Source: Puniceicoccaceae bacterium (lineage in GTDB: Bacteria > Verrucomicrobiota > Verrucomicrobiia > Opitutales > Oceanipulchritudinaceae). From it: DNA of 64,000 bases. Both the position numbers and the translations under genes were made by a program. Each line of letters starts with the position of its first letter. Position 1 is the stretch's first letter. Under the pieces are notes generated by a model. The model searched no databases. It was given only the letters and a program-made list of their open reading frames with translations, and was not told the origin of the DNA. Below, in pieces: positions 1 to 64,000 of the stretch. The stretch spans positions 238,717 to 302,716 of the forward strand of contig JBFOMH010000004.1 of assembly GCA_040830765.1 (NCBI GenBank), given 5' to 3'.

Positions 1-1147
1 CTAGCGCCTCCGGCTTGAGGCGGACCGATTCCATCGGCAGGTATCCGTCTCCCTCGGCCTGCGAGCGTTCACGCTGCAGCTCATTGGCGACATAATTGGC
101 GACCGCCTTCGGGTTTTTCCCGTACTCCGCCATGGCTTCCTCGAAGTAGCGGGCCAGCTCATGGTCATAGCAAATCACGGATGTGAGGGTGTAAGGAAGG
201 CCGAAATCCTTTTCGTACCGACGTTGCAGGTCAAAGACACCTTCCGGGAGCTCCGTCCGCAGTTCCTCAATCCGGTCCCGGGGAAAATGGACCGGCAGGA
301 GATCGGGGTCGGGGAAGTAACGGTAGTCATGGGCTTCCTCCTTGGAGCGCATGGAGCTGGTATGACCGGCATCGGCATCCCAGCGGCGCGTCTCCTGGGC
401 AACCGTGCCTCCCTTGTCGTAGACCCTGGTCTGCCTCTTGATTTCGTAGGAAATGGCATTCTTGACCCCGGTGATGCTGTTCAGGTTCTTCATCTCGGCC
501 CGGGGATTGAGGGCTTCCTGGCCAATTGGCCGGACGCTGACATTGGCATCACAGCGCATCTGGCCTTTTTCCATGTCGCAATCCGAGACGCCAGCCGACA
601 TCAGGTGCATGCGGATGGATTGCAGCAAAGCCACTGCCTCTTCCGCACTGTGGAGATCCGGTTTGGTGACTATTTCCAGAAGGGGTGTCCCGGCCCGGTT
701 GTAGTCGACCAACGAATCCTTGGTGAAGTGGGTCAGTTTTCCGACATCCTCCTCCAGATGGGCATGATCGAGGTGGATAACCTTGTGCTCCCCTGCCTGG
801 TTGCGGGACGGCCCGGCGAGCTCGATTTCCACCTCACCCCCGACGCAGACCGGGGCGTCCATCTGGGTGAGCTGATAATTCTTCGGGCTGTCGGGATAAA
901 AGTAGTTCTTGCGGTCCCATTGGAAGACATCCGGGATCTCCGAGCCAAAGATAAGCCCGAACTTGATCGCCTGTTCGATGGCTCCCTTGTTGAGGACCGG
1001 CAGGGTACCGGGCAGACCCATGACAACGGCGTTGGTCAGGCTGTTGGGAGGCTGGCCAAACCCGGTTGGCGCATCCGTGAACATCTTGGAGGCGGTCTTC
1101 AACTGGACGTGGACTTCAAGTCCGATGACGGCTTCGTATTCAGGCAT
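1..1147 (-). CDS. gatB: Asp-tRNA(Asn)/Glu-tRNA(Gln) amidotransferase subunit B (runs off the window edge)
   Basis: Not in the ORF track because it is truncated. The reverse strand from 1147 reads MPEYEAVIGLEVHVQLKTASKMF..., the canonical GatB N-terminus. It lies directly downstream of gatA. Confidence 0.96.
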   Translation of the reverse strand, partial: MPEYEAVIGLEVHVQLKTASKMFTDAPTGFGQPPNSLTNAVVMGLPGTLPVLNKGAIEQAIKFGLIFGSEIPDVFQWDRKNYFYPDSPKNYQLTQMDAPVCVGGEVEIELAGPSRNQAGEHKVIHLDHAHLEEDVGKLTHFTKDSLVDYNRAGTPLLEIVTKPDLHSAEEAVALLQSIRMHLMSAGVSDCDMEKGQMRCDANVSVRPIGQEALNPRAEMKNLNSITGVKNAISYEIKRQTRVYDKGGTVAQETRRWDADAGHTSSMRSKEEAHDYRYFPDPDLLPVHFPRDRIEELRTELPEGVFDLQRRYEKDFGLPYTLTSVICYDHELARYFEEAMAEYGKNPKAVANYVANELQRERSQAEGDGYLPMESVRLKPEAL

Positions 1148-1153
1148 GGCTGC

Positions 1154-2620
1154 TTAAAGTTCCGGTTCAGCGGTGAAGGGGTGGTCTGTTTCGTAGGCCA
1201 ATCCTGTCTGGAGCAGGGCTCCTTCGGCGAAGGGCTGGCCGATCAGCTGGAACCCGATTGGCAAACCCTTGCTGGAGAGTCCGCAGGGCATGGACAGTCC
1301 GGGAAGGCCGGCAAGATTCACCGAGATGGTAAAGATGTCCGCGAGGTACATCGAAATGGGATCATCGATTTTTTCGCCGATCCGGAAAGCCGGGGTTGGC
1401 GTGGTTGGGGTCAGGATGGCATCCACTTCCTTGAAGGCCTTGAGGAAATCATCCCGGATCAGTGTCCTGACCTGCTGGGCCCGCTTGTAGTAGGCATCAT
1501 AATAACCACTGCTGAGGACATAACTCCCGAGAATGACCCGGCGCTTGACCTCTGCCCCGAATCCTTCCCCGCGCGACTGGTAATAGAGGTCAACGGCATC
1601 CGCCGCCTTGTCCGACCGGTGCGTGTAGCGAACACCGTCATAGCGGGACAGGTTGGAGGAGGCTTCCGCAGTGGCGATGATGTAGTAGGTGGGGACAGCC
1701 AGCTCGGTGTGCGGCAGGGAGATCTCCTTGATGGTGTAGCCGAGGCCCTCGTAAGCCTTGATGACTTTTTCGAGATGCTCCCGGACTTCCGCATCGATGC
1801 CTTCGCCAAAATACTCCTTTGGGAGGCCCAGTGTGCCGGGTTCATGCGGCATGTGCAGCTGGACCGAGGCCGGCTCCAGCTCACCCGCCCATGAAGTGGA
1901 GTCCATCGGGTCATGACCACTGATGACATCCAGCAGGGCGGCCACGTCCTCGACGCTGCGACCCATGGGACCAATCTGGTCGAGGCTCGAGGCAAAGGCA
2001 ACCAGGCCGAAGCGGGAGACCCGTCCATATGTGGGTTTTAGCCCGACAACACCACAAAACGCAGCTGGCTGGCGGATGGAGCCACCGGTATCGGATCCCA
2101 GTGACCACGGGCACTCACGTGCGGCCACGGCAGCCGCGCTTCCACCCGAACTGCCGCCCGGTGCATGGTCGGTGTTCCATGGATTGCCCGTTTTCTTGAA
2201 AGCGGAGTTTTCCGTCGAGGAGCCCATGGCAAATTCGTCCATGTTCAGCCGGCCGAACGGAATCAGGCCGGCGGCGAGGAGCTTGTTGCCGACCATGCCG
2301 GTGTAGGGCGACTTGAATTGTTCGAGGATCCTGCTGGCACAGGTCAAGGGCTCTCCCTCGATGGCAATGACGTCCTTGATACCGACCGGCAGACCGTCCA
2401 GGGGGCTCAGTTCTTCCCCGGCAGCGCGGCGCGCATCGCTGGCATCCGCCGCGGCAAGGACCCTTTCCGGTTCAATGCTGAGAAAGGCACCCACCCGACC
2501 GTCCACAGCCTCCACCCGGTCGAGGAAAGCGGAGCAGATTTCCCGGGACGTTGTTTCCCCCTTGTGGAGGGCCTTGCCGAGGTCAAATGCCGATGCCTGC
2601 AATATTGATTCTGGTTCCAT
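1154..2620 (-). CDS. gatA: Asp-tRNA(Asn)/Glu-tRNA(Gln) amidotransferase subunit A
   Basis: Amidase signature GGSSGGSAAAV, GSDTGGSIRQPA and NMDEFAMGSSTENS. It lies between gatC and gatB. ATG at 2620 chosen; the ORF extends to 2635. Confidence 0.97.
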   Translation of the reverse strand: MEPESILQASAFDLGKALHKGETTSREICSAFLDRVEAVDGRVGAFLSIEPERVLAAADASDARRAAGEELSPLDGLPVGIKDVIAIEGEPLTCASRILEQFKSPYTGMVGNKLLAAGLIPFGRLNMDEFAMGSSTENSAFKKTGNPWNTDHAPGGSSGGSAAAVAARECPWSLGSDTGGSIRQPAAFCGVVGLKPTYGRVSRFGLVAFASSLDQIGPMGRSVEDVAALLDVISGHDPMDSTSWAGELEPASVQLHMPHEPGTLGLPKEYFGEGIDAEVREHLEKVIKAYEGLGYTIKEISLPHTELAVPTYYIIATAEASSNLSRYDGVRYTHRSDKAADAVDLYYQSRGEGFGAEVKRRVILGSYVLSSGYYDAYYKRAQQVRTLIRDDFLKAFKEVDAILTPTTPTPAFRIGEKIDDPISMYLADIFTISVNLAGLPGLSMPCGLSSKGLPIGFQLIGQPFAEGALLQTGLAYETDHPFTAEPEL

Positions 2621-2635
2621 GGCCAACTTTCTCAA

Positions 2636-2932
2636 TCAGGCATCTTCAACGACTTTGGGAACGACAACCTGGTCTTCCCGTGAGGCAGGGGCATTGCTGA
2701 GGGAACGTTCGGGTGCCCATGGGGTGCCGGCCACATCATCCCGCAGCGGGGCTTCGGCTTCAAAAGGGTGGGCCATCGGCTGGATGCCGGTGACATCCAC
2801 TTCCTGCAGTTTCTGGAAAAACCCAAGGATGTCGGCCAACTGGCTGCCGTAGGCTGCCTTTTCCTCCTCGGTCAACTGGATGCGCGCGAGCATGGCCAGC
2901 TTCTCAATGTCGACTTCAGGACGTTCCTGCAT
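2636..2932 (-). CDS. gatC: Asp-tRNA(Asn)/Glu-tRNA(Gln) amidotransferase subunit C
   Basis: IEKLAMLARIQL...LRDD...NAP...VVPKV pattern, about 98 aa, upstream of gatA. Confidence 0.93.
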   Translation of the reverse strand: MQERPEVDIEKLAMLARIQLTEEEKAAYGSQLADILGFFQKLQEVDVTGIQPMAHPFEAEAPLRDDVAGTPWAPERSLSNAPASREDQVVVPKVVEDA

Positions 2933-3004
2933 AAGCAACACTGGGCTAAGACTCCTTGGCCCATAGGCAAGCGCTGAATGCAACTCTGTGCCGGATGAAC
3001 TCCT

Positions 3005-4507
3005 TCAGAGCGTCCTCTCCAGCTCGGAAATAATGGCCCCGGCAGGCTCCAGCCCGATGGAAAGACGAATCAGGTCCGGGTCCACCCCATGACCCAGAAG
3101 AATGTCCCGGCCCTGTGGCGTACTGACCAGATCGTAATGAGCAAGGTACATGAATGGGCACATCATGGTGAACCGGGTGCCGAAGCTGGGGCTCTTGACG
3201 AAATTGCAGCGGTCGTAGAATTCCCGCAGCGGTTTATGTGTCGTGAACGTGAGGATGCCCCCGGGACCGGATTCAAGGTGCTGCAGCCAATTGTAATTGT
3301 AGGCCGATGGCTGGCTGCGGGCCCAGTAGAGCTGCTTGACGCCTGGATGCTTCTCAAGGAAGGCGGCCACTTCGACGGTCGTTGCGTTAATGGCCTTGAT
3401 CGTCTCCGGGTAATTCTGGATTTGTAAGGCCATGCGGGCAAGGTCCCCGCTGGCAGGTGCTGTCCCGAAGGCGGCTACCTTTTCGCGCAGGTCATCATAA
3501 AAGCGGGACTGACCGTTGAGGGCGATGGCCCCCATCATCACGTCCGCGGATGAGGCGGCGTACTTGGTCAGGCTGTTGATGTGAAGGTCCGAATAGGAGA
3601 GGATGTTGACGTTGTGCGGGCTGACGAGGGTCGGGTCGAGGATGAGGGCGGCCCGGTATTTGTCCGCCAGTTCCCGCAGTGCTTCAACGTCGGGAGTCTG
3701 CACGAGGGGATTGGTCGGGACCTCCGTGACGATCCCAGCGACCCGGTGGCCTTCGCGATGGAGGACATCCTCCAGCTCCGACAAATCCATGACGTTGTAG
3801 ATTTGGACCGGGGCCGCGCCCTGGAGGGAGAACTTCTCAAGGATGCGGGATGTATCAACGTAGAGCCAGCCCAGTTGAATCCAGAGATCCCTCTTCCGTT
3901 CTAACTGGACGGCTTGGATGGCCCGGAATCCACTGTAGAATGCATTCATCCCGCTGCGGAAAATGTGGATATCGCTTTCCACCAGTGTCCCGTAGATTGA
4001 GTGAAGCCGGCTGCGGATATAAGCCAAGTGCTCCTCGGGATGCCCCGGGGCGCGGTCTTCGGGATGGGGTGCGTGCCCGAAATGCTGCTCCAGCAGGGTT
4101 TCCGCTTCGCGTGAGGAAATGCCACATCCCGTATGCTGGAGAAAGGCCCGCGCGGCCAAGCGGATATCTTGACCTTCCGGCAGGCGAACTGTCCAAAGAG
4201 AGAGCACAGGAGCCGCGCATTCCGGATTCAGGTCGAGGTAATGACAGAGATCGACGGCGGCTGATTGGGTCGGGAGGAGCGGATCCTCCTCGTTCATGAT
4301 CCCTTCCCGGGAAAGGTGGGATGCCAGTTCCGCGATCAGCGGATTGCGGAAAAAGCGCGGATATCCGGCCGTGAATGCCTCCAGGACGCGGGGATCTTTT
4401 TCCTCGTAGCCGATCACATCCGCCATTGTCGGGAGGCTGACACAGACGCTGTGCGGACTCCCGTTGATGGAGTGGCCAAGGGGGTAGGGCTGGAAGGTCG
4501 GCTTCAA
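3005..4507 (-). CDS. PLP-dependent Cys/Met metabolism enzyme (cystathionine gamma-synthase-like, long form)
   Basis: Motifs SGMNA, EVPTNP, DPT, SLTKY (PLP lysine), PSFG and LIRLSIGLE, plus an N-terminal extension containing GYPRFF. Confidence 0.8.
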   Translation of the reverse strand: MKPTFQPYPLGHSINGSPHSVCVSLPTMADVIGYEEKDPRVLEAFTAGYPRFFRNPLIAELASHLSREGIMNEEDPLLPTQSAAVDLCHYLDLNPECAAPVLSLWTVRLPEGQDIRLAARAFLQHTGCGISSREAETLLEQHFGHAPHPEDRAPGHPEEHLAYIRSRLHSIYGTLVESDIHIFRSGMNAFYSGFRAIQAVQLERKRDLWIQLGWLYVDTSRILEKFSLQGAAPVQIYNVMDLSELEDVLHREGHRVAGIVTEVPTNPLVQTPDVEALRELADKYRAALILDPTLVSPHNVNILSYSDLHINSLTKYAASSADVMMGAIALNGQSRFYDDLREKVAAFGTAPASGDLARMALQIQNYPETIKAINATTVEVAAFLEKHPGVKQLYWARSQPSAYNYNWLQHLESGPGGILTFTTHKPLREFYDRCNFVKSPSFGTRFTMMCPFMYLAHYDLVSTPQGRDILLGHGVDPDLIRLSIGLEPAGAIISELERTL

Positions 4508-4525
4508 GGGAATGTTGGCAAACGC

Positions 4526-5776
4526 CTAGAGGTCGACCTCATTAACGAGGATCTGCTCCAAGCTTTGCCGTTTACGAGTCAGGGTGTGGGAACCATCTTC
4601 CCGCAAGAGAACCTCGGGTGCCTCCGGGAAGGAGTTGTAGTTCTTGGCGGACATGGCCCCGCAGTAAGCGCCTGCGCCACCAATCAAAGCGAGATCCCCA
4701 ATTTGGGCATTGGGAAGCTCGCGCGGGGAAAGCGCTTCCGGGTCGCCCGGCGCGGGTGTCAGGATATCCCCGGACTCACAACAGTGCCCAACCACAATGG
4801 CCGGCCGGGTCGCCTCATTCTCACGGTCGTGGAGGATATCAATGGGATGCTGGGCCCCGTAGAGGGAGGGCCGCAGGACCTCTGTCATGCCACAGTCCAG
4901 CTTGATGAAAGTGTAGCCCTCCGCACCCGTATCGACGACATCCGCGACGCTGGCCAGGACCGCCCCGGCATTGGCCACGAGGAATGTGCCCGGCTCGATC
5001 TCGAGGTGCAGCTGGCGCTCGGTGCGTTCGGAAAAGTCCCGCAGGAGTTCCGCCACCGGCTCGCCAATCAGTTGCAGGTCAGTTGCCGCTTCGTTGTCCA
5101 TGCGGGCGACTTTGAATCCGCCTCCAAGGTTCAGGTGGGTGACGGTTGAAAAGGCTTCCGCTATCTTCAGGCTGAGGGAGGCTGCCCGTGTCCAGACCGC
5201 GGGATCGCTGCCGGAGCCGATATGGGTATGAATGCGGAAAACGGTCAGCCCGTGCTTTTTGGCGACAGCCTTGGCCTCGTCGAGGTGCTCATGCCAGATG
5301 CCGAAGCTGGAGGCTGGTCCTCCGACGTTGGTCCGGTTGTTCCCCCCGGACCCAAGGCCGGGATTGAAACGCAAGCCAACGGTCTTGCCGGGAAATGCAG
5401 CCCCATATTGCTCGAGCTGACTGAGCGAACAGGCATTAACGGTTATGCCCCGCCGGACCAGATCGGCGAAATTGGCCGGCAGTTCCTGTGTGCTGAGGGA
5501 GATGCGGGTGGGATCGATGCCGGCCAGTGACAGCCGTTCGACCTCATGCCCGCTGCTGGCGTCAAAGTGCAACCCTTCGTTCTCAAAAAGCGTCAGTATT
5601 GCCCGGGTTGGAGCCGCTTTCATAGCATAACGCACCGTGAGGCCATAGGGGGACGGAAAGGCCTTGGTGGCCCGCGCCTGTTCTATGAGGCGGGCTTCAT
5701 CATAAACATAGACCGGAGTTCCATGCTCACTGGCAATGGCACTGGCCGTCGTGTAACTGAGAATTGGATCAGGCAT
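4526..5776 (-). CDS. lysA: Diaminopimelate decarboxylase
   Basis: Motifs [14 protein letters not shown] (PLP Lys), HTHIGSG, LNLGGG, EPG, CESGD and GAY. Start placed at MPDPIL. Confidence 0.9.
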
Positions 5777-5827
5777 TCTGGCCCAACTAAATGGGAGAAT
5801 GCGGCGATATGACAAGTGTGGAGACGC

Positions 5828-6931
5828 CTAAGGGCTGCTATTTGCCAGTTTCTCGAGGAATTGCAGGGTCGATTCCGCCTGCGGAAGGGGCGAGAAGCGT
5901 TCCTTGGCAAAGGCCGGGGCCCCGGCACCGTAATTTTCCCGCAATCCAGCATCACGGGCAAAGTTTTCCAAGGTGGCCGACAGGCCTTCCCGGTCTCCAG
6001 CCGGATGGATGATGCCCGTTTCGCCCGGAATGCAGGTCTCATTGACCCCGCGACAATCGTAGGCAACAACCGGCAACCCGGTCGCCTGGGCCTCGATCAG
6101 GAAATTAGGGAGGGAGTCCTCCCTTGAAACCGAAACGGCCACATCGGCAGCGGCATAGAACGGAAACGGGTCATGCTGGAAATGGAAAAACCGGACCCGC
6201 GTGCCCAGTCCGTTGGCCGCCGCCCAGTGCTTGCAGCGACGGTACTCCTTGCCGTCGCCGACTAGCCAGAGCCGCCAGTCAATCTCCCGGTGCCGTTCCC
6301 GCATGGAGGCGAATACCTTCAGGAGCTCCCGGTGCCGCTTTCCTGGCCGGAAGGTCGCGACATTGAGAAAGACGCACGTTTCTGGCTGAATCCGAAATTC
6401 CGCACGCCGGGCCTCCCGGGCCTGCTGCCATTCCTCGCGGGATCGCTCCAGGAGAACGGCGTTGTGAACGACATGGATGCGCTCCTCGGGGAATTGCCGC
6501 TCCAGCAAGCGGCGCTTCCACCAGTTGGAGTTCACCAGCACGCCACGAACTACCCCCATTGACCAGTGATGGAGGGGAAAGAGCATCTTCCCAGTACGCA
6601 ATGTCCCGACGACGGGAATGCTTGGAAAGCGGCGCTGAATAAAGCCGGCATAGCAATTGGCCGTCCGGCCCATGCAAAGTATGATATCCGGCTGGATCTT
6701 GCGGATCCGCTTCATCAGGCCCAGGGCCCAAAGAGAGACCTTGCTGTCGAAGCCCTGAAGGGTCTCCACCCGCAAGCCCTCCAGGTGCTGCTCATCCACC
6801 AGATGACCACCGGGACGGAAGGTCAGGATGACGGCATCGTGCCCCTTTTCTCCAAAGGTCCGCGCAAGGAACAGGCTTTGCTTTTCCGTTCCACCCACCC
6901 GGAGATGGTCCTGGATAATGAGGATTTTCAT
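5828..6931 (-). CDS. GT4-family glycosyltransferase
   Basis: N-terminal GGTEK motif and C-terminal SREDSLPNFLIEAQATGLPVV (E-x7-E region). Confidence 0.85.
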   Translation of the reverse strand: MKILIIQDHLRVGGTEKQSLFLARTFGEKGHDAVILTFRPGGHLVDEQHLEGLRVETLQGFDSKVSLWALGLMKRIRKIQPDIILCMGRTANCYAGFIQRRFPSIPVVGTLRTGKMLFPLHHWSMGVVRGVLVNSNWWKRRLLERQFPEERIHVVHNAVLLERSREEWQQAREARRAEFRIQPETCVFLNVATFRPGKRHRELLKVFASMRERHREIDWRLWLVGDGKEYRRCKHWAAANGLGTRVRFFHFQHDPFPFYAAADVAVSVSREDSLPNFLIEAQATGLPVVAYDCRGVNETCIPGETGIIHPAGDREGLSATLENFARDAGLRENYGAGAPAFAKERFSPLPQAESTLQFLEKLANSSP

Positions 6932-7758
6932 CCCGGATCCAATTTAAAGTATCGACGGGTGAGGGCCATCACCAGCCCCTTGGGCAGGATCCGCAAGCCG
7001 AACGGAGCGACCCTGCTCTGGAAGAAGCCTCCGCTCTTGACGGTGCAGCTCCTGCCCTTGCGAAGGGCCCGGAGGATGTCCCTCGCTGCCTGCTCCGGGG
7101 GTGGGGCAGCGGCAATATTCGCCTCCAGTTGCTGCCAGACCCGTTCCTGGCGGGGAGAGCCTTCCCCGTAACGCTTGATTTGTTCGTTGAAGGCCGTCCG
7201 GTAGTCACCCGGTTGAAAGTCGATGATGGATACCCCGCTCCCGGCCAGTTGCAGCATCAGCCCCCGGCTGTAGCTGCTCAACGCCGCTTTGCAGGCGCTG
7301 TAGCCTTCCATGTAGGGAATGGGGAACAGGGCCGCCAGCGAGCTGACATTGACCACCGCCCCACTGCCGCGCTCCTGCATTCCCCCAATGACCGTCCGGG
7401 TAAGCTGGACCGGGGCTGCCAAGAGCAAGGTTTGTTGTCCTGTTAGGACGTCTAGCGGGATTTCTGATGCCTTTCCAAAGCAACTTGAGCCCGCATTGTT
7501 AATCAATAAATTAATTTTGCTTAACAAATCTTCATTATCCCTGATAAAAGACTCAATCCCCCCACTGGTGCTTCCATCGAAGGCCAGCCACTGGATGGCG
7601 GGGTCCAAACCTTCCCGGTCGGGACGGCGGGTGGTTCCATAAACGGTGATACCCTCCGCCTTCAGTGCCTCGGCGATGGCCTGACCGATTCCCGAGGAGG
7701 CACCGGTGACAAGGGCGACCGGGAATTGCTGGGCGAGGCTGATCTGGCCGGAAGGCAT
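6928..7758 (-). CDS. Short-chain dehydrogenase/reductase
   Basis: Motifs TGASSGIG, NNAG and YSACK. Confidence 0.88.
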   Translation of the reverse strand: MPSGQISLAQQFPVALVTGASSGIGQAIAEALKAEGITVYGTTRRPDREGLDPAIQWLAFDGSTSGGIESFIRDNEDLLSKINLLINNAGSSCFGKASEIPLDVLTGQQTLLLAAPVQLTRTVIGGMQERGSGAVVNVSSLAALFPIPYMEGYSACKAALSSYSRGLMLQLAGSGVSIIDFQPGDYRTAFNEQIKRYGEGSPRQERVWQQLEANIAAAPPPEQAARDILRALRKGRSCTVKSGGFFQSRVAPFGLRILPKGLVMALTRRYFKLDPG

Positions 7759-7898
7759 GGGCGAACTGTTGGTTTGCAGGCGGATGGAGGCAAGCCCGCA
7801 TAACCCGGGACAAGCACATAATGGGTTAATGCTTCCTGAGATGGAATTGTTTCATTGCAGGCAGACGATTTAACCTGTTCTGATTCTTCGGTCAGCCA

Positions 7899-9020
7899 AT
7901 GTCACGGTCCGTCCACATTCTCACCCACGAGTTTCATCCCACAACCGGAGGCATTGGAACCTATGTTGAGGAAACAGCAGCCGCAGCCGCGGAAGCCGGC
8001 TTGGAGGTGAGGGTCTGGGCGCCCGGATTAGATGAAGGGGGGTATGATCCATTTCCATATCAGGTCAACCGGGTCCGGATGCGGGGGAAGCAGGATTGGC
8101 TATGTCGTTTCCGTATGGCTTCGGCCCTGAAAAAGGCCTTTCCGGAGGGGCGGATCCCCGGGACTCTCCTCCTCGCCGAGCCCGGTCCGATTCGCCTCTG
8201 GATGTATGCATCCTTTCTCGGCTTGCCGCGATCCGACCGCCTGATGGTCATCTTTCACGGCTCTGAGTTGCTGGCCCTGAGCCGGCACCGGCGTCGGCGG
8301 GTCCGGCTCCGTCAGTTGCTGCTGGGGACTGATTGCATTGGATGTGTGTCCGGGCCTGTACGTAAGATGGCCCTCAATCTGGGACCCGATATTTCTTCGC
8401 GAGTCGCGTTGGTTCCGGGTGCTGTGCGGTCTGCATGGACCAACCTGCCTGCAATCCCCCGGGAAAACCAACCCGAACCCGGTATTCTCCATGTCGGACG
8501 CATCCATCCCCGCAAAGGCCAGCTTGAGTTGGTCGAAGCAGCCGGCCGGCTGCCCGATACATGGCGGCAATCCGTCCGCATAAGGCTTGTCGGGCCGGTC
8601 GGGCACCCCCGGTACCTCGACCAAATCCAGCAACGGGCTGCGGAGCTTTCCGTCAGGCTGAGTCTCGAGGGCCGGCTTCCGGAGGCAAAGCTTGCTGAAG
8701 CTTACCGGACGGCCGCCATGCTGGTCCTGCCCAGCCAGCCTTACCGCAACAGTGTTGAGGGACTCGGCTTGTCACTGCTTGAGGCACAGCATTTCGGATG
8801 CCCTGTCGTCGGGACGCGTATCGGGGGCATTCCGGAAGCCATGGAAGAGGGAAAAAGCGGGCTCATTGTTTCACCCTCTGATCCCGTGGCCCTGGCGAAC
8901 GCTATCAAGCAATTGCTGGAAGACCCCCCCAGCGCCTCCACGATGGGGATGAACGGCAGCCGGTTCGTCCGGGAAACTTTTTCCTGGAGGAAAAATATCC
9001 AGCGGCTGGGATTAGCTTAG
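7899..9020 (+). CDS. GT4-family glycosyltransferase
   Basis: Motifs GGIGTY, VGRIHPRKG and EGLGLSLLEA...GGIPE. Confidence 0.88.
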   Translation: MSRSVHILTHEFHPTTGGIGTYVEETAAAAAEAGLEVRVWAPGLDEGGYDPFPYQVNRVRMRGKQDWLCRFRMASALKKAFPEGRIPGTLLLAEPGPIRLWMYASFLGLPRSDRLMVIFHGSELLALSRHRRRRVRLRQLLLGTDCIGCVSGPVRKMALNLGPDISSRVALVPGAVRSAWTNLPAIPRENQPEPGILHVGRIHPRKGQLELVEAAGRLPDTWRQSVRIRLVGPVGHPRYLDQIQQRAAELSVRLSLEGRLPEAKLAEAYRTAAMLVLPSQPYRNSVEGLGLSLLEAQHFGCPVVGTRIGGIPEAMEEGKSGLIVSPSDPVALANAIKQLLEDPPSASTMGMNGSRFVRETFSWRKNIQRLGLA

Positions 9021-9160
9021 CTTAACACCATGAGCAATTCAGCTTATACAACAGTTTATTAATTCGTGCTTATTTGTATTGGCTTTACTGTATCAGCAGA
9101 GCTTATTAACCCCTTGGGGTTCTTAATTGGAGAATTTATATCAAACCGGACAATCAAGCG

Positions 9161-9907
9161 ATGAGTTCACTCGGAAAGAAATACATCATGGCCCTCAGCG
9201 GACTGGTACTAGTCGGTTTTGCCATTGGGCACATGGTCGGGAACCTGCAGATGTTTTTGCATCCTGACTGGATCAATGAATACGCCTACAAACTGCAGCA
9301 TCTGCCATATGGCCTCCTCTGGGTGGTTCGCTCGGTGCTGCTGCTCTGCGTTGTGGCCCACATCCTGACGGCTGTGCTGCTGGTGATTGAGAATCACCGG
9401 GCCCGGCCGGAAAAGTATGTCGCCAAGGCCCAGTTGCAGGCCACCTTCGCCAGCCGGACGATGCGCTACAGCGGAATAATCCTCCTGTTTTTCATCATCT
9501 TCCACATCATGCATTTCACGGTGCAAAACATTCATCCGGAGTTCCTTCACTTGGAAACGGAGCTGGAGGGTGTTGGGACGATGCACCACGTCTATGACAA
9601 GCTTCTGCCGCTGGGGAAGACGGAGGTTCATGACGTCTACAGCATGGTGGCGCATGGATTCAGCGGTCAGTTCTGGTACGTCTCCGTATTCTACATCATT
9701 TCCATGGCGCTTTTGGCACTGCACCTGAGGCATGGCATCAGCAGCATGTTCCAGAGCCTCGGACTGCGCAACGCCCTCTGGCGGGTTCGTCTGGACGCCA
9801 TCGCCCTGGTATTGGCCATCATTGTCTTCGTGGGGTTTGCTTCCATCCCGCTGGCCAGTCTGGCCGGCCTGATTGAGCCTATCACCCCGCTGGTTGCAAC
9901 ACATTGA
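9161..9907 (+). CDS. sdhC: Succinate dehydrogenase/fumarate reductase cytochrome b subunit
   Basis: [14 protein letters not shown] start, five hydrophobic segments with His ligands, [13 protein letters not shown]. First gene of the sdhCAB operon. Confidence 0.92.
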
Positions 9908-9924
9908 GGAAAGAGGACAGCAAC

Positions 9925-11871
9925 ATGAATTTAGACGCAAAAATACCCGAAGGTCCCATCGAACAGAAGTGGACCAAAGCAAAGTTCGACTATAAGCTCG
10001 TTAATCCCGCCAACAAGCGCAAGTACAGCGTCATCGTTGTTGGAAGCGGTCTGGCTGGCGCTGGCGCTGCGGCCACCCTCGGCGAGATGGGCTACAACGT
10101 GAAGTGCTTCTGTTACCAGGACTCTCCACGACGGGCGCACTCCATCGCTGCCCAGGGGGGCATCAATGCGGCCAAGAATTACCAGAACGACGGCGACAGT
10201 GTGTTCCGCCTCTTTTACGACACCGTCAAGGGTGGCGACTTCCGGAGCCGCGAAGCCAATGTCTATCGCCTGGCCGAGGTCTCGAGCAACATCATCGACC
10301 AGTGCGTGGCCCAGGGCGTTCCCTTTGCCCGGGAATATGGCGGGATGCTGGCCAACCGCTCCTTCGGCGGGGCGCAGGTCAGCCGGACCTTTTACGCCCG
10401 CGGGCAGACCGGTCAGCAACTGCTTCTCGGGGCTTACCACAGCCTGAGCCGCCAGATTGGACTGGGGCAGGTAAAGATGTACAACCGGCACGAGATGCTC
10501 GATGTGGTCCTTGTCGATGGTGTGGCCAAGGGGATTATTACCCGCAACCTTGTCACCGGAAAAATCGATCGCTGGGCAGCGGATGCGGTGGTCCTGGCAA
10601 CCGGGGGCTACTCGACAGTCTTCTTCCTTTCCACCAATGCGGCCGGCTGCAATGTCACGGCTGCCTGGCGGGCCTACCGGCGCGGAGCCGGTTTCGCGAA
10701 TCCCTGTTACACGCAGATCCACCCGACCTGTATCCCGCAGGAAGGTGAGCACCAGTCGAAGCTGACCCTGATGTCCGAGTCCCTGCGCAACGACGGACGA
10801 GTCTGGGTTCCCAAGGATCGGGAGACGGCAGCGAAAATTCGCCGGGGTGAATTAAAGCCCTCCCAGGTACCGGAAGAGGAGCGGGATTACTACCTCGAGC
10901 GCAAGTACCCGAGTTTCGGTAACCTTGCCCCGCGAGACATTTCCAGCCGCGCGGCCAAGGAGGCCTGTGATGATGGGCGCGGGGTGGCCCCCACCGGCTA
11001 TGGGGTCTTCCTTGATTTTGCCGATGCCATCAACCGCCTTGGCAAACACGTCATCGAGGAACGCTACGGCAACCTCTTCGACATGTATGAAAACATCATG
11101 GGCGTCAGTGCCTACGAGGAGCCGATGCAGATTTACCCCGCCCCGCACTACACCATGGGCGGCCTCTGGGTTGATTACAACCTGATGACGACCATCCCGG
11201 GTCTCTTTGCCACCGGCGAATGCAACTTCTCCGACCACGGGGCCAACCGCCTTGGGGCCTCCGCCCTCATGCAGGGCCTGGCCGACGGTTACTTCGTTAC
11301 CCCGTATGCCATCGGCAATTATCTCGGAACCGAAATTCCTGTCGGGAAGGCTGGCCGGATTGACATCAACGACCCGGCCTTCGCCGAGGCCGAGCAGGCC
11401 GTGAAGGATAAGATCGACCGTATGCTCTCCATCAAGGGTAACACCAGCCCGCGGAGTATCCACATCGAACTGGGCAAGGTCATGCTCGACAAGTGTGGCA
11501 TGGCCCGTGACGAGGCCGGTCTCAAGGAGGCCATTGAGAAAATTCGCGAGCTGCGCCAGCGCTTCTGGGAAGACCTCAAGCTCCCCGGTGGAGCGGATGA
11601 ACTGAATGTCGAGCTCGAACGGGCCGGCCGGGTGGCCGACCATCTCGAGTTTGCCGAGCTGATGTGTTATGACGCGCTGGCCCGCGACGAATCCTGCGGG
11701 GGTCACTTCAGGGTCGAGCACCAGACGGATGAAGGGGAAGCCGTCCGGGACGATGAGGCGTTCAGCAATGTCACCGTTTGGGAATTCAAGGGGCTGGATG
11801 CAGAGCCGGCCAAGCATGTCGAGGCGCTGTCCTTTGAATACGTCAAGCCGGGTGTCCGTAGCTACAAGTAA
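9925..11871 (+). CDS. sdhA: Succinate dehydrogenase/fumarate reductase flavoprotein subunit
   Basis: Motifs [21 protein letters not shown] (FAD-His), QIHPT, HYTMGG and HGANRLG. Confidence 0.96.
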
Positions 11872-11897
11872 GGAATCTCGAGAACAAGATACGAATC

Positions 11898-12677
11898 ATG
11901 TCTGAAAAAAACATCAGTGTTACTTTGAAAGTCTGGCGGCAGAAGGATGCTTCGGCCCCGGGGGCGTTTGAGACCTACCAAGTTGAATCGGTTTCCACTT
12001 CGTCCTCTTTCCTTGAGATGCTCGATCTGTTGAATGAGCAACTGATTGCAGAGGACAAGGAGCCGATAGCTTTCGACCACGACTGCCGGGAAGGCATCTG
12101 CGGGACGTGTTCCCTGGTCATCAACGGAATTCCGCACGGGAAGAAAGAGCTGCAGACGACCTGCCAGGTCCACATGCGCAGTTTCCAGGACGGAGAGACC
12201 ATCACCATAGAACCTTACCGCTCCAAGCCCTTCCCGGTGATGCGTGACCTTGTTGTCGATCGTACCCCGATGGATGCAATTATGCAGGCTGGCGGTTTTG
12301 TGGATCAGCGCATCGGGGCGGCCCAGGACGCCAACGCCCTGCCAATTTCCAAGGAAATTGCCGACAAGGCCATGGATGCCGCCGCCTGTATTGGCTGTGG
12401 TGCCTGTGTGGCGGTGTGCCCGAATGCCTCGGCCATGCTTTTCACCTCCGCCAAGGTCAGCCAGCTGAACATGCTCCCGCAAGGCAAACCGGAGAAGGAC
12501 CGCCGCGCGCTGAGAATGGTTGGCGCCATGGACGATGCCGGATTCGGCAACTGCACCAATATCGGGGAGTGCGAAGCCGCCTGTCCGAAGGGAGTTAGCC
12601 TCGATTTCATCGCGCAGATGAATCGTGATTACGCGGTTGCATCGGTGAAGAAGTTCCTCGGCCTCACTGCCGGTTGA
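11898..12677 (+). CDS. sdhB: Succinate dehydrogenase/fumarate reductase iron-sulfur subunit
   Basis: Cysteine clusters [16 protein letters not shown]...CP and CTNIGEC...CP. Confidence 0.96.
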
Positions 12678-12691
12678 GCCGGAAGGCAACC

Positions 12692-12725
12692 TTGACAAGG
12701 TGTTTAGCGGGTTTATCGCTAAACA
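12692..12725 (+). promoter_or_regulatory. Putative sigma70 promoter of rny, overlapped by a 9-7-9 inverted repeat
   Basis: TTGACA at 12692-12697, then TGTTTAGCG-ggtttat-CGCTAAACA at 12701-12725. Confidence 0.4.
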
Positions 12726-12788
12726 TGTGCTTCTGAAACCTTTCCAAGCTCGGCACTGGCGGCGATTGGCTGCCTGACAAGGACATAC

Positions 12789-14321
12789 ATGGAAACCGGC
12801 CTCCTCCTACAAGCCTTCTTCTTCGGGTTCATCCTTGCGGGTGGTGTGACCCTTTTGCTGCATCTCCGATTCAAGGAACAGCGCAAGGCACAGCTGGAGG
12901 AGCGCTGCCAACTCGCCGAGAGGGCCAAGCAACTGGAGTTGGAGGAGCAGTCAAAACGGTTGCAATTGGACCACGAGAAACGCCTCGCGCAGCTGGAGCA
13001 GGACTTCAAGGAGCGGGAAATCGAGCTCCGGGGACGCGAAGACGAGGCGGTCTCGGCCCTTCTGAACATCGAGAAAGACCGGGAGACGCTCGAACGTCGC
13101 CGCGGTGACCTTGAAGAACAATTTGAAAAATTCGAGAAAACCCGGGACCAGCACCGGGAGCTGATTTCCGAATATCGTGCCCGCCTGCAGGAAATTGGAC
13201 AAATGTCCACGGAGACGGCCAAGGAGCAGTTGCTGGGTTTGGCTCGCCGGGAATGTGAGGACGAGATCCGGGCCATGAAGGAGGATATGCTGGGTCGCTC
13301 CGAGAAGGAATTCGAGGAGGAGGCACGAAAGACCCTTATCGCCTGCATGCAGCGCTTGAGCGCGTCTCCGCATGAGGATATTACCGCCACAACCGTAACC
13401 CTTCCCAACGAGGAGATGAAGGGCCGGATCATCGGCAGGGAGGGGCGCAATATCAAGTCCTTCGAATCAATGACGGGGACGACCCTGCTTATTGATGAAA
13501 CGCCTGACAGTGTCCTCATATCATCCTTTGATCCCGTTCGCCGTGAAACTGCCCGCCTGGCCTTGGAATCCCTCGTCAAGGACGGCCGGATTCATCCCAG
13601 CAGCATCGAGGAAGCGGTGCGGCGGGCCGAAGAGGAAGTGAAGCAAAGCGTTGTCGACAGCGGGGAGGATGCCTTGCGGCGGTTGCGGCTGAGCCGGATG
13701 CATCCGGAAGTCGTGGCCAACCTTGGTCGTTTGCGTTTCCGCCTTTCCAACAACCAGAATTCCCTCGAGCACTCCCTGGAGGTAGCCAATCTCTGCTCTT
13801 TAATGGCTTCCGAGTTGAGTCTGGACACCACTATCGCCAAGCGGTGCGGATTGCTCCACGATATCGGGAAGGTCCTTGACCAGGACCATGAGGGCAGCCA
13901 TGCCCTGGCCGGGTCCTATTTCCTCAAGCGACTAGGGAACGAAGATCCCCGCGTTATCAACGCGGTCGCTGGCCACCATGGAGAAGTACCGGCCGAGAGC
14001 CCCTACGTTGCTTTGGTCATGGTGGCGGACAGTGTCAGTGCGATGCGTCCCGGTGTGCGGGCTGACAGCCTTGACGGATACCTGCAGCGGGTCCGCAGCC
14101 TGGAGGAGATTGCCTCCTCCATTGAGGGAGTAACCGAGGCCTATGCCATCCAGGCTGGCCGGGAGATCCGGGTCATTGTCTGCCCCAAGAAAGTCTCCGA
14201 GCCGGATGCCGCGCTCCTGGCGCGCAAGATCCGTCGCAAGATTGAGGATGAGCTGCAGTATCCCGGGACAATCAAGGTCACCGTTGTCCGCGAAAACCGC
14301 TTTGAAGAGACAGCCAAGTAG
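12789..14321 (+). CDS. rny: Ribonuclease Y
   Basis: N-terminal TM helix, coiled coil, KH domain (MKGRIIGREGRNI), HD domain (LLHDIGK) and C-terminal AIQAGREIRV. Confidence 0.95.
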   Translation: METGLLLQAFFFGFILAGGVTLLLHLRFKEQRKAQLEERCQLAERAKQLELEEQSKRLQLDHEKRLAQLEQDFKEREIELRGREDEAVSALLNIEKDRETLERRRGDLEEQFEKFEKTRDQHRELISEYRARLQEIGQMSTETAKEQLLGLARRECEDEIRAMKEDMLGRSEKEFEEEARKTLIACMQRLSASPHEDITATTVTLPNEEMKGRIIGREGRNIKSFESMTGTTLLIDETPDSVLISSFDPVRRETARLALESLVKDGRIHPSSIEEAVRRAEEEVKQSVVDSGEDALRRLRLSRMHPEVVANLGRLRFRLSNNQNSLEHSLEVANLCSLMASELSLDTTIAKRCGLLHDIGKVLDQDHEGSHALAGSYFLKRLGNEDPRVINAVAGHHGEVPAESPYVALVMVADSVSAMRPGVRADSLDGYLQRVRSLEEIASSIEGVTEAYAIQAGREIRVIVCPKKVSEPDAALLARKIRRKIEDELQYPGTIKVTVVRENRFEETAK

Positions 14322-14387
14322 GGCAGTGCCTGAATTTGACCATTATTAGGGCCTGCTAAGGCCGTATCACGGACTTTTGCTTGTGGG

Positions 14388-14798
14388 ATGAAACGGTCCC
14401 GCAAGCATACCGAAGAGCCTTTCCAGATGGCGCCGATGATCGACATGGTGTTCTTGCTTTTGGTCTTTTTCATGACGGTCAGCACCTTGGCTAAGGATGC
14501 GCGTCCGGACATTCTTTTGCCGGAATCGGTGACTGCAGAGGTACCGGATGAAATCCCTCCAAGGGACATAGTCACGGTAATGCCAAAGGGCGAGGGCTAT
14601 CAGTTTCATTGGCACAATCGCGCAGTCACTGAGACAGAATTGTCCGGGCTCCTCATGGATGCCGCGAAGCAAAGTGCCGGGCCGCAGCTGCTTCTGCGCG
14701 GCCCACCTGAGCTTCCGTGGTCGGCGTGGCAGGTGGTCATCGAACACTGCCGCGAGGCCGGAATCTCCGATCTGATCTTTGCCACTCATGAATCCTGA
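14388..14798 (+). CDS. exbD: Biopolymer transport protein, ExbD/TolR family
   Basis: TM motif MAPMIDMVFLLLVFFM. Confidence 0.85.
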   Translation: MKRSRKHTEEPFQMAPMIDMVFLLLVFFMTVSTLAKDARPDILLPESVTAEVPDEIPPRDIVTVMPKGEGYQFHWHNRAVTETELSGLLMDAAKQSAGPQLLLRGPPELPWSAWQVVIEHCREAGISDLIFATHES

Positions 14799-14807
14799 AC
14801 TTCCGTC

Positions 14808-15224
14808 ATGCGCCGCCGCCTAACTGACCGTCCCGAGATCCCCATTGCCCCGATGATCGACTGCGTTTTCCTGATGCTGGTCTACTTCATGACGACCAGC
14901 TCACTCGAGAAATCGGAGGCGGACCTTGCCTTCCCGGCAGGTCAGGCTGGGATACCGGCGGATCCGCTGCCCGCTGTTGATGAACAACGTCTGCTCGTGC
15001 AGTCTGGCGGTCAACTTATGTGGAATGGGACGACCTATGGGTTGGATTCTTCCGGCAGGGCGCTGCTTGAGCAACGTCTGGTCCTTTTTCGTGACACCTG
15101 CCTTCAGGCTGGCTCGGAACCTTCTCTAAGAGTTGAACCGGATGACGCCGTTAACCATCAGGAGTTGGTGGCCCTGCTGGATGCCATCACACGGTCAGAG
15201 ATCGAGACGATTCACTTTCCCTGA
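14808..15224 (+). CDS. exbD: Biopolymer transport protein, ExbD/TolR family
   Basis: TM motif IAPMIDCVFLMLVYFM. Confidence 0.85.
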   Translation: MRRRLTDRPEIPIAPMIDCVFLMLVYFMTTSSLEKSEADLAFPAGQAGIPADPLPAVDEQRLLVQSGGQLMWNGTTYGLDSSGRALLEQRLVLFRDTCLQAGSEPSLRVEPDDAVNHQELVALLDAITRSEIETIHFP

Positions 15225-15230
15225 CCAGGC

Positions 15231-15866
15231 TCAAATCTCCACCAGGCCCTGCTGGATGGCGAAGCGCGTCAACCCCGCGACATCGTGGATATCGAGCTTG
15301 CTCATGACATTTGTCCGGTGGGTATCGGCCGTCTTGACGCTGATATCCAGCTTGGCCGCAACTTCCTTGGTTGTATGGCCTTCCGCCACCAACTGCAGGA
15401 TCTCCCGCTCCCGTGGAGTCAGTTTGTCCAGGGAGCCCGTGACTTCAGGATTCAACATGATGTCCCGAAGTATCTCCAGGACCTGACCACTCATGTAGGC
15501 TTCCCCAGCCATGACACGCTTGATACCTTCCTCCAGTTCCTCGATGGTCGCACTCTTGTGGACAATCCCGTTGGCGCCGGCTTTGAGGGCGGCCTGGACC
15601 CGTTCCCGGGTGGAATATCCGGAAAACACCATCAGCTTGCATCTGGGTAAGAACTTCCTCAGCTGACGGATGATCTCCAGGCCATTGAGGCTGGGCACCA
15701 TGATGTCAACGATGACCAGGTCCGGCCGGAGCTCCTTGCACTCCTTGAGGGCCTCGAGGCCATCCCCGCAATGCCCGGCAAGTTGAAAGTCCTTCAATTC
15801 ATCAACCAGGCGGCAAACCAGCTCGCGCAGGATATTCTGGTCCTCAATAACGTATACGGAGTGCAT
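15231..15866 (-). CDS. NarL/FixJ-family DNA-binding response regulator
   Basis: REC domain (ED, DI.VP..NG, K) plus LuxR HTH LTPREREIL...IS.KT..THR. Confidence 0.92.
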   Translation of the reverse strand: MHSVYVIEDQNILRELVCRLVDELKDFQLAGHCGDGLEALKECKELRPDLVIVDIMVPSLNGLEIIRQLRKFLPRCKLMVFSGYSTRERVQAALKAGANGIVHKSATIEELEEGIKRVMAGEAYMSGQVLEILRDIMLNPEVTGSLDKLTPREREILQLVAEGHTTKEVAAKLDISVKTADTHRTNVMSKLDIHDVAGLTRFAIQQGLVEI

Positions 15867-15890
15867 GGAAATAGGATTTGTTATTCGTGT

Positions 15891-16493
15891 TCAGTTGGCC
15901 TTCAGGGAAAGGTAATATGCCCGCAGGGCTTTGTAATCGTCCTCCCGCGAGCCGCTGGTAATCACATGGTCAAATTCGTCGATGGCTGCCAACTCCGCCC
16001 GGGCGGTGTCCAGGCGGCGCTCGATCTCAGCGTCGTCGTCAGCGCCGCGGGCAATCAGTCGTTCCCGTAATTGCTGCATGGACTTCGGGCGGATGAAGAT
16101 ACATCGGACTTTGCCGGCAAGGGCAGCATTACGGGATTGTTCCTCCCGGAAGGACTTGGCCCCCTGGACATCGATATTGAGGAGTATATCCTTCTGCTCC
16201 TTCAGGATGGATTCGATGTGCTTTCTTTGTGAGCCATAGAAGCGGCCATGGACCATGGCCCACTCAATAAAGGCTCCTTCCTGTATTAATTTTTCGAATA
16301 CATCTGGATCAAGGAAGTGGTAGTCCACGCCGTTGACCTCACCGGGCCGGGGTTCCCGGCTGGTTGTCGTTACCTGGCGCTGGATCTCATCCGGAAATTC
16401 TTCCAGGAGGCGATCGCAGAGCGTGGTTTTTCCCGAGCCCGCAGGGCCGCAGATAATAAGGACAAGGTTGGTAGGGTGGAGTTGTCCGCTCAT
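15891..16493 (-). CDS. gmk: Guanylate kinase
   Basis: Motifs GPAGSGKTT, TTSREPRPGEVNGVDYHF and IDVQGA. Confidence 0.94.
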   Translation of the reverse strand: MSGQLHPTNLVLIICGPAGSGKTTLCDRLLEEFPDEIQRQVTTTSREPRPGEVNGVDYHFLDPDVFEKLIQEGAFIEWAMVHGRFYGSQRKHIESILKEQKDILLNIDVQGAKSFREEQSRNAALAGKVRCIFIRPKSMQQLRERLIARGADDDAEIERRLDTARAELAAIDEFDHVITSGSREDDYKALRAYYLSLKAN

Positions 16494-16504
16494 CGGATGA
16501 CAAG

Positions 16505-19090
16505 TCAGAGGTCCATGTCCATGAGTATTTCACGTGGGCTGGAACCGTTTTCCGGCCCAACCATTCCCTCGGCCTCGAGGATTTCCATAATCCGGGCCGC
16601 GCGATTGTAGCCTATTTTCAGACGGCGTTGGAGCATCGACGTCGAGGCCCGCTTGCTGTTTCGTATGACCTCGATGGCATCGGGAACCAGTTCGTCATCC
16701 CATTCGCCGTCCACTCCGCCCTGGGCTTCCTCCGGGGAATCGATATTCTTCTGGAAGTGCGAGTCAAACTCCGGTTCGCCATTGATATCCCGGATGTGGT
16801 GGACGATGCCCGTGATTTCATCATCTCCGACAAAGGCCCCTTGGGCACGAACAAGATCCGCCGAGCCGGGCGGGAGGAACAGCATGTCCCCTTTACCGAT
16901 AAGGTGGTCGGCCCCCATGGTATCGAGAATCGTCCGCGAGTCCACCTTGGAAGCCACCTTGAAGGAAATACGGCTGGGAAGATTGGCCTTGATGACCCCG
17001 GTGATGACGTTCACGGAAGGTCGCTGGGTGGCAAGGATGAGATGGATTCCGGCGGCACGGGCCAACTGGGCCAGGCGGGCAATACCGGTCTCAATATCGG
17101 CCGGGGCGACCATCATGAGGTCGGCCAGCTCATCGACGATGACGACAATGTAGGGCAACTTGGTCGGGGCCTCGTTGAGGGCGTCGGGATCCCGGGGCAC
17201 CTCGATGGAGGCGGCGGCAGCCCGTTCTTCCGGAGTCAATTCAGCATCCATGGCAGCGGCCCGCTCCTCGGCTTCGGCAGCCTCCTTGCGGTTCTTGGCC
17301 ATCTTGGCATTGTAGCCGGCGATGTTGCGGACGCCAATACCGGCAAAGAGCTGGTAGCGGCGCTCCATTTCATTGAGCAAATATTTCAGGGCGTTGGGTA
17401 CCTTCTTGGGGTCGGTAACGACCGGGACCAGCATGTGGGGGAGGGAATTATAGACCTGCATTTCGACGATCTTTGGATCGACCATGACGAAGCGGAGGTC
17501 CTCCGGGCTGGAATGGTAAAGGAGGGATGTAATGACAGAATTGATACAAACTGTCTTGCCCGAACCCGTGGAACCGGCGATCAGCAGGTGGGGCATTTTG
17601 GTGAGGTCCGCAATGAGTGGCTTGCCAGAAACTTCCTTGCCGAGAGCGATGGGAATGTCGGCCTTGTTGTTGACCCAGTCCTCCGACTCGAGGATATCGC
17701 GGATAAAGACGGACTGCGGGTGCTTGTTGGGCACCTCGATGCCAACACATCCCTTACCCGGGACGGGGGCAAGGATACGGACGGAAGTCGCCTTCAGGTT
17801 GAGGGCGATATTCTTGTCGAGATTCAGGATACGCTCAACACGAACGCCGGCTGCCGGATAGACATCGTAGCGGGTAATGACCGGGCCCGTGTGGACATCG
17901 CCGGTCGTGACCCGGACCCCGAATTCCTCCAGGGTCTTGACCAGCATGTCGGCGGTTTGCTGGTGGATGGAATCATCATCCATCGGGTTGGAACCCTTCG
18001 GTTCGGCAAGCAGCCGCATGGGGGGAAATTTGTAATTGCCCTTTTTCTCAGGCAGCTTGACTTCCGCCTTGCGAACTTCCTCTCCGGCAATGATCCGCAG
18101 GCCGGAGGTGCCCCCTTTCTCTCCCATGCCCTTCTTGGGCATCTTAATGGGCGCATTCTTGTTGCTGGTCGGAGCCGTTGAGGCAGCCTTTTCCGGTGCT
18201 GGCTCAGCGTCCTTTGAAACAGGTCCGATTTCCTCGACAATCGGTTCAAAGGGTTGGGCTTCCTCTTCCCGGCCGAGCTTGAGGCCTCGCTTTCCAGCTT
18301 GTTTGGGCCGTTCCATGCCGGGCGGTGACGGGAGGGGTTCCTCTTCCGCATCCGCGGCCGCGGGCTTTTTCTTTTTCCGGGCCAGGGCCTTGGCCTGCTT
18401 TTCCTCCCGGCGGCGGGCTTTCTCTGCCGCCCGCTCTTCCGCTCGCTTGGCGCGGGACTGGGCCCACTCGGAGATCTTGACCTTGAACAGGTGCTTCAGA
18501 TCGGAGCCCAAATTGTCAAAAAGAAGAAAAACAATCGAAAAAGCGCTGAGAACCCCAAAAACCACCATGGAGCCGACCATGCTGAGGAATTCACGCAGGA
18601 ACTGGGCATACATCCAATACCCGACCCATCCACCCCAGCCAAAGGGAAACATGTTGTCGGAAACCTCGGATAGCTCGATTTTGCCGACCTTAAGGTCTTC
18701 CATCGTCTCCACCTGGTACATGCAGCCAAAGACGGCGAGGCTGATGAAGATAATCACTACCGGCGGCAGTTTCCGCATGCCCAGCTTGCGGGCATAGGGC
18801 CGGAAGAACATGTAGGCTACCCAAAATGCCAGGACCGGCGCGGCATAGGCGGCAAGGCCGAGTGCCAGCAGAGCGTAATAGGCAACCTGGACCCCGAAAT
18901 TCCCGATCAGGTTCTGGTCCTGGATGTCCGAATAGAAAAAAGTGTTCTGCTCAGGGGCATAATCCCAGATAGACAAACCAACAAGCAGACCGAGAATCAG
19001 GAAAGCCAGTCCTAAAAATGGACGCGGCTCCGGTGACTTTGGCCCGAATGTGGGATTCTTTTTCGCCGGCTTTTTCTGTTTTCTTGCCAT
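16505..19090 (-). CDS. ftsK: DNA translocase FtsK
   Basis: N-terminal TM domain, MPHLLIAGSTGSGKT, DELADLM, ATQRPS and the gamma domain (STSMLQRRLKIGYNRAAR). Confidence 0.96.
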   Translation of the reverse strand: MARKQKKPAKKNPTFGPKSPEPRPFLGLAFLILGLLVGLSIWDYAPEQNTFFYSDIQDQNLIGNFGVQVAYYALLALGLAAYAAPVLAFWVAYMFFRPYARKLGMRKLPPVVIIFISLAVFGCMYQVETMEDLKVGKIELSEVSDNMFPFGWGGWVGYWMYAQFLREFLSMVGSMVVFGVLSAFSIVFLLFDNLGSDLKHLFKVKISEWAQSRAKRAEERAAEKARRREEKQAKALARKKKKPAAADAEEEPLPSPPGMERPKQAGKRGLKLGREEEAQPFEPIVEEIGPVSKDAEPAPEKAASTAPTSNKNAPIKMPKKGMGEKGGTSGLRIIAGEEVRKAEVKLPEKKGNYKFPPMRLLAEPKGSNPMDDDSIHQQTADMLVKTLEEFGVRVTTGDVHTGPVITRYDVYPAAGVRVERILNLDKNIALNLKATSVRILAPVPGKGCVGIEVPNKHPQSVFIRDILESEDWVNNKADIPIALGKEVSGKPLIADLTKMPHLLIAGSTGSGKTVCINSVITSLLYHSSPEDLRFVMVDPKIVEMQVYNSLPHMLVPVVTDPKKVPNALKYLLNEMERRYQLFAGIGVRNIAGYNAKMAKNRKEAAEAEERAAAMDAELTPEERAAAASIEVPRDPDALNEAPTKLPYIVVIVDELADLMMVAPADIETGIARLAQLARAAGIHLILATQRPSVNVITGVIKANLPSRISFKVASKVDSRTILDTMGADHLIGKGDMLFLPPGSADLVRAQGAFVGDDEITGIVHHIRDINGEPEFDSHFQKNIDSPEEAQGGVDGEWDDELVPDAIEVIRNSKRASTSMLQRRLKIGYNRAARIMEILEAEGMVGPENGSSPREILMDMDL

Positions 19091-19185
19091 CTATTCGATA
19101 TGATATGGATTACTGACCGGATGGCCTCATGACAAGGCAGGATTGAGGTTTGAGCGATATCCTAACCAGTTTTTTAAATTTCAGC

Positions 19186-20126
<941 letters not shown>

Positions 20127-20130
<4 letters not shown>

Positions 20131-21233
20131 ATCAGGACCAGACTGTCGCGGTGCACCACCTCGCATCGGGAGCGCCCGGGGTGCAGTTCTTTTATTTCAC
20201 TGGTATCCTTGCCAAGGATGGTTTCGAGAACCGCGGAATCATAGGCCACGATACCCCGCCCGATAAGCGACCCATCAGGCGCATGGAGGGTGGTGACAGC
20301 CCCTTCCGCAAAACTTCCCTTGCAGGCAGTGACCCCTTTGGCGAGCAGGCTGGAGTTTTGTTCCAGGACTGCCTTGGCCGCTCCGGGGTCAAGGTAGAGG
20401 GCCCCTGCCGGCTTTTCAAAAAAGGCAATCCAGCGCTTGCGGGAGGCAAGGGGGATCGACTGCGGAACAAAGAAAGTTCCCGTCGCGGTCCCGTCATGGA
20501 TTTTCTGCAAGATGCCGCTCTCCGCCGCACTGCCAATAAAGACGCCACAACCGGACCGGGTGGCGAGGTCCGCTGCTTCAATCTTGGTGACCATTCCGCC
20601 GGTCGAGTGGGCATTCCCGGCCGCTCCAGCCATCGACCGGATGGAATCGTCGATTGTGGTCACAACCGGTACCAGTGCACCCTTGCCATGGTCCTCCATA
20701 AGCCCGGAAATAGTCGAGAGAATGACCAGCAGGTCCGCCTTCAGCAAGCTGGCCAGAAGGGCACTGAGAACATCATTGTCCCCGAATTTGATTTCATCGG
20801 CACTGACGGTGTCGTTTTCATTGACCACCGGAACAACGCCCAAGCTGAGGAGTTTTTCCATCGTATCGCGGACGGCCAGATGCCGGTTGCGCCCACCGAT
20901 GTCCTCCCGGGTCAGCAGTACCTGTGCGGCCGTGAACCCGTGGGATTCAAGTGAGGATTGCCAGGCTTCCATCAAGCGGGACTGGCCCACGGCGGCGCAG
21001 GCCTGCAGGCTGGCAAGATCGGAAGGACGTTCCTGCAGGCCCAGCTTTCCAATTCCCATGCCGACCGCACCCGATGAAACGATAAGGACCTCAATGCCGT
21101 TTTCCTTCAGGCCGGCAACCTGCTGGCAGAGGGATTGGATGCGGTCGATCATGAGGGAACCATCCGCATCAGCGATGGAATGTGTCCCGATTTTGATGAC
21201 AACGCGCCGGGCGTTAGTCTCGAGAAATTGCAT
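20127..21233 (-). CDS. proB: Glutamate 5-kinase
   Basis: Motifs VIKIGT, SSGAV, NENDTV, FGDND and GGMVTK, plus a C-terminal PUA domain. Confidence 0.95.
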
Positions 21234-21241
21234 GAATCGCC

Positions 21242-21808
21242 TTAAACCTTCAGGAGCTCGTCTTCCTTATCCTGGAGAGCGTCATTGATGGTCTTAACAT
21301 GGCTGTCCGTCTCATCCTGGATTTCCTTTTCATGCCGCTTGATATCATCTTCCGAGATGTGGCCCTCGGCCTTGAGCTTTTTCAGCGCGTCCATGGCATG
21401 ATGCCGTGCCTGGCGAACACTGACCCGGCCTTCCTCGGCATGGGAGGCGGCCATCTTGACGAGGTCCTTGCGGCGGTCGCCGGAGAGTTCGGGAATCGGC
21501 ACCAGGATGGTTGCTCCCCGGGCAATCGGATTGAGCCCGAGGTTGGCTTCGCGGACAGCCTTTTCAATGGCCCCGCTGGTGCCCTTGTCCCAGGGCTGCA
21601 CCTGGATGGTATGCAAGTCCGGTGTGGTGATGGCACCCAGTTCGCGGATGGCCATGTTGGTCCCATAGGATTCAACGAAAACGGGAATGTTCTCGATCAT
21701 CGCAGGTGTGGCCTTTCCGGTGTGGATGTTGGTGAACTCATGCAGGGTGTGCTGAACGGCCTTGTCCATCAAGTCCTGTGCTTCCAATTGAATCGTTTCC
21801 CAGTCCAT
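21242..21808 (-). CDS. frr: Ribosome recycling factor
   Basis: Motifs TGKATP, QPWDK, LGLNP and EEGRVSVR; downstream of pyrH. Confidence 0.95.
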   Translation of the reverse strand: MDWETIQLEAQDLMDKAVQHTLHEFTNIHTGKATPAMIENIPVFVESYGTNMAIRELGAITTPDLHTIQVQPWDKGTSGAIEKAVREANLGLNPIARGATILVPIPELSGDRRKDLVKMAASHAEEGRVSVRQARHHAMDALKKLKAEGHISEDDIKRHEKEIQDETDSHVKTINDALQDKEDELLKV

Positions 21809-21880
21809 TTTTCCGTCTTCCTTAATTGTTCATGGTATTAGTGTAATGCCCCCTTCGAATCAAGCCTGCGGATATCCGCC

Positions 21881-22618
21881 CTAGTGAACGAGGGTTCCTA
21901 TTTTCTCCCCCTGGACGGCCTTGCGGATGTTCCCGTCGCCATTCATGTTGAAAACAAGGATGGGCATCTGGTTTTCGAGGCACATCGCAAACGCGGTTGC
22001 GTCCATGACCTTGAGGCGTTTCTTCAAGGCATCGGTGAAGGAAATTTCCTCAAACTTGACGGCGTCATCATGCTCCATCGGGTCCTTGTCATAGACACCA
22101 TCAACCTTGGTGGCCTTGAAGATGGCGTCCGCACCGATTTCGTTGGCCCTCAGGGCAGCCGTGGTGTCGGTGGAAAAGTAAGGATTGCCGGTACCCCCGA
22201 CGAAGATAACGACCCGTTTCTTCTCGAGGTGGCGGGTGGCCCGGCGGAGGATGTAGGGCTCGGCAACCTTGTTCATCTCAATGGCACTGAGGACCCGGAC
22301 AGGCACTTTCATTTTCTCGAGGCAGTCCATGAGGGCCATGCCGTTGATGACCGTTGCCAGCATGCCCATGTAATCGCCCGTTGTCCGGGCAACCCCGCGC
22401 TTTTCAGCACCGCTCAGGCCGCGGAAAATGTTGCCTCCCCCGACGACAAGTCCGATTTCAATCCCGAGGTCGTAAACGGTCTTGATGTCCTCGCAGACCC
22501 GGTGCAGGACCGTCCCGTCTATCGTTTCCCCTGATTCGGCACAGCGCAGAACCTCGCCGCTGATTTTCAGTACAATTCGTTTATAGCGCGCCTTCCCGCC
22601 TTCGGCTGTCGTTTCCAT
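21881..22618 (-). CDS. pyrH: UMP kinase
   Basis: Motifs LKISGE, GGGNIFRG, DYMGMLAT, GNPYFSTDT and KVMDATA. Confidence 0.96.
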   Translation of the reverse strand: METTAEGGKARYKRIVLKISGEVLRCAESGETIDGTVLHRVCEDIKTVYDLGIEIGLVVGGGNIFRGLSGAEKRGVARTTGDYMGMLATVINGMALMDCLEKMKVPVRVLSAIEMNKVAEPYILRRATRHLEKKRVVIFVGGTGNPYFSTDTTAALRANEIGADAIFKATKVDGVYDKDPMEHDDAVKFEEISFTDALKKRLKVMDATAFAMCLENQMPILVFNMNGDGNIRKAVQGEKIGTLVH

Positions 22619-22702
22619 TAAAACGGGTAGTTTTGCGGCTCCGGCCAAAAGGTCAATCCTTGGGGCAGGCAAAGATAGCGTCCGGGAATTGCTGAATCAT
22701 GC

Positions 22703-22731
22703 TTGACGGGCCGATAGGCCGGGGCTTTAGT
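22703..22731 (+). promoter_or_regulatory. Putative sigma70 promoter for tRNA-Gln
   Basis: TTGACG-17 bp-TTTAGT, ending 16 bp upstream of the tRNA. Confidence 0.5.
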
Positions 22732-22747
22732 TCCGCCTTTTAATCGC

Positions 22748-22822
22748 AGGCCCATGGTGTAATTGGCAACACAGATGGTTTTGGTCCATCCATTCAAGGT
22801 TCGAGTCCTTGTGGGCCTGCCA
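22748..22822 (+). tRNA. tRNA-Gln (anticodon UUG)
   Basis: Cloverleaf folded by hand: acceptor AGGCCCA/TGGGCCT, D stem GTGT/ACAC, anticodon stem GATGG/CCATC with loop TT-TTG-GT, T arm CAAGG-TTCGAGT-CCTTG, G73 and an encoded CCA. Confidence 0.96.
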
Positions 22823-22907
22823 CTTTTCTCGCGATTCAGCCCCACGGCTGACGATGAACAAGATACACGGTTGCCAATCGGTATTAATTAGCTTTGGTGC
22901 AGAACGT

Positions 22908-23576
22908 ATGACATTGCCCTACGCGGTAATTTTATGGGACTGGAATGGAACCCTCCTCGATGACGCCGATTTCGGTATTCGTGTCATCAATGAGATGCTG
23001 GAGCGGAGGGGTATGCCTGCGCGCACCCGGGAAGAGCACGGGCGACTCTTTGATTTTCCGGTCATCCGGTATTATGAGCGGATCGGGTTTGATTTCGAAA
23101 AGGAGCCCTTTGAGGACCTTTCCCACGAGTTCATCGATGCTTATTTCGCCGATGTCCGGAGTTGTGGGCTGCGACCGGGCAGCCAGGAGCTGTTGGCATC
23201 CCTGCACAAAACTGGCTACCGGCAGATGATCCTCAGCGCCAGCCGACAGGACTACCTGGAGGACCTTGTCTCCCACTACGGGCTTTCGCCGTATTTCGAG
23301 GAACTACTGGGCATCGACACCGTGCATGCCCCCGGCAAGAGTGGCCGTGGCATGGACTGGCTGAAAGAGTCCGGCGTGGAACCGGCACAGGTATTGCTCA
23401 TCGGGGACACTGTGCATGATGCGGAAGTAGCGGAAAAAATGGGCATCGACTGCTGGCTGGTGCCCGGTGGGCATCATCCGCGCGAGCGCCTCGAGGCAAC
23501 CGGCCGGCGTTGCCTGGAGGACATCGGTTGTGTCGGGCGCGATCTGCTGCAACCGGCAGGGGAGGGAATTTCCTGA
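22908..23576 (+). CDS. HAD-superfamily hydrolase (phosphoglycolate phosphatase-like)
   Basis: Motif I WDWNGTLLDD, ILSAS, K, and IGDTVHD. Confidence 0.88.
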   Translation: MTLPYAVILWDWNGTLLDDADFGIRVINEMLERRGMPARTREEHGRLFDFPVIRYYERIGFDFEKEPFEDLSHEFIDAYFADVRSCGLRPGSQELLASLHKTGYRQMILSASRQDYLEDLVSHYGLSPYFEELLGIDTVHAPGKSGRGMDWLKESGVEPAQVLLIGDTVHDAEVAEKMGIDCWLVPGGHHPRERLEATGRRCLEDIGCVGRDLLQPAGEGIS

Positions 23577-25834
23577 TGTTTTTGGCAGCCCAGCTGGACG
23601 GCGAGATGGGAGACGTGGTGGTCAGCACCCTGGCCCTTTCCGTGGCCATCGGCGCAATCCTCATGGTGGTGGCCAAGCGGCTGAAGCTTCCCGGTATTGT
23701 CCTGCTGCTATTCGGCGGGGTGATTCTTGGTCCGGAAGGATTGGGATTTGTCCAGCCGGATACCCTTGGCACGACATTGAATGTCATGGTGGCGGTTGCC
23801 GTCGGGCTCATTCTCTTCGAGGGTGGCCTGACGCTGGATGTGGCGGGTTACCGCTCCGCACCCAAGGTCATTCGCAATCTGCTGACTATTGGGGTAGTGG
23901 TGACCTGGGTGGGCATTTCCTCGCTGATCTGGCTCCTGTTTCCGGTTGAGCCCGAATTTGCAGTCCTCGCCGGCAGCCTGGTGATTGTTACCGGGCCAAC
24001 AGTCATCCAGCCGATCCTGAAGCGGATCCGCCTCAAGTGGAACCTGCATAACATCCTCCATTGGGAGGGGGTCCTTATTGATCCCATTGGGGTCTTCCTC
24101 GCTGTCATGGCCTATGAATGGGTCGCTGGGGGAGGGGAGGAGGCCTTCCTGCACCTCCTGATCCGTATTGTCGGGGGGCTGCTGATTGGTATGGCTGGCG
24201 GGGAACTGGTGGCCTGGCTTCTCAAGCGGCGCCTGATCCCTGAGGAAATGATCAATGTTTTCATGGTTGGTTCCGCGATGCTCATTTTCGGGGCCACCGA
24301 GGCCCTGATTGCTGAAGGGGGACTCCTCGCGGTCACGGTTGCCGGATTGATTTGCGGGTCCCGTCAGCCTCCCGCGCTGAAGGGTATAGTCGAGTTCAAG
24401 TCGGTCATAACCGATCTCCTCATCGGTTTCATTTTCATTCTTCTGACGGCCCGGTTGCAGCTGCAGCAGTTTCTCGACTTCGGGCTCAAGGGTTTGTTCC
24501 TGGTGGCCTTGGTCATATTTGTCGTGAGGCCGGTGGCCGTTTACCTGAGTACCCGAGGGAGCAAACTGACCAGACGGGAAAAGATCTTCCTTTCCTGGGT
24601 CGCACCACGTGGTGTGGTGGCCGCTTCCATGGCCTCGCTTTTCACGCTCACGCTTGTCCAGCAGGGGGGCTTCTCGAATCCTGCTTTTCTGGAATCATTT
24701 GTTTATTCCGTCATCTTCGCTACGGTGCTGCTGCAGGGACCAACAGCATCGTTGCTGGCGCGGGGATTGCGTCTAATGGAAGAGGAACCCAATGGCTGGC
24801 TCATTGTTGGTGCCCATCCGTTGGCCCGCGAGGTGGCCCGCTTCATCGAGAATACGCGGGGTGTTCCGGTTGCCTTGATGGACGGAAACCGCATGGCGGT
24901 GCAGGAAGCAAGGGATGAAGGGATGCGAGCCTTCTACGGGGATGCGCGCGAGACGGCACAGATTGAGGACCGGGCGGAAATGCGCGGCGTTGGCAAGTTG
25001 CTCGCCTTTACCGACAATGAGGACCTCAACGAATTGCTCTGCAAGAAGTGGGAACCGGTATTTGGCAAGGGACATGTCTTCCGTTGGGGAAGCTCGCTGA
25101 CTGCCAATGCGGATGAGAACAGTACTGGAATGGTTCTCTGGAACTGGATGCCCAAGCCGTCCATGATCAGCTCGGAGATATTACTGGGAGAAGCGGCTAT
25201 TATCCAATTGAAGGGTGAACGGATGAGCAACCCGGGGAACCTTGCGGCCCTGCTCACCGCAAACAACCGGGAGATGCTCCTCGATCCCGGTCCGGAAAGT
25301 AAGCTCAAGTTCACCAAGTCCGAGCCACAGACACTTTATTTGCAACGCGAGGCGGATTACCTCCTCAATGCACTCGATGACAGCCGGATGCGACTGTTTG
25401 AGAGCACCGAGCAGAAGGAAATCTATCTCGCCCTGGCAGGGGCGTTGGCGGATGCCTACCCATCACTGACTCCGGAACAGATATTCCAGCACATCATGGA
25501 ACGGGAATCCATCGTCCCGACGACCCTCGGCCACGGCGTAGCACTGCCGCACTGCCGGATTGAAGGCATTTCCCACACGGCCTGTGCGATTGGCTTGATT
25601 CCGGGAGGCCTCGTACTGGGTAGCGATGAGGAGACCGTGAAGCTGGTCTTCATGCTGGTCAGTCCGGAAGATGAACCCGAAATGCACCTGGCAGTCCTTG
25701 GGGAAATCGCCCGGTTGTGCGCCGATCCCGAAGTTCGCCAGATGTTGCTCGACTGTCGCAAAGGCGAGCAAATCCTGCCCATTGTGCGGCAGTATCGTCG
25801 CCAGCACACTCCGTTTGCTGAAGCTCGGGGCTGA
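23576..25834 (+). CDS. CPA1/NhaP cation:proton antiporter fused to a TrkA_N/RCK-like domain and a PTS EIIA(Ntr/Fru)-like domain
   Basis: Antiporter motifs ILFEGGL, VTGPTVI, EGVLIDPIG and APRGVVAA; then LIVGAH (RCK-like); then ERE...TTLGHGVALPH (EIIA phospho-His motif). Confidence 0.85.
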   Translation: MFLAAQLDGEMGDVVVSTLALSVAIGAILMVVAKRLKLPGIVLLLFGGVILGPEGLGFVQPDTLGTTLNVMVAVAVGLILFEGGLTLDVAGYRSAPKVIRNLLTIGVVVTWVGISSLIWLLFPVEPEFAVLAGSLVIVTGPTVIQPILKRIRLKWNLHNILHWEGVLIDPIGVFLAVMAYEWVAGGGEEAFLHLLIRIVGGLLIGMAGGELVAWLLKRRLIPEEMINVFMVGSAMLIFGATEALIAEGGLLAVTVAGLICGSRQPPALKGIVEFKSVITDLLIGFIFILLTARLQLQQFLDFGLKGLFLVALVIFVVRPVAVYLSTRGSKLTRREKIFLSWVAPRGVVAASMASLFTLTLVQQGGFSNPAFLESFVYSVIFATVLLQGPTASLLARGLRLMEEEPNGWLIVGAHPLAREVARFIENTRGVPVALMDGNRMAVQEARDEGMRAFYGDARETAQIEDRAEMRGVGKLLAFTDNEDLNELLCKKWEPVFGKGHVFRWGSSLTANADENSTGMVLWNWMPKPSMISSEILLGEAAIIQLKGERMSNPGNLAALLTANNREMLLDPGPESKLKFTKSEPQTLYLQREADYLLNALDDSRMRLFESTEQKEIYLALAGALADAYPSLTPEQIFQHIMERESIVPTTLGHGVALPHCRIEGISHTACAIGLIPGGLVLGSDEETVKLVFMLVSPEDEPEMHLAVLGEIARLCADPEVRQMLLDCRKGEQILPIVRQYRRQHTPFAEARG

Positions 25835-25850
25835 TCGTTAAAATGCTCGC

Positions 25851-27215
25851 TTAAGGCTTGCCGATGCCGTGGGCCTCGAAGCCCAGGTTCCTCAAGGCAG
25901 CCAGTTCGACCAGGTTCCGCCCGTCAAATATGAAGGCCGGTTTTTCCATTGAGGCAAAGATCCGCTTATAGTCGGTCTGGTCCATCTTGAAGGCGTCCCA
26001 TTCCGTGAGGATGGCAATGGCATGGGCATTGTCAGCCGCTGAATAGGGATCGGGATGGGTTTCCACCCGATCGGTATCGAGGTCGATGCCAAGATCCCGG
26101 CAAATTTGCTCACGGCCCACCTTCGGGTCGTGGATGGCCAGTTTGGCCCCTTCCTCAAGCAGGTCGCGGCACACGTAGATGGCCGCCGATTCCCGCGTGT
26201 CGTTGGTGTCTTTCTTGAAGGCAAATCCGAAAATGGCGATTTTCTTGTCGGTTACCGTATTGAACAAGGCACTGACAATCCGTTTACTGAAACGGCGCTT
26301 CTGGTAGTCGTTCATTTCAACAACCGAGCCCCAATAGTCGGCTACTTCCGGGAGGCCGAAGTGGTTGCACAGGTAGACCAGGTTCAGGATGTCCTTCTGG
26401 AAGCAGGAACCGCCAAATCCAACGCTGGACTTGAGGAACTTGGGCCCGATCCGCGAGTCGCGCCCAATGGCATAGGCCACCTCGTCGACATCGGCCTCGG
26501 TGGCCTCACAAAGGGCGGATATCGAGTTAATGGAGCTGATCCGCTGTGCCAGAAAAGCGTTCGCAGTCAGTTTGGAGAGTTCCGAGCTCCACAGGTTGGT
26601 CGTGATGATGCGATCCCGCGGGACCCATCTCGCATAGACATCCACGAGGGCTTGGACCGCTTTGTCCCCGTCACCGTTCGGTTCTCCACCGATCAGGACC
26701 CGGTCCGGGTTCTCCAGATCCTCCATCGCTGTTCCTTCAGCCAGGAATTCCGGATTTGACAGGACCTGGAACTTTCGCCCGCTGCCGGAAGAACTAAGAA
26801 TTCGCTTGATCGATTCGGCTGTCCGTACCGGAAGGGTCGATTTCTCGACAATGATCTTGTCCGTCGTCGAAACCTTCGCGATCTGCCGTGCACAGAGCTC
26901 GACATACTTCAGGTCCGCCGCCTGGCCCGCACCGATGCCATAGCTTTTGGTCGGTGTTCCCACACAGATGAAGATTATGTCCCCCTTGGCGATGGCCGGG
27001 TCCACTTCCGTTGAGAAAAACAGGTTCCGGCCGCGTGCCTCCTGCGTCACCTCCAGCAGGCCCGGTTCGTACACCGGCAGGTCATCCGATTCCCATGCCG
27101 CTATCCGCTCCGCGTTCACGTCCACCACCGTCACTTCGATGTCCGGACACTTCTGCGCTATCTTGGCCATCGTCGGTCCCCCAACGTAGCCCGCTCCTAT
27201 ACAACAGATTTTCAT
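25851..27215 (-). CDS. ugd: UDP-glucose 6-dehydrogenase
   Basis: Motifs [33 protein letters not shown] (catalytic Cys) and FAFKKDT.DTRES. Confidence 0.94.
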
Positions 27216-27341
27216 GATCCCTGCAGAAAACACCTCCAGCCACCCGTTGCGAGCCTAATTTACCCTTCCCGCCCCCTTCGATTTTCCTTCCCCCGCTTTC
27301 GCTCAAGCGAAGGCTTGACCAAAGCAATCTTATATTAATAA

Positions 27342-27355
27342 GTAATAATTATGAA
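27342..27355. promoter_or_regulatory. Putative operator, copy 1 (GTAATAATTATGAA), overlapping the GH88 start codon
   Basis: Matches the TTAATAATTATTAA palindrome at 12/14 positions; TTGACC at 27315-27320 upstream. Confidence 0.65.
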
Positions 27356-28745
27356 TTCCAGCGATTACCCCCGCGTGATTTATGTGATAACGAGCATGCT
27401 GCTGTGTAACTTGGCCTTTGCCGGACCGTCTGCGATAGGCATCCGGGAGGAAAAGGTGATGGGGCAGGCTGAAAAACAGGGGCTGCGGCTGGCGAACAGC
27501 GTCCTGGGGAACAACCGGGAGCGGTTTGTCAACTACACGACGGAAGCGGGCGTCTGGCGGACGCAGAGTGACGGGACGTGGACGAGTGGCTTTGTTCCCG
27601 GGATGTTCTGGTACCTGTGGGCCCTGACGGGTGAATCCAGCTGGCGGGACAAGGCGATGCACTGGACCGAGGGGACGCGTTCCCGGGCGACAGCAACGGA
27701 CAATGATACCGGATTCCAGATCTATTGTAGCTTTGGGCTGGGATACATGTTTGATGAGACCCTGCGCAGCGACTATGGTGCTGTGATGCGCCAGGGAGCC
27801 AAGACGCTGGTTGACGAGCGGTATAACGCGACGATTGGCTGTTTCCGGTCCTGGGACCAGAACACCAGCAATCCGACCTCCCTGCCATTTGAGGTCAATA
27901 TTGATCAGATGATGAATCTGGAACTGATCCTCTGGGCAGGACAGAACGGAGGCCCGGCCGGGTATGTCGACTATGCGGTCAGTCATGCTGACAAGACCTG
28001 GGAACACAATGTCCGGGAAGATGGAGGAACTTACCATGTGGTGGCCTACAACCTGGATGGAACGGTGGATTACAAACGAACCCATCAGGGATGGACAACC
28101 GACTCGACCTGGTCGCGTGGCCAGGCATGGGCCGTCTACGGGTACACCATGGTCTACCGCTACACAGGCCTGCCGCGAATGCTGGAACGGGCGAGAATTT
28201 GTTATGATTTCTTCATCAATGAAACCCTGAAGGACGATTTCAACTACGTTCCTTACTCTGACTTTGACGCCCCGCTGGACAGCCGGAATCCGCGGGATAC
28301 CTCTGCAGCGGCAATTGTCGCTGCAGCGGCCATCGAGCTATTTGAGATAACCGGGGAAAAGGCGTTTCTGACGGATGCGGAAGCGATTATGGAGCACCTA
28401 TCCTCGCCGCGTTACTTCAGCATTGGGACCAATTACCAGTCCCTCCTGCTGGCGGCATCGGAAAAGTGGGGCCGCGGGGAAGTCGGAGCGATTTTCGCCG
28501 ATTATTACTTCCTGGAGACCCTTTGGCGCTGGAACGGGCTGGAGAGGGAACCAGGCGTGGTCACCGGCTCCTGGGGCGGTTATGACATGCTCGACTGGCG
28601 GTTTGTTGACACAGGCAGCTGGATGGGTTGGTTAAGTGCCTCGGCAGATCCTTATGTTTACAATTACAAGATAGAAGGGTGGATGTATGCCTACCCGGGA
28701 ACGCAGTCTGTAACCGGCGGCTGGTTCTATCGTTACAATCCCTAA
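27351..28745 (+). CDS. Secreted GH88-family unsaturated glucuronyl hydrolase with a C-terminal aromatic domain
   Basis: Motifs WTSGF.PG.FW, DTGF, NIDQMMNLE, HQG..DSTWSRGQAW, DTSAAAI and ADYYFLE; N-terminal hydrophobic signal-like segment; extra ~60-aa Trp/Tyr-rich tail. Confidence 0.85.
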   Translation: MNSSDYPRVIYVITSMLLCNLAFAGPSAIGIREEKVMGQAEKQGLRLANSVLGNNRERFVNYTTEAGVWRTQSDGTWTSGFVPGMFWYLWALTGESSWRDKAMHWTEGTRSRATATDNDTGFQIYCSFGLGYMFDETLRSDYGAVMRQGAKTLVDERYNATIGCFRSWDQNTSNPTSLPFEVNIDQMMNLELILWAGQNGGPAGYVDYAVSHADKTWEHNVREDGGTYHVVAYNLDGTVDYKRTHQGWTTDSTWSRGQAWAVYGYTMVYRYTGLPRMLERARICYDFFINETLKDDFNYVPYSDFDAPLDSRNPRDTSAAAIVAAAAIELFEITGEKAFLTDAEAIMEHLSSPRYFSIGTNYQSLLLAASEKWGRGEVGAIFADYYFLETLWRWNGLEREPGVVTGSWGGYDMLDWRFVDTGSWMGWLSASADPYVYNYKIEGWMYAYPGTQSVTGGWFYRYNP

Positions 28746-28767
28746 CTCCTGAAAAGAAAGTCAATAT

Positions 28768-29787
28768 ATGAGAAATGAATCCAAAATTTGTGTCGTTTTA
28801 GACGACTGGGAAAAGGCCAGTTTTACGCCGCCTGCTGTTTTGGAAGAACTGGGCAGCATCAGTCAAAATGTCACCTTTGCAGAAGGGAAGCAGTTCCCGG
28901 ATGGAGCGGGATGGCTGGACTGGCTGAAGGCGGAAAAGCCGGAAATCCTGATCAGCGGCTGGATGACACCGGGGCTGCCGGAAAATACGCTCGAAGAAGT
29001 ACCTGAGCTCAAATACGTCTGCCACCTTGTCGGATCGATCAAAAACACGATTCCCGAAAAGCTGATCCAGGACGGCCTTATTGTTACCAATTGGGGTAAT
29101 TCGGTTTCCCGGACGATCGCTGAAAGTGCCCTCATGCTGGCCATCGCAGGTCTCCGCCGGGTGTCCTACTGGACGATGGAGATGCATACCCGGGGCGGTT
29201 GGAAGGAGCGAACCTCTGTCGTCACGGGGTCCGTTTTCGGCCGCAAGGTCGGGTTGCATGGATTCGGGGCCATTTCCCAGGAATTGCGCAAGCTGCTGGT
29301 TCCGTTTGAGGTCCCGGTCATGACCTATTCACCAAGCGTCCCCGACAGTATCCTGGAGGAGAAGAACGTGCAACGGGCCAATTCCCTGGAGGAGCTTTTT
29401 TCCTCCAATGATGTCATTGTCGAACTGGCGGCCCTGACGGAAAAGAACCGCGGCATCGTCACCGAGGAGCTCCTGCGGATGATTCCGGAGGGAGGCGTCT
29501 TCGTCAATGTGGGACGGGGTGCGGTTGTTGATGAAGAGGCTTTGGCACGGATCGCCGAGGAAGGGAAGATCCAGGTCGCACTTGATGTCTACGGGGAGGA
29601 ACCCCTTCCATTGGATTCCCCCTTCAGGAAGCTGGACCAGGTCCTGACCCAGCCGCACCTTGGCGGTCCCACCGTCGATCGCCGCCAGGATGCATCTTGG
29701 TATGGATTGGCCAACATTCGCCGCTACCTCAACGGCGAGGAGTTGCAAAGCCAGATTACGGCTGAAGTCAGTAAACGGATTACTTAG
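28768..29787 (+). CDS. D-isomer-specific 2-hydroxyacid dehydrogenase family protein
   Basis: Motifs GLHGFGAI, FVNVGRGAVVDE, LDVY..EP and PHLGG. Confidence 0.88.
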   Translation: MRNESKICVVLDDWEKASFTPPAVLEELGSISQNVTFAEGKQFPDGAGWLDWLKAEKPEILISGWMTPGLPENTLEEVPELKYVCHLVGSIKNTIPEKLIQDGLIVTNWGNSVSRTIAESALMLAIAGLRRVSYWTMEMHTRGGWKERTSVVTGSVFGRKVGLHGFGAISQELRKLLVPFEVPVMTYSPSVPDSILEEKNVQRANSLEELFSSNDVIVELAALTEKNRGIVTEELLRMIPEGGVFVNVGRGAVVDEEALARIAEEGKIQVALDVYGEEPLPLDSPFRKLDQVLTQPHLGGPTVDRRQDASWYGLANIRRYLNGEELQSQITAEVSKRIT

Positions 29788-29842
29788 TTTACGGCATTCG
29801 TTACACCCGTCCGGAACGCCGGGCATGTTTAAAGGAAGACCG

Positions 29843-31945
29843 ATGAAGCGTATCCAAATCTTAAGTACAATCTTTGCCTGTGCCCTGGGTGGTACCATGG
29901 TGTCCGGTCATTCGGATCCCCGCCATCTGGTCCCGGATGAGGCACCACGGACCTGGATCCTGCACGGGCAGCAGGCGGCCTTTGCTGAATTCAGCCAGGG
30001 AGAAGGCGCAGCCTATTTTGAAACCATCAAGGCCGACCTTGATGCATACTGGATGGATTGGTCGTTTCCGGACGAGCCGGCGACCTACGGGGATCCAGAA
30101 CCAAGCAAGCGCACCAGTGAGATGGTTGACAAATGGCGGGCGATGCAGGACCTCACGGGGCAGGTGACAGGAGTTGCTGAAGCAGCGACACTGGTCTGGC
30201 TGGTCACGGGGGAAACAGTGTACCTTGAAAAGGCCCGTGACTTCCTCCTTGGGGCCACAAGCTGGGATCCCCTGGGCTCAACAGGCATCGATTACAACGA
30301 TGAGGCACACTTCCGGTTATTCAGAAAACTTCCCCAAATCTACGACCAATTGCGGCCCTACCTGACAGCAGAGGAAAAACAGCAGGTTCTCGAACATCTA
30401 AGCATCCGGGGCAACCGCAACATGGCTTCCATCCTCGAGCGTGGAGTTGCAGAGGTGAAGCGGAACTCGGTCGAGAAATCCCCACCCAGTCATTCGGTGC
30501 GCTTTATGCCGATGACGGGGCATGCGGCCCTGGCCCTCTGGGACGACCTGCCGGAGGCCCGGGATTGGTTTGATTTCGTCTACCACTGGTACCGCGATGT
30601 CTTCACGCCCTGGGGTGGGGACGATGGTGGATGGGCTGAGGGACCGGCCTACTGGAGGGGTGTTTATGAGCATGCTGTTTTCCAGGATGCTCTCCTGGCA
30701 ATCGGCGATTCGCTGGCCTACAACCAGCCATTCTGGCGCAACACGGGCTATTTTCAGGTTTATTTCGTCCAGCCTTATCCGACAACCGGTTTCGGGGACC
30801 TCTCCAACGGGGGGCAGTTCAACATGGAGCCGGGGGTGAAACACTTTCTCGACCACTTGGCCCGTGTTAATGGCGATGGTCATCTCATTGCCTACACCCA
30901 AAATTATGAGGATGCGCGACCCTTGCCAAGGAACATGGGAATGAAGGTTCTCTACCGGGCTTATCCGGTGGCGGCAGAATATTGGGTCCGCGAATTTATT
31001 GCTTCAGACCGTCCGATGCCGGAACCAGCCTCCCTGACGGATATTCCCGGCTCCCGGCATTTCCGGGGAATTGGCTGGGTTGCCATGCACAGTGCCCTTG
31101 GGCAGCCGGAGGAGGACATCATGCTCGCCTTCAAGAGCAGCCTTTATGGATCCTTCAGCCACAGTCATGGCGACCAGAATTCCTTTATCCTCAATGCCTA
31201 TGGGGAGCAATTGGCGATTAACTCCGGATACCGGGAGTATCACCGGTCCCAGATGCACAAGTACTACACCCGTCACACCGTGTCGAAGAACAACATTCTC
31301 ATCAGTCGCCGCGGTCAGGAAGTGCAGGACAAGACGGCAACCGGGCGGATAAGTCGGTTTGAGACGGGAGATCGATACGTCTGGACCACCGGGGATGCGA
31401 CGGTGGCCTTCAATACCATGCAGGCCCGCGACGACGAGGTGAGGCAGGCTCTCAGGGATATCGTCTTTGTCGATAACCGGTACTTTATCATTCGTGACCA
31501 CGTTCGTTTGCGCTCTCCCGGGCGCATCGACTGGCTTCTCCATGCACGTGGTCCGTTCCGCCATGATGAGACCAGCGGATCCATGCTTATCGAGCAAAAT
31601 GGAGTCTATCTCCATGGCCGGCTGCATTCCATGCATAGCGGATTGCAGATGAAGGCATGGACTGGATTCGAGATCGAGCCGGATCCGAAGTACAAGGACC
31701 CTGTCTTCATCAAGACTCAAGCCTACCTGCGGGAACCCGCTGTTGATCAGGCCCACTTCCAGGCGAACACAAAGCAAGACAAGGATGAGCACATCGTTTT
31801 CGCCATTCTATGGCCCTCGCGGTCCATGGAAGACGGGGCCGCACTGGAGATTGTCCCTGTCGACGCTGAGACAATCGAGGTCATCCGTCCCGACGGTAAA
31901 ACCGACCGAATCGTCCTTAACGGGGACAGCCTGAGGATTGACTAA
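29843..31945 (+). CDS. Heparinase II/III-domain exo-lyase, PL15-like oligoalginate lyase, with signal peptide
   Basis: Motifs YNDEAHFR, SHSVR, GGWAEGPAYW and FKSS.YGS.SHSHGDQNSF.L.AYGE.LAI.SGY, which resemble characterised PL15 enzymes. N-terminus MKRIQILSTIFACALGG is signal-like. Confidence 0.8.
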   Translation: MKRIQILSTIFACALGGTMVSGHSDPRHLVPDEAPRTWILHGQQAAFAEFSQGEGAAYFETIKADLDAYWMDWSFPDEPATYGDPEPSKRTSEMVDKWRAMQDLTGQVTGVAEAATLVWLVTGETVYLEKARDFLLGATSWDPLGSTGIDYNDEAHFRLFRKLPQIYDQLRPYLTAEEKQQVLEHLSIRGNRNMASILERGVAEVKRNSVEKSPPSHSVRFMPMTGHAALALWDDLPEARDWFDFVYHWYRDVFTPWGGDDGGWAEGPAYWRGVYEHAVFQDALLAIGDSLAYNQPFWRNTGYFQVYFVQPYPTTGFGDLSNGGQFNMEPGVKHFLDHLARVNGDGHLIAYTQNYEDARPLPRNMGMKVLYRAYPVAAEYWVREFIASDRPMPEPASLTDIPGSRHFRGIGWVAMHSALGQPEEDIMLAFKSSLYGSFSHSHGDQNSFILNAYGEQLAINSGYREYHRSQMHKYYTRHTVSKNNILISRRGQEVQDKTATGRISRFETGDRYVWTTGDATVAFNTMQARDDEVRQALRDIVFVDNRYFIIRDHVRLRSPGRIDWLLHARGPFRHDETSGSMLIEQNGVYLHGRLHSMHSGLQMKAWTGFEIEPDPKYKDPVFIKTQAYLREPAVDQAHFQANTKQDKDEHIVFAILWPSRSMEDGAALEIVPVDAETIEVIRPDGKTDRIVLNGDSLRID

Positions 31946-31957
31946 GCAATCTGAGCC

Positions 31958-32782
31958 CTACCACCAGCCCAGCTCACGGGCCCGTTTCAATGCTTCCTCA
32001 AGAGGGGCCAGATACGGGTGCCACTGGCGCTCCCACTCCAGGCTTACCATACCGGCAAAGTCTTCCGCGCACAGCAGTTGCAGGGTTCCCGGTAAGTCGA
32101 ATTCACCCTCGCCCAGCTGAACATAGGTGAAGGGATGGCGTGCCGAGGGTTCGCTGATGCTGTCCTTGATGTGGATGTGTCGGGTGTAGGGCTTAACCAC
32201 TTCCCAGGTCACGGGCACCGCATCGCCCGCTTTTTTCCAGGTGTGGTGGGTGTCCCAGATGATAGGTACCGGCTCCTCGAGAGAGTCCTGCAGCTGTTGC
32301 ATGGCAACCCTCGATACGAGGCAGTCATGGGTCTCGATGCCAATGTCGGTCGCCCATCCGTAGGTCCGCTTCTGATCACGCCACCAACTGATGGTGTCCA
32401 GGGCCGCCTCGTGTGCCTCCGCGGGGAGTTCCTCCCCAACGCTTCCTCCGTCGAATACCCGAATCAGCGGAACCTTTGTCCCCTCGGCCCACTCCACAAA
32501 TTCAAGGAATGCCTCCCGATCCTCGGGCTTGTTTCCAACTAATTTCAAGGACGCGTTCAGGGCCGTCAGGGATACGCCTTCCCCTTCCAGAAAGCGGGCC
32601 AGGTTATCCGGGCTTCCGTATTGTTCCTGGAATAATCCCGGCAGGTCCACCCGCCCTTCAAGGGTTCTTAAATCCAAATATTGCAGGTCAAACCGTTTCG
32701 CCAATGCCACCACCTCCGGAAGGCTCATCTCCGGGCAGCCCAGAGTCGAAAAGGTCCACTTCAAATCCTTCGTTTCTTTCAT
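31958..32782 (-). CDS. Sugar-phosphate isomerase/epimerase, xylose-isomerase-like TIM barrel (AP_endonuc_2)
   Basis: Motifs FSTLGCP, IRVF, IETHD, WDTHH, HIHIKD and SLEWE. Confidence 0.82.
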   Translation of the reverse strand: MKETKDLKWTFSTLGCPEMSLPEVVALAKRFDLQYLDLRTLEGRVDLPGLFQEQYGSPDNLARFLEGEGVSLTALNASLKLVGNKPEDREAFLEFVEWAEGTKVPLIRVFDGGSVGEELPAEAHEAALDTISWWRDQKRTYGWATDIGIETHDCLVSRVAMQQLQDSLEEPVPIIWDTHHTWKKAGDAVPVTWEVVKPYTRHIHIKDSISEPSARHPFTYVQLGEGEFDLPGTLQLLCAEDFAGMVSLEWERQWHPYLAPLEEALKRARELGWW

Positions 32783-32789
32783 CTTTTCG

Positions 32790-32803
32790 TTAATAATTAT
32801 GAA
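32790..32803. promoter_or_regulatory. Putative operator, copy 2 (TTAATAATTATGAA), between the divergent isomerase and SDR genes
   Basis: 13/14 match to the palindrome, in a 79-bp divergent intergenic region. Confidence 0.7.
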
Positions 32804-32861
32804 TTTTATGTTGCCTGAATCGGGTAGGGAGGCAAGTTAATTTGCCAAGAGAGGAAAGACC

Positions 32862-33626
32862 ATGGGAGACTTAAAAGGAAAACGGGCCCTCGTGACCGCA
32901 GGCGGTCAGGGCATTGGACTGGCGATCAGCGAGGAGTTGGCAAAAGCGGGCTGTGATGTCTGCATCCACTATTTCAGTAGCGCTGTGGAGGTCAATGATC
33001 TGCATCGCGACTGGGGCCTTGACGCGGAGCAGAAATTAGCGGCCTTTCAGGCGGATTTGTGCAGTGAAGCGGAAGCGACTGAACTGGTCGGGAAGACGGT
33101 TGAACGGCTTGGCGGACTGGATATATTGATCAACAACGCTGGTTCACTGGTGGAACGCCGACTTCTCGGACAAGTCGATGAGGATATTTATCGTCAGGTA
33201 ATGGACCTGAACCTTGCTTCCATGGCCTGGGTTACCCGCGAGGCGGCTTCCCATCTAAAGGCGGCAGGGGAGGCCAGTATCGTCAACCTTGCCTCCCTGG
33301 CAGGCCGCAAAGGGGGGCACCCCGGATCCTTGCTCTACTCCACCGCGAAGGGAGCTGTGCTGACTTGGACCCGTGCTTTGGCCACTGAGCTGGCTCCGGA
33401 CGGAATCCGCGTCAATGCCGTTGCCCCGGGCTTGATTCTGGGCACCAGTTTTCATGCCACGCACACGACCCGTGAGTCTGCTGAGGCCACGATCCAGGGA
33501 ATTCCTCTTGGCCGCGCCGGCAATCCGGGGGACGTTGCCCGGGCGGTCCGTTTCTTTGCCTCCGAGTATGATGGGTTTACCACCGGCGCCACCCTCGACA
33601 TCAATGGCGGCGTCTATTCCGCTTGA
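32862..33626 (+). CDS. SDR oxidoreductase, DEH (4-deoxy-L-erythro-5-hexoseulose uronate) reductase-like
   Basis: Motifs TAGGQGIG, NNAG and YSTAK. The C-terminal APGLILGT.FH.THT...IPLGRAG...ASEYDGF.TGATLDINGG resembles alginate-pathway DEH reductases (recalled, not searched). Confidence 0.75.
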   Translation: MGDLKGKRALVTAGGQGIGLAISEELAKAGCDVCIHYFSSAVEVNDLHRDWGLDAEQKLAAFQADLCSEAEATELVGKTVERLGGLDILINNAGSLVERRLLGQVDEDIYRQVMDLNLASMAWVTREAASHLKAAGEASIVNLASLAGRKGGHPGSLLYSTAKGAVLTWTRALATELAPDGIRVNAVAPGLILGTSFHATHTTRESAEATIQGIPLGRAGNPGDVARAVRFFASEYDGFTTGATLDINGGVYSA

Positions 33627-33668
33627 TCCTCGCCTCCTGTCCACTGCCGGCAAAATTATTAGAAATCC

Positions 33669-33682
33669 ATAATAATTATTAT
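33669..33682. promoter_or_regulatory. Putative operator, copy 3 (perfect palindrome ATAATAATTATTAT), upstream of the LacI regulator
   Basis: Perfect 14-bp palindrome about 70 bp upstream of the regulator start; suggests autoregulation. Confidence 0.7.
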
Positions 33683-33751
33683 ATTGTCAGGCGAAGTTTC
33701 TTTCTTAAAAGAAAGGAAATGCACGGAAAAATTTCTTAACGAGGCAGTGGA

Positions 33752-34834
33752 ATGGCCAAAAAGATATCACAAATTCAGATAGCCAAGGAGTTGGGGGTTT
33801 CCCAGTCCCTGGTTTCCATCGTTCTCAATGGGCGCAAGGAGGGGATTGCCCCGGCCACCTACGAGCGCATCTGGGATTATGCACGGGAGCATGGTTATTC
33901 GCCAAAAGGCATGAAGATGCCGCTGGACTCAGGGATGGGAGACAGTTCCATGAAAGCGGTGGGTTACTTTCTCCGGGCCCCATTGAGGCTGGCCAACAAG
34001 AGTAATTTCTTCAGCCACGTGGCCCAGGGTCTGCATGATTACCTGAGAGGGCAGAATGTGAACATGGTCTTCCTTGGATCGGAAGCAGACATTTTCCCGG
34101 ACGAATTACGGACTCCCAGTTGGCAGAAAATGCCGCTGGCCGGGATTGTCATCATGGGCGAAGTCCAGCCGGACTTTCTCAGTGCGGTCCGCGAGATGAA
34201 CCGGCCGCTGGTCTACCTGAGCGCGCGTAGCCCGGGATTTTGCCACTCTGTCAATGCCAACGAATACCAGGCCGCTGAGGACCTGGTAGACCACCTGTAT
34301 GAATTAGGCCACCGCCACTTTGCCTTCCTCGGCGGAATGTGTGCCAAGATGCGCAATGATGAGCGCCTTGCTGGCTTGCGCAGGGCCCTCGCGCGCCACG
34401 ACCTGGAGCTGCCCGAGTCCGCCGTCCTGACTCTCGATGATGCGGAAAGGAAGCAGGGCTACCAAATGGTGGGAATGCTCCTCGAAAATCCGCCCGACCC
34501 CTTCCCGACAGCCATGGTCTGTGTCAATGGGCTTCTCGCCAGGGGCGTCCTCGGGCGCCTCTTTGAGGAAGGACTCAAGGTGGGGAAGGATATTAGCGTG
34601 GTCGCCTTTGATAATACGCGGGTCTGCTCCGAGGAGTTGCCTGGAATTACCAGCGCCTCCTCCATGCCGGAGGAACTGGGCCGTGAGTCCGGCCGGATTC
34701 TCCTCGACCCCAATCTCCACGGCGGGGATTCCCTCCTTGATGTCGTTCTCCCGTCCAAGTTTTTCCTCCGGGAAAGTTCAGGACCCACTTCCTCCCCCGC
34801 AAAACAACTCCAATCGCTTCTCGCAGGAAGCTGA
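33752..34834 (+). CDS. LacI-family transcriptional regulator
   Basis: N-terminal HTH IAKELGVSQSLVSIVLNG plus a periplasmic-binding-fold sensor domain (HLYELGHRHFAF, DISVVAFD, RESS). Confidence 0.9.
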   Translation: MAKKISQIQIAKELGVSQSLVSIVLNGRKEGIAPATYERIWDYAREHGYSPKGMKMPLDSGMGDSSMKAVGYFLRAPLRLANKSNFFSHVAQGLHDYLRGQNVNMVFLGSEADIFPDELRTPSWQKMPLAGIVIMGEVQPDFLSAVREMNRPLVYLSARSPGFCHSVNANEYQAAEDLVDHLYELGHRHFAFLGGMCAKMRNDERLAGLRRALARHDLELPESAVLTLDDAERKQGYQMVGMLLENPPDPFPTAMVCVNGLLARGVLGRLFEEGLKVGKDISVVAFDNTRVCSEELPGITSASSMPEELGRESGRILLDPNLHGGDSLLDVVLPSKFFLRESSGPTSSPAKQLQSLLAGS

Positions 34835-34985
34835 GATTCGGCTAAATGGAGGCTTTCCTGGCCGCCGCATTCATCCGTACCCCCCGTTCCATGCAGATTC
34901 CAGAGGGAACCTTTTCCCTCAAAACAGGACAGAGTTATCCATTCCCGACCCCCTTTTCCCATTGTACAGAAATGGAAAAAACCCG

Positions 34986-35018
34986 TTGACACGCCAGAAA
35001 GCCATTAATAATTATGAA
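34986..35018 (+). promoter_or_regulatory. TonB-receptor promoter: TTGACA -35 with operator copy 4 (TTAATAATTATGAA, 35005-35018) over the -10 region
   Basis: TTGACA at 34986-34991; the palindrome covers the expected -10 position. Confidence 0.7.
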
Positions 35019-35071
35019 ACCGCTTATCTAATAACTCTCCCGTTTAACTAGCTGAAAATCACCTTATCCCC

Positions 35072-38000
35072 ATGAAGCGACACGTCTGTACACGAACCCT
35101 GATAACCTTTTCCGCTCTCCTTGGCGGGAGCATTTTGTTCGGACAAGAGAACCAGTCGAATGATAATTCGCTGGTCTTTGAGTTGTCCCCGTTCGAAGTC
35201 TCGACTGACCGGGACGTCGGCTATCTTTCGACCAACTCCACTTCGGGGACCAGCTTGAACATCGCCATCAAGGATCTCCCGATGGCCATTCAGGTGGTCA
35301 ACCAGGAGCTCATTGGTGACCTGCAGGCCTCCACGCTTAATGAGGCCCTTGATTACACAGCTGGGGTTTTCTCGAGCAGTACAGCCGCCAGCAGTGCGGT
35401 CACCCGCGGAGGTCCAACCGGTAATGACCGCTCCATTTCCTCAGCCAGTGGCGGAAGATTCTCCAACCGCCTCTTCATCCGTGGCGTGGCGACCCCTTAC
35501 CAGAACCGGGATGGTTTCCGCAACGGCGGGCTTGTTATTACTCCAAACAGCGCCATTGCATTGGGGGGACTACTGGATTCGGTCAACATGGACCGTATTG
35601 AAGTTGTCCGCGGACCGAACTCCCTCCTCTATGGGGTCGGTGTGCTGACCGGTATCGCCAATGTGATTGCCAAGAAGCCGCTTTCCGAAAACCGCTTTCA
35701 GGTGGGAACAACAGTGGGCAGCTTCAATCAGCTGAGGGGAACCGCTGACATTACCGGCCCGCTGAATGCTGAATGGATTCCGGGTGAGTTGAACTGGAGG
35801 ATTGCCGGAGCCGCGGAGGCCCGGGACGGGTATGTTGATTACACCGCATCGGAAACCCGGTATTGGGTTGCCCAACTGGATTACCATCCGACCAAGTGGA
35901 TGTCCGTTTTTCTTGAATACCAGAGTGGTTATGATGAACGGCAGGGAATCGGTGGCCGTTGGATCCTTGATTCGGCAGGCAAGAACACCGAATTCCGCAA
36001 TGAGTTTGATGAGCCCTACAACTGGGCCCGGCGCAAGGGTGAGATCGAGGGTCTCCGTCCAATCCTTGCCGATACCTACGACACCAATGTGAACTACATC
36101 GTGCGCGGCACGACCGAGGATTCCGGCGCTGGCTGGAAACTGGGTGATGAGACGTTCGTCGGGGGTGGATTTAACGAGAAAACGTACCGGATCAGTGGAC
36201 CGGACACCTTTGCCGAGCGCGACGAGGATAATATTCTCATCGACCTGACGCTGCGGCCCCTCGAAAACCTCACCGTTACGGCTGGTGCATTTTTGACAAG
36301 CCAGGAAACCGAAGAGTTGAATGTCAACATGAGCACCACGGGCTCAACCCCGCAGGCCCTGATTACGGAAATCACCTCGGATGCGCAATTTAACGCACTC
36401 TACGAGAGCAATGGTATCTATGGGATCAAAATGCCCGCGATTGTCCAGGATTACTTCGGTCTGCAAACCGAAATCAACCAGGACACCCATCCCGGGGACT
36501 GGGTGGTTCCCAATACGACGGATGACCTGAAGTACGTTCAGTATTATTGGGACCGGGAAATCGTTCGCGCAGATAGTGAACAGTACCGGATCCGTGCCGT
36601 GTACGATTTCGAGCATGAACTGTTCGGTTCGACCGTCGAGCATACGCTCCTTGCCGGTTTCTCCTACATTGAGGATGACGTGGACTTTCCGGATGGCAAC
36701 CTGACCACTTCCAATGCCCGTGCGAAACGCGACACTTATACCGTCCGGGACGAGAATGGAGAAATCGTCCTCGATGACAATGGCGATCCGGTCATTGCTG
36801 AATCCGAGTATACCAGTGTCATCTCCAACTACCCGGGTGGCATTCCGGATCTTCCCAACGGAGTCAGCAACCAGTATGCCCGGGATTTCGATGCCCTGCA
36901 TTACCGGTCAATAGCTGACTTCAGCCCCATCCGGCTAGGGGACTCACCAGTCGCCAGGGCTGGGGACATCTACCTGAACCAGGTCATCAAGCAGGAGGGC
37001 AAGTATTTCATCTATCAGGGCAAGTTCCTTAACGACCGCCTTAACATCGTCTTCGGGCTCCGTGAAGACAGCTACAATGCCCGCCAGTTCACCTATGACC
37101 GTGTTGGTGTTGACAAGGACTACCTGCTGGAAGCCGCTTTGAATTCGGTCATTTTCACATCCCGCAACAGTGCCGGAGGCGCGGCCATTCCGGCTGATGC
37201 GCCTGGATTCAGCGATCAGGCCACGAAGGAAGAGGTGCTCAATTCCATCTCCTCCACCGGCAAGGGAATTCCCAGTGATGTCCAGGCTGAGTTTGATGCC
37301 TGGGATCCTGCCGACAACGGCGGCCAGCTGAATCCGTACGGATTTACCGTGGCCCAGAACAATGTCTTTGCTGATTACATGAGCATTGGCACACGTGGCG
37401 GCGGTTACATTACCAGCTTTTACTCCAGCAACATCGAAGGGGAGAACAGTGGTTTCTTTGGCCTCTCCAACCGTGGCGGTGATCCAGGAGAGACTTTCGG
37501 TGCTCTACCCGATACGACCATTAATATTTTCGAGGAGGATGTTAAGGCCACCAGCGGAACGTTCGGTGTCAGCTATGCGGTCACGGATAACTTCTCCGTT
37601 TATGGCGTTTATTCCGAAGGCATCAGTCCGAATACCGCCCTTCGAGACGGCTCCGGTGAAATTATCCCGGCTGAGCGGGCCGAAAACAAGGAGTTCGGCA
37701 TCAAGTTCGATATCGAGGACACTCCGGTTGGTCGCTTCTCCGGCAGCGTGGCAGTCTATGAAATTGATCGGTACAATGGGATCTGGAACATGCCCATTGC
37801 CCCGTCTCCAGCCAGCTGGATGGACGCCGGCACGAGCCAGAACCGGGTCCGCTGGGGCACCCCAACGTATGATCCGAACGCCCCGACGGTTTATAACATC
37901 AAGGCTGAATATCTGAATGAGTACCTTGGAGAGGTCTACAATCTGGATCCTGACAGTCTGAACCTGATCTCCCAGAGCGGAGTAGGGCTGGTTCAACAAG

Positions 38001-39271
38001 TCGAGCTGGATGAACTACCGGATGATCTGACCCGCCGCGAAAAACAACTTCTGCGCCGGGAAATCAGCCAAACGGCGATTATTCCTGCCGAATATGCTCA
38101 GGATCGTATCTCCGGGAACGACTTTGGCGGGGCGATTTCCACCCAGACCGCCATCATGACCGCCAGTGGCCTCGACGAGCTGTTTGAAGTCACCCTCTAC
38201 AGCACGGAGGAACAGGCATTTGTCACCAAGCAGATCAGTCCCTTTGGCCCCATTTATGCAGCGTTTATGAACCGGGAACTGGACCCCACCAAGAATCCTC
38301 TGATTCTGCCATTTACCCCGATTGACTATCGCCCCAACCGGCAAACCCAGCCCAATCCGTGGAACAATCCGGGAATTCGCAATGGTGCCTTGGTCGTTTT
38401 TGATGAGACTATCACCGGCTATGAATTGGAACTGTTCTGGACGCTGAACGAAAACCTCCAGTTCATTTTCGCCTACAGCCATACCGAGCGGGAAGCTCTT
38501 GATGATTTCCAGTACTCGGATTACGAATCGATTGTCGGAACGGAGATCAATGGCTTTATTGCTCCCTTTGGCGAGATATACCGTGAGTATGGCTGGGAGA
38601 ATGCCGGTTACCAATTGGCCTGGGTGGACCATGATGCCTATGCCCCGCTTCGGGATGCCGGCGACGGCACAGTCACTTTGGATGATCTGGGTGCTGCCGT
38701 TGTGGAAGTGGTTCCCAGTGAACAAGTTGATGAAACGATTTCTGTGAGTGAAATGGCCTCCCGCAATGCCCAAGGCCAAATCCCGCTCTTTGTTGATCAG
38801 AACGGAGCCATCGTTGACCGGAACAACTTGCCGCGGCCGTCCGATTACAGCAATTCCATCGACGGCGTCAGCCTGAACTTCAATCCGGAAGATGAGGTTA
38901 CGGCCCGATTCCGCTACAAGTTCACCGAGTCCAAGCTGGACGGCCTTGCCATCACCGGCGGGGTCAAGTACACAGGTCCTTCCAAAACGAGTGTCTTGTT
39001 CCGCTCACAGAGTCCGCTCAACGAATTGACCTTTACACCGGAGGCATCTGACCACGTTGTCTTCGACATTGGGGCCTCCTATGACTGGGTCTGGGATAAT
39101 ATTCGATTCCGCTTGCGCGTGAATATCTACAACCTTTTCGATGATACCTACGACGTGACCACGACCACCCTGTCGACGCCCAATCCGATCACGGGGCAGA
39201 AAATCACCCGCAGGACCGAACGTTTCTACACACCAACCACTTGGAGGATCGGTTTGTCCGCCTCCTTCTAA
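35072..39271 (+). CDS. TonB-dependent outer-membrane receptor (very large, 1399 aa)
   Basis: Signal peptide; VFELSPFEV; plug motifs IKDLPMAIQVV and DRIEVVRGPNSLLYG; C-terminal NIYNLFD...PTTWRIGLSASF with terminal Phe. Confidence 0.92.
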   Translation: MKRHVCTRTLITFSALLGGSILFGQENQSNDNSLVFELSPFEVSTDRDVGYLSTNSTSGTSLNIAIKDLPMAIQVVNQELIGDLQASTLNEALDYTAGVFSSSTAASSAVTRGGPTGNDRSISSASGGRFSNRLFIRGVATPYQNRDGFRNGGLVITPNSAIALGGLLDSVNMDRIEVVRGPNSLLYGVGVLTGIANVIAKKPLSENRFQVGTTVGSFNQLRGTADITGPLNAEWIPGELNWRIAGAAEARDGYVDYTASETRYWVAQLDYHPTKWMSVFLEYQSGYDERQGIGGRWILDSAGKNTEFRNEFDEPYNWARRKGEIEGLRPILADTYDTNVNYIVRGTTEDSGAGWKLGDETFVGGGFNEKTYRISGPDTFAERDEDNILIDLTLRPLENLTVTAGAFLTSQETEELNVNMSTTGSTPQALITEITSDAQFNALYESNGIYGIKMPAIVQDYFGLQTEINQDTHPGDWVVPNTTDDLKYVQYYWDREIVRADSEQYRIRAVYDFEHELFGSTVEHTLLAGFSYIEDDVDFPDGNLTTSNARAKRDTYTVRDENGEIVLDDNGDPVIAESEYTSVISNYPGGIPDLPNGVSNQYARDFDALHYRSIADFSPIRLGDSPVARAGDIYLNQVIKQEGKYFIYQGKFLNDRLNIVFGLREDSYNARQFTYDRVGVDKDYLLEAALNSVIFTSRNSAGGAAIPADAPGFSDQATKEEVLNSISSTGKGIPSDVQAEFDAWDPADNGGQLNPYGFTVAQNNVFADYMSIGTRGGGYITSFYSSNIEGENSGFFGLSNRGGDPGETFGALPDTTINIFEEDVKATSGTFGVSYAVTDNFSVYGVYSEGISPNTALRDGSGEIIPAERAENKEFGIKFDIEDTPVGRFSGSVAVYEIDRYNGIWNMPIAPSPASWMDAGTSQNRVRWGTPTYDPNAPTVYNIKAEYLNEYLGEVYNLDPDSLNLISQSGVGLVQQVELDELPDDLTRREKQLLRREISQTAIIPAEYAQDRISGNDFGGAISTQTAIMTASGLDELFEVTLYSTEEQAFVTKQISPFGPIYAAFMNRELDPTKNPLILPFTPIDYRPNRQTQPNPWNNPGIRNGALVVFDETITGYELELFWTLNENLQFIFAYSHTEREALDDFQYSDYESIVGTEINGFIAPFGEIYREYGWENAGYQLAWVDHDAYAPLRDAGDGTVTLDDLGAAVVEVVPSEQVDETISVSEMASRNAQGQIPLFVDQNGAIVDRNNLPRPSDYSNSIDGVSLNFNPEDEVTARFRYKFTESKLDGLAITGGVKYTGPSKTSVLFRSQSPLNELTFTPEASDHVVFDIGASYDWVWDNIRFRLRVNIYNLFDDTYDVTTTTLSTPNPITGQKITRRTERFYTPTTWRIGLSASF

Positions 39272-39320
39272 TGGCTGTACATAGTCTAACCATCAAATGA
39301 ACCCAAAACAAATAAAGAGT

Positions 39321-40322
39321 ATGAATAAGAAAACCCTAATCCTCACCCTTTCCCTGGGTGTTGCGGTCTCCTCGCTGAGTTTCGGTGAGTGGGCCCTCGT
39401 TAATGATTTCAATGAAGCTGCCGATTTGGACAGCGTCATGGATCAGACTAATCAGGAAGGTTCCAATGCCCGCACCGAGCTGGTGGATGGCAAGTTGGCT
39501 GCTTTCCCGGGTGTTGCCCTCGAAAACACTTCCAACCTCTTCGCCGGTGTCGACCTCGGTGTCGACCTCCGTGCTGCTTCAGAAGCTGCTGAAGGCCCGA
39601 TCACGCTTTACTTCCAGCTAATCCAACCGACTGTTTCGGATGGTGCTGGCGGGACCCGCAAGGCGATTCTTGATACCGTTTTCGGTCTGACCCACTTCGA
39701 TCCCGAACAGTGGACCACCGAAACCTACAATTCCTACAATGCCATGGGCCGGATCAACTTCGGCAATGACAATCTCGAAGTTCGCGATGGTGGCTCCTAT
39801 GTAGCGAGCGGCGAAATCCTCCAGGCTGACGTGGTTTACGAACTCTGGCTGGACGTCGACTTCTTCTTCAATGAAGTCCAGATGTACGTCAAGGGTGGCC
39901 AGTGGACGGAGCGCACCATGCTGCTCGGCACAGACGGCAACGAATTCCTCGGCTTCCGTAAGGTTCCGGGCTTCGAAGTTGACGGTACCACCCCGCAGAC
40001 GGTCGATTACTTCCTCATCGCCCTCAGCCGCGGTAACCTCGCTGCTGAAAAGGGTCAGGACCCGACCTACTTCGACAACATCTATGTTGACACCACTGGT
40101 GTGAACGCCACATCCCCGGTTGGCGATGGTGGCGGTTTCGGCATGTGGGGCCCCTGGGAAATCATCGATGAAGCTGGCAACGTCGATACCGGCGCTTGGA
40201 TGGGCTTCGTCAATGTCGCTGCCGACCCCTGGATCTACAGCTATAGCCTCGACCAGTGGCTCTATGTTGATTCCAATGGTATCTCTTCCAGTGGCAGCTG
40301 GGTCTACGTCTTCAACTACTAA
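39321..40322 (+). CDS. Secreted protein of unknown function (beta-sandwich-like body plus C-terminal aromatic domain)
   Basis: Signal peptide MNKKTLILTLSLGVAVSSLSFG; acidic, beta-rich body ending in YFDNIYVD; Gly linker; ~60-aa Trp/Tyr tail. Confidence 0.8.
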   Translation: MNKKTLILTLSLGVAVSSLSFGEWALVNDFNEAADLDSVMDQTNQEGSNARTELVDGKLAAFPGVALENTSNLFAGVDLGVDLRAASEAAEGPITLYFQLIQPTVSDGAGGTRKAILDTVFGLTHFDPEQWTTETYNSYNAMGRINFGNDNLEVRDGGSYVASGEILQADVVYELWLDVDFFFNEVQMYVKGGQWTERTMLLGTDGNEFLGFRKVPGFEVDGTTPQTVDYFLIALSRGNLAAEKGQDPTYFDNIYVDTTGVNATSPVGDGGGFGMWGPWEIIDEAGNVDTGAWMGFVNVAADPWIYSYSLDQWLYVDSNGISSSGSWVYVFNY

Positions 40323-40348
40323 GACCTGAAGCGTTTTATACCTTCTTC

Positions 40349-40385
40349 AAGGCGGCTCCGCGAGGAGCCGCCTTTTTCTTTGTTT
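40349..40385 (+). terminator. Rho-independent terminator after the receptor-partner operon
   Basis: Hairpin AAGGCGGCTCC-GCGA-GGAGCCGCCTT followed by TTTCTTTGTTT. Confidence 0.88.
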
Positions 40386-40426
40386 CAACCAGTTCCCAGG
40401 CACAAATTCCCTTGCCATGGCCGGAA

Positions 40427-40440
40427 TTGATAATTATTAA
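40427..40440. promoter_or_regulatory. Putative operator, copy 5 (TTGATAATTATTAA), upstream of the PL6 gene
   Basis: 13/14 match inside the longer near-palindrome GGAATTGATAATTATTAATTCC; TTGCCA at 40412 is 17 bp from TATTAA. Confidence 0.7.
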
Positions 40441-40448
40441 TTCCAGCC

Positions 40449-43400
40449 ATGAAAACGTCTAACCCTACCCATCCGCTGTCTTCCCCAAAGGCACATTTGA
40501 AAGTCGTCTGGATAACTATCATAAGCCTGATGGTTGCCCATGCGGGACTTGGCCAGGGAGTGCTCCTGGAATCGGACTTCGAGAGCGACACCGCTGGTGC
40601 TCAGCCGGCGGGCAACTGGACATTCTCGCCTTCCAGCAATACAGCTGACAATGGGAGTGTTGTTGTCGACGGGACAACTACGCCATCCAATCCGCTGACT
40701 GGAAAGAGCCTTTACGTGTACGACTTGACCAGTGGCTCCAGTACGCGTGTATACCAGAATCTCAACGACGGGGTAAATGTCTCTGCGGCCCGGGTATCCT
40801 TTGACTTCCAGCGCATGTTCGAGGATGCCAATCCCGATACCCGCGTCCACTTCACGATTGGCCAGGTCAATGCCAGCCTCAACAACTCGGACTTTCGCCT
40901 GTTTGAGGTCCGGATGATGAACAACGGGGACTTCCGGGTGGAGTACTCCCGGGACGGCATGGGTGGAGACCGCGGTTCAGCGGTCGTGGCCTCTTACGAT
41001 ACGGCCAACCCGAACACGCTGGTCCTCTTCATCAATTCCCATGGAACGGAGACGGTTGACTACGATGACGGCAGCCTATCCGGCTCCCTGGCCCCGAACA
41101 TGATGGATGTCTACCTAAACGGTATATCCATCGGCAGCTACTTGACCCTGAAGACGCCGGATCCGGAGGGAGCCCCGCTAGTTGATTTCTGGGCCAGTGA
41201 TGCCGATCTTGGGCAGGTCATGTTCTACCAGGACACGTCGCGGCAAGGTGGGATTGTCTTTGATAACATCGTGGTGACCGAGCTCGCCGTTGGTGGTAGT
41301 GGCGGCGGGCCTGTTGATCCGATTCTCTACATCGACAACTTTGACTTTGAATCCGAGACAGTCGGCCAGCAGCCGGTGATGCCCTTCCCGGCGAGTTTTT
41401 CACCCGGCTCCAACTCATCGACCAACGGTTTTGTCGTCGTTGATGCAACCTCCGATCCGGCCAATCCGATGGATACCGGCAAGGCGCTCTATGCCTACGA
41501 TTTCCATGGGGACCTTTCGACCGGAACATCCTCCCGCATGCAGTTTGATTTTGCTCCCACGAACACGGATAATGTCCGGGTAGATTTCGACTTCCAGCGG
41601 ATGTATGCCGTGGCCGTCGAGGATGAGGATACCCGGATACACGTAACCGTGTGTCCCGCTGGAACCTCCACCAACAATTCCGACTTTCGACCGTTCGAAA
41701 TACGGATTTTGAACAACGGTTCCCTCGTCGTGAATTACAATCCCACAGGTGCCCTGGAAGATGGGCGCGAATCCGAAGTGGTCGCATCCTACGACATTAC
41801 CGGGTCCAACCGCCTCACCTTCCTTGCCAATGGCAACAACGGGGATGCGCTGCCCTATGATGATCCGGAACTGGGGATGGGGGAAGTCCCCGCCAATGCG
41901 ATGGTCCTTTTCCTGAACAACATCAAGGTTGGCGAGTATGGATTTATCAATACACCCGATCCAGCAGCTGCCGCCCAGATAGTTTTCTTTGAAACAACAC
42001 AGGAGCTGGGACGATTCGGCATTTACCAGGACAGCAAGCGCCAGGGGGGAATCGTCTTTGACAACCTTTCCATCCAGGAATTTGCCAAGCTCGGGGCACC
42101 CCTTGCCCCGAGCGACCTCTCGGCAACTGCCACCGGACCCGAATCGATTAACCTCATGTGGACGGATAATTCGGACAACGAAACCGGATTTGTCGTCGAA
42201 ATGCTTGCCGATGCTGAATGGATGGAAGTGGAAGCCATTGCCGCGGATTCGACATCCTACGACGTCACCGGCCTTTCCCCGGAAACAGAATACACTTTCC
42301 GGGTCCGGTCGACCAACGGAACGCTCTCGGAGCCGAGTAATGAGGCAATCGCTACAACTGAGCAGCAGCTGACGCCACTCATCCAGACGGATCCCCAGGG
42401 AGACCTGCTGCCGTCCGGATCCGCCACGACCCTGGCGGTTGTGGCAACCGGGCCAGGTAACCTTGAGTACCAATGGTATGTCGGCCAGAGCGGGGTGACG
42501 ACCGATCCGATCGCCGGGGCCACAGAATCCACTTACACGACACCTGAGCTCACGGCGACAACCGACTATTGGGTCCGGGTGACGAATACCAATGGCTCTG
42601 CTGACTCTGTAACCGCAACCATCGAGGTGTTTGAACCGCGGACGATCCGGATCGTCTCGATTGACCAGCTGAATCTGCTCCTGCCGGATGCCTTGCCGGG
42701 GGACACCTATGTCATTGACGCTGGCACCTATCCGAATACGCAAATCAGCTTTGCCCCGATGGGGACACCCAATGCCCCTGTCACGCTCAAGGCGGAGCGT
42801 CCCGGTGAAGTTATCTTCACCGGCAATTCCTACATCCGGGTCGGCGGGGACTGGAACATCGTCGAGGGCTTCCTTCTCACCGATGGTTGGAACCAGAGTC
42901 TCGACCAGGCGATCAGCTTCCGTACCAGTTCGCGCCAAGCCACCAACAGCCGGGTCACGAACTGCGCCATTATCGACTACAGTCCACCCAATCCGGCCAC
43001 GGATACGGACTGGGTCGGCATGTACGGGGTAAACAACCGGTTCGATCACAATCTCCTTTCGGGACACAGCAACAAGGGGGTCACCCTGGTCGTCTGGCGC
43101 AATCCCGGCAAGGAGGACCACCACATGATCGATCACAACCACTTCCGGTATCGCGGTAATGGCGGTGGAGAGAACGGCTGGGAGACCATCCGGATCGGGA
43201 CCAGCGGCGACTCGCTCAGCTCCTCCTACTGTGTCGTCCAGTACAACCTGTTTGAGGAATGCGACGGGGAAGTGGAGATCATCTCCAACAAGTCCGGTCA
43301 TAACATTTATCGTTACAATACCTTCTGGCGCAGCCAGGGAATGCTGACCCTGCGGCATGGCGATAACTGCCTTATTGAGGGGAACATTTTCCTCGGGGAA

Positions 43401-44357
43401 GGTGTCTCCAACACAGGAGGAATCCGGGTGATTGGAGAAAACCATACCATTATCAATAATTACATCGAAGGAACCACCGGACGGCAGGACGCGGCCATAC
43501 CGGTTTATGCCGGTGTGCCCAATTCTCCCCTGAACCGGTACTTCGTGGCCGACAACGCCTACATCGCCCATAACACGATTGTCGATGTAATAGGTGCCCA
43601 CGTTCTCATCGGGGCCGGATTCGGCACCAGCGACAGAACCGTTCTGCCCACCGGCGTGGTTGTGGAAAACAACCTCTTCGCGCAAAGGAACACCACTTCA
43701 AGCACCTACAAGGGCCCCGCCGCCGATGGTGAGGCGGTTCTTGATGCCACTTACTCTGGTAACATTGCCTCCTCGGTCTTCACAGGACCTCCCGCTTCCG
43801 GGATCGATGAAATATCGGTGCCGTTTACCTATGGCTCCTTCGGACTCCTTCGTCCCGAATCTGGCAGTGCGGTTGTAGACGCCGCGATTGGCTCCACCAC
43901 CGAGCTTGACCTTGATGGTCAAACCCGGGACGCCAACCCGGATGTTGGAGCGGATGAACTCGTGGAAACACCCGGGGTCAACGAGGGCGGTCCAATCCAG
44001 CCCCTGCAGACCGGACCGGACTGGCGCGAGATGGTTGACACCTCACCGCCATGGGTGGGGCCGGCCTTGCGCGCCGGAAGGGCCCTCCAGTCATCCTGGT
44101 TCGGGACCTTCTACATCGGTGGCAATGACTGGGTCTACCAGCCCACGATTGCCTGGGTCTATGTTGGTGCCATCAGTTCCACCGACAGCATGTGGTTCTG
44201 GAGTGATGTCCTTCAGTCCTGGACATGGACGAACAAGGATTACTTCCCCATCTTCTACGATGCCACGCGGGAAGCGTGGGTCTATTACGTGGCTGCTGCC
44301 GGTGGCGGCGCTTACCTCTTCGATTATTCTCAGGGAGCCTGGACCTTTGTCCCTTGA
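40449..44357 (+). CDS. Secreted multimodular PL6 polysaccharide lyase (alginate lyase/chondroitinase B family)
   Basis: Signal peptide, two tandem ~245-aa repeats, Fn3 (PSDL.A...LMWTDNSDNETGF), Ig-like domain (YQWY), PL6 beta-helix (NG.ETIRIG, EIISNKS, LTLRHG, GGIRV) and a ~100-aa aromatic tail. Confidence 0.88.
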   Translation: MKTSNPTHPLSSPKAHLKVVWITIISLMVAHAGLGQGVLLESDFESDTAGAQPAGNWTFSPSSNTADNGSVVVDGTTTPSNPLTGKSLYVYDLTSGSSTRVYQNLNDGVNVSAARVSFDFQRMFEDANPDTRVHFTIGQVNASLNNSDFRLFEVRMMNNGDFRVEYSRDGMGGDRGSAVVASYDTANPNTLVLFINSHGTETVDYDDGSLSGSLAPNMMDVYLNGISIGSYLTLKTPDPEGAPLVDFWASDADLGQVMFYQDTSRQGGIVFDNIVVTELAVGGSGGGPVDPILYIDNFDFESETVGQQPVMPFPASFSPGSNSSTNGFVVVDATSDPANPMDTGKALYAYDFHGDLSTGTSSRMQFDFAPTNTDNVRVDFDFQRMYAVAVEDEDTRIHVTVCPAGTSTNNSDFRPFEIRILNNGSLVVNYNPTGALEDGRESEVVASYDITGSNRLTFLANGNNGDALPYDDPELGMGEVPANAMVLFLNNIKVGEYGFINTPDPAAAAQIVFFETTQELGRFGIYQDSKRQGGIVFDNLSIQEFAKLGAPLAPSDLSATATGPESINLMWTDNSDNETGFVVEMLADAEWMEVEAIAADSTSYDVTGLSPETEYTFRVRSTNGTLSEPSNEAIATTEQQLTPLIQTDPQGDLLPSGSATTLAVVATGPGNLEYQWYVGQSGVTTDPIAGATESTYTTPELTATTDYWVRVTNTNGSADSVTATIEVFEPRTIRIVSIDQLNLLLPDALPGDTYVIDAGTYPNTQISFAPMGTPNAPVTLKAERPGEVIFTGNSYIRVGGDWNIVEGFLLTDGWNQSLDQAISFRTSSRQATNSRVTNCAIIDYSPPNPATDTDWVGMYGVNNRFDHNLLSGHSNKGVTLVVWRNPGKEDHHMIDHNHFRYRGNGGGENGWETIRIGTSGDSLSSSYCVVQYNLFEECDGEVEIISNKSGHNIYRYNTFWRSQGMLTLRHGDNCLIEGNIFLGEGVSNTGGIRVIGENHTIINNYIEGTTGRQDAAIPVYAGVPNSPLNRYFVADNAYIAHNTIVDVIGAHVLIGAGFGTSDRTVLPTGVVVENNLFAQRNTTSSTYKGPAADGEAVLDATYSGNIASSVFTGPPASGIDEISVPFTYGSFGLLRPESGSAVVDAAIGSTTELDLDGQTRDANPDVGADELVETPGVNEGGPIQPLQTGPDWREMVDTSPPWVGPALRAGRALQSSWFGTFYIGGNDWVYQPTIAWVYVGAISSTDSMWFWSDVLQSWTWTNKDYFPIFYDATREAWVYYVAAAGGGAYLFDYSQGAWTFVP
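40560..42083 (+). repeat. Tandem duplication of a ~245-aa domain inside the PL6 gene (copies ~40560-41285 and ~41322-42083)
   Basis: Both copies contain DFES, FSP.SN...NG.VVVD.T..P.NP, FDFQRM, DTR.H.T, NNSDFR.FE.R..NNG, VVASYD, TPDP and YQD..RQGGIVFDN. Confidence 0.9.
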
Positions 44358-44361
44358 TACC

Positions 44362-46107
44362 ATGAGAAAATCCTTTTTCCAGAACCCGGGTGCCAGACGC
44401 ACCCGGGTCCTTTTTAGCGGATGCCTGCTTTGGGGCTGCTCCCTTGTGCAGGGTTCCGTCGCCGATCTGGAGGCAATAGCCGCCCCCATGAACAGCATTT
44501 TCATCCGGTGGACCGACCAGACTGCCGATGAAACAGGGTTTCGTATCGAGCGCTCGCCGGATGGAGCAACCTTTAGCGAAGTAGCGGTTGCCCCGCCGGA
44601 TAGCACCGCCTACACCGATTCCGGGCTTCTCCCCGCACAGTCATATAACTATCGGGTCACCGCCTTGTCCGGTACCACCCCCACGGGTAGTGAAGTCACC
44701 GCGACAAGCCTTCCCGCCTGGGAAATTCCCGTACCCCAAATCGGCCTTTCGCGGGTCGGACCGGAGGCCTTTCAGATGGAGCTTTCGGGGGATGGGGCAA
44801 CTTATACGATTCAGGAATCCACCGACTTGTCTACCTGGCAAGACTCCGGCAATGGCGGGTTCCTCGAAGCCGGGGAAGCGGTGAGCCTCGATTTTTCAGC
44901 AAGTGCCATCCCGCGGTTCTACAGGACATCCGCGCACACCTACGAGCGTCCTGCTGCCGGTGCCATCGGCCTTTCCATGCCGTTTGCCATACCTCCTGAG
45001 CCGACTGGCGAAGTCTGGGATGTCACCCTGTTCGGGGCCTCGCCGGCCAACCTCAATTCCACCAACGATGATGCCATTGCCATCAAGGTGGCCATCAGTA
45101 TCGCCGAACCGGGGGACATCATTCTCATTCCGGAGGGAACGTATACCATTCGCCAGACGCTGGAGCTCCCCTCCGACATCACCCTGAGAGGGGCCGGCAT
45201 GGATGCCACAACTCTTGTCACGGAAGGTGTGGAGCGGGCCGTGGTGGTTCCGCCGGAAGCCCATGATATCCGCATTGAGGGCTTCAGTATCACCTACCTC
45301 GGGGAAACCGAGGAGCTGCTGCATGGCGTGTATGTAGGAAGTTCCCGGCAAGGCCGGAACAGCTACCGGATTCTGATCGATGGACTTCGCATTGAGCGCT
45401 TTTCCGTGCACGGGGTATCGCTCCGGGATTGTCACCATGTGCTGGTCCAGAATTGTGAGATGCTGAATGCGACCAACCTCGGTGGCGGCGGGCATGGGTA
45501 TGGTATTGCCCTGAACTATCCGACCAACAACAACAACTGGATCCGCAATAACACCATTGGCCCCGTCATCAGGCACGCCATCCTTATCCAGTACTATTCC
45601 CACAACAACCTGGTGGAGGATAATCTCGCCATTGAGAACACCGAGGATGCCTACGATCTCCACGGGGAGGACGAGTATGCCAATGAATTGCGATTCAATA
45701 TTGCCCGTGACGGCGATCGGGACGGCTTCGGGGTGGGGAACACCGGATCCACCCATGATCGCAGCGGGCCCAACAACTGGATTCACCATAATACGGTCGA
45801 GAATTCCCGCTCCGGGGTGGAAATCTATCAGGGCTCGGACATTGTCTACGTCGACAAGAACATATTTACCGGGAATGAGTATGGCATCCGGGTCTACGGA
45901 CTTGGTGGAAAGCACCTCTACCTCCGCGGCAATACCCTCGACGGCAACCAGACCGGGGTGACCCTGGAAAACGCCCGCTGGATCTGGTTGCTGGACAACC
46001 ATATAGCGAATAGCTCCCGGTACGGGATCGAGGTCAAAAGCGGTGTTTCCGACCTTGTCGACGAGGGCAACATCCTCACCGGCAATGCCCAGGACTACTT
46101 CCCTTGA
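44362..46107 (+). CDS. Secreted Fn3 + right-handed beta-helix protein (Pectate_lyase_3-type N-cap), putative polysaccharide-modifying enzyme
   Basis: Signal-like N-terminus; Fn3 WTDQTADETGFRIERS; DVTLFGA...DDA.AI..AI; IPEGTY; ITLRGAG; Asn-ladder repeats. ATG at 44362 follows the PL6 stop; the ORF-track start at 43888 is an overlap artefact. Confidence 0.8.
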   Translation: MRKSFFQNPGARRTRVLFSGCLLWGCSLVQGSVADLEAIAAPMNSIFIRWTDQTADETGFRIERSPDGATFSEVAVAPPDSTAYTDSGLLPAQSYNYRVTALSGTTPTGSEVTATSLPAWEIPVPQIGLSRVGPEAFQMELSGDGATYTIQESTDLSTWQDSGNGGFLEAGEAVSLDFSASAIPRFYRTSAHTYERPAAGAIGLSMPFAIPPEPTGEVWDVTLFGASPANLNSTNDDAIAIKVAISIAEPGDIILIPEGTYTIRQTLELPSDITLRGAGMDATTLVTEGVERAVVVPPEAHDIRIEGFSITYLGETEELLHGVYVGSSRQGRNSYRILIDGLRIERFSVHGVSLRDCHHVLVQNCEMLNATNLGGGGHGYGIALNYPTNNNNWIRNNTIGPVIRHAILIQYYSHNNLVEDNLAIENTEDAYDLHGEDEYANELRFNIARDGDRDGFGVGNTGSTHDRSGPNNWIHHNTVENSRSGVEIYQGSDIVYVDKNIFTGNEYGIRVYGLGGKHLYLRGNTLDGNQTGVTLENARWIWLLDNHIANSSRYGIEVKSGVSDLVDEGNILTGNAQDYFP

Positions 46108-46226
46108 TCCGGACTCTGGTGATTTCCGGCAAGATTCTTTGTTTTGGGTTTGCCAACAGGTAGCGATACGGTTTCTGCTGGACTCCCGTTGGCGGGCAAT
46201 GCCTCCAACCGCAACGGAGTCCTTAA

Positions 46227-47843
46227 ATGGCTGAAAAAAAGAGTATCAAACACATATTTGTCACGGGAGGTGTGGTCTCTTCCCTCGGGAAGGGCCTGAC
46301 GGCGGCGGCGCTTGGAGCGCTGCTCGAACAGCGGGGCTTGAAAATCAAGCTGCAGAAGTTCGATCCGTATTTGAATGTTGATCCGGGGACCATGAATCCC
46401 TTCCAGCACGGTGAAGTCTACGTCCTCGATGACGGTTCAGAGACCGACCTCGACCTGGGACATTACGAGCGTTTCACCAGTGGCAAGCTGAGCTACGACA
46501 ACAACCTTACCTCTGGCCAGATTTACGATACCATCCTCAAGAGGGAACGCCGGGGCGATTTCCTCGGCCAGACCATCCAGGTCATTCCCCACGTCACCAA
46601 CGAGATCCAGTCCCGCTTCGAGGCCAATGCCACCGACGAGGATGTGATCATCACGGAGATTGGGGGAACCGTGGGAGACATTGAAGGCCTGCCATTCCTC
46701 GAGGCCATGCGCCAGTTCAGCCTCGATCGGGGCCATGGCAATGTGATGTTCCTGCATGTCACGCTCATTCCCTACCTGAACGCCGCCGGAGAACTGAAGA
46801 CCAAGCCGACCCAGCAGAGTGTCGCCCGCCTGCGTGAGATCGGGATCCAGCCGGACGTATTGGTCTGTCGTACGGAAAAGACGATGGCCAAGGAGCTGCG
46901 GCAGAAGCTGAGCATGTTCTGTAATGTACCCGTGGAGGCGGTCATCGAGGAAAAGGATGTTGAGACCTCTATTTACGAAGTTCCCCTGATGCTGGAGAAC
47001 GAAGGTGTCGACCAGCTCGTCTTGAAGCACTTCGGGCTCGACCATTTACCGCAGTTGGAGAACGGATGGGACAACGTGGTCCGGATCCTCCGCTATCCCA
47101 AGCACCGGGTGGACATTGCGGTGGTCGGTAAGTACATCGAGCTCCAGGATGCCTACAAGAGCGTCTACGAAAGCCTCGTCCACGGGGGAATTGCCAATGA
47201 TTGCGCCGTGGAAATACACCGGATTGACTCCGAGAAACTGGAGGAATCCGGCAATTACGATCAGCTTTTGGGTGTCGATGGCATCCTTGTCCCGGGGGGC
47301 TTCGGTTCCCGCGGTATCGAGGGTAAGATTGAGGCGGTCCGTATCGCCCGGGAGAAGGGCATTCCGTACTTTGGTCTGTGCCTTGGGATGCAGGTGGCGG
47401 TGATCGAGTTTGCCCGCAACATGGCCGGCATGACCGGAGCCCACAGTGGCGAGTTTGACGAGGAGACGCCTTATCCGGTGATTGATTTGATGCCTGAGCA
47501 GAAGGATGTTGTCGACAAGGGTGCGACCATGCGTCTGGGCGCCTATCCCTGCCAGCTCAAGGAAGGAACCATTAGTTCCAAGGCTTATGGGGAAGCACTC
47601 ATCAGCGAACGCCACCGGCACCGCTACGAGTTTAACAATGACCATCAGGAAGCACTGGAAGCGGCTGGCCTGGTCGTGGCCGGGATCAATCCGGACCGTA
47701 ACCTGGTGGAAATCGTGGAAAATCCCAACCACCCATGGTTTGTCGGGGTCCAGTTCCACCCCGAGTTCCAGAGCAAGCCCCGGCAGGCACACCCGCTCTT
47801 CGCCAGCTTCATCACCGCCGCCCTGGCTCGGCGAGGAAGGTAA
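46227..47843 (+). CDS. pyrG: CTP synthase
   Basis: Motifs [45 protein letters not shown] and QFHPEF. Confidence 0.98.
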
Positions 47844-47846
47844 GAC

Positions 47847-48641
47847 ATGCCCCTTTTTGATCCCGATAAGCTCCTTTTGATCGCCGGCCCCTGTATGCTG
47901 GAATCCGAGGAGGTCTGTCAGGCCGTTGCGGAAAAACTGGCCGCCCTGCGGGACACCCGGCCTGAGCTTCAGATCGTTTTCAAGGGCTCTTTCGACAAGG
48001 CCAACCGGACTTCGCTTACCTCACCGCGTGGTCCGGGCCTGGAGGATGGCCTGGCCATGTTGCAGGCCATCAAGGATACATACGGCTTTCCGCTCTTGAC
48101 GGACTTTCACACGGCAGAGCAGGCCCCTGTTGCCGGATCTGTTGTCGATGTCCTGCAAGTCCCTGCCTTTCTATGCCGCCAGACAGACCTGCTGGTCGCC
48201 GCTGCCCGTACAGGCAAGGTGGTCAACGTCAAGAAAGGCCAGTTCCTTAGTCCACAGGAAATGCGCTATGTGGTGGACAAGCTGGAAAGCTCCGATGCCA
48301 CGGAGATCTGGCTCACTGAGCGGGGAACCACCTTCGGGTACCAGAACCTGGTGGTCGATATGCGTAACTTCCCGCAACTTTCCGCCTATGGCCATCCGGT
48401 CATTATGGATGCCACCCACAGTGTGCAGATGCCGGGAGCCGGGGAGGGGACAACCTCCGGCAAACGGGAATTTGTTCCCCCACTGGCCCGCGCGGCCATG
48501 GCGGCCGGGGCCAATGGGCTCTTTGTCGAGACGCATCCGGAACCTGCCGAGGCGCTCTCGGATGGCCCGAACCAAGTACCGCTGGCCGAGCTGCCTCAGG
48601 TTGTGGAATCGGTCCTCAAGGTCTGGCAGGCCGTGCGTTGA
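47847..48641 (+). CDS. kdsA: 3-deoxy-8-phosphooctulonate (KDO8P) synthase
   Basis: Motifs [37 protein letters not shown] and DATHSVQ.P; follows pyrG. Confidence 0.96.
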
Positions 48642-48656
48642 GGTAAGCTGACCGGA

Positions 48657-49745
48657 TCAGTCGGCGGTCGGTGGATAGCACTCGAGGATTTCCGCTTCGC
48701 CCTCCGGGATGATTTCCAATCCCTCCATTTGGGCGGGAAAGAGAAACTTCTCGAATGTCTCTAATTCCTTTGCTTCTTCCCCGGTTTGGAGGCGGATCCT
48801 ACCCTTGGTCACGATGCCGATGAAGAAGCGCCCCGGCTCGACCTGGATGGGACCGGAAAGCGTCGATTTCCGGATCTCCATGCAGGCGGTCGTTTCCTTG
48901 CCCAGCAGGTGAAACTGCTTTCCCGCACCATGTGGATATTCCCTGATGAGCTGCGGCTCAAAAAAGTACTTTTCCCTGATTTGCTCCAGGCTGGTCTGGT
49001 TGAAATCAAAAACATCGAGACAAAATTCAAGCCCCCGTCCCATGAAGCGGGCGGATTCCGGCAGGACGTACCCGGCCTTCTCAAATTCAAACCGCACCGC
49101 TAGATCCGAGGGCTCCATGATCTCCACCATCAGAATCCCTTCCCCGATGGCGTGAGGAAATCCACCAGGAATATAGAGCGTGTCCCCAGGCTTGACCGGG
49201 ATTTTCTCGAAGCATCCCTCCATGGCGGCTATGTCCTGCTTCTCGATCCATTCCTTGAGGGATTCCCTGCTGGGAGGATGCTGGAACCCGATGTAGACGT
49301 AGGGCTGTCCGATGCCCTCCCGAACGGCCAGGATGTGGTAAGCTTCCGCTTTTCCGGAGGGTTCCTCCATACGTGTCCGGGCAAATTCAGCGGTCGGGTG
49401 GCACTGGAAGTGGAGCCGGACTGCCGAATCCAGTAGCTTGACCAGCAACTGGGGACGTGGGCCAAATGCTTCCACGTGCGCCTCGCCCAGAAAGTACACC
49501 GGGTCTTCCTCAAGCAACTTGTCAAAGGGATACTCCTTGGAACCAAGGGCTGCTATGGAGACCCCTTCGTCTATTTCCTCCCGGCCGGGATTGGTGGCCT
49601 TGGTCACAGAGCCAATCCAGTCCTCTGGAAAATGGCTATCCGTTGGATCGGCCTTCCCGGCCAGTTGGTCCAGGACCTTGCCGCCCGGATACGTACGCCA
49701 GACGCGGTTTTGCGGCAGCGTTATGATCCTGCCTCGATGGCTCAT
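48657..49745 (-). CDS. Class I mannose-6-phosphate-isomerase-like cupin protein (divergent second paralogue)
   Basis: Motifs PEDW, LLVKLLD...RLHFQCHP, KAEAY, PHAIG and EIMEPSD; directly downstream of the SSS transporter. Confidence 0.75.
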   Translation of the reverse strand: MSHRGRIITLPQNRVWRTYPGGKVLDQLAGKADPTDSHFPEDWIGSVTKATNPGREEIDEGVSIAALGSKEYPFDKLLEEDPVYFLGEAHVEAFGPRPQLLVKLLDSAVRLHFQCHPTAEFARTRMEEPSGKAEAYHILAVREGIGQPYVYIGFQHPPSRESLKEWIEKQDIAAMEGCFEKIPVKPGDTLYIPGGFPHAIGEGILMVEIMEPSDLAVRFEFEKAGYVLPESARFMGRGLEFCLDVFDFNQTSLEQIREKYFFEPQLIREYPHGAGKQFHLLGKETTACMEIRKSTLSGPIQVEPGRFFIGIVTKGRIRLQTGEEAKELETFEKFLFPAQMEGLEIIPEGEAEILECYPPTAD

Positions 49746-49757
49746 AATGCGTACCCG

Positions 49758-51545
49758 TCAGCTATCACTTTGTGCCATGGAAGCGTGCTTGCGCTTCTTG
49801 TGGGCATGGGATGCCCGATAGAGCAGGCCACCGATGGCGACAATCATGAGGCCGCAGAAGAGGAAGCAGGCCCGGCCGCCCAGCGGATTGGGAACGATCA
49901 GCCCCAGCACGCCGATAAAGCTGCCATAGATGAAGCAGAGGATACCCAGGACCCGGGCCTGGACATCATCCGACTCCTCGCCACCTTCGCCGACATGGTC
50001 CACCGGGCGATGTTGCCGCTCGAAGAAGTCCTCAACGATGGGCAGTGGCTTGTAGTTGGTAATCTTGGCGATCCAAACTGTCAGGAAGAACCAAAGTGAA
50101 CAGACGATGATGTTCCCGAGGCCGCTCCAGATGTAGAGGAAGTCCGATAATTCCCGTTTGGTCAGGGTCTCGTAGCCAAACCAGGCCGGGTCGAGGCCCC
50201 ACTTGACAAAGGCGGAGAAGGCCAACCCGACGATGAGGCTGCTCCAAGCCGCCCAGCGCGGGGCTCCCTTGATGAAGATGCCCCAGACAAGCGGCATCGC
50301 ATACGGGATGGCGACCAGCGAGCCGAAGAGAATCATGATGTCGAATAAATCAAAGTTCTCGATCAGGCGGATGGCCAGGGCCGCGAATATGATGAGGACG
50401 CCGAACAATGCTGAGGTGACTTTCCCGGCGATCAGGAGTTCCTTTGCGGAAGCATGTTTCCGGAAGACCGGATTGTAGAAATTCTTGACGATGATCCCGG
50501 CATTGCGGTTCAGGCCGGTATCCATTGAGGAGATGGTCGCGGCAAACAAGGCGCAGAGCAACAGGCCCAGCATCCCGACCGGCATCATTTCCAATCCGAT
50601 AAAGACAAATGCGCCCTCATAGGCCTTGTCCCCGAGGTGTGGGAAGACAATTGAGAGATCCGGCTGAATGATGCGGGCCGCCATCGGCGGAATGAACCAC
50701 AGGAAGGGCCCGATGAACATCAGGACCGAAGCCATCAAGGCTGCCTTCTTGGCCTGTTTGTCATCCTTGACACACAGGTAGCGGTAGGAATCGAACATAT
50801 TGTTCAGCTTGAATGACTGGATGACAAAAGCCGCGAATATCCAGACGTAGACAAAGGTCGCATCCTCCGCCTGCCAGAATTTGAAATGGCTCTCCGGCAA
50901 CTGGCTGAAAAAGCCGCTCATGCCCCCGACATCGGGGTGGTTCAGGGCCAGGAAACACGCGACAATGGTAATCGACATCAGGAGGACTGTCTGCATGAAG
51001 TCCGAGGCCACGATAGCCCAGGATCCGCCGGTCACTGACATGAAGACCACCACAAAGCCAACTATCCAGATAGTCACCGTCGGCGGCACATTGAAAAAGC
51101 CCGAGGCCACAATGCCCAAGCCGTTCAACCAGATGCCCGCGTAAACCACGCTCATCGGGACCTGGATCCAGGTGAATACCTGCTCGTTCTTGTGCCCAAA
51201 GCGGTCCCGTACCCCCTCGATCGGCGTGATGACCCGCATCCGACGGAAACGGTGGCGGGTCACAAAGTAATCCCCCAGATAGCCAACCGAATTGCAAAAA
51301 AAAACCCCCCCCACCAGCCAGCCGACAATGTACGCCTTGCCCGCCGCTCCCGTGAAGGTCCAGGCACTGAATTGCGTCATGAAGGCGGAGGCCCCCACCA
51401 GCCACCACAGCATGCTCCCGCCGCCGCGGAAATAGTCACTCGCATCCTTGCTGAAGACCCGGAATATCAGGCCCAGGCTGAATTGAAAGCCAAAGTAGAA
51501 GACGACCACCAACAGGTCCCAATGATTCAGGTTCGTTCCAAACAT
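49758..51545 (-). CDS. Sodium:solute symporter, ToaA-like oligo-uronate transporter
   Basis: About 14 hydrophobic segments. SDYFRGGG.MLWW.VGA.AFMTQFSAWTFTGAAGKAY and ATISSMDTGLNRNAGI resemble the Vibrio oligoalginate symporter ToaA (recalled). Confidence 0.82.
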   Translation of the reverse strand: MFGTNLNHWDLLVVVFYFGFQFSLGLIFRVFSKDASDYFRGGGSMLWWLVGASAFMTQFSAWTFTGAAGKAYIVGWLVGGVFFCNSVGYLGDYFVTRHRFRRMRVITPIEGVRDRFGHKNEQVFTWIQVPMSVVYAGIWLNGLGIVASGFFNVPPTVTIWIVGFVVVFMSVTGGSWAIVASDFMQTVLLMSITIVACFLALNHPDVGGMSGFFSQLPESHFKFWQAEDATFVYVWIFAAFVIQSFKLNNMFDSYRYLCVKDDKQAKKAALMASVLMFIGPFLWFIPPMAARIIQPDLSIVFPHLGDKAYEGAFVFIGLEMMPVGMLGLLLCALFAATISSMDTGLNRNAGIIVKNFYNPVFRKHASAKELLIAGKVTSALFGVLIIFAALAIRLIENFDLFDIMILFGSLVAIPYAMPLVWGIFIKGAPRWAAWSSLIVGLAFSAFVKWGLDPAWFGYETLTKRELSDFLYIWSGLGNIIVCSLWFFLTVWIAKITNYKPLPIVEDFFERQHRPVDHVGEGGEESDDVQARVLGILCFIYGSFIGVLGLIVPNPLGGRACFLFCGLMIVAIGGLLYRASHAHKKRKHASMAQSDS

Positions 51546-51578
51546 TTATTTCTCCAAGGGGCAGGGGTTCACTCACAG

Positions 51579-51592
51579 TTAATAATTATTAA
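51579..51592. promoter_or_regulatory. Putative operator, copy 6 (perfect palindrome TTAATAATTATTAA), upstream of the SSS transporter
   Basis: Perfect palindrome 34 bp upstream of the ATG, flanked by CACAG...CTGTG. Minus-strand TTGCTT-17-CACAGT lies just upstream. Confidence 0.75.
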
Positions 51593-51641
51593 TGACTGTG
51601 GCGAGGGGCCCGGGGTGAAGCAAGAAAAATGTTTGAAACGC

Positions 51642-52619
51642 TTACTGCGGTTCCGGGTAGGAGGGGGAGCGGGCGAGGAGGGGCGCGCCGAGGCCGGGGA
51701 CGTAGTCGGCGAACTCCTGGCCCTCTGGATTGGTCCGTAGGGCATACTGGACCATGCCCATTTTGGCATCGAGGTTATCGACCATGGAAACAAAGACAGC
51801 TTCCGGGGTGGCGGCCTTGGTAGCTGCGCCCCATTCAAGTTCGCCCTGGTGGGAAAGGATAATGTGTTCCAACCGGTCGAGAAGGTTCTCGGGGAGTCCG
51901 GACTTGAGGGCGGCCCTGCGGACCTGCCGGTAGCCGAGGACGACGTGGCCATGGAGATGGCCCAACTTGCTTTTGCTGGTGGCGAGGTCACCGGTATACT
52001 CGAGGGCCTTGCCGAGGTCGTGGAGAATGACTCCGGCAAGGGCGAGGTCGGGGTCGACCTCCTCGTAAAGGGGGAGCAGGGCGCCGCAGGCGCGGCACAT
52101 GCGGACGGTATGTTCCATCAGGCCGGCGCGGTAGGCGTGGTGCATGGAAATAGCGCCGGGAATTATCTTGAACTCATTTTCCAGCTCGGCGAGCGCCAGG
52201 GCGGTTGTCTCCCGGAGAGGGGTGTACTGGATCTTCGCTACAAATCCCTGGAGTTCCTTCCAGAGGTCCTCGATGGGGATGGGGGCGCACTCGACGAGGC
52301 GATCGAGGTAGCGGGGAATCTCGCTTTCATGGAGGGGCTCGATGTTGACAATGGCCGGAGAGAAGCGGTTCTGGTAATATTCGGTATTCCCCTGGATGCG
52401 GAAGATGGTCCCTTCATCGGCATTGAGAAAGAGCGGGTAGAGGCTGGAGTTGCCGAAACAGACGTGATGAAAGACGCCGGTCTTGTCCCCCAGTTCGACA
52501 CTGAGGAATTCGGAATCATTACGGGCCTTTCGGATGGAGGACTTGCGCAGGACGACGATGGTTTCGAAAGGGAGCTTCTGGTCCTTGGGCAGCTGTTTGA
52601 GTTCAGCAACAGTATTCAT
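51642..52619 (-). CDS. OB-fold + HD-domain 3'-5' exoribonuclease, YhaM/Cbf1 family
   Basis: OB fold (LGDKTG) and motifs HHAY.AGL.EH, LHDLGK, GH and ILSHQG..EWG...TPEA...DNLDAK. Confidence 0.85.
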   Translation of the reverse strand: MNTVAELKQLPKDQKLPFETIVVLRKSSIRKARNDSEFLSVELGDKTGVFHHVCFGNSSLYPLFLNADEGTIFRIQGNTEYYQNRFSPAIVNIEPLHESEIPRYLDRLVECAPIPIEDLWKELQGFVAKIQYTPLRETTALALAELENEFKIIPGAISMHHAYRAGLMEHTVRMCRACGALLPLYEEVDPDLALAGVILHDLGKALEYTGDLATSKSKLGHLHGHVVLGYRQVRRAALKSGLPENLLDRLEHIILSHQGELEWGAATKAATPEAVFVSMVDNLDAKMGMVQYALRTNPEGQEFADYVPGLGAPLLARSPSYPEPQ

Positions 52620-52681
52620 GTTGCTGAGCGTTAAGACGGGCAGGTGCGAGGGCAATGGTTTTCGCTGCCCGAATGCGGGCA

Positions 52682-54613
52682 TCAGGGTGTCTGGACGAAC
52701 TGGCCGGTATTGCCATTCCAGAACCAGGCTTGGCTTCCCCAGAGGCCGGTACCTTGGTAATAGTACATCCAGGTGCCACTATCAAGGAGGTAGAGGTAGG
52801 GGAACAGGGCCGGCGTGGTGTAGAAGTTGCCCAGGAGTGGCAGCGTCGAGAATCCATAGAGGCGGCCGTCCGGGGCCCCGGTGAAATACATCCAGCCCAG
52901 TTCCAGATGGGCGACCCAGGGCCAGAACTCGGTGTAGTAGACCCCAAACCATTCCGAACCATGGTAGACGGTTCCCTCGAAGGCATAAGCGCCGTAAACG
53001 GGATAGGGAACGGACGCATCCGGTGTCCACTGGAGGCTGTCAAGGTAGCCGGCATCCTCGCCTTCCTGGGTATAGGGATCCTTGATATAGCGCCATTCGA
53101 CGATGTGTTCCCCTTCCGGGATAGGCAGCGTCACTTGAACCGGTCCTTTTTCTCCGGAAAGGAAGACGGGCTCATCGCCTTCCTGAACCGGCGCGCCATC
53201 GAGATAAAGATGGATGGCATCGTAGATATTCCCCTCATTGGGTGACTGGGGATTGGTGTAATCGGGATTTTCCTCGCAGGAAACGCTCCATTCGAAGGTC
53301 AAGGTCCCCGGTCCCAGGATGTCGAGCCGGAGGGTTGAGCTGCCAAGTGAACGGACCGGACCCGAGCGCAACCGGTTACCTGCATCAAGGTGCCAGTTGC
53401 TGTCCCCGGTATTGGAGAACTGGAGCCATGGCTGGGCCAGGATGGATCGGGCGAAAGGATTATTGCCCCGCGTGCGAGCCGCGACGGCGGAACTCTTTGG
53501 GGGGCGGTTGCCGTTGGCCGCGAACGGCTGCACTTGATAGTGATAGACGTGGCCGGGATCGAGGTTTGCGGTGTCGGTGTAGGCTGTTGCATCCGCCGGT
53601 AGGGTGGCAATAGCTTCCAGAATTCCGCGATCCTGACGAAAGACTGTGTAGCCTGCCTCTCCCGAGGAGTGATCACTCCATTCGAGGTTAATCCAATCCT
53701 GCCCCATGGCAGTGATGGCCAGGTTGTCGACCCGGCGCAGGCCATCCATCCCGCGCTCGGCAATGGCCTGTTCAATCCATTCCCAGGCGTTGTCGTCGAT
53801 GGCCCGGACAAGCATCCCGTCACTTCCGTTGCTGCCGACGACAATTCCTGCCATAAGCCAGTTCTGGAGATCATCGAGGGCATACATGGGTCCACCGCTG
53901 GAGCCACCGTAGGTGGTAACGCCTTCGAAGTCGTACATGGCGATCCAGAGGTTCTCGCTGTCCAGTTCCTCAATGCCTTCCAAACCACCCCACCAGCAGA
54001 AGTAATCCCCCGGGGAGGTGCTGTGCATGAGTCCCCGGTTGCCGGTCGGTACTTGCGGTGATTGGACCGGGTAGCCGACATGTAGTTTCTCCCGGCTGTC
54101 CCGCATGATCCCCACTGCTCCGTCGGGGTCGATGTGAACCTCCGGATAAAGCGCGAACACCTCGTTGATAAAGATTGAACTCAGATATCCGACGGCGAAA
54201 TCAATATTGAAGGTATCAGGTGAGCTGAGGCCGGGGCCGCTGTCGTCGTTTTCCTTGCGAAAGTCATAGGAGGTCCAGCGAAGCCACTTCACGGGGGAAA
54301 CCTCCGTCGTTCCCGGGGGGGTGGTTGCACCGTTGTGATAACGTGGATTGTAATCAATAAAGGAGGCTGGAATCCACTCGAAGTTGACATCATCATAGAT
54401 GACATGGGCGGCCGTGGCGATGACCCCGTTGCCGACGAGTGAACCACTGGCCGAACCGCCACCGGAGGTCATTCGACCGTTGTAAAGATAGGGGACCGTC
54501 TGGACTGCCGCTTCGGTCAAGGGTTCCGGGAGAATGGTCTCCTGTCCGTGGGCCAATGGCGACAAGAGGATGACCAAACCCGTCAATACTGCAGTGGTTC
54601 GCATATGCAGCAA
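52682..54613 (-). CDS. Secreted trypsin-like (S1) serine protease with Fn3, a beta-sandwich module and a C-terminal aromatic domain
   Basis: Signal peptide; catalytic triad motifs TAAHV, DFAV and GGSSGGP; Fn3 (LEWSD...Y.D..L.PG..YHY.V); ~100-aa Trp/Tyr tail. Confidence 0.82.
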   Translation of the reverse strand: MLHMRTTAVLTGLVILLSPLAHGQETILPEPLTEAAVQTVPYLYNGRMTSGGGSASGSLVGNGVIATAAHVIYDDVNFEWIPASFIDYNPRYHNGATTPPGTTEVSPVKWLRWTSYDFRKENDDSGPGLSSPDTFNIDFAVGYLSSIFINEVFALYPEVHIDPDGAVGIMRDSREKLHVGYPVQSPQVPTGNRGLMHSTSPGDYFCWWGGLEGIEELDSENLWIAMYDFEGVTTYGGSSGGPMYALDDLQNWLMAGIVVGSNGSDGMLVRAIDDNAWEWIEQAIAERGMDGLRRVDNLAITAMGQDWINLEWSDHSSGEAGYTVFRQDRGILEAIATLPADATAYTDTANLDPGHVYHYQVQPFAANGNRPPKSSAVAARTRGNNPFARSILAQPWLQFSNTGDSNWHLDAGNRLRSGPVRSLGSSTLRLDILGPGTLTFEWSVSCEENPDYTNPQSPNEGNIYDAIHLYLDGAPVQEGDEPVFLSGEKGPVQVTLPIPEGEHIVEWRYIKDPYTQEGEDAGYLDSLQWTPDASVPYPVYGAYAFEGTVYHGSEWFGVYYTEFWPWVAHLELGWMYFTGAPDGRLYGFSTLPLLGNFYTTPALFPYLYLLDSGTWMYYYQGTGLWGSQAWFWNGNTGQFVQTP

Positions 54614-54689
54614 TAAGTCAGCACATTCAGGGAATTGTTCAAGATAGTTTGTGCTTTCCTTGCGGGCAGGAAATTGCCGGGCGGCAACC

Positions 54690-56582
54690 TCAGGCCGTCA
54701 CCGTGGCTTGAATGGCTGTGCGGATACGCTTGAGAAGGGTGGGGCTGTCCAGGCCAGCCGACTTCCGCAAGTCGCCAACCGATGACCCATGGTGGACAAA
54801 TGTGTCCGGGTATCCAATGGTTAGAACCGGATGGTGACGCTGGCCATCATTGAGAGCCTCGAGAACAGCACTCCCGAAACCTCCCTTGATGGTATGATCC
54901 TCAAAGGTCACGAAGAGCCGGCTAGTTACTGCTTGTTCCTTCAGCAAATCCAAGTCCAGTGGTTTGGCGAAGCGGGCGTTGACCACACCAACGGACATCC
55001 CCGTTTCCTGCTCGAGTGAGTCAGCGAGGGCCATGGCTTCGGCGACCCATGGGCCCAGCGCCCAGAATTGAATCTGGCTGCCCTCGCGCATAATTTCCGC
55101 CCTGCCGATTTCCAGCTCTTGTGGGGTTGCCTTCGGCTCCACACCCATTGCACTTCCGCGAGGATAACGGATAAAGGTCGGACTGTCGGTCTGCAGGCAG
55201 GTCCAGAGCATGTCCGCCAGCTCATCCTCGTCCTTGGGCTGCATGATGGTGGTATTCGGAACGCATCTCAGGTAGGCGATGTCGAATAGGCCGTGATGGG
55301 TTGGCCCGTCGTTGGGCGAGAGGCCGGCCCGGTCCATGCAGAAGGTAACGGGAAGATTTTGCAGGCAAACGTCGTGGATAATCGGGTCGAAAGCCCGCTG
55401 TAGGAAAGTTGAATAAATCGCTACCACCGGACGCATGCCCTCGCAGGCCATGCCGGCGGCAAAGAGAACCGCATGTTCTTCAGCAATGCCGACATCAAAA
55501 AACTGTTCCGGGAGGGAATCGCGAAGATGGGAAAGACCCGTACCCGGAGGCATGGCGGCGGTGATGCCGACAATCTTTGGATTATCGCGGGCGAAATCCA
55601 GCAGGCGCTTTCCGAATACATCCTGGTAATTGGGTGGTGCATTCTTGCCTTTCGGTGGGGCCAGTCCGGTCGCCTTGTCGAAGGGCCCAAGGCCGTGGAA
55701 CTTCTCCGGTGAAGCAATTGCCGGTTCGTACCCTTTTCCCTTCTTGGTCAGCAGGTGGAGGATGATAGGTTGTTCCTGCTGCTTGGCGAATTCCAGGTGC
55801 CGGGTGACCGCGTCGAGGTCGTGACCGTCAAGGGGGCCGATATAGCGAAGACCGTATGCTTCAAACAAGCTGGAGCCGACAAAGAAGTCCTTGGTTTCCC
55901 GTTTCCAGCGACTGCCGATGTCAAGTAACCAGGATCCTCCGGGGACTTTCTTCAGCAGGGAGACCATGCCGCGATCGATCTTGTTGTAGACCGGACCAGT
56001 GATGATGTCATTGAAGTAGCGCGAAAGGGCTCCCACGTTCTTGGCGATGGACCACTCATTGTCATTGAGAATGATAATGAGGCGCGAGGTGGTCTCGGTA
56101 ATGTTGTTCAAGGCCTCCATGGTAATGCCACAGGTGAAGGCCGCGTCACCGAGAATGGCGACAACATGGCTGTCCTCCTTTAACTGGTCACGGGCTGCTG
56201 CCATGCCCAGCGCGGCGGAGAGGGCTGTACCGGCATGGCCGGCTCCGAATGCGTCATGTTCACTTTCTTCCCGGCAGAGGAAGCCGCTTAATCCCTCGGT
56301 TTGCCGTAATTTGTCAAAAGCCCCGGTGTTTCGTCCCGTGAGCAGCTTGTGGATATATCCTTGGTGCGAAACGTCGAAGATAAACCGGTCCTTGGGGCTG
56401 TCGAAAACACGATGGAGGGCCAGAGTCAGCTCCACTACCCCCAGGTTGGGCCCAATATGGCCTCCGTTGATCGAGGTCACCTCAATGACCCGTTCCCGGA
56501 GTTCGGCGGCAAGGCTTTCCATTTCGACCCGGTCGAGGCTTTTCAAGTCGGCCGGGGACTGGACTTTATCAAGGACTGACAT
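54690..56582 (-). CDS. dxs: 1-deoxy-D-xylulose-5-phosphate synthase
   Basis: Motifs GGHIGPNLGVVELT, GAGHAGT, GDAA, LNDNE, DVGIAEEHA, YSTFLQR and DGPTHHG. Confidence 0.97.
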   Translation of the reverse strand: MSVLDKVQSPADLKSLDRVEMESLAAELRERVIEVTSINGGHIGPNLGVVELTLALHRVFDSPKDRFIFDVSHQGYIHKLLTGRNTGAFDKLRQTEGLSGFLCREESEHDAFGAGHAGTALSAALGMAAARDQLKEDSHVVAILGDAAFTCGITMEALNNITETTSRLIIILNDNEWSIAKNVGALSRYFNDIITGPVYNKIDRGMVSLLKKVPGGSWLLDIGSRWKRETKDFFVGSSLFEAYGLRYIGPLDGHDLDAVTRHLEFAKQQEQPIILHLLTKKGKGYEPAIASPEKFHGLGPFDKATGLAPPKGKNAPPNYQDVFGKRLLDFARDNPKIVGITAAMPPGTGLSHLRDSLPEQFFDVGIAEEHAVLFAAGMACEGMRPVVAIYSTFLQRAFDPIIHDVCLQNLPVTFCMDRAGLSPNDGPTHHGLFDIAYLRCVPNTTIMQPKDEDELADMLWTCLQTDSPTFIRYPRGSAMGVEPKATPQELEIGRAEIMREGSQIQFWALGPWVAEAMALADSLEQETGMSVGVVNARFAKPLDLDLLKEQAVTSRLFVTFEDHTIKGGFGSAVLEALNDGQRHHPVLTIGYPDTFVHHGSSVGDLRKSAGLDSPTLLKRIRTAIQATVTA

Positions 56583-56588
56583 GGATGG

Positions 56589-56831
56589 TTAGGATTCGTC
56601 TTCCGTGCTGAATGCCTCCAGTGCCGCAGTTTCACTTTCCTGCCGAAGTTTCTCGATCTTCAGCTCGGCATGCTTGAGGCGCTCTTCACAGGTTTTGACC
56701 AGCTTACTGCCTTCCTCGAATTTTTCAACAAGGTCAGCCAAAGGAATATCGCCGGATTCCATTGAGGTCACGAGGGCTTCCAGTTTCTCAAGCGCTTCTT
56801 CAAAACTTGGCTCTTTTTTTTTCGAGGACAT
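56589..56831 (-). CDS. xseB: Exodeoxyribonuclease VII small subunit
   Basis: SFEEALEKLE.LV..MESGDIPL....FEEG..L...C...L..AE; upstream of dxs. Confidence 0.92.
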   Translation of the reverse strand: MSSKKKEPSFEEALEKLEALVTSMESGDIPLADLVEKFEEGSKLVKTCEERLKHAELKIEKLRQESETAALEAFSTEDES

Positions 56832-56920
56832 TGGGAATACGGTGTCCCCGGTAGGCCCTCCTATCAAGATTTTTCCCTTGCCCAAACCGGCTAATCGGGC
56901 TGAACAGTGTCTATCACCCT

Positions 56921-58168
56921 ATGAATAGCTTATTACTACTCGTTGCCATTCTCCTGATCCTCAAGACCGGCGCGGAAATCTGGCTCGATCTGCTGAACCG
57001 CAAGCGTGTCCTTGAGGAAGCCGGGGAAGTTCCCGAAGCCTACCGGGACTTCATCGATGAGCCGACTTATGACAAGTCGGTGGCCTACACGCTCGCCAAG
57101 AACCGCCTCGGCGTCTTTGAGACCCTTTACGATGCCCTCATTCTGGCGGTGGTCCTTTTCTCAGGATTCCTTCCTTATGCCTGGGAAACCGCTACTGGTC
57201 TCATAGGGACCGGTGTCTGGGGGCAGGCTGCATCCCTGTTCCTGGTCTTCACCGTGCTCTCCATTCCGGGTATGCCCTTTGAATGGTACCACCAATTCCG
57301 GCTTGAGGAGAAATTCGGCTTCAATAAAAGCACCATTGGTCTCTGGCTTACGGACAAGGTCAAGGGAATGGCCATTGCTGCGGTTATCGGGATTCCAGCC
57401 CTGGCGTTTCTTGTCTGGCTGGTCGGTTCTACCCAATTTTGGTGGCTTTGGGGATTTGCCTGCTTCTTCATCTTCCAGCTTATGATGGTGGTCATCTATC
57501 CGATGTTCATCATGCCCTTATTCAACAAATTTGAAGAATTGCCCGAGGGTCCCCTGCGCGAGCGCCTCATGAGTCTCAGCGACCGGACTGGATTCCAGGC
57601 CCGGACTATCCTCGTCATGGATGGCAGTCGCCGTTCCGGTCATTCCAACGCCTATTTCACCGGCTTCGGCCGCTTCCGTCGCATTGTGCTCTATGATACC
57701 CTTATCGAGCAGATGCAGGAGCGCCAGCTGGAGTCTGTCCTGGCCCACGAGATCGGTCACTATAAACTCGGACACATCCCGAAGATTCTCCTCATCGCCG
57801 GCGTCTCCCTGTTTGTCAGCTTCCTCGTCCTCGGCTGGCTCCAGCAAAGCCCCTGGTTTGTCGAAGCCTTTGGATTCACGGCCTCCGGAGCGATTGGCCC
57901 GGTGGTCCTCCTTTTCGGGCTCCTTGCCGGTCTTGTTTCCTTCTGGATGTCACCGTTGACCAACGCCCTCTCCAGAAAGCACGAATATGAGGCCGATGCC
58001 TTTGCCCGTAAGGCTTTGGAGGATGACCCCCAGCCTCTGGTCCAGGCCCTGCGGGTCCTTAGCGAGAAGAATCTCAGCAACCTGACACCACATCCCCTCT
58101 TCAGCGCTTTCCATTATTCGCATCCGACTCTCCTCGAGCGCGAGCGTTCGCTCTTTCAGGAGGGGTGA
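56921..58168 (+). CDS. M48 (Ste24-type) membrane zinc metallopeptidase
   Basis: Motifs [31 protein letters not shown] and YSHP. Confidence 0.92.
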
Positions 58169-59004
58169 GGTGGCTTCTTCTTTTCCTGGCTCTCGTTGCG
58201 GCTGCCATTCCTTCCAGGGCAGTTGTTGAAGAGCCATCTGTGGCGACTTGGAATATCCGCAACCTGGGCATCGTCGACCGCTTCGAGGAAGGGCGCTACC
58301 GGCTGGCCTATCCGATGCCGGAGTCCCGCAAGCAGTCGGTCCGCCAACTCCTGTTAATGGAACGCCCCACGATTCTCTTTCTCCAGGAGGTGGGCTCGCC
58401 CGCCTTTCTTGAGGAGTTGCGCCTCGACCTCGCCGCCGAGGGACTGGTCTACACCGACTTTGCCTTTTCCGGCCATCCCGATAGCCGGACCGGGTTGGCC
58501 GTCCTTTCCCAGATCGCCCTGGCCGAGGTTGTCTTTCATCAGCCAGGGCCTATCCGGCGCGGTGTTCAGGAAGTCGCACTCTGTATCAATGGTACCCGCT
58601 ACCGCTTTTTCCACATCCATCTCAAGAGCCGCTATTCAACGGATCCTGAAGACCCCGACGCTTTCCAGGAGCGGCAGGCTGGAGTCCTTGCCCTGGCGGA
58701 ATTCCTCCAATTCCAATCGGAACGCCGCCCAGCCGCCACCCTGGCTCTTCTCGGTGACTTCAATACGCCCTTCCACGACCCGCTCCTCGACCCACTCCTG
58801 GAGTTCTGGCAACCTCTGCCGGCCGCTGACGGTGCAGGCCAGATATGGACTTACTTCCACTTCCGTTCCGGCTCCCGGGAACGCCTCGACGGATTCTGGT
58901 CACCCCGCTCCCAGCCACCACCGCTCCTCCCCGCACAGGTCCTTCCCATGACGGATTGTCCCTCCGACCACCGCCTCCTCATCGCCCCCCTCTTTTTTCC
59001 ATAA
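58165..59004 (+). CDS. Exported endonuclease/exonuclease/phosphatase-family protein
   Basis: Signal peptide; motifs ATWNI.N, LQEV, HLKS, LGDFN and SDH. Confidence 0.85.
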
Positions 59005-59038
59005 TTTGACTTGCCCTCGCCTCCTTAATGACAATTGA

Positions 59039-60022
59039 ATGCCATTAATGGAAATAAACTGGGAAACGGGAAAAATACGATGGGTGCTGCTTGTGGCGGG
59101 GATACTGCTACCGGCGATGATGCAGGGGGAGCGTCCGCTGACGCTGCAGGTGGGCTTTGAGGATCTGGCCCTTGAGGGCAACGGGGTGCAGACCTACGCT
59201 GGACCTGGAGGAGGTGTCTATTTTAACGGTTCGGATGGTCAGGGCGGCTTTGCCAGTGAGGGAGCCTTTTTCGTGAATACATTCACCGACTGGGGCAATG
59301 GATTCACGTCCTGGGGAGGCTGGGCCTATTCAACCACGAGCGACGTGGAAACGGGGGGATTCCTCAATGAATTCAGTGCCTTTTCCGGGGGACCGGCGCA
59401 AGGCACGACCTATGCGGTGGCCTATGTTGACAGTTTCTCAGGCCTGGACCCGCTGGAGATCGCCTTGCCTGCCGGCTGGAAGGCCCCGCAGCAGGTGACG
59501 GTAACCAACACGACTTATGCGGCGCTGGCCATCCGGGATGGCATCAGCGGGGATTTTCCGGTCGATCCATTTTCGACAAACGACACCTTCAAGCTGACGA
59601 TTACAGGCAAGGACCGCACCGGGGCGACGACGGGCACAGTGGAGTATTACCTGGCCGATTACCGGGGCGATGGGGAGTCTCCCTTTCTTCTGGAGACCTG
59701 GCAGCCGGTGGATTTGAGCACTTTGGGTACCGCCGTGTCCTCCCTGGCGCTGAGCCTGGAATCGACCGATGTTGGTCAATTCGGCATGAACACCCCGGCC
59801 TATGTGGCCATCGACGACCTGATCCTTGGGGCAACGCCCCTGTGGGCACGGTTTGATCAAGACGTCAGCGGGTGGGTCGAAACCGGATCGTTCCTGGGCT
59901 GGATATACCCGGAAAGTGACTTTTATGCCTACGTCTATTCGCTTGAGCGCTACGTCTACCTGACGGAAGAGGCGGCATCAGAGGAAAGCGGGGCCTGGAT
60001 TTATGTTCCCAGCGGGGATTAA
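59039..60022 (+). CDS. DUF4465-like secreted protein with a C-terminal aromatic domain
   Basis: Motifs SWGGWAYS, YAVAY, VTNTTYA, F.LTITG, YLADYR, W..VDLS.LG and S.D.GQFGMNTPAY.AIDDL are typical of DUF4465; followed by a ~60-aa aromatic tail. Confidence 0.8.
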   Translation: MPLMEINWETGKIRWVLLVAGILLPAMMQGERPLTLQVGFEDLALEGNGVQTYAGPGGGVYFNGSDGQGGFASEGAFFVNTFTDWGNGFTSWGGWAYSTTSDVETGGFLNEFSAFSGGPAQGTTYAVAYVDSFSGLDPLEIALPAGWKAPQQVTVTNTTYAALAIRDGISGDFPVDPFSTNDTFKLTITGKDRTGATTGTVEYYLADYRGDGESPFLLETWQPVDLSTLGTAVSSLALSLESTDVGQFGMNTPAYVAIDDLILGATPLWARFDQDVSGWVETGSFLGWIYPESDFYAYVYSLERYVYLTEEAASEESGAWIYVPSGD

Positions 60023-60075
60023 GGACCGCTAAGAAAGAGCCTTGTCACAAGCTTTGCATGAGGCAGCATGGCCCC

Positions 60076-60504
60076 ATGTCAGATGAAAAGATTCCGGGCT
60101 CCGGGAGTGAGGAGCAAAGCAAGACCCATGGCGAAAACTGGCTGATTCACTTTACCAAGGCCTTCGGTTACTCGATGGCTGGAATCGGGGCCACCTTCAA
60201 GCTGGAGATGGCCTTCCGGATGGAGCTGGCAGCGTTCGTGATTCTGGTTCCGACGGCCCTCCTGCTGCCCCTGGGACTCGTATTCAAAGCCCTTGTGCTG
60301 GGCAGCATGTTTCTTGTCCTGGTGACGGAACTCCTCAATTCGGCCTTGGAGTGGATCGTGGATTACATTTCCACGGACCACCATCTTTACGCCAAGCGGG
60401 CCAAGGACATGGGGAGTGCGGCGGTCTTTTTTGCCCTTGTCAACGCCGGTGCAATGTGGGGCTTTGCCCTCTACGACTGGCTGGGCTGCTGCTGGTTGAG
60501 TTGA
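60076..60504 (+). CDS. dgkA: Diacylglycerol kinase
   Basis: AFGYS.AG...E.AFR.E, ELLNSALE..VD and AKRAKDMGSAAV. Confidence 0.92.
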   Translation: MSDEKIPGSGSEEQSKTHGENWLIHFTKAFGYSMAGIGATFKLEMAFRMELAAFVILVPTALLLPLGLVFKALVLGSMFLVLVTELLNSALEWIVDYISTDHHLYAKRAKDMGSAAVFFALVNAGAMWGFALYDWLGCCWLS

Positions 60505-60527
60505 TTCAGACCCAATCCCGGAAACGG

Positions 60528-61481
60528 ATGAATCCCTCGTTTACCAGTGTCATTGGGGCGGCCCTGCCGGTGTTCCTTTTGCTGGGGCTTGGATATGTGC
60601 TGAGGAAGGGCAAGGTGGTTGCCGAGACAGCGGATACGTCTCTCCTCAAGCTGCTGGTTAGCGTCTTCTACCCCTGCCTCTATCTCGACTACATTATCGG
60701 AAATCCCGCACTGATGAGTGTTGGAAACCTGGTATCGGCTCCCTTGATCGGGTTTGTCTCCATAGTGGCCGGTTTTGCCATTGCCTACGGAGTGGCCCGT
60801 CTACTGGGCCTGCAAAGGGGAACCGGATTACGGACCTTCTCCTTCTGCAACGGCATTTACAACTATGGCTACATCCCCATCCCCATCATTATGGCCCTTT
60901 TCGCCAGCCGGGAGACCCTCGGCGTCCTGCTGGTATACAATGTCGGGGTGGAAGCAGCCATGTGGACCGCCGGTATCATGCTCCTCGCTGGAAAAATTGA
61001 CCGGGAGTCCCTCAAGCGTCTTGTCAATCCTCCGGTTGTTGCCCTGCTGGTTGCGCTTCTGGTTAACCTGACCGGATTGGATGGACATATGCCCGGATGG
61101 CTATCCCGGCCCATTTCCATGCTGGGAGCTTGCAGTATTCCCCTTGGTATCCTTTTAGGTGGTGCCATGGTGGCGGACCTGCTGACCCGCAAGGGCATTT
61201 TTGACATGCCGAAGATACCGCTTGGGTCAATTGGTGTGCGGCTCGGGATCCTGCCGATCCTGTTTGTCTTTTTCGCTGCCACCCTGCCGGGCCTGTCACC
61301 GGAGTTGCGTCAGGTAATGATCATCCAGGCCGCCATGCCGGCAGGCATCCTCCCAATTGTCCTTTCCCGCCATTACGGGGGTGAACCAAAGGTGGCCATA
61401 CGAGTCGTTCTGGCCACTACCCTGGCATCGATCATCACGATGCCACTGTGGATCCGGATCGGGACAGCTGTTGTCTTTTAG
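60528..61481 (+). CDS. AEC (auxin efflux carrier/malate permease) family transporter
   Basis: About 10 TM segments; motifs PVF...LGY, N.GYIPIP, NPP..A, QAAMP and TTL.S..T.P.W. Confidence 0.85.
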   Translation: MNPSFTSVIGAALPVFLLLGLGYVLRKGKVVAETADTSLLKLLVSVFYPCLYLDYIIGNPALMSVGNLVSAPLIGFVSIVAGFAIAYGVARLLGLQRGTGLRTFSFCNGIYNYGYIPIPIIMALFASRETLGVLLVYNVGVEAAMWTAGIMLLAGKIDRESLKRLVNPPVVALLVALLVNLTGLDGHMPGWLSRPISMLGACSIPLGILLGGAMVADLLTRKGIFDMPKIPLGSIGVRLGILPILFVFFAATLPGLSPELRQVMIIQAAMPAGILPIVLSRHYGGEPKVAIRVVLATTLASIITMPLWIRIGTAVVF

Positions 61482-61502
61482 TCCCGCCTCGCATTGAGCC
61501 GA

Positions 61503-62363
61503 TCAATCGTAGAAGAGGGTGGACCAGCGACCGGTGGCGCTCAATTCCTTCTTGATGTCGCCCCACTGCTCCTCGGAACCGGCAAGCTCACTGAGGGTCT
61601 TGTCGAGACGGCCCTCCAGTCGTGATAATCCCGATACATAAACGTAGGTTTTGGGATCCTGGATCAAGCTCCAGATTTCCTTGGAGTGTTCCTTGATGGA
61701 TTCCTCGACCTGTTCCGGCTCACCGACATGGGGCCGGGGGCTGATGGCCTCAAAGGCCTTGAACGTCTCCTTGTCGTAATAATTGCTCAGGTCGTCGTTC
61801 TTGTCGTTCATGTAGAGCAGGTCCATCCCGGTGCGGGCACCGTAGAAGAGGCGGACCTGGCCTTTCCATTCCTTGCGCTCATCGTATATGTGCTTGATGA
61901 AGGCACGGAAGGGGGCAATGCCCGTCCCGACCCCAATCATCAGCATGTTGCTGGTATTGTCGCGCGGTGGCAGGAACTGGCGACCATAGGGACCGGTCAG
62001 TTGAATCGTGTCGCCGGGCTTGGCGTCACAAAGGAAATTGGAAGCCACGCCGGGGAAGCGCTCCCCACTGACATCGTCGATGTAAAAGCAGCGTCGCACA
62101 CAGATGGAAATCTCGGCCAGGTTGCTCGATTCGCCCTGGCGGGAACTGGCGATGGAGTAGAGCCGCAGGTGGTATTCGTTGCCGAAGGCGTGGGGACCTG
62201 GAACGAGGACGCCAATGCTCTGTCCCTCGACAAAGTGGAAGGTCGCGTCCGAGATGCTGAGGACGATGTGACGGACCTCGTCGGTTGAATCATCCGTGAT
62301 CCGTTCGGACTTCACGACTGTGGCTTGATAGGGGTGACTGATATCGTACTCGGTAAGCTTCAT
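61503..62363 (-). CDS. Plant-type ferredoxin/flavodoxin-NADP+ reductase-like flavoprotein
   Basis: Motifs EGQSIGV, RLYSIAS, CVRR, GVASNFLC, TGPYG and GTGIAPFR; start at MKLTEYD. Confidence 0.85.
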   Translation of the reverse strand: MKLTEYDISHPYQATVVKSERITDDSTDEVRHIVLSISDATFHFVEGQSIGVLVPGPHAFGNEYHLRLYSIASSRQGESSNLAEISICVRRCFYIDDVSGERFPGVASNFLCDAKPGDTIQLTGPYGRQFLPPRDNTSNMLMIGVGTGIAPFRAFIKHIYDERKEWKGQVRLFYGARTGMDLLYMNDKNDDLSNYYDKETFKAFEAISPRPHVGEPEQVEESIKEHSKEIWSLIQDPKTYVYVSGLSRLEGRLDKTLSELAGSEEQWGDIKKELSATGRWSTLFYD

Positions 62364-62418
62364 GATGTTTATTCCTGAATGAAGTGATAGTATCTGCTGT
62401 AAAGTGGTTTGGCTATGA

Positions 62419-62646
62419 TTATTGTTTCTGGTTCTTGTTCTTGAAGGCCTGCTTGAGGGCTTCCTTGGGGCAGGCACCCTTGTCCTTGCAGAGGCAGAAA
62501 AGGCCACCGCAGCCGCCACCCTCCTCGCGGGCCGGACCAAACTCCGGATGGCGCGCGGCAAACAGCCTCGACAGGTGTTGCACGGCAATCCACCCGGCCA
62601 TCAGGCCGAGGATGATGAGAACGGTAATGAGGTACTTGGTGATCAT
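62419..62646 (-). CDS. Small single-TM Cys-rich protein (NqrM-like)
   Basis: N-terminal TM helix followed by GGGCGGLFCLC-x5-C; begins 6 bp after the rnfA stop. Confidence 0.65.
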   Translation of the reverse strand: MITKYLITVLIILGLMAGWIAVQHLSRLFAARHPEFGPAREEGGGCGGLFCLCKDKGACPKEALKQAFKNKNQKQ

Positions 62647-62652
62647 TGAAAG

Positions 62653-63234
62653 TTATCCTCCCAGTCCGGCGAATCCCATGAAGGCGAGGGAGAGCATGCC
62701 ACCGAGCATCAGGCTGAGGGCTGCCCCCTTGCTGACGTCCGGCACATCGGCCAGCTCCAGCTTTTCCCGCAGTCCCGCCATAAGGACGAGGGCAAGGGTG
62801 AAGCCGACGCCGGCCCCGACGCTGAAGGCGAGGCACTGCACGAAGTTGTATTCGCGGTTGGTCTGGAAAAGGGCGAGGCCGAGAATGGCGCAGTTGGTCG
62901 TAATCAGGGGCAGGAATATCCCGAGGGTCCTGAAGAGGGCCGGGCTAACCTTCTTGATGGTCATCTCCACCAATTGCACCGCCGAGGCGATGACCGCAAT
63001 GTAGCTGATGAGACGCAGGAACTCGAGGTCGTAGCGGACGAGGATGGCGTTGATCCCGTAGGCGCAACTGGAGCTCACCAGCATGACGAAGATAACTGCC
63101 AGCCCCATGTTCCAGGCTGTGTTGATTTTGCCCGAGACCCCGAGGAAGGGGCAAATCCCGAGGAACATCGCCAGAACGAAATTGTTAATCAGGAAGGCGT
63201 TGAGAAAAATGAAGGTCAGTGAATCAGGCTGCAT
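62653..63234 (-). CDS. rnfA: Rnf electron transport complex subunit A
   Basis: Motifs [32 protein letters not shown] and GLRE.LE. Confidence 0.93.
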
Positions 63235-63886
63235 GGGCTACCTCCTCTTCCTTGGCCGCTTGGGCACGTTGCTTGCGTTGGCGGAAGACAGCGAAGATGA
63301 AAAGCCAGAAGGCGAGGACGAAGAATCCTCCCGGGGGCAGGACAAAGACCACCCAGGGCTGGAAGGAGGGTCCAAAGAGGTCGAAGCCGAAGAGGCTGCC
63401 GCTGCCAAGGACTTCCCGGACAACCCCGAGGCAAAGCAGGGCGAAGGTGAATCCGACTCCCATGCCAAGGGCATTCACGAATGCGTTCACCACCGGATTC
63501 TTGGAAGCATAGGCCTCGGCGCGCCCAAGAATCACACAATTGACGACGATCAGCTGGATAAAGGCCCCGAGCGCCTTGTAGAGATCCAGGCTGATGGCCT
63601 GGATGGCGTAGTCGGTAATGGTGACAAAGGTGGCGATAATGATGATGTAAGAAGCAATGCGGACCTGCTTGGGGATAAAATTCCGCAGCAGGGAGACGAG
63701 CACGCCCGAACAAAGAAGGACAAAGGTCGTCGCCAGTCCCATGGCGAGGGAGTTCATGGCGGTGTTGGTCACGGCCAGGACCGGGCACAGGCCCAGCAAC
63801 ATGACAAAGACGGGATTTTCCCGCCACAGGCCCACCATGAAGGTGTCCCCGCTCAGGGGTTCCGGCAATCGTGGATCGCGTACCAT
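63224..63886 (-). CDS. rnfE: Rnf electron transport complex subunit E
   Basis: Motifs [37 protein letters not shown] and LPPGGF. Confidence 0.93.
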
Positions 63887-63911
63887 CCGTTATGCCCTTT
63901 CAAGTTGCTGT

Positions 63912-64000
63912 TCATGGATTGAGAGGTGTGTTGAGGGATTCCTTGTAGCGCTCCCGCAGCGGGAGCATTTCCATTGTGCTTTTACGCCGGCCGTCTCCAA
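63912..64000 (-). CDS. Probable 3' end of an upstream rnf gene (likely rnfG), truncated by the window edge
   Basis: Open frame ...GDGRRKSTMEMLPLRERYKESLNTPLNP* ending at 63912. Identity is inferred only from the usual rnfDGEA order. Confidence 0.35.
   Translation of the reverse strand, partial: GDGRRKSTMEMLPLRERYKESLNTPLNP

Follow-up and report, generated by a model that had tools for sequence, protein, structure and literature searches.

What is the role of a short tail, rich in Trp, Tyr and Gly, that closes three proteins with unrelated bodies? All three are encoded on the forward strand of the window, by which we mean the whole stretch of 64,000 nucleotides of Puniceicoccaceae DNA that was analysed. 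The first copy (28569–28742, 58 aa) ends a GH88 unsaturated glucuronyl hydrolase-like protein of 464 aa (27351–28745; PF07470, E 1.3e-7) with a signal-peptide-like start. The second (40143–40319, 59 aa) ends a 341 aa protein of no Pfam family, also with a signal-peptide-like start (39297–40322), which adjoins and is co-oriented with a TonB-dependent receptor of 1399 aa consisting of plug and barrel (35072–39271). The third (59840–60019, 60 aa) ends a 327 aa DUF4465 protein (59039–60022; E 4.9e-43). The three translations were exact, each tail reached the stop codon of its own gene, and the passengers were as unrelated as the original prediction had announced. The shared tail is confirmed as a genuine homologous domain, the resemblance being far beyond chance, and we call it module A. 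The short Gly/Pro linker said to precede it is present in the GH88 protein and in the 341 aa protein, and is missing from the DUF4465 protein; genome-wide, the 10 residues ahead of the domain contain only 11.5% Gly and 8.2% Pro. The proposed Trp/Tyr/Gly consensus lacks a conserved Pro (71%) ahead of the second Trp strand.

An HMM seeded with the three tails was iterated until convergence over the six-frame ORFs of the genome, 54,337 in all. It collected 61 domains of 57 residues on 55 ORFs, the weakest member having an E value of 4.3e-8 and the next match one of 0.0047. The many C-terminal, signal-peptide carriers that had been expected were indeed recovered, as the domain is C-terminal in 51 of the 55 ORFs and 48 have a signal-peptide-like start. 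Module A is almost restricted to one Opitutales family. One bearer is a protein labelled by NCBI as coming from strain CK1056 (P0289), which we take to be the strain number of Oceanipulchritudo coccoides, a species in culture. That number is printed as CK1506 in PMC10288369. In 316 sequences, hydrophobic residues make up at least 80% at about 25 of the 57 positions and aromatic ones at least 77% at 10, which is probably more than a domain of such size normally buries. The AlphaFold model of the second window copy (pLDDT 94.5) contains short strands only, with no helix of four or more residues, and structure prediction shows module A as an independently folding all-beta domain built of aromatic beta-hairpin units.

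Module A is a short homologue of a longer Opitutales module of about 110 residues, module B. Two more window genes end in it, and had been overlooked in the original prediction: a chondroitinase B-like/fn3/Ig protein on the forward strand (40449–44357, ORF of 1302 aa; module B at 44031–44354, 108 aa), and a protein without Pfam family on the reverse strand (52682–54613, ORF of 643 aa; module B at 52685–53020, 112 aa). The profile for module B was built excluding A carriers, because an unrestricted profile drifted into A. With it, 37 carriers were found in the genome, these two among them, and the module was present in 61 of 201 Opitutales genomes; one carrier includes a choice-of-anchor J domain. 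Module B is internally repeated, all four half-versus-half tests beating 40 of 40 shuffles, and the model of the forward-strand copy (pLDDT 85) has ten strands. A relationship to a designed kelch protein (PDB, E 0.00086) was rejected as a repeat artefact, due to six 2.5-bit repeats.

The claim that the tail is not a named family held in NCBIfam, Pfam, PDB, PHROGs and the ESM Atlas. NCBIfam release 20 gave no match for 6 sequences, nor for 25 proteins including B carriers. In Pfam, searched at E 0.1, the 61 module A domains could be assigned to no family (the top match, DUF7183, concerned 2 of the 61 members, E 0.011). PHROGs had no family for the module, and the ESM Atlas returned unnamed Verrucomicrobiota clusters only. 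Structure searches found no known fold for module A (Foldseek top E 1.9, VIA top Z 3.3, viral library top E 2.5) or for module B (Z 3.8, E 0.41); such a missing match is not proof of a new fold. In the literature outside most subscription journals and supplements, neither module was found described.

Like choline-binding repeats (PF01473, PF19127), with which the original prediction had drawn an analogy, module A has aromatic beta-hairpin units, in variable number and at either terminus of surface proteins that are otherwise unrelated. It differs from them by a maximum of two 57-residue copies, by its diderm host, and by a profile score not above shuffles (hhalign 13.9 against Cpl-1-type repeats, shuffle maximum 18.5; the template Neff is only 2.0), so that this comparison does not support homology. 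None of the 61 domains matched the choline-binding models in Pfam, and PF19127 found nothing above cut-off in the genome. The LytB choline-binding module 7pl5 gave a sequence match of the weakest grade with the tail (E 0.013), and C-LytA a Foldseek E value of 7.4. The envelope-binding reading to which the analogy belongs fits better than a strict C-terminal signal, but profile homology to the repeats was not found. SLH, CWB2 and LysM are other non-covalent anchors of Gram-positive bacteria.

PEP-CTERM/exosortase tails (TIGR02595, PF07589) are, like module A, suffixes on unrelated signal-peptide proteins with the same junction. Module A, however, has no PEP motif, membrane helix or basic cluster; it is an acidic folded beta domain, of which N-terminal, internal and tandem copies also exist. 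None of the 55 carriers has a membrane helix beyond residue 40 (a lipobox was seen in one, doubtful), and all 61 domains are net negative (charge −1 to −9, mean −5). With no NCBIfam or Pfam match either, it was rightly stated that the tail is not PEP-CTERM. The T9SS CTD of Bacteroidota (PF18962, TIGR04183) is, like module A, a folded all-beta terminal domain, and is carried by similar kinds of cargo (CAZymes, LRR, cadherin, DUF4465, CotH and FG-GAP). Module A is nevertheless shorter, not strictly terminal and without sequence match, the CTD models being unmatched by the three window tails in NCBIfam and by the 61 domains in Pfam. The Ig-like beta-sandwich fold of the CTD was not among the matches listed in the fold searches, where the best Z was 3.3. 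TIGR04189 (SprA) had no match in the genome, and control genomes were likewise unmatched. In trimeric autotransporter anchors a C-terminal helix is obligatory and is joined to four long strands, the final residue being aromatic; module A has N-terminal and internal copies, short strands, and a mostly non-aromatic last residue.

Homologous passengers were then compared for their tails. Among the best 120 homologues of the DUF4465 protein, 26 end in module A (the window's own protein included), about 70 in PEP-CTERM-like tails as scored by regular expression, 7 in other helix-plus-basic tails, 5 in the T9SS tail PF18962 and 1 in module B, the remaining 11 having another tail or none. No homologue among these 120 has two tails together, and the junction falls at the identical residue position. 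Neighbouring paralogues differ in the same way: on C12, one A/PEP-CTERM pair is 59% identical, and on C34 three paralogues with module A and one with PEP-CTERM are 61–64% identical. On C19, two adjacent GH95 genes are a tailed and a tail-less paralogue. At the sequence level, these comparisons show module A in the slot of the PEP-CTERM and T9SS tails. PMC3237569 describes functional tails (GlyGly-CTERM, LPXTG, PEP-CTERM) that swap on one passenger family, and bioRxiv 10.1101/2023.03.06.531300 describes choice-of-anchor proteins, in which one passenger has LPXTG, PEP-CTERM or T9SS as alternative anchors. The DUF4465 homologues follow this pattern of one passenger type with mutually exclusive tails, in the sense of working alike and not of membership; modules A and B are missing from the anchors listed in that description and in NCBIfam release 20. 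The genome encodes 3 exosortases and about 22 PEP-CTERM proteins, together with an FFR-type tail, whose HMM gained nothing past its 7 seeds and whose regular expression gave 18 matches, one evidently false, none of them on A, B or PEP-CTERM carriers. The unrelated A/B, FFR-type and PEP-CTERM tails share one genome without overlap.

The position and copy number of module A are flexible. It is N-terminal or internal in 4 of the 55 genome carriers and in 11 of the best 150 database matches, being terminal in the other 139; two of these 150 proteins have one internal and one terminal copy each. Six carriers have two full copies, eight an additional half copy, and passenger-free proteins (L118, L121) are composed of a signal peptide and one or two modules alone. 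Because it is also found in these contexts, module A would not be a cleaved C-terminal signal, and the non-terminal copies and passenger-free proteins weaken a strict C-terminal signal of the T9SS or sortase type. Of the two options originally proposed, the non-covalent envelope-binding module fits better. The passengers have no common substrate (GH10, GH16, GH88, GH95, PL1, sulfatase), and include LRR, cadherin, RCC1, CAP and multiheme cytochrome c proteins. An adjoining, co-oriented A carrier was found for 4 of 11 TonB-dependent receptors, compared to 49 of 2946 other genes (p 2.8e-5), and the receptor/partner pairing of the window is seen again at loci L057, L122 and L125.

Module A is probably, judging from these comparisons, a new mode of cell-surface protein display. 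We give a probability of about one half to the reading that it is a folded, uncleaved, non-covalent anchor, by which Sec-exported enzymes and adhesins, as well as partners of TonB receptors, stay attached to the outside of the cell. The signal peptide would take the passenger over the inner membrane, and the passenger would fold and then traverse the outer membrane, most likely via the type II secretion system encoded in the genome. Module A would hold it outside, its exposed Trp/Tyr surface binding non-covalently a repetitive envelope component, for which a surface glycan (O-antigen, capsule), an outer-leaflet lipid or a lattice protein are candidates. Tandem and half copies would increase avidity. 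Depolymerases, binding proteins and adhesins would thereby stay beside TonB-dependent receptors, a role akin to that of the SusD-like lipoprotein anchor or of A-LPS attachment in Bacteroidota. Slot equivalence, flexible position, variable unit number, the many hydrophobic and aromatic positions, receptor adjacency, the lack of membrane helices and lipoboxes, and unrelated substrates argue for such an anchor. Against it, the strong terminal bias is equally expected of an export tag, net negative domains are awkward for binding anionic LPS, unless cation-bridged, and the profile comparison gave no homology to choline-binding repeats. A DUF4214 domain type has been tied to O-antigen binding in a preprint; large DUF4214 proteins, whose genes sit behind a secretin gene, also bear module B, so that B may be redundant there as an anchor. 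Loss of class A penicillin-binding proteins was rejected as a correlate, these being absent in 188 of 201 genomes of the order irrespective of the modules; Mur ligases are present.

As the main rival reading, it is possible that A and B are instead folded export-targeting domains, read by a secretin machine (type II or Amuc_1098/PilQ-type) and selecting the cargo that is to pass the outer membrane, with retention, if any, coming from other domains (DUF4214) or from receptor binding. At 5 of 14 loci, most of them picked for a DUF4214 match, the gene directly after an Amuc_1098-like secretin gene encodes a large protein with a signal peptide and a terminal module B; at one more, another gene lies between the two. 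Such a directly linked protein was found at 3 of 20 further secretin loci, and at 2 more of those 20 a homologous protein has another lineage-specific tail (an LVEVY-ending domain in f15, an FFR-type tail in f12). A GspD-type secretin precedes a B protein in two f5 loci, a full T2SS operon is present in the genome with a GspD orthologue in 9 of 9 family genomes, and on DUF4465 module A takes the place of the tail that serves T9SS as a true export signal. Since type II substrates are recognised by conformational signals, internal copies are compatible with an export tag. Secretins, however, do not track the modules: Amuc_1098-like ones are found in 183 and GspD-like ones in 139 of the 201 Opitutales genomes, compared to 61 for module B. 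A dedicated secretin as module partner was rejected since co-occurrence profiles disagree, and the absence of GspD in the B-rich family f79 turned out to be a threshold effect. The search for a co-occurring translocon or processing enzyme, suggested originally, yielded no dedicated one among the Opitutales genomes. Moreover, the linked gene is missing at 15 of the 20 loci, no carrier was found within two genes of any of the 9 prepilin-like genes, it is not evident what a tag would gain from half copies, tandems or passenger-free proteins, and several unrelated tails coexist in one genome.

We consider it unlikely that module A is a new carbohydrate-binding or adhesion module, by which proteins, once released, would attach to surfaces or algal polysaccharide and not to the cell. 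Many passengers are glycan depolymerases, and the module has in common with typical CBMs an aromatic platform, copies in tandem and placement at either terminus; yet it is carried by enzymes for differing glycans and by non-CAZymes, several carriers already own a CBM (CBM6, CBM9, CBM96), and PEP-CTERM, with which it swaps, does not bind substrates. No Pfam CBM model was matched by the 61 domains. Improbable too, in our opinion, is a dockerin-like docking or self-association module, which would assemble enzymes with one another or on a scaffold protein, whether surface-exposed or periplasmic. Many-to-one use, tandem duplication, the large hydrophobic surface and passenger-free proteins would suit it, as would OCRE, an aromatic beta-meander found among the very weak fold neighbours at background level (Z 2.6–2.9), but the model of module A is all-beta, unlike bacterial dockerins, which are duplicated calcium-loop-helix domains.

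Marine Opitutales break down complex algal polysaccharides, and the surface placement of their enzymes and binding proteins has been little studied. A paper of 2026 that describes an isolate of Opitutales goes no further than suggesting T2SS export (PMC13274419). More tentatively, modules A and B may be the cargo side of an undescribed Opitutales surface-display system, with a new aromatic beta-hairpin fold, secretin routing and outer-envelope clipping. Such a system would stand beside lipoprotein, PEP-CTERM and T9SS anchoring as a fourth option, would serve about 90 proteins per genome, and would explain Sus-like uptake loci without SusD lipoproteins. The two modules are a sequence marker that divides tailed from tail-less paralogues, so that surface and periplasmic enzymes could be predicted throughout the order. 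If true, an anchor of 57 residues with such flexible placement would in addition lend itself to use as a compact tag for display.

The three tail peptides originally quoted from the window, on the GH88, receptor-partner and DUF4465 proteins, are present as quoted, each terminating its gene. An HMM built from them was iterated on all 54,337 six-frame ORFs of the genome (3.99 Mb, 96.9% complete, with the window as part of contig C4) and converged on 61 copies of a 57-residue domain, module A, in 55 ORFs. A clear gap lies beneath this set, the weakest member having an E-value of 4.3e-8 versus 0.0047 for the next match. The stop falls at most 2 residues past the domain, or past a trailing half copy, in 51 of the 55 carriers. 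A signal-peptide-like start was scored in 48 of them, compared with 628 of 2898 other genes, using our own heuristic (not SignalP) on gene calls from a simple codon-score script whose start sites are approximate. Among the 7 carriers missed, inspection by eye shows signal-like starts in five; the other two are the latter half of a stop-split gene and an orphan fragment. The expectation of many C-terminal matches on signal-peptide proteins was thus borne out. An in-frame stop codon interrupts a carrier of the GSDH family (C24:9679-11187). Orphan A domains occur in short ORFs that have no usable start, here (C5:68295-68507) and at loci of other genomes (L110, L114 and L116 in G018, L108 in G005, L120 in G361); some sit behind frameshifted genes, and they resemble remnants of pseudogenes in genomes undergoing reduction.

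The consensus of 316 distinct sequences is W-[AG]-G-Y-x5-G-x-V-D-T-G-x-[FW]-L-G-W-L-x-V-x3-P-W-V-[YW]-x3-L-x2-[WY]-x-Y-x-P-E-x6-G-x-W-x-Y, with ten positions aromatic in at least 77% of them and about 25 of the 57 hydrophobic in at least 80%. Every copy in this genome carries a net acidic charge. The AlphaFold model is confident and all-beta (pLDDT 94.5, pTM 0.78), and family, fold and structure searches returned neither a family nor a fold match. The top sequence match among solved structures was the LytB choline-binding module (E 0.013); against phage choline-binding domains the profile scored under shuffled controls, with low template diversity. No published description of A, or of its longer relative module B, was found in searches of the open-access literature.

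Module A is not a cleaved C-terminal signal, because N-terminal, internal, passenger-free and multiple copies exist. In this genome it directly follows the signal peptide in two pectate lyases, and forms an internal pair in two proteins; six carriers here contain two complete copies, and in eight there is an additional half copy. Two genes encode a signal peptide, one or two copies and nothing else. Of the 150 best database matches, a set biased to two-copy proteins and partly drawn from this genome, 139 lie within 8 residues of the C-terminus and the other 11 do not; in two of these 150 proteins an internal copy and a terminal one are widely separated.

Module A takes the place of known anchors. 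The 120 best homologues of the window DUF4465 protein end in A (26, the window's own included), PEP-CTERM-like tails (70), other helix-plus-basic tails (7), T9SS tails (5), B (1) or other or no tail (11), and none has two. In close homologues A and the PEP motif start at the same residue, and adjacent paralogues of this genome, 59-64% identical, exchange A for PEP-CTERM. At a syntenic receptor-partner-GH16 locus the partner has a B tail in this genome and an A tail in two relatives. An LRR protein bears two A copies in another genome and, in this one, the FFR-type tail (ending aromatic-aromatic-Arg), a third type found on 17-18 genes here (e.g. C26:52701-55187) and never sharing a protein with A, B or PEP-CTERM. 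Tails and passengers are often inherited together: in 23 of 54 cases the tail of the own orthologue comes first among 55. Unrelated bodies also bear A tails that are 68-72% identical. Pfam matches on 25 of 52 scanned passengers comprise glycoside hydrolases, lyases, a sulfatase, LRR, cadherin, RCC1, CAP and a multiheme cytochrome, and 83 of the 150 scanned database matches cover the same range. The multiheme cytochrome c, with MtrC-like domains (C17:118028-119677), is a candidate surface-exposed redox protein.

Among the paralogues of A carriers a different Trp-rich tail is common. A 109-position profile of this module B, built without A carriers, identified 37 proteins in this genome (33 C-terminal, 4 N-terminal), two of them encoded by window genes that had been overlooked (40449-44357, + strand; 52682-54613, - strand). 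The first half of B aligns with A (hhalign 96%, E 1.6e-9; best of 40 column shuffles 1.9%), and the B profile recovers 40 of the 61 A domains at E <0.001. B has an internal repeat and a predicted ten-stranded fold, for which fold searches gave no match. It was found in 61 of 201 Opitutales genomes, spread over about twelve families; beyond the order, 2 genomes of a 301-genome phylum sample have it; one non-Opitutales genome (G108, contigs C45 and C20) encodes seven proteins with a shorter form of about 75 residues. The range of A is narrower. A single A tail matched in 18/18 genomes of f1, the family to which the window belongs, and 0/12 of other families; the profile matched 5/5 f1 genomes and 0/295 others across the phylum. 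In 200 genomes of the order it found 9/9 f1 genomes, two strong strays and nine weak matches (E 3e-5 to 1e-3), probably cross-matches to B. Family f1 would be the Oceanipulchritudinaceae, going by PMC10288369. A search of 1.84 billion representatives gives 1063 proteins that match A at E 0.001; the named carriers are 'Puniceicoccaceae bacterium 5H' (12 matches) and a protein assigned by NCBI to strain CK1056. Given the alignment, the repeat and the range of B, A appears to be a shortened version, specific to its family, of a hairpin-repeat module that spans the order.

An adjacent, co-oriented A carrier accompanies 4 of the 11 TonB-dependent receptors of this genome (identified by BLAST, >600 aa, leaving out two shorter fragments), and other genomes show this pairing again. 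Window positions 27351-46107 form a polysaccharide-utilisation locus with GH88, a heparinase-like lyase (29660-31945), a LacI regulator, a TonB-dependent receptor, its A-tailed partner, a chondroitinase B-like protein and a beta-helix protein; locus L057 likewise clusters GH88, a dehydrogenase, regulator, receptor and partner.

The genome encodes three exosortases, three secretins and a complete T2SS operon; a search for SprA gave no match, its control being likewise silent. For one secretin the best NCBIfam match, under its cut-off, is Amuc_1098, an abundant outer-membrane secretin of Akkermansia according to PMC4960237. At 5 of 14 loci, most of them selected for DUF4214, the gene directly after such a secretin encodes a large Ig/DUF4214 protein with a signal peptide and a B tail; at 20 loci selected by secretin alone the linked protein has B (3), an LVEVY-ending domain (1) or an FFR-type tail (1), or is absent (15). 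In this genome the secretin (C14:43843-45885; L148:5844-7886) is about 150-290 residues shorter at its N-terminus than six orthologues and lacks the TPR-like region, and the linked DUF4214 and B gene, absent behind it, is lost; the system is possibly decaying. The LVEVY-ending domain, about 135 residues and duplicated at the end of a secretin-linked protein of G089 (L151:3323-7414), is absent here. In family f73, DUF4214 and B proteins of about 2000 residues (L134:5624-15764, L135, L136, L139), followed in four loci by a TolC/MFP/LolCE-like/ABC cassette, are S-layer-like candidates. A preprint (10.64898/2026.09.02.748959) reports O-antigen binding by a DUF4214 protein. Only 13 of 201 Opitutales genomes have the class A penicillin-binding protein transglycosylase domain, although six Mur ligase matches occur in this one.

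A protein with both DUF4214 and B may be interpreted as combining an anchor with an export tag, the strongest argument for the reading of A as a tag for export by a secretin system. Against this, the predicted co-occurring translocon did not emerge: neither secretin profiles with A or B, since the Amuc_1098-like one is found in 183 of 201 genomes and a GspD orthologue in 139. We regard the export role as rather doubtful; it is compatible with anchoring, and both can hold. Module A does not fit the definitions of PEP-CTERM, T9SS tails, choline-binding repeats, catalogued CBMs and dockerins, and a role in substrate binding or in protein docking appears, for each, quite improbable. Its use is like that of an alternative anchor in the choice-of-anchor pattern.

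Module A is a domain of all-beta fold class on exported carriers, equivalent in its slot to two known sorting tails, flexible in position, variable in copy number and linked to receptors. That it is a non-covalent surface anchor has, in our estimate, a probability of about 0.5. Its carriers would cross the outer membrane, most likely by the T2SS, and A would then bind an envelope component non-covalently, duplicated copies raising avidity. A and B together mark about 92 proteins in this genome. Module A is a real, uncatalogued domain and probably a new family of surface-display modules of the Opitutales.
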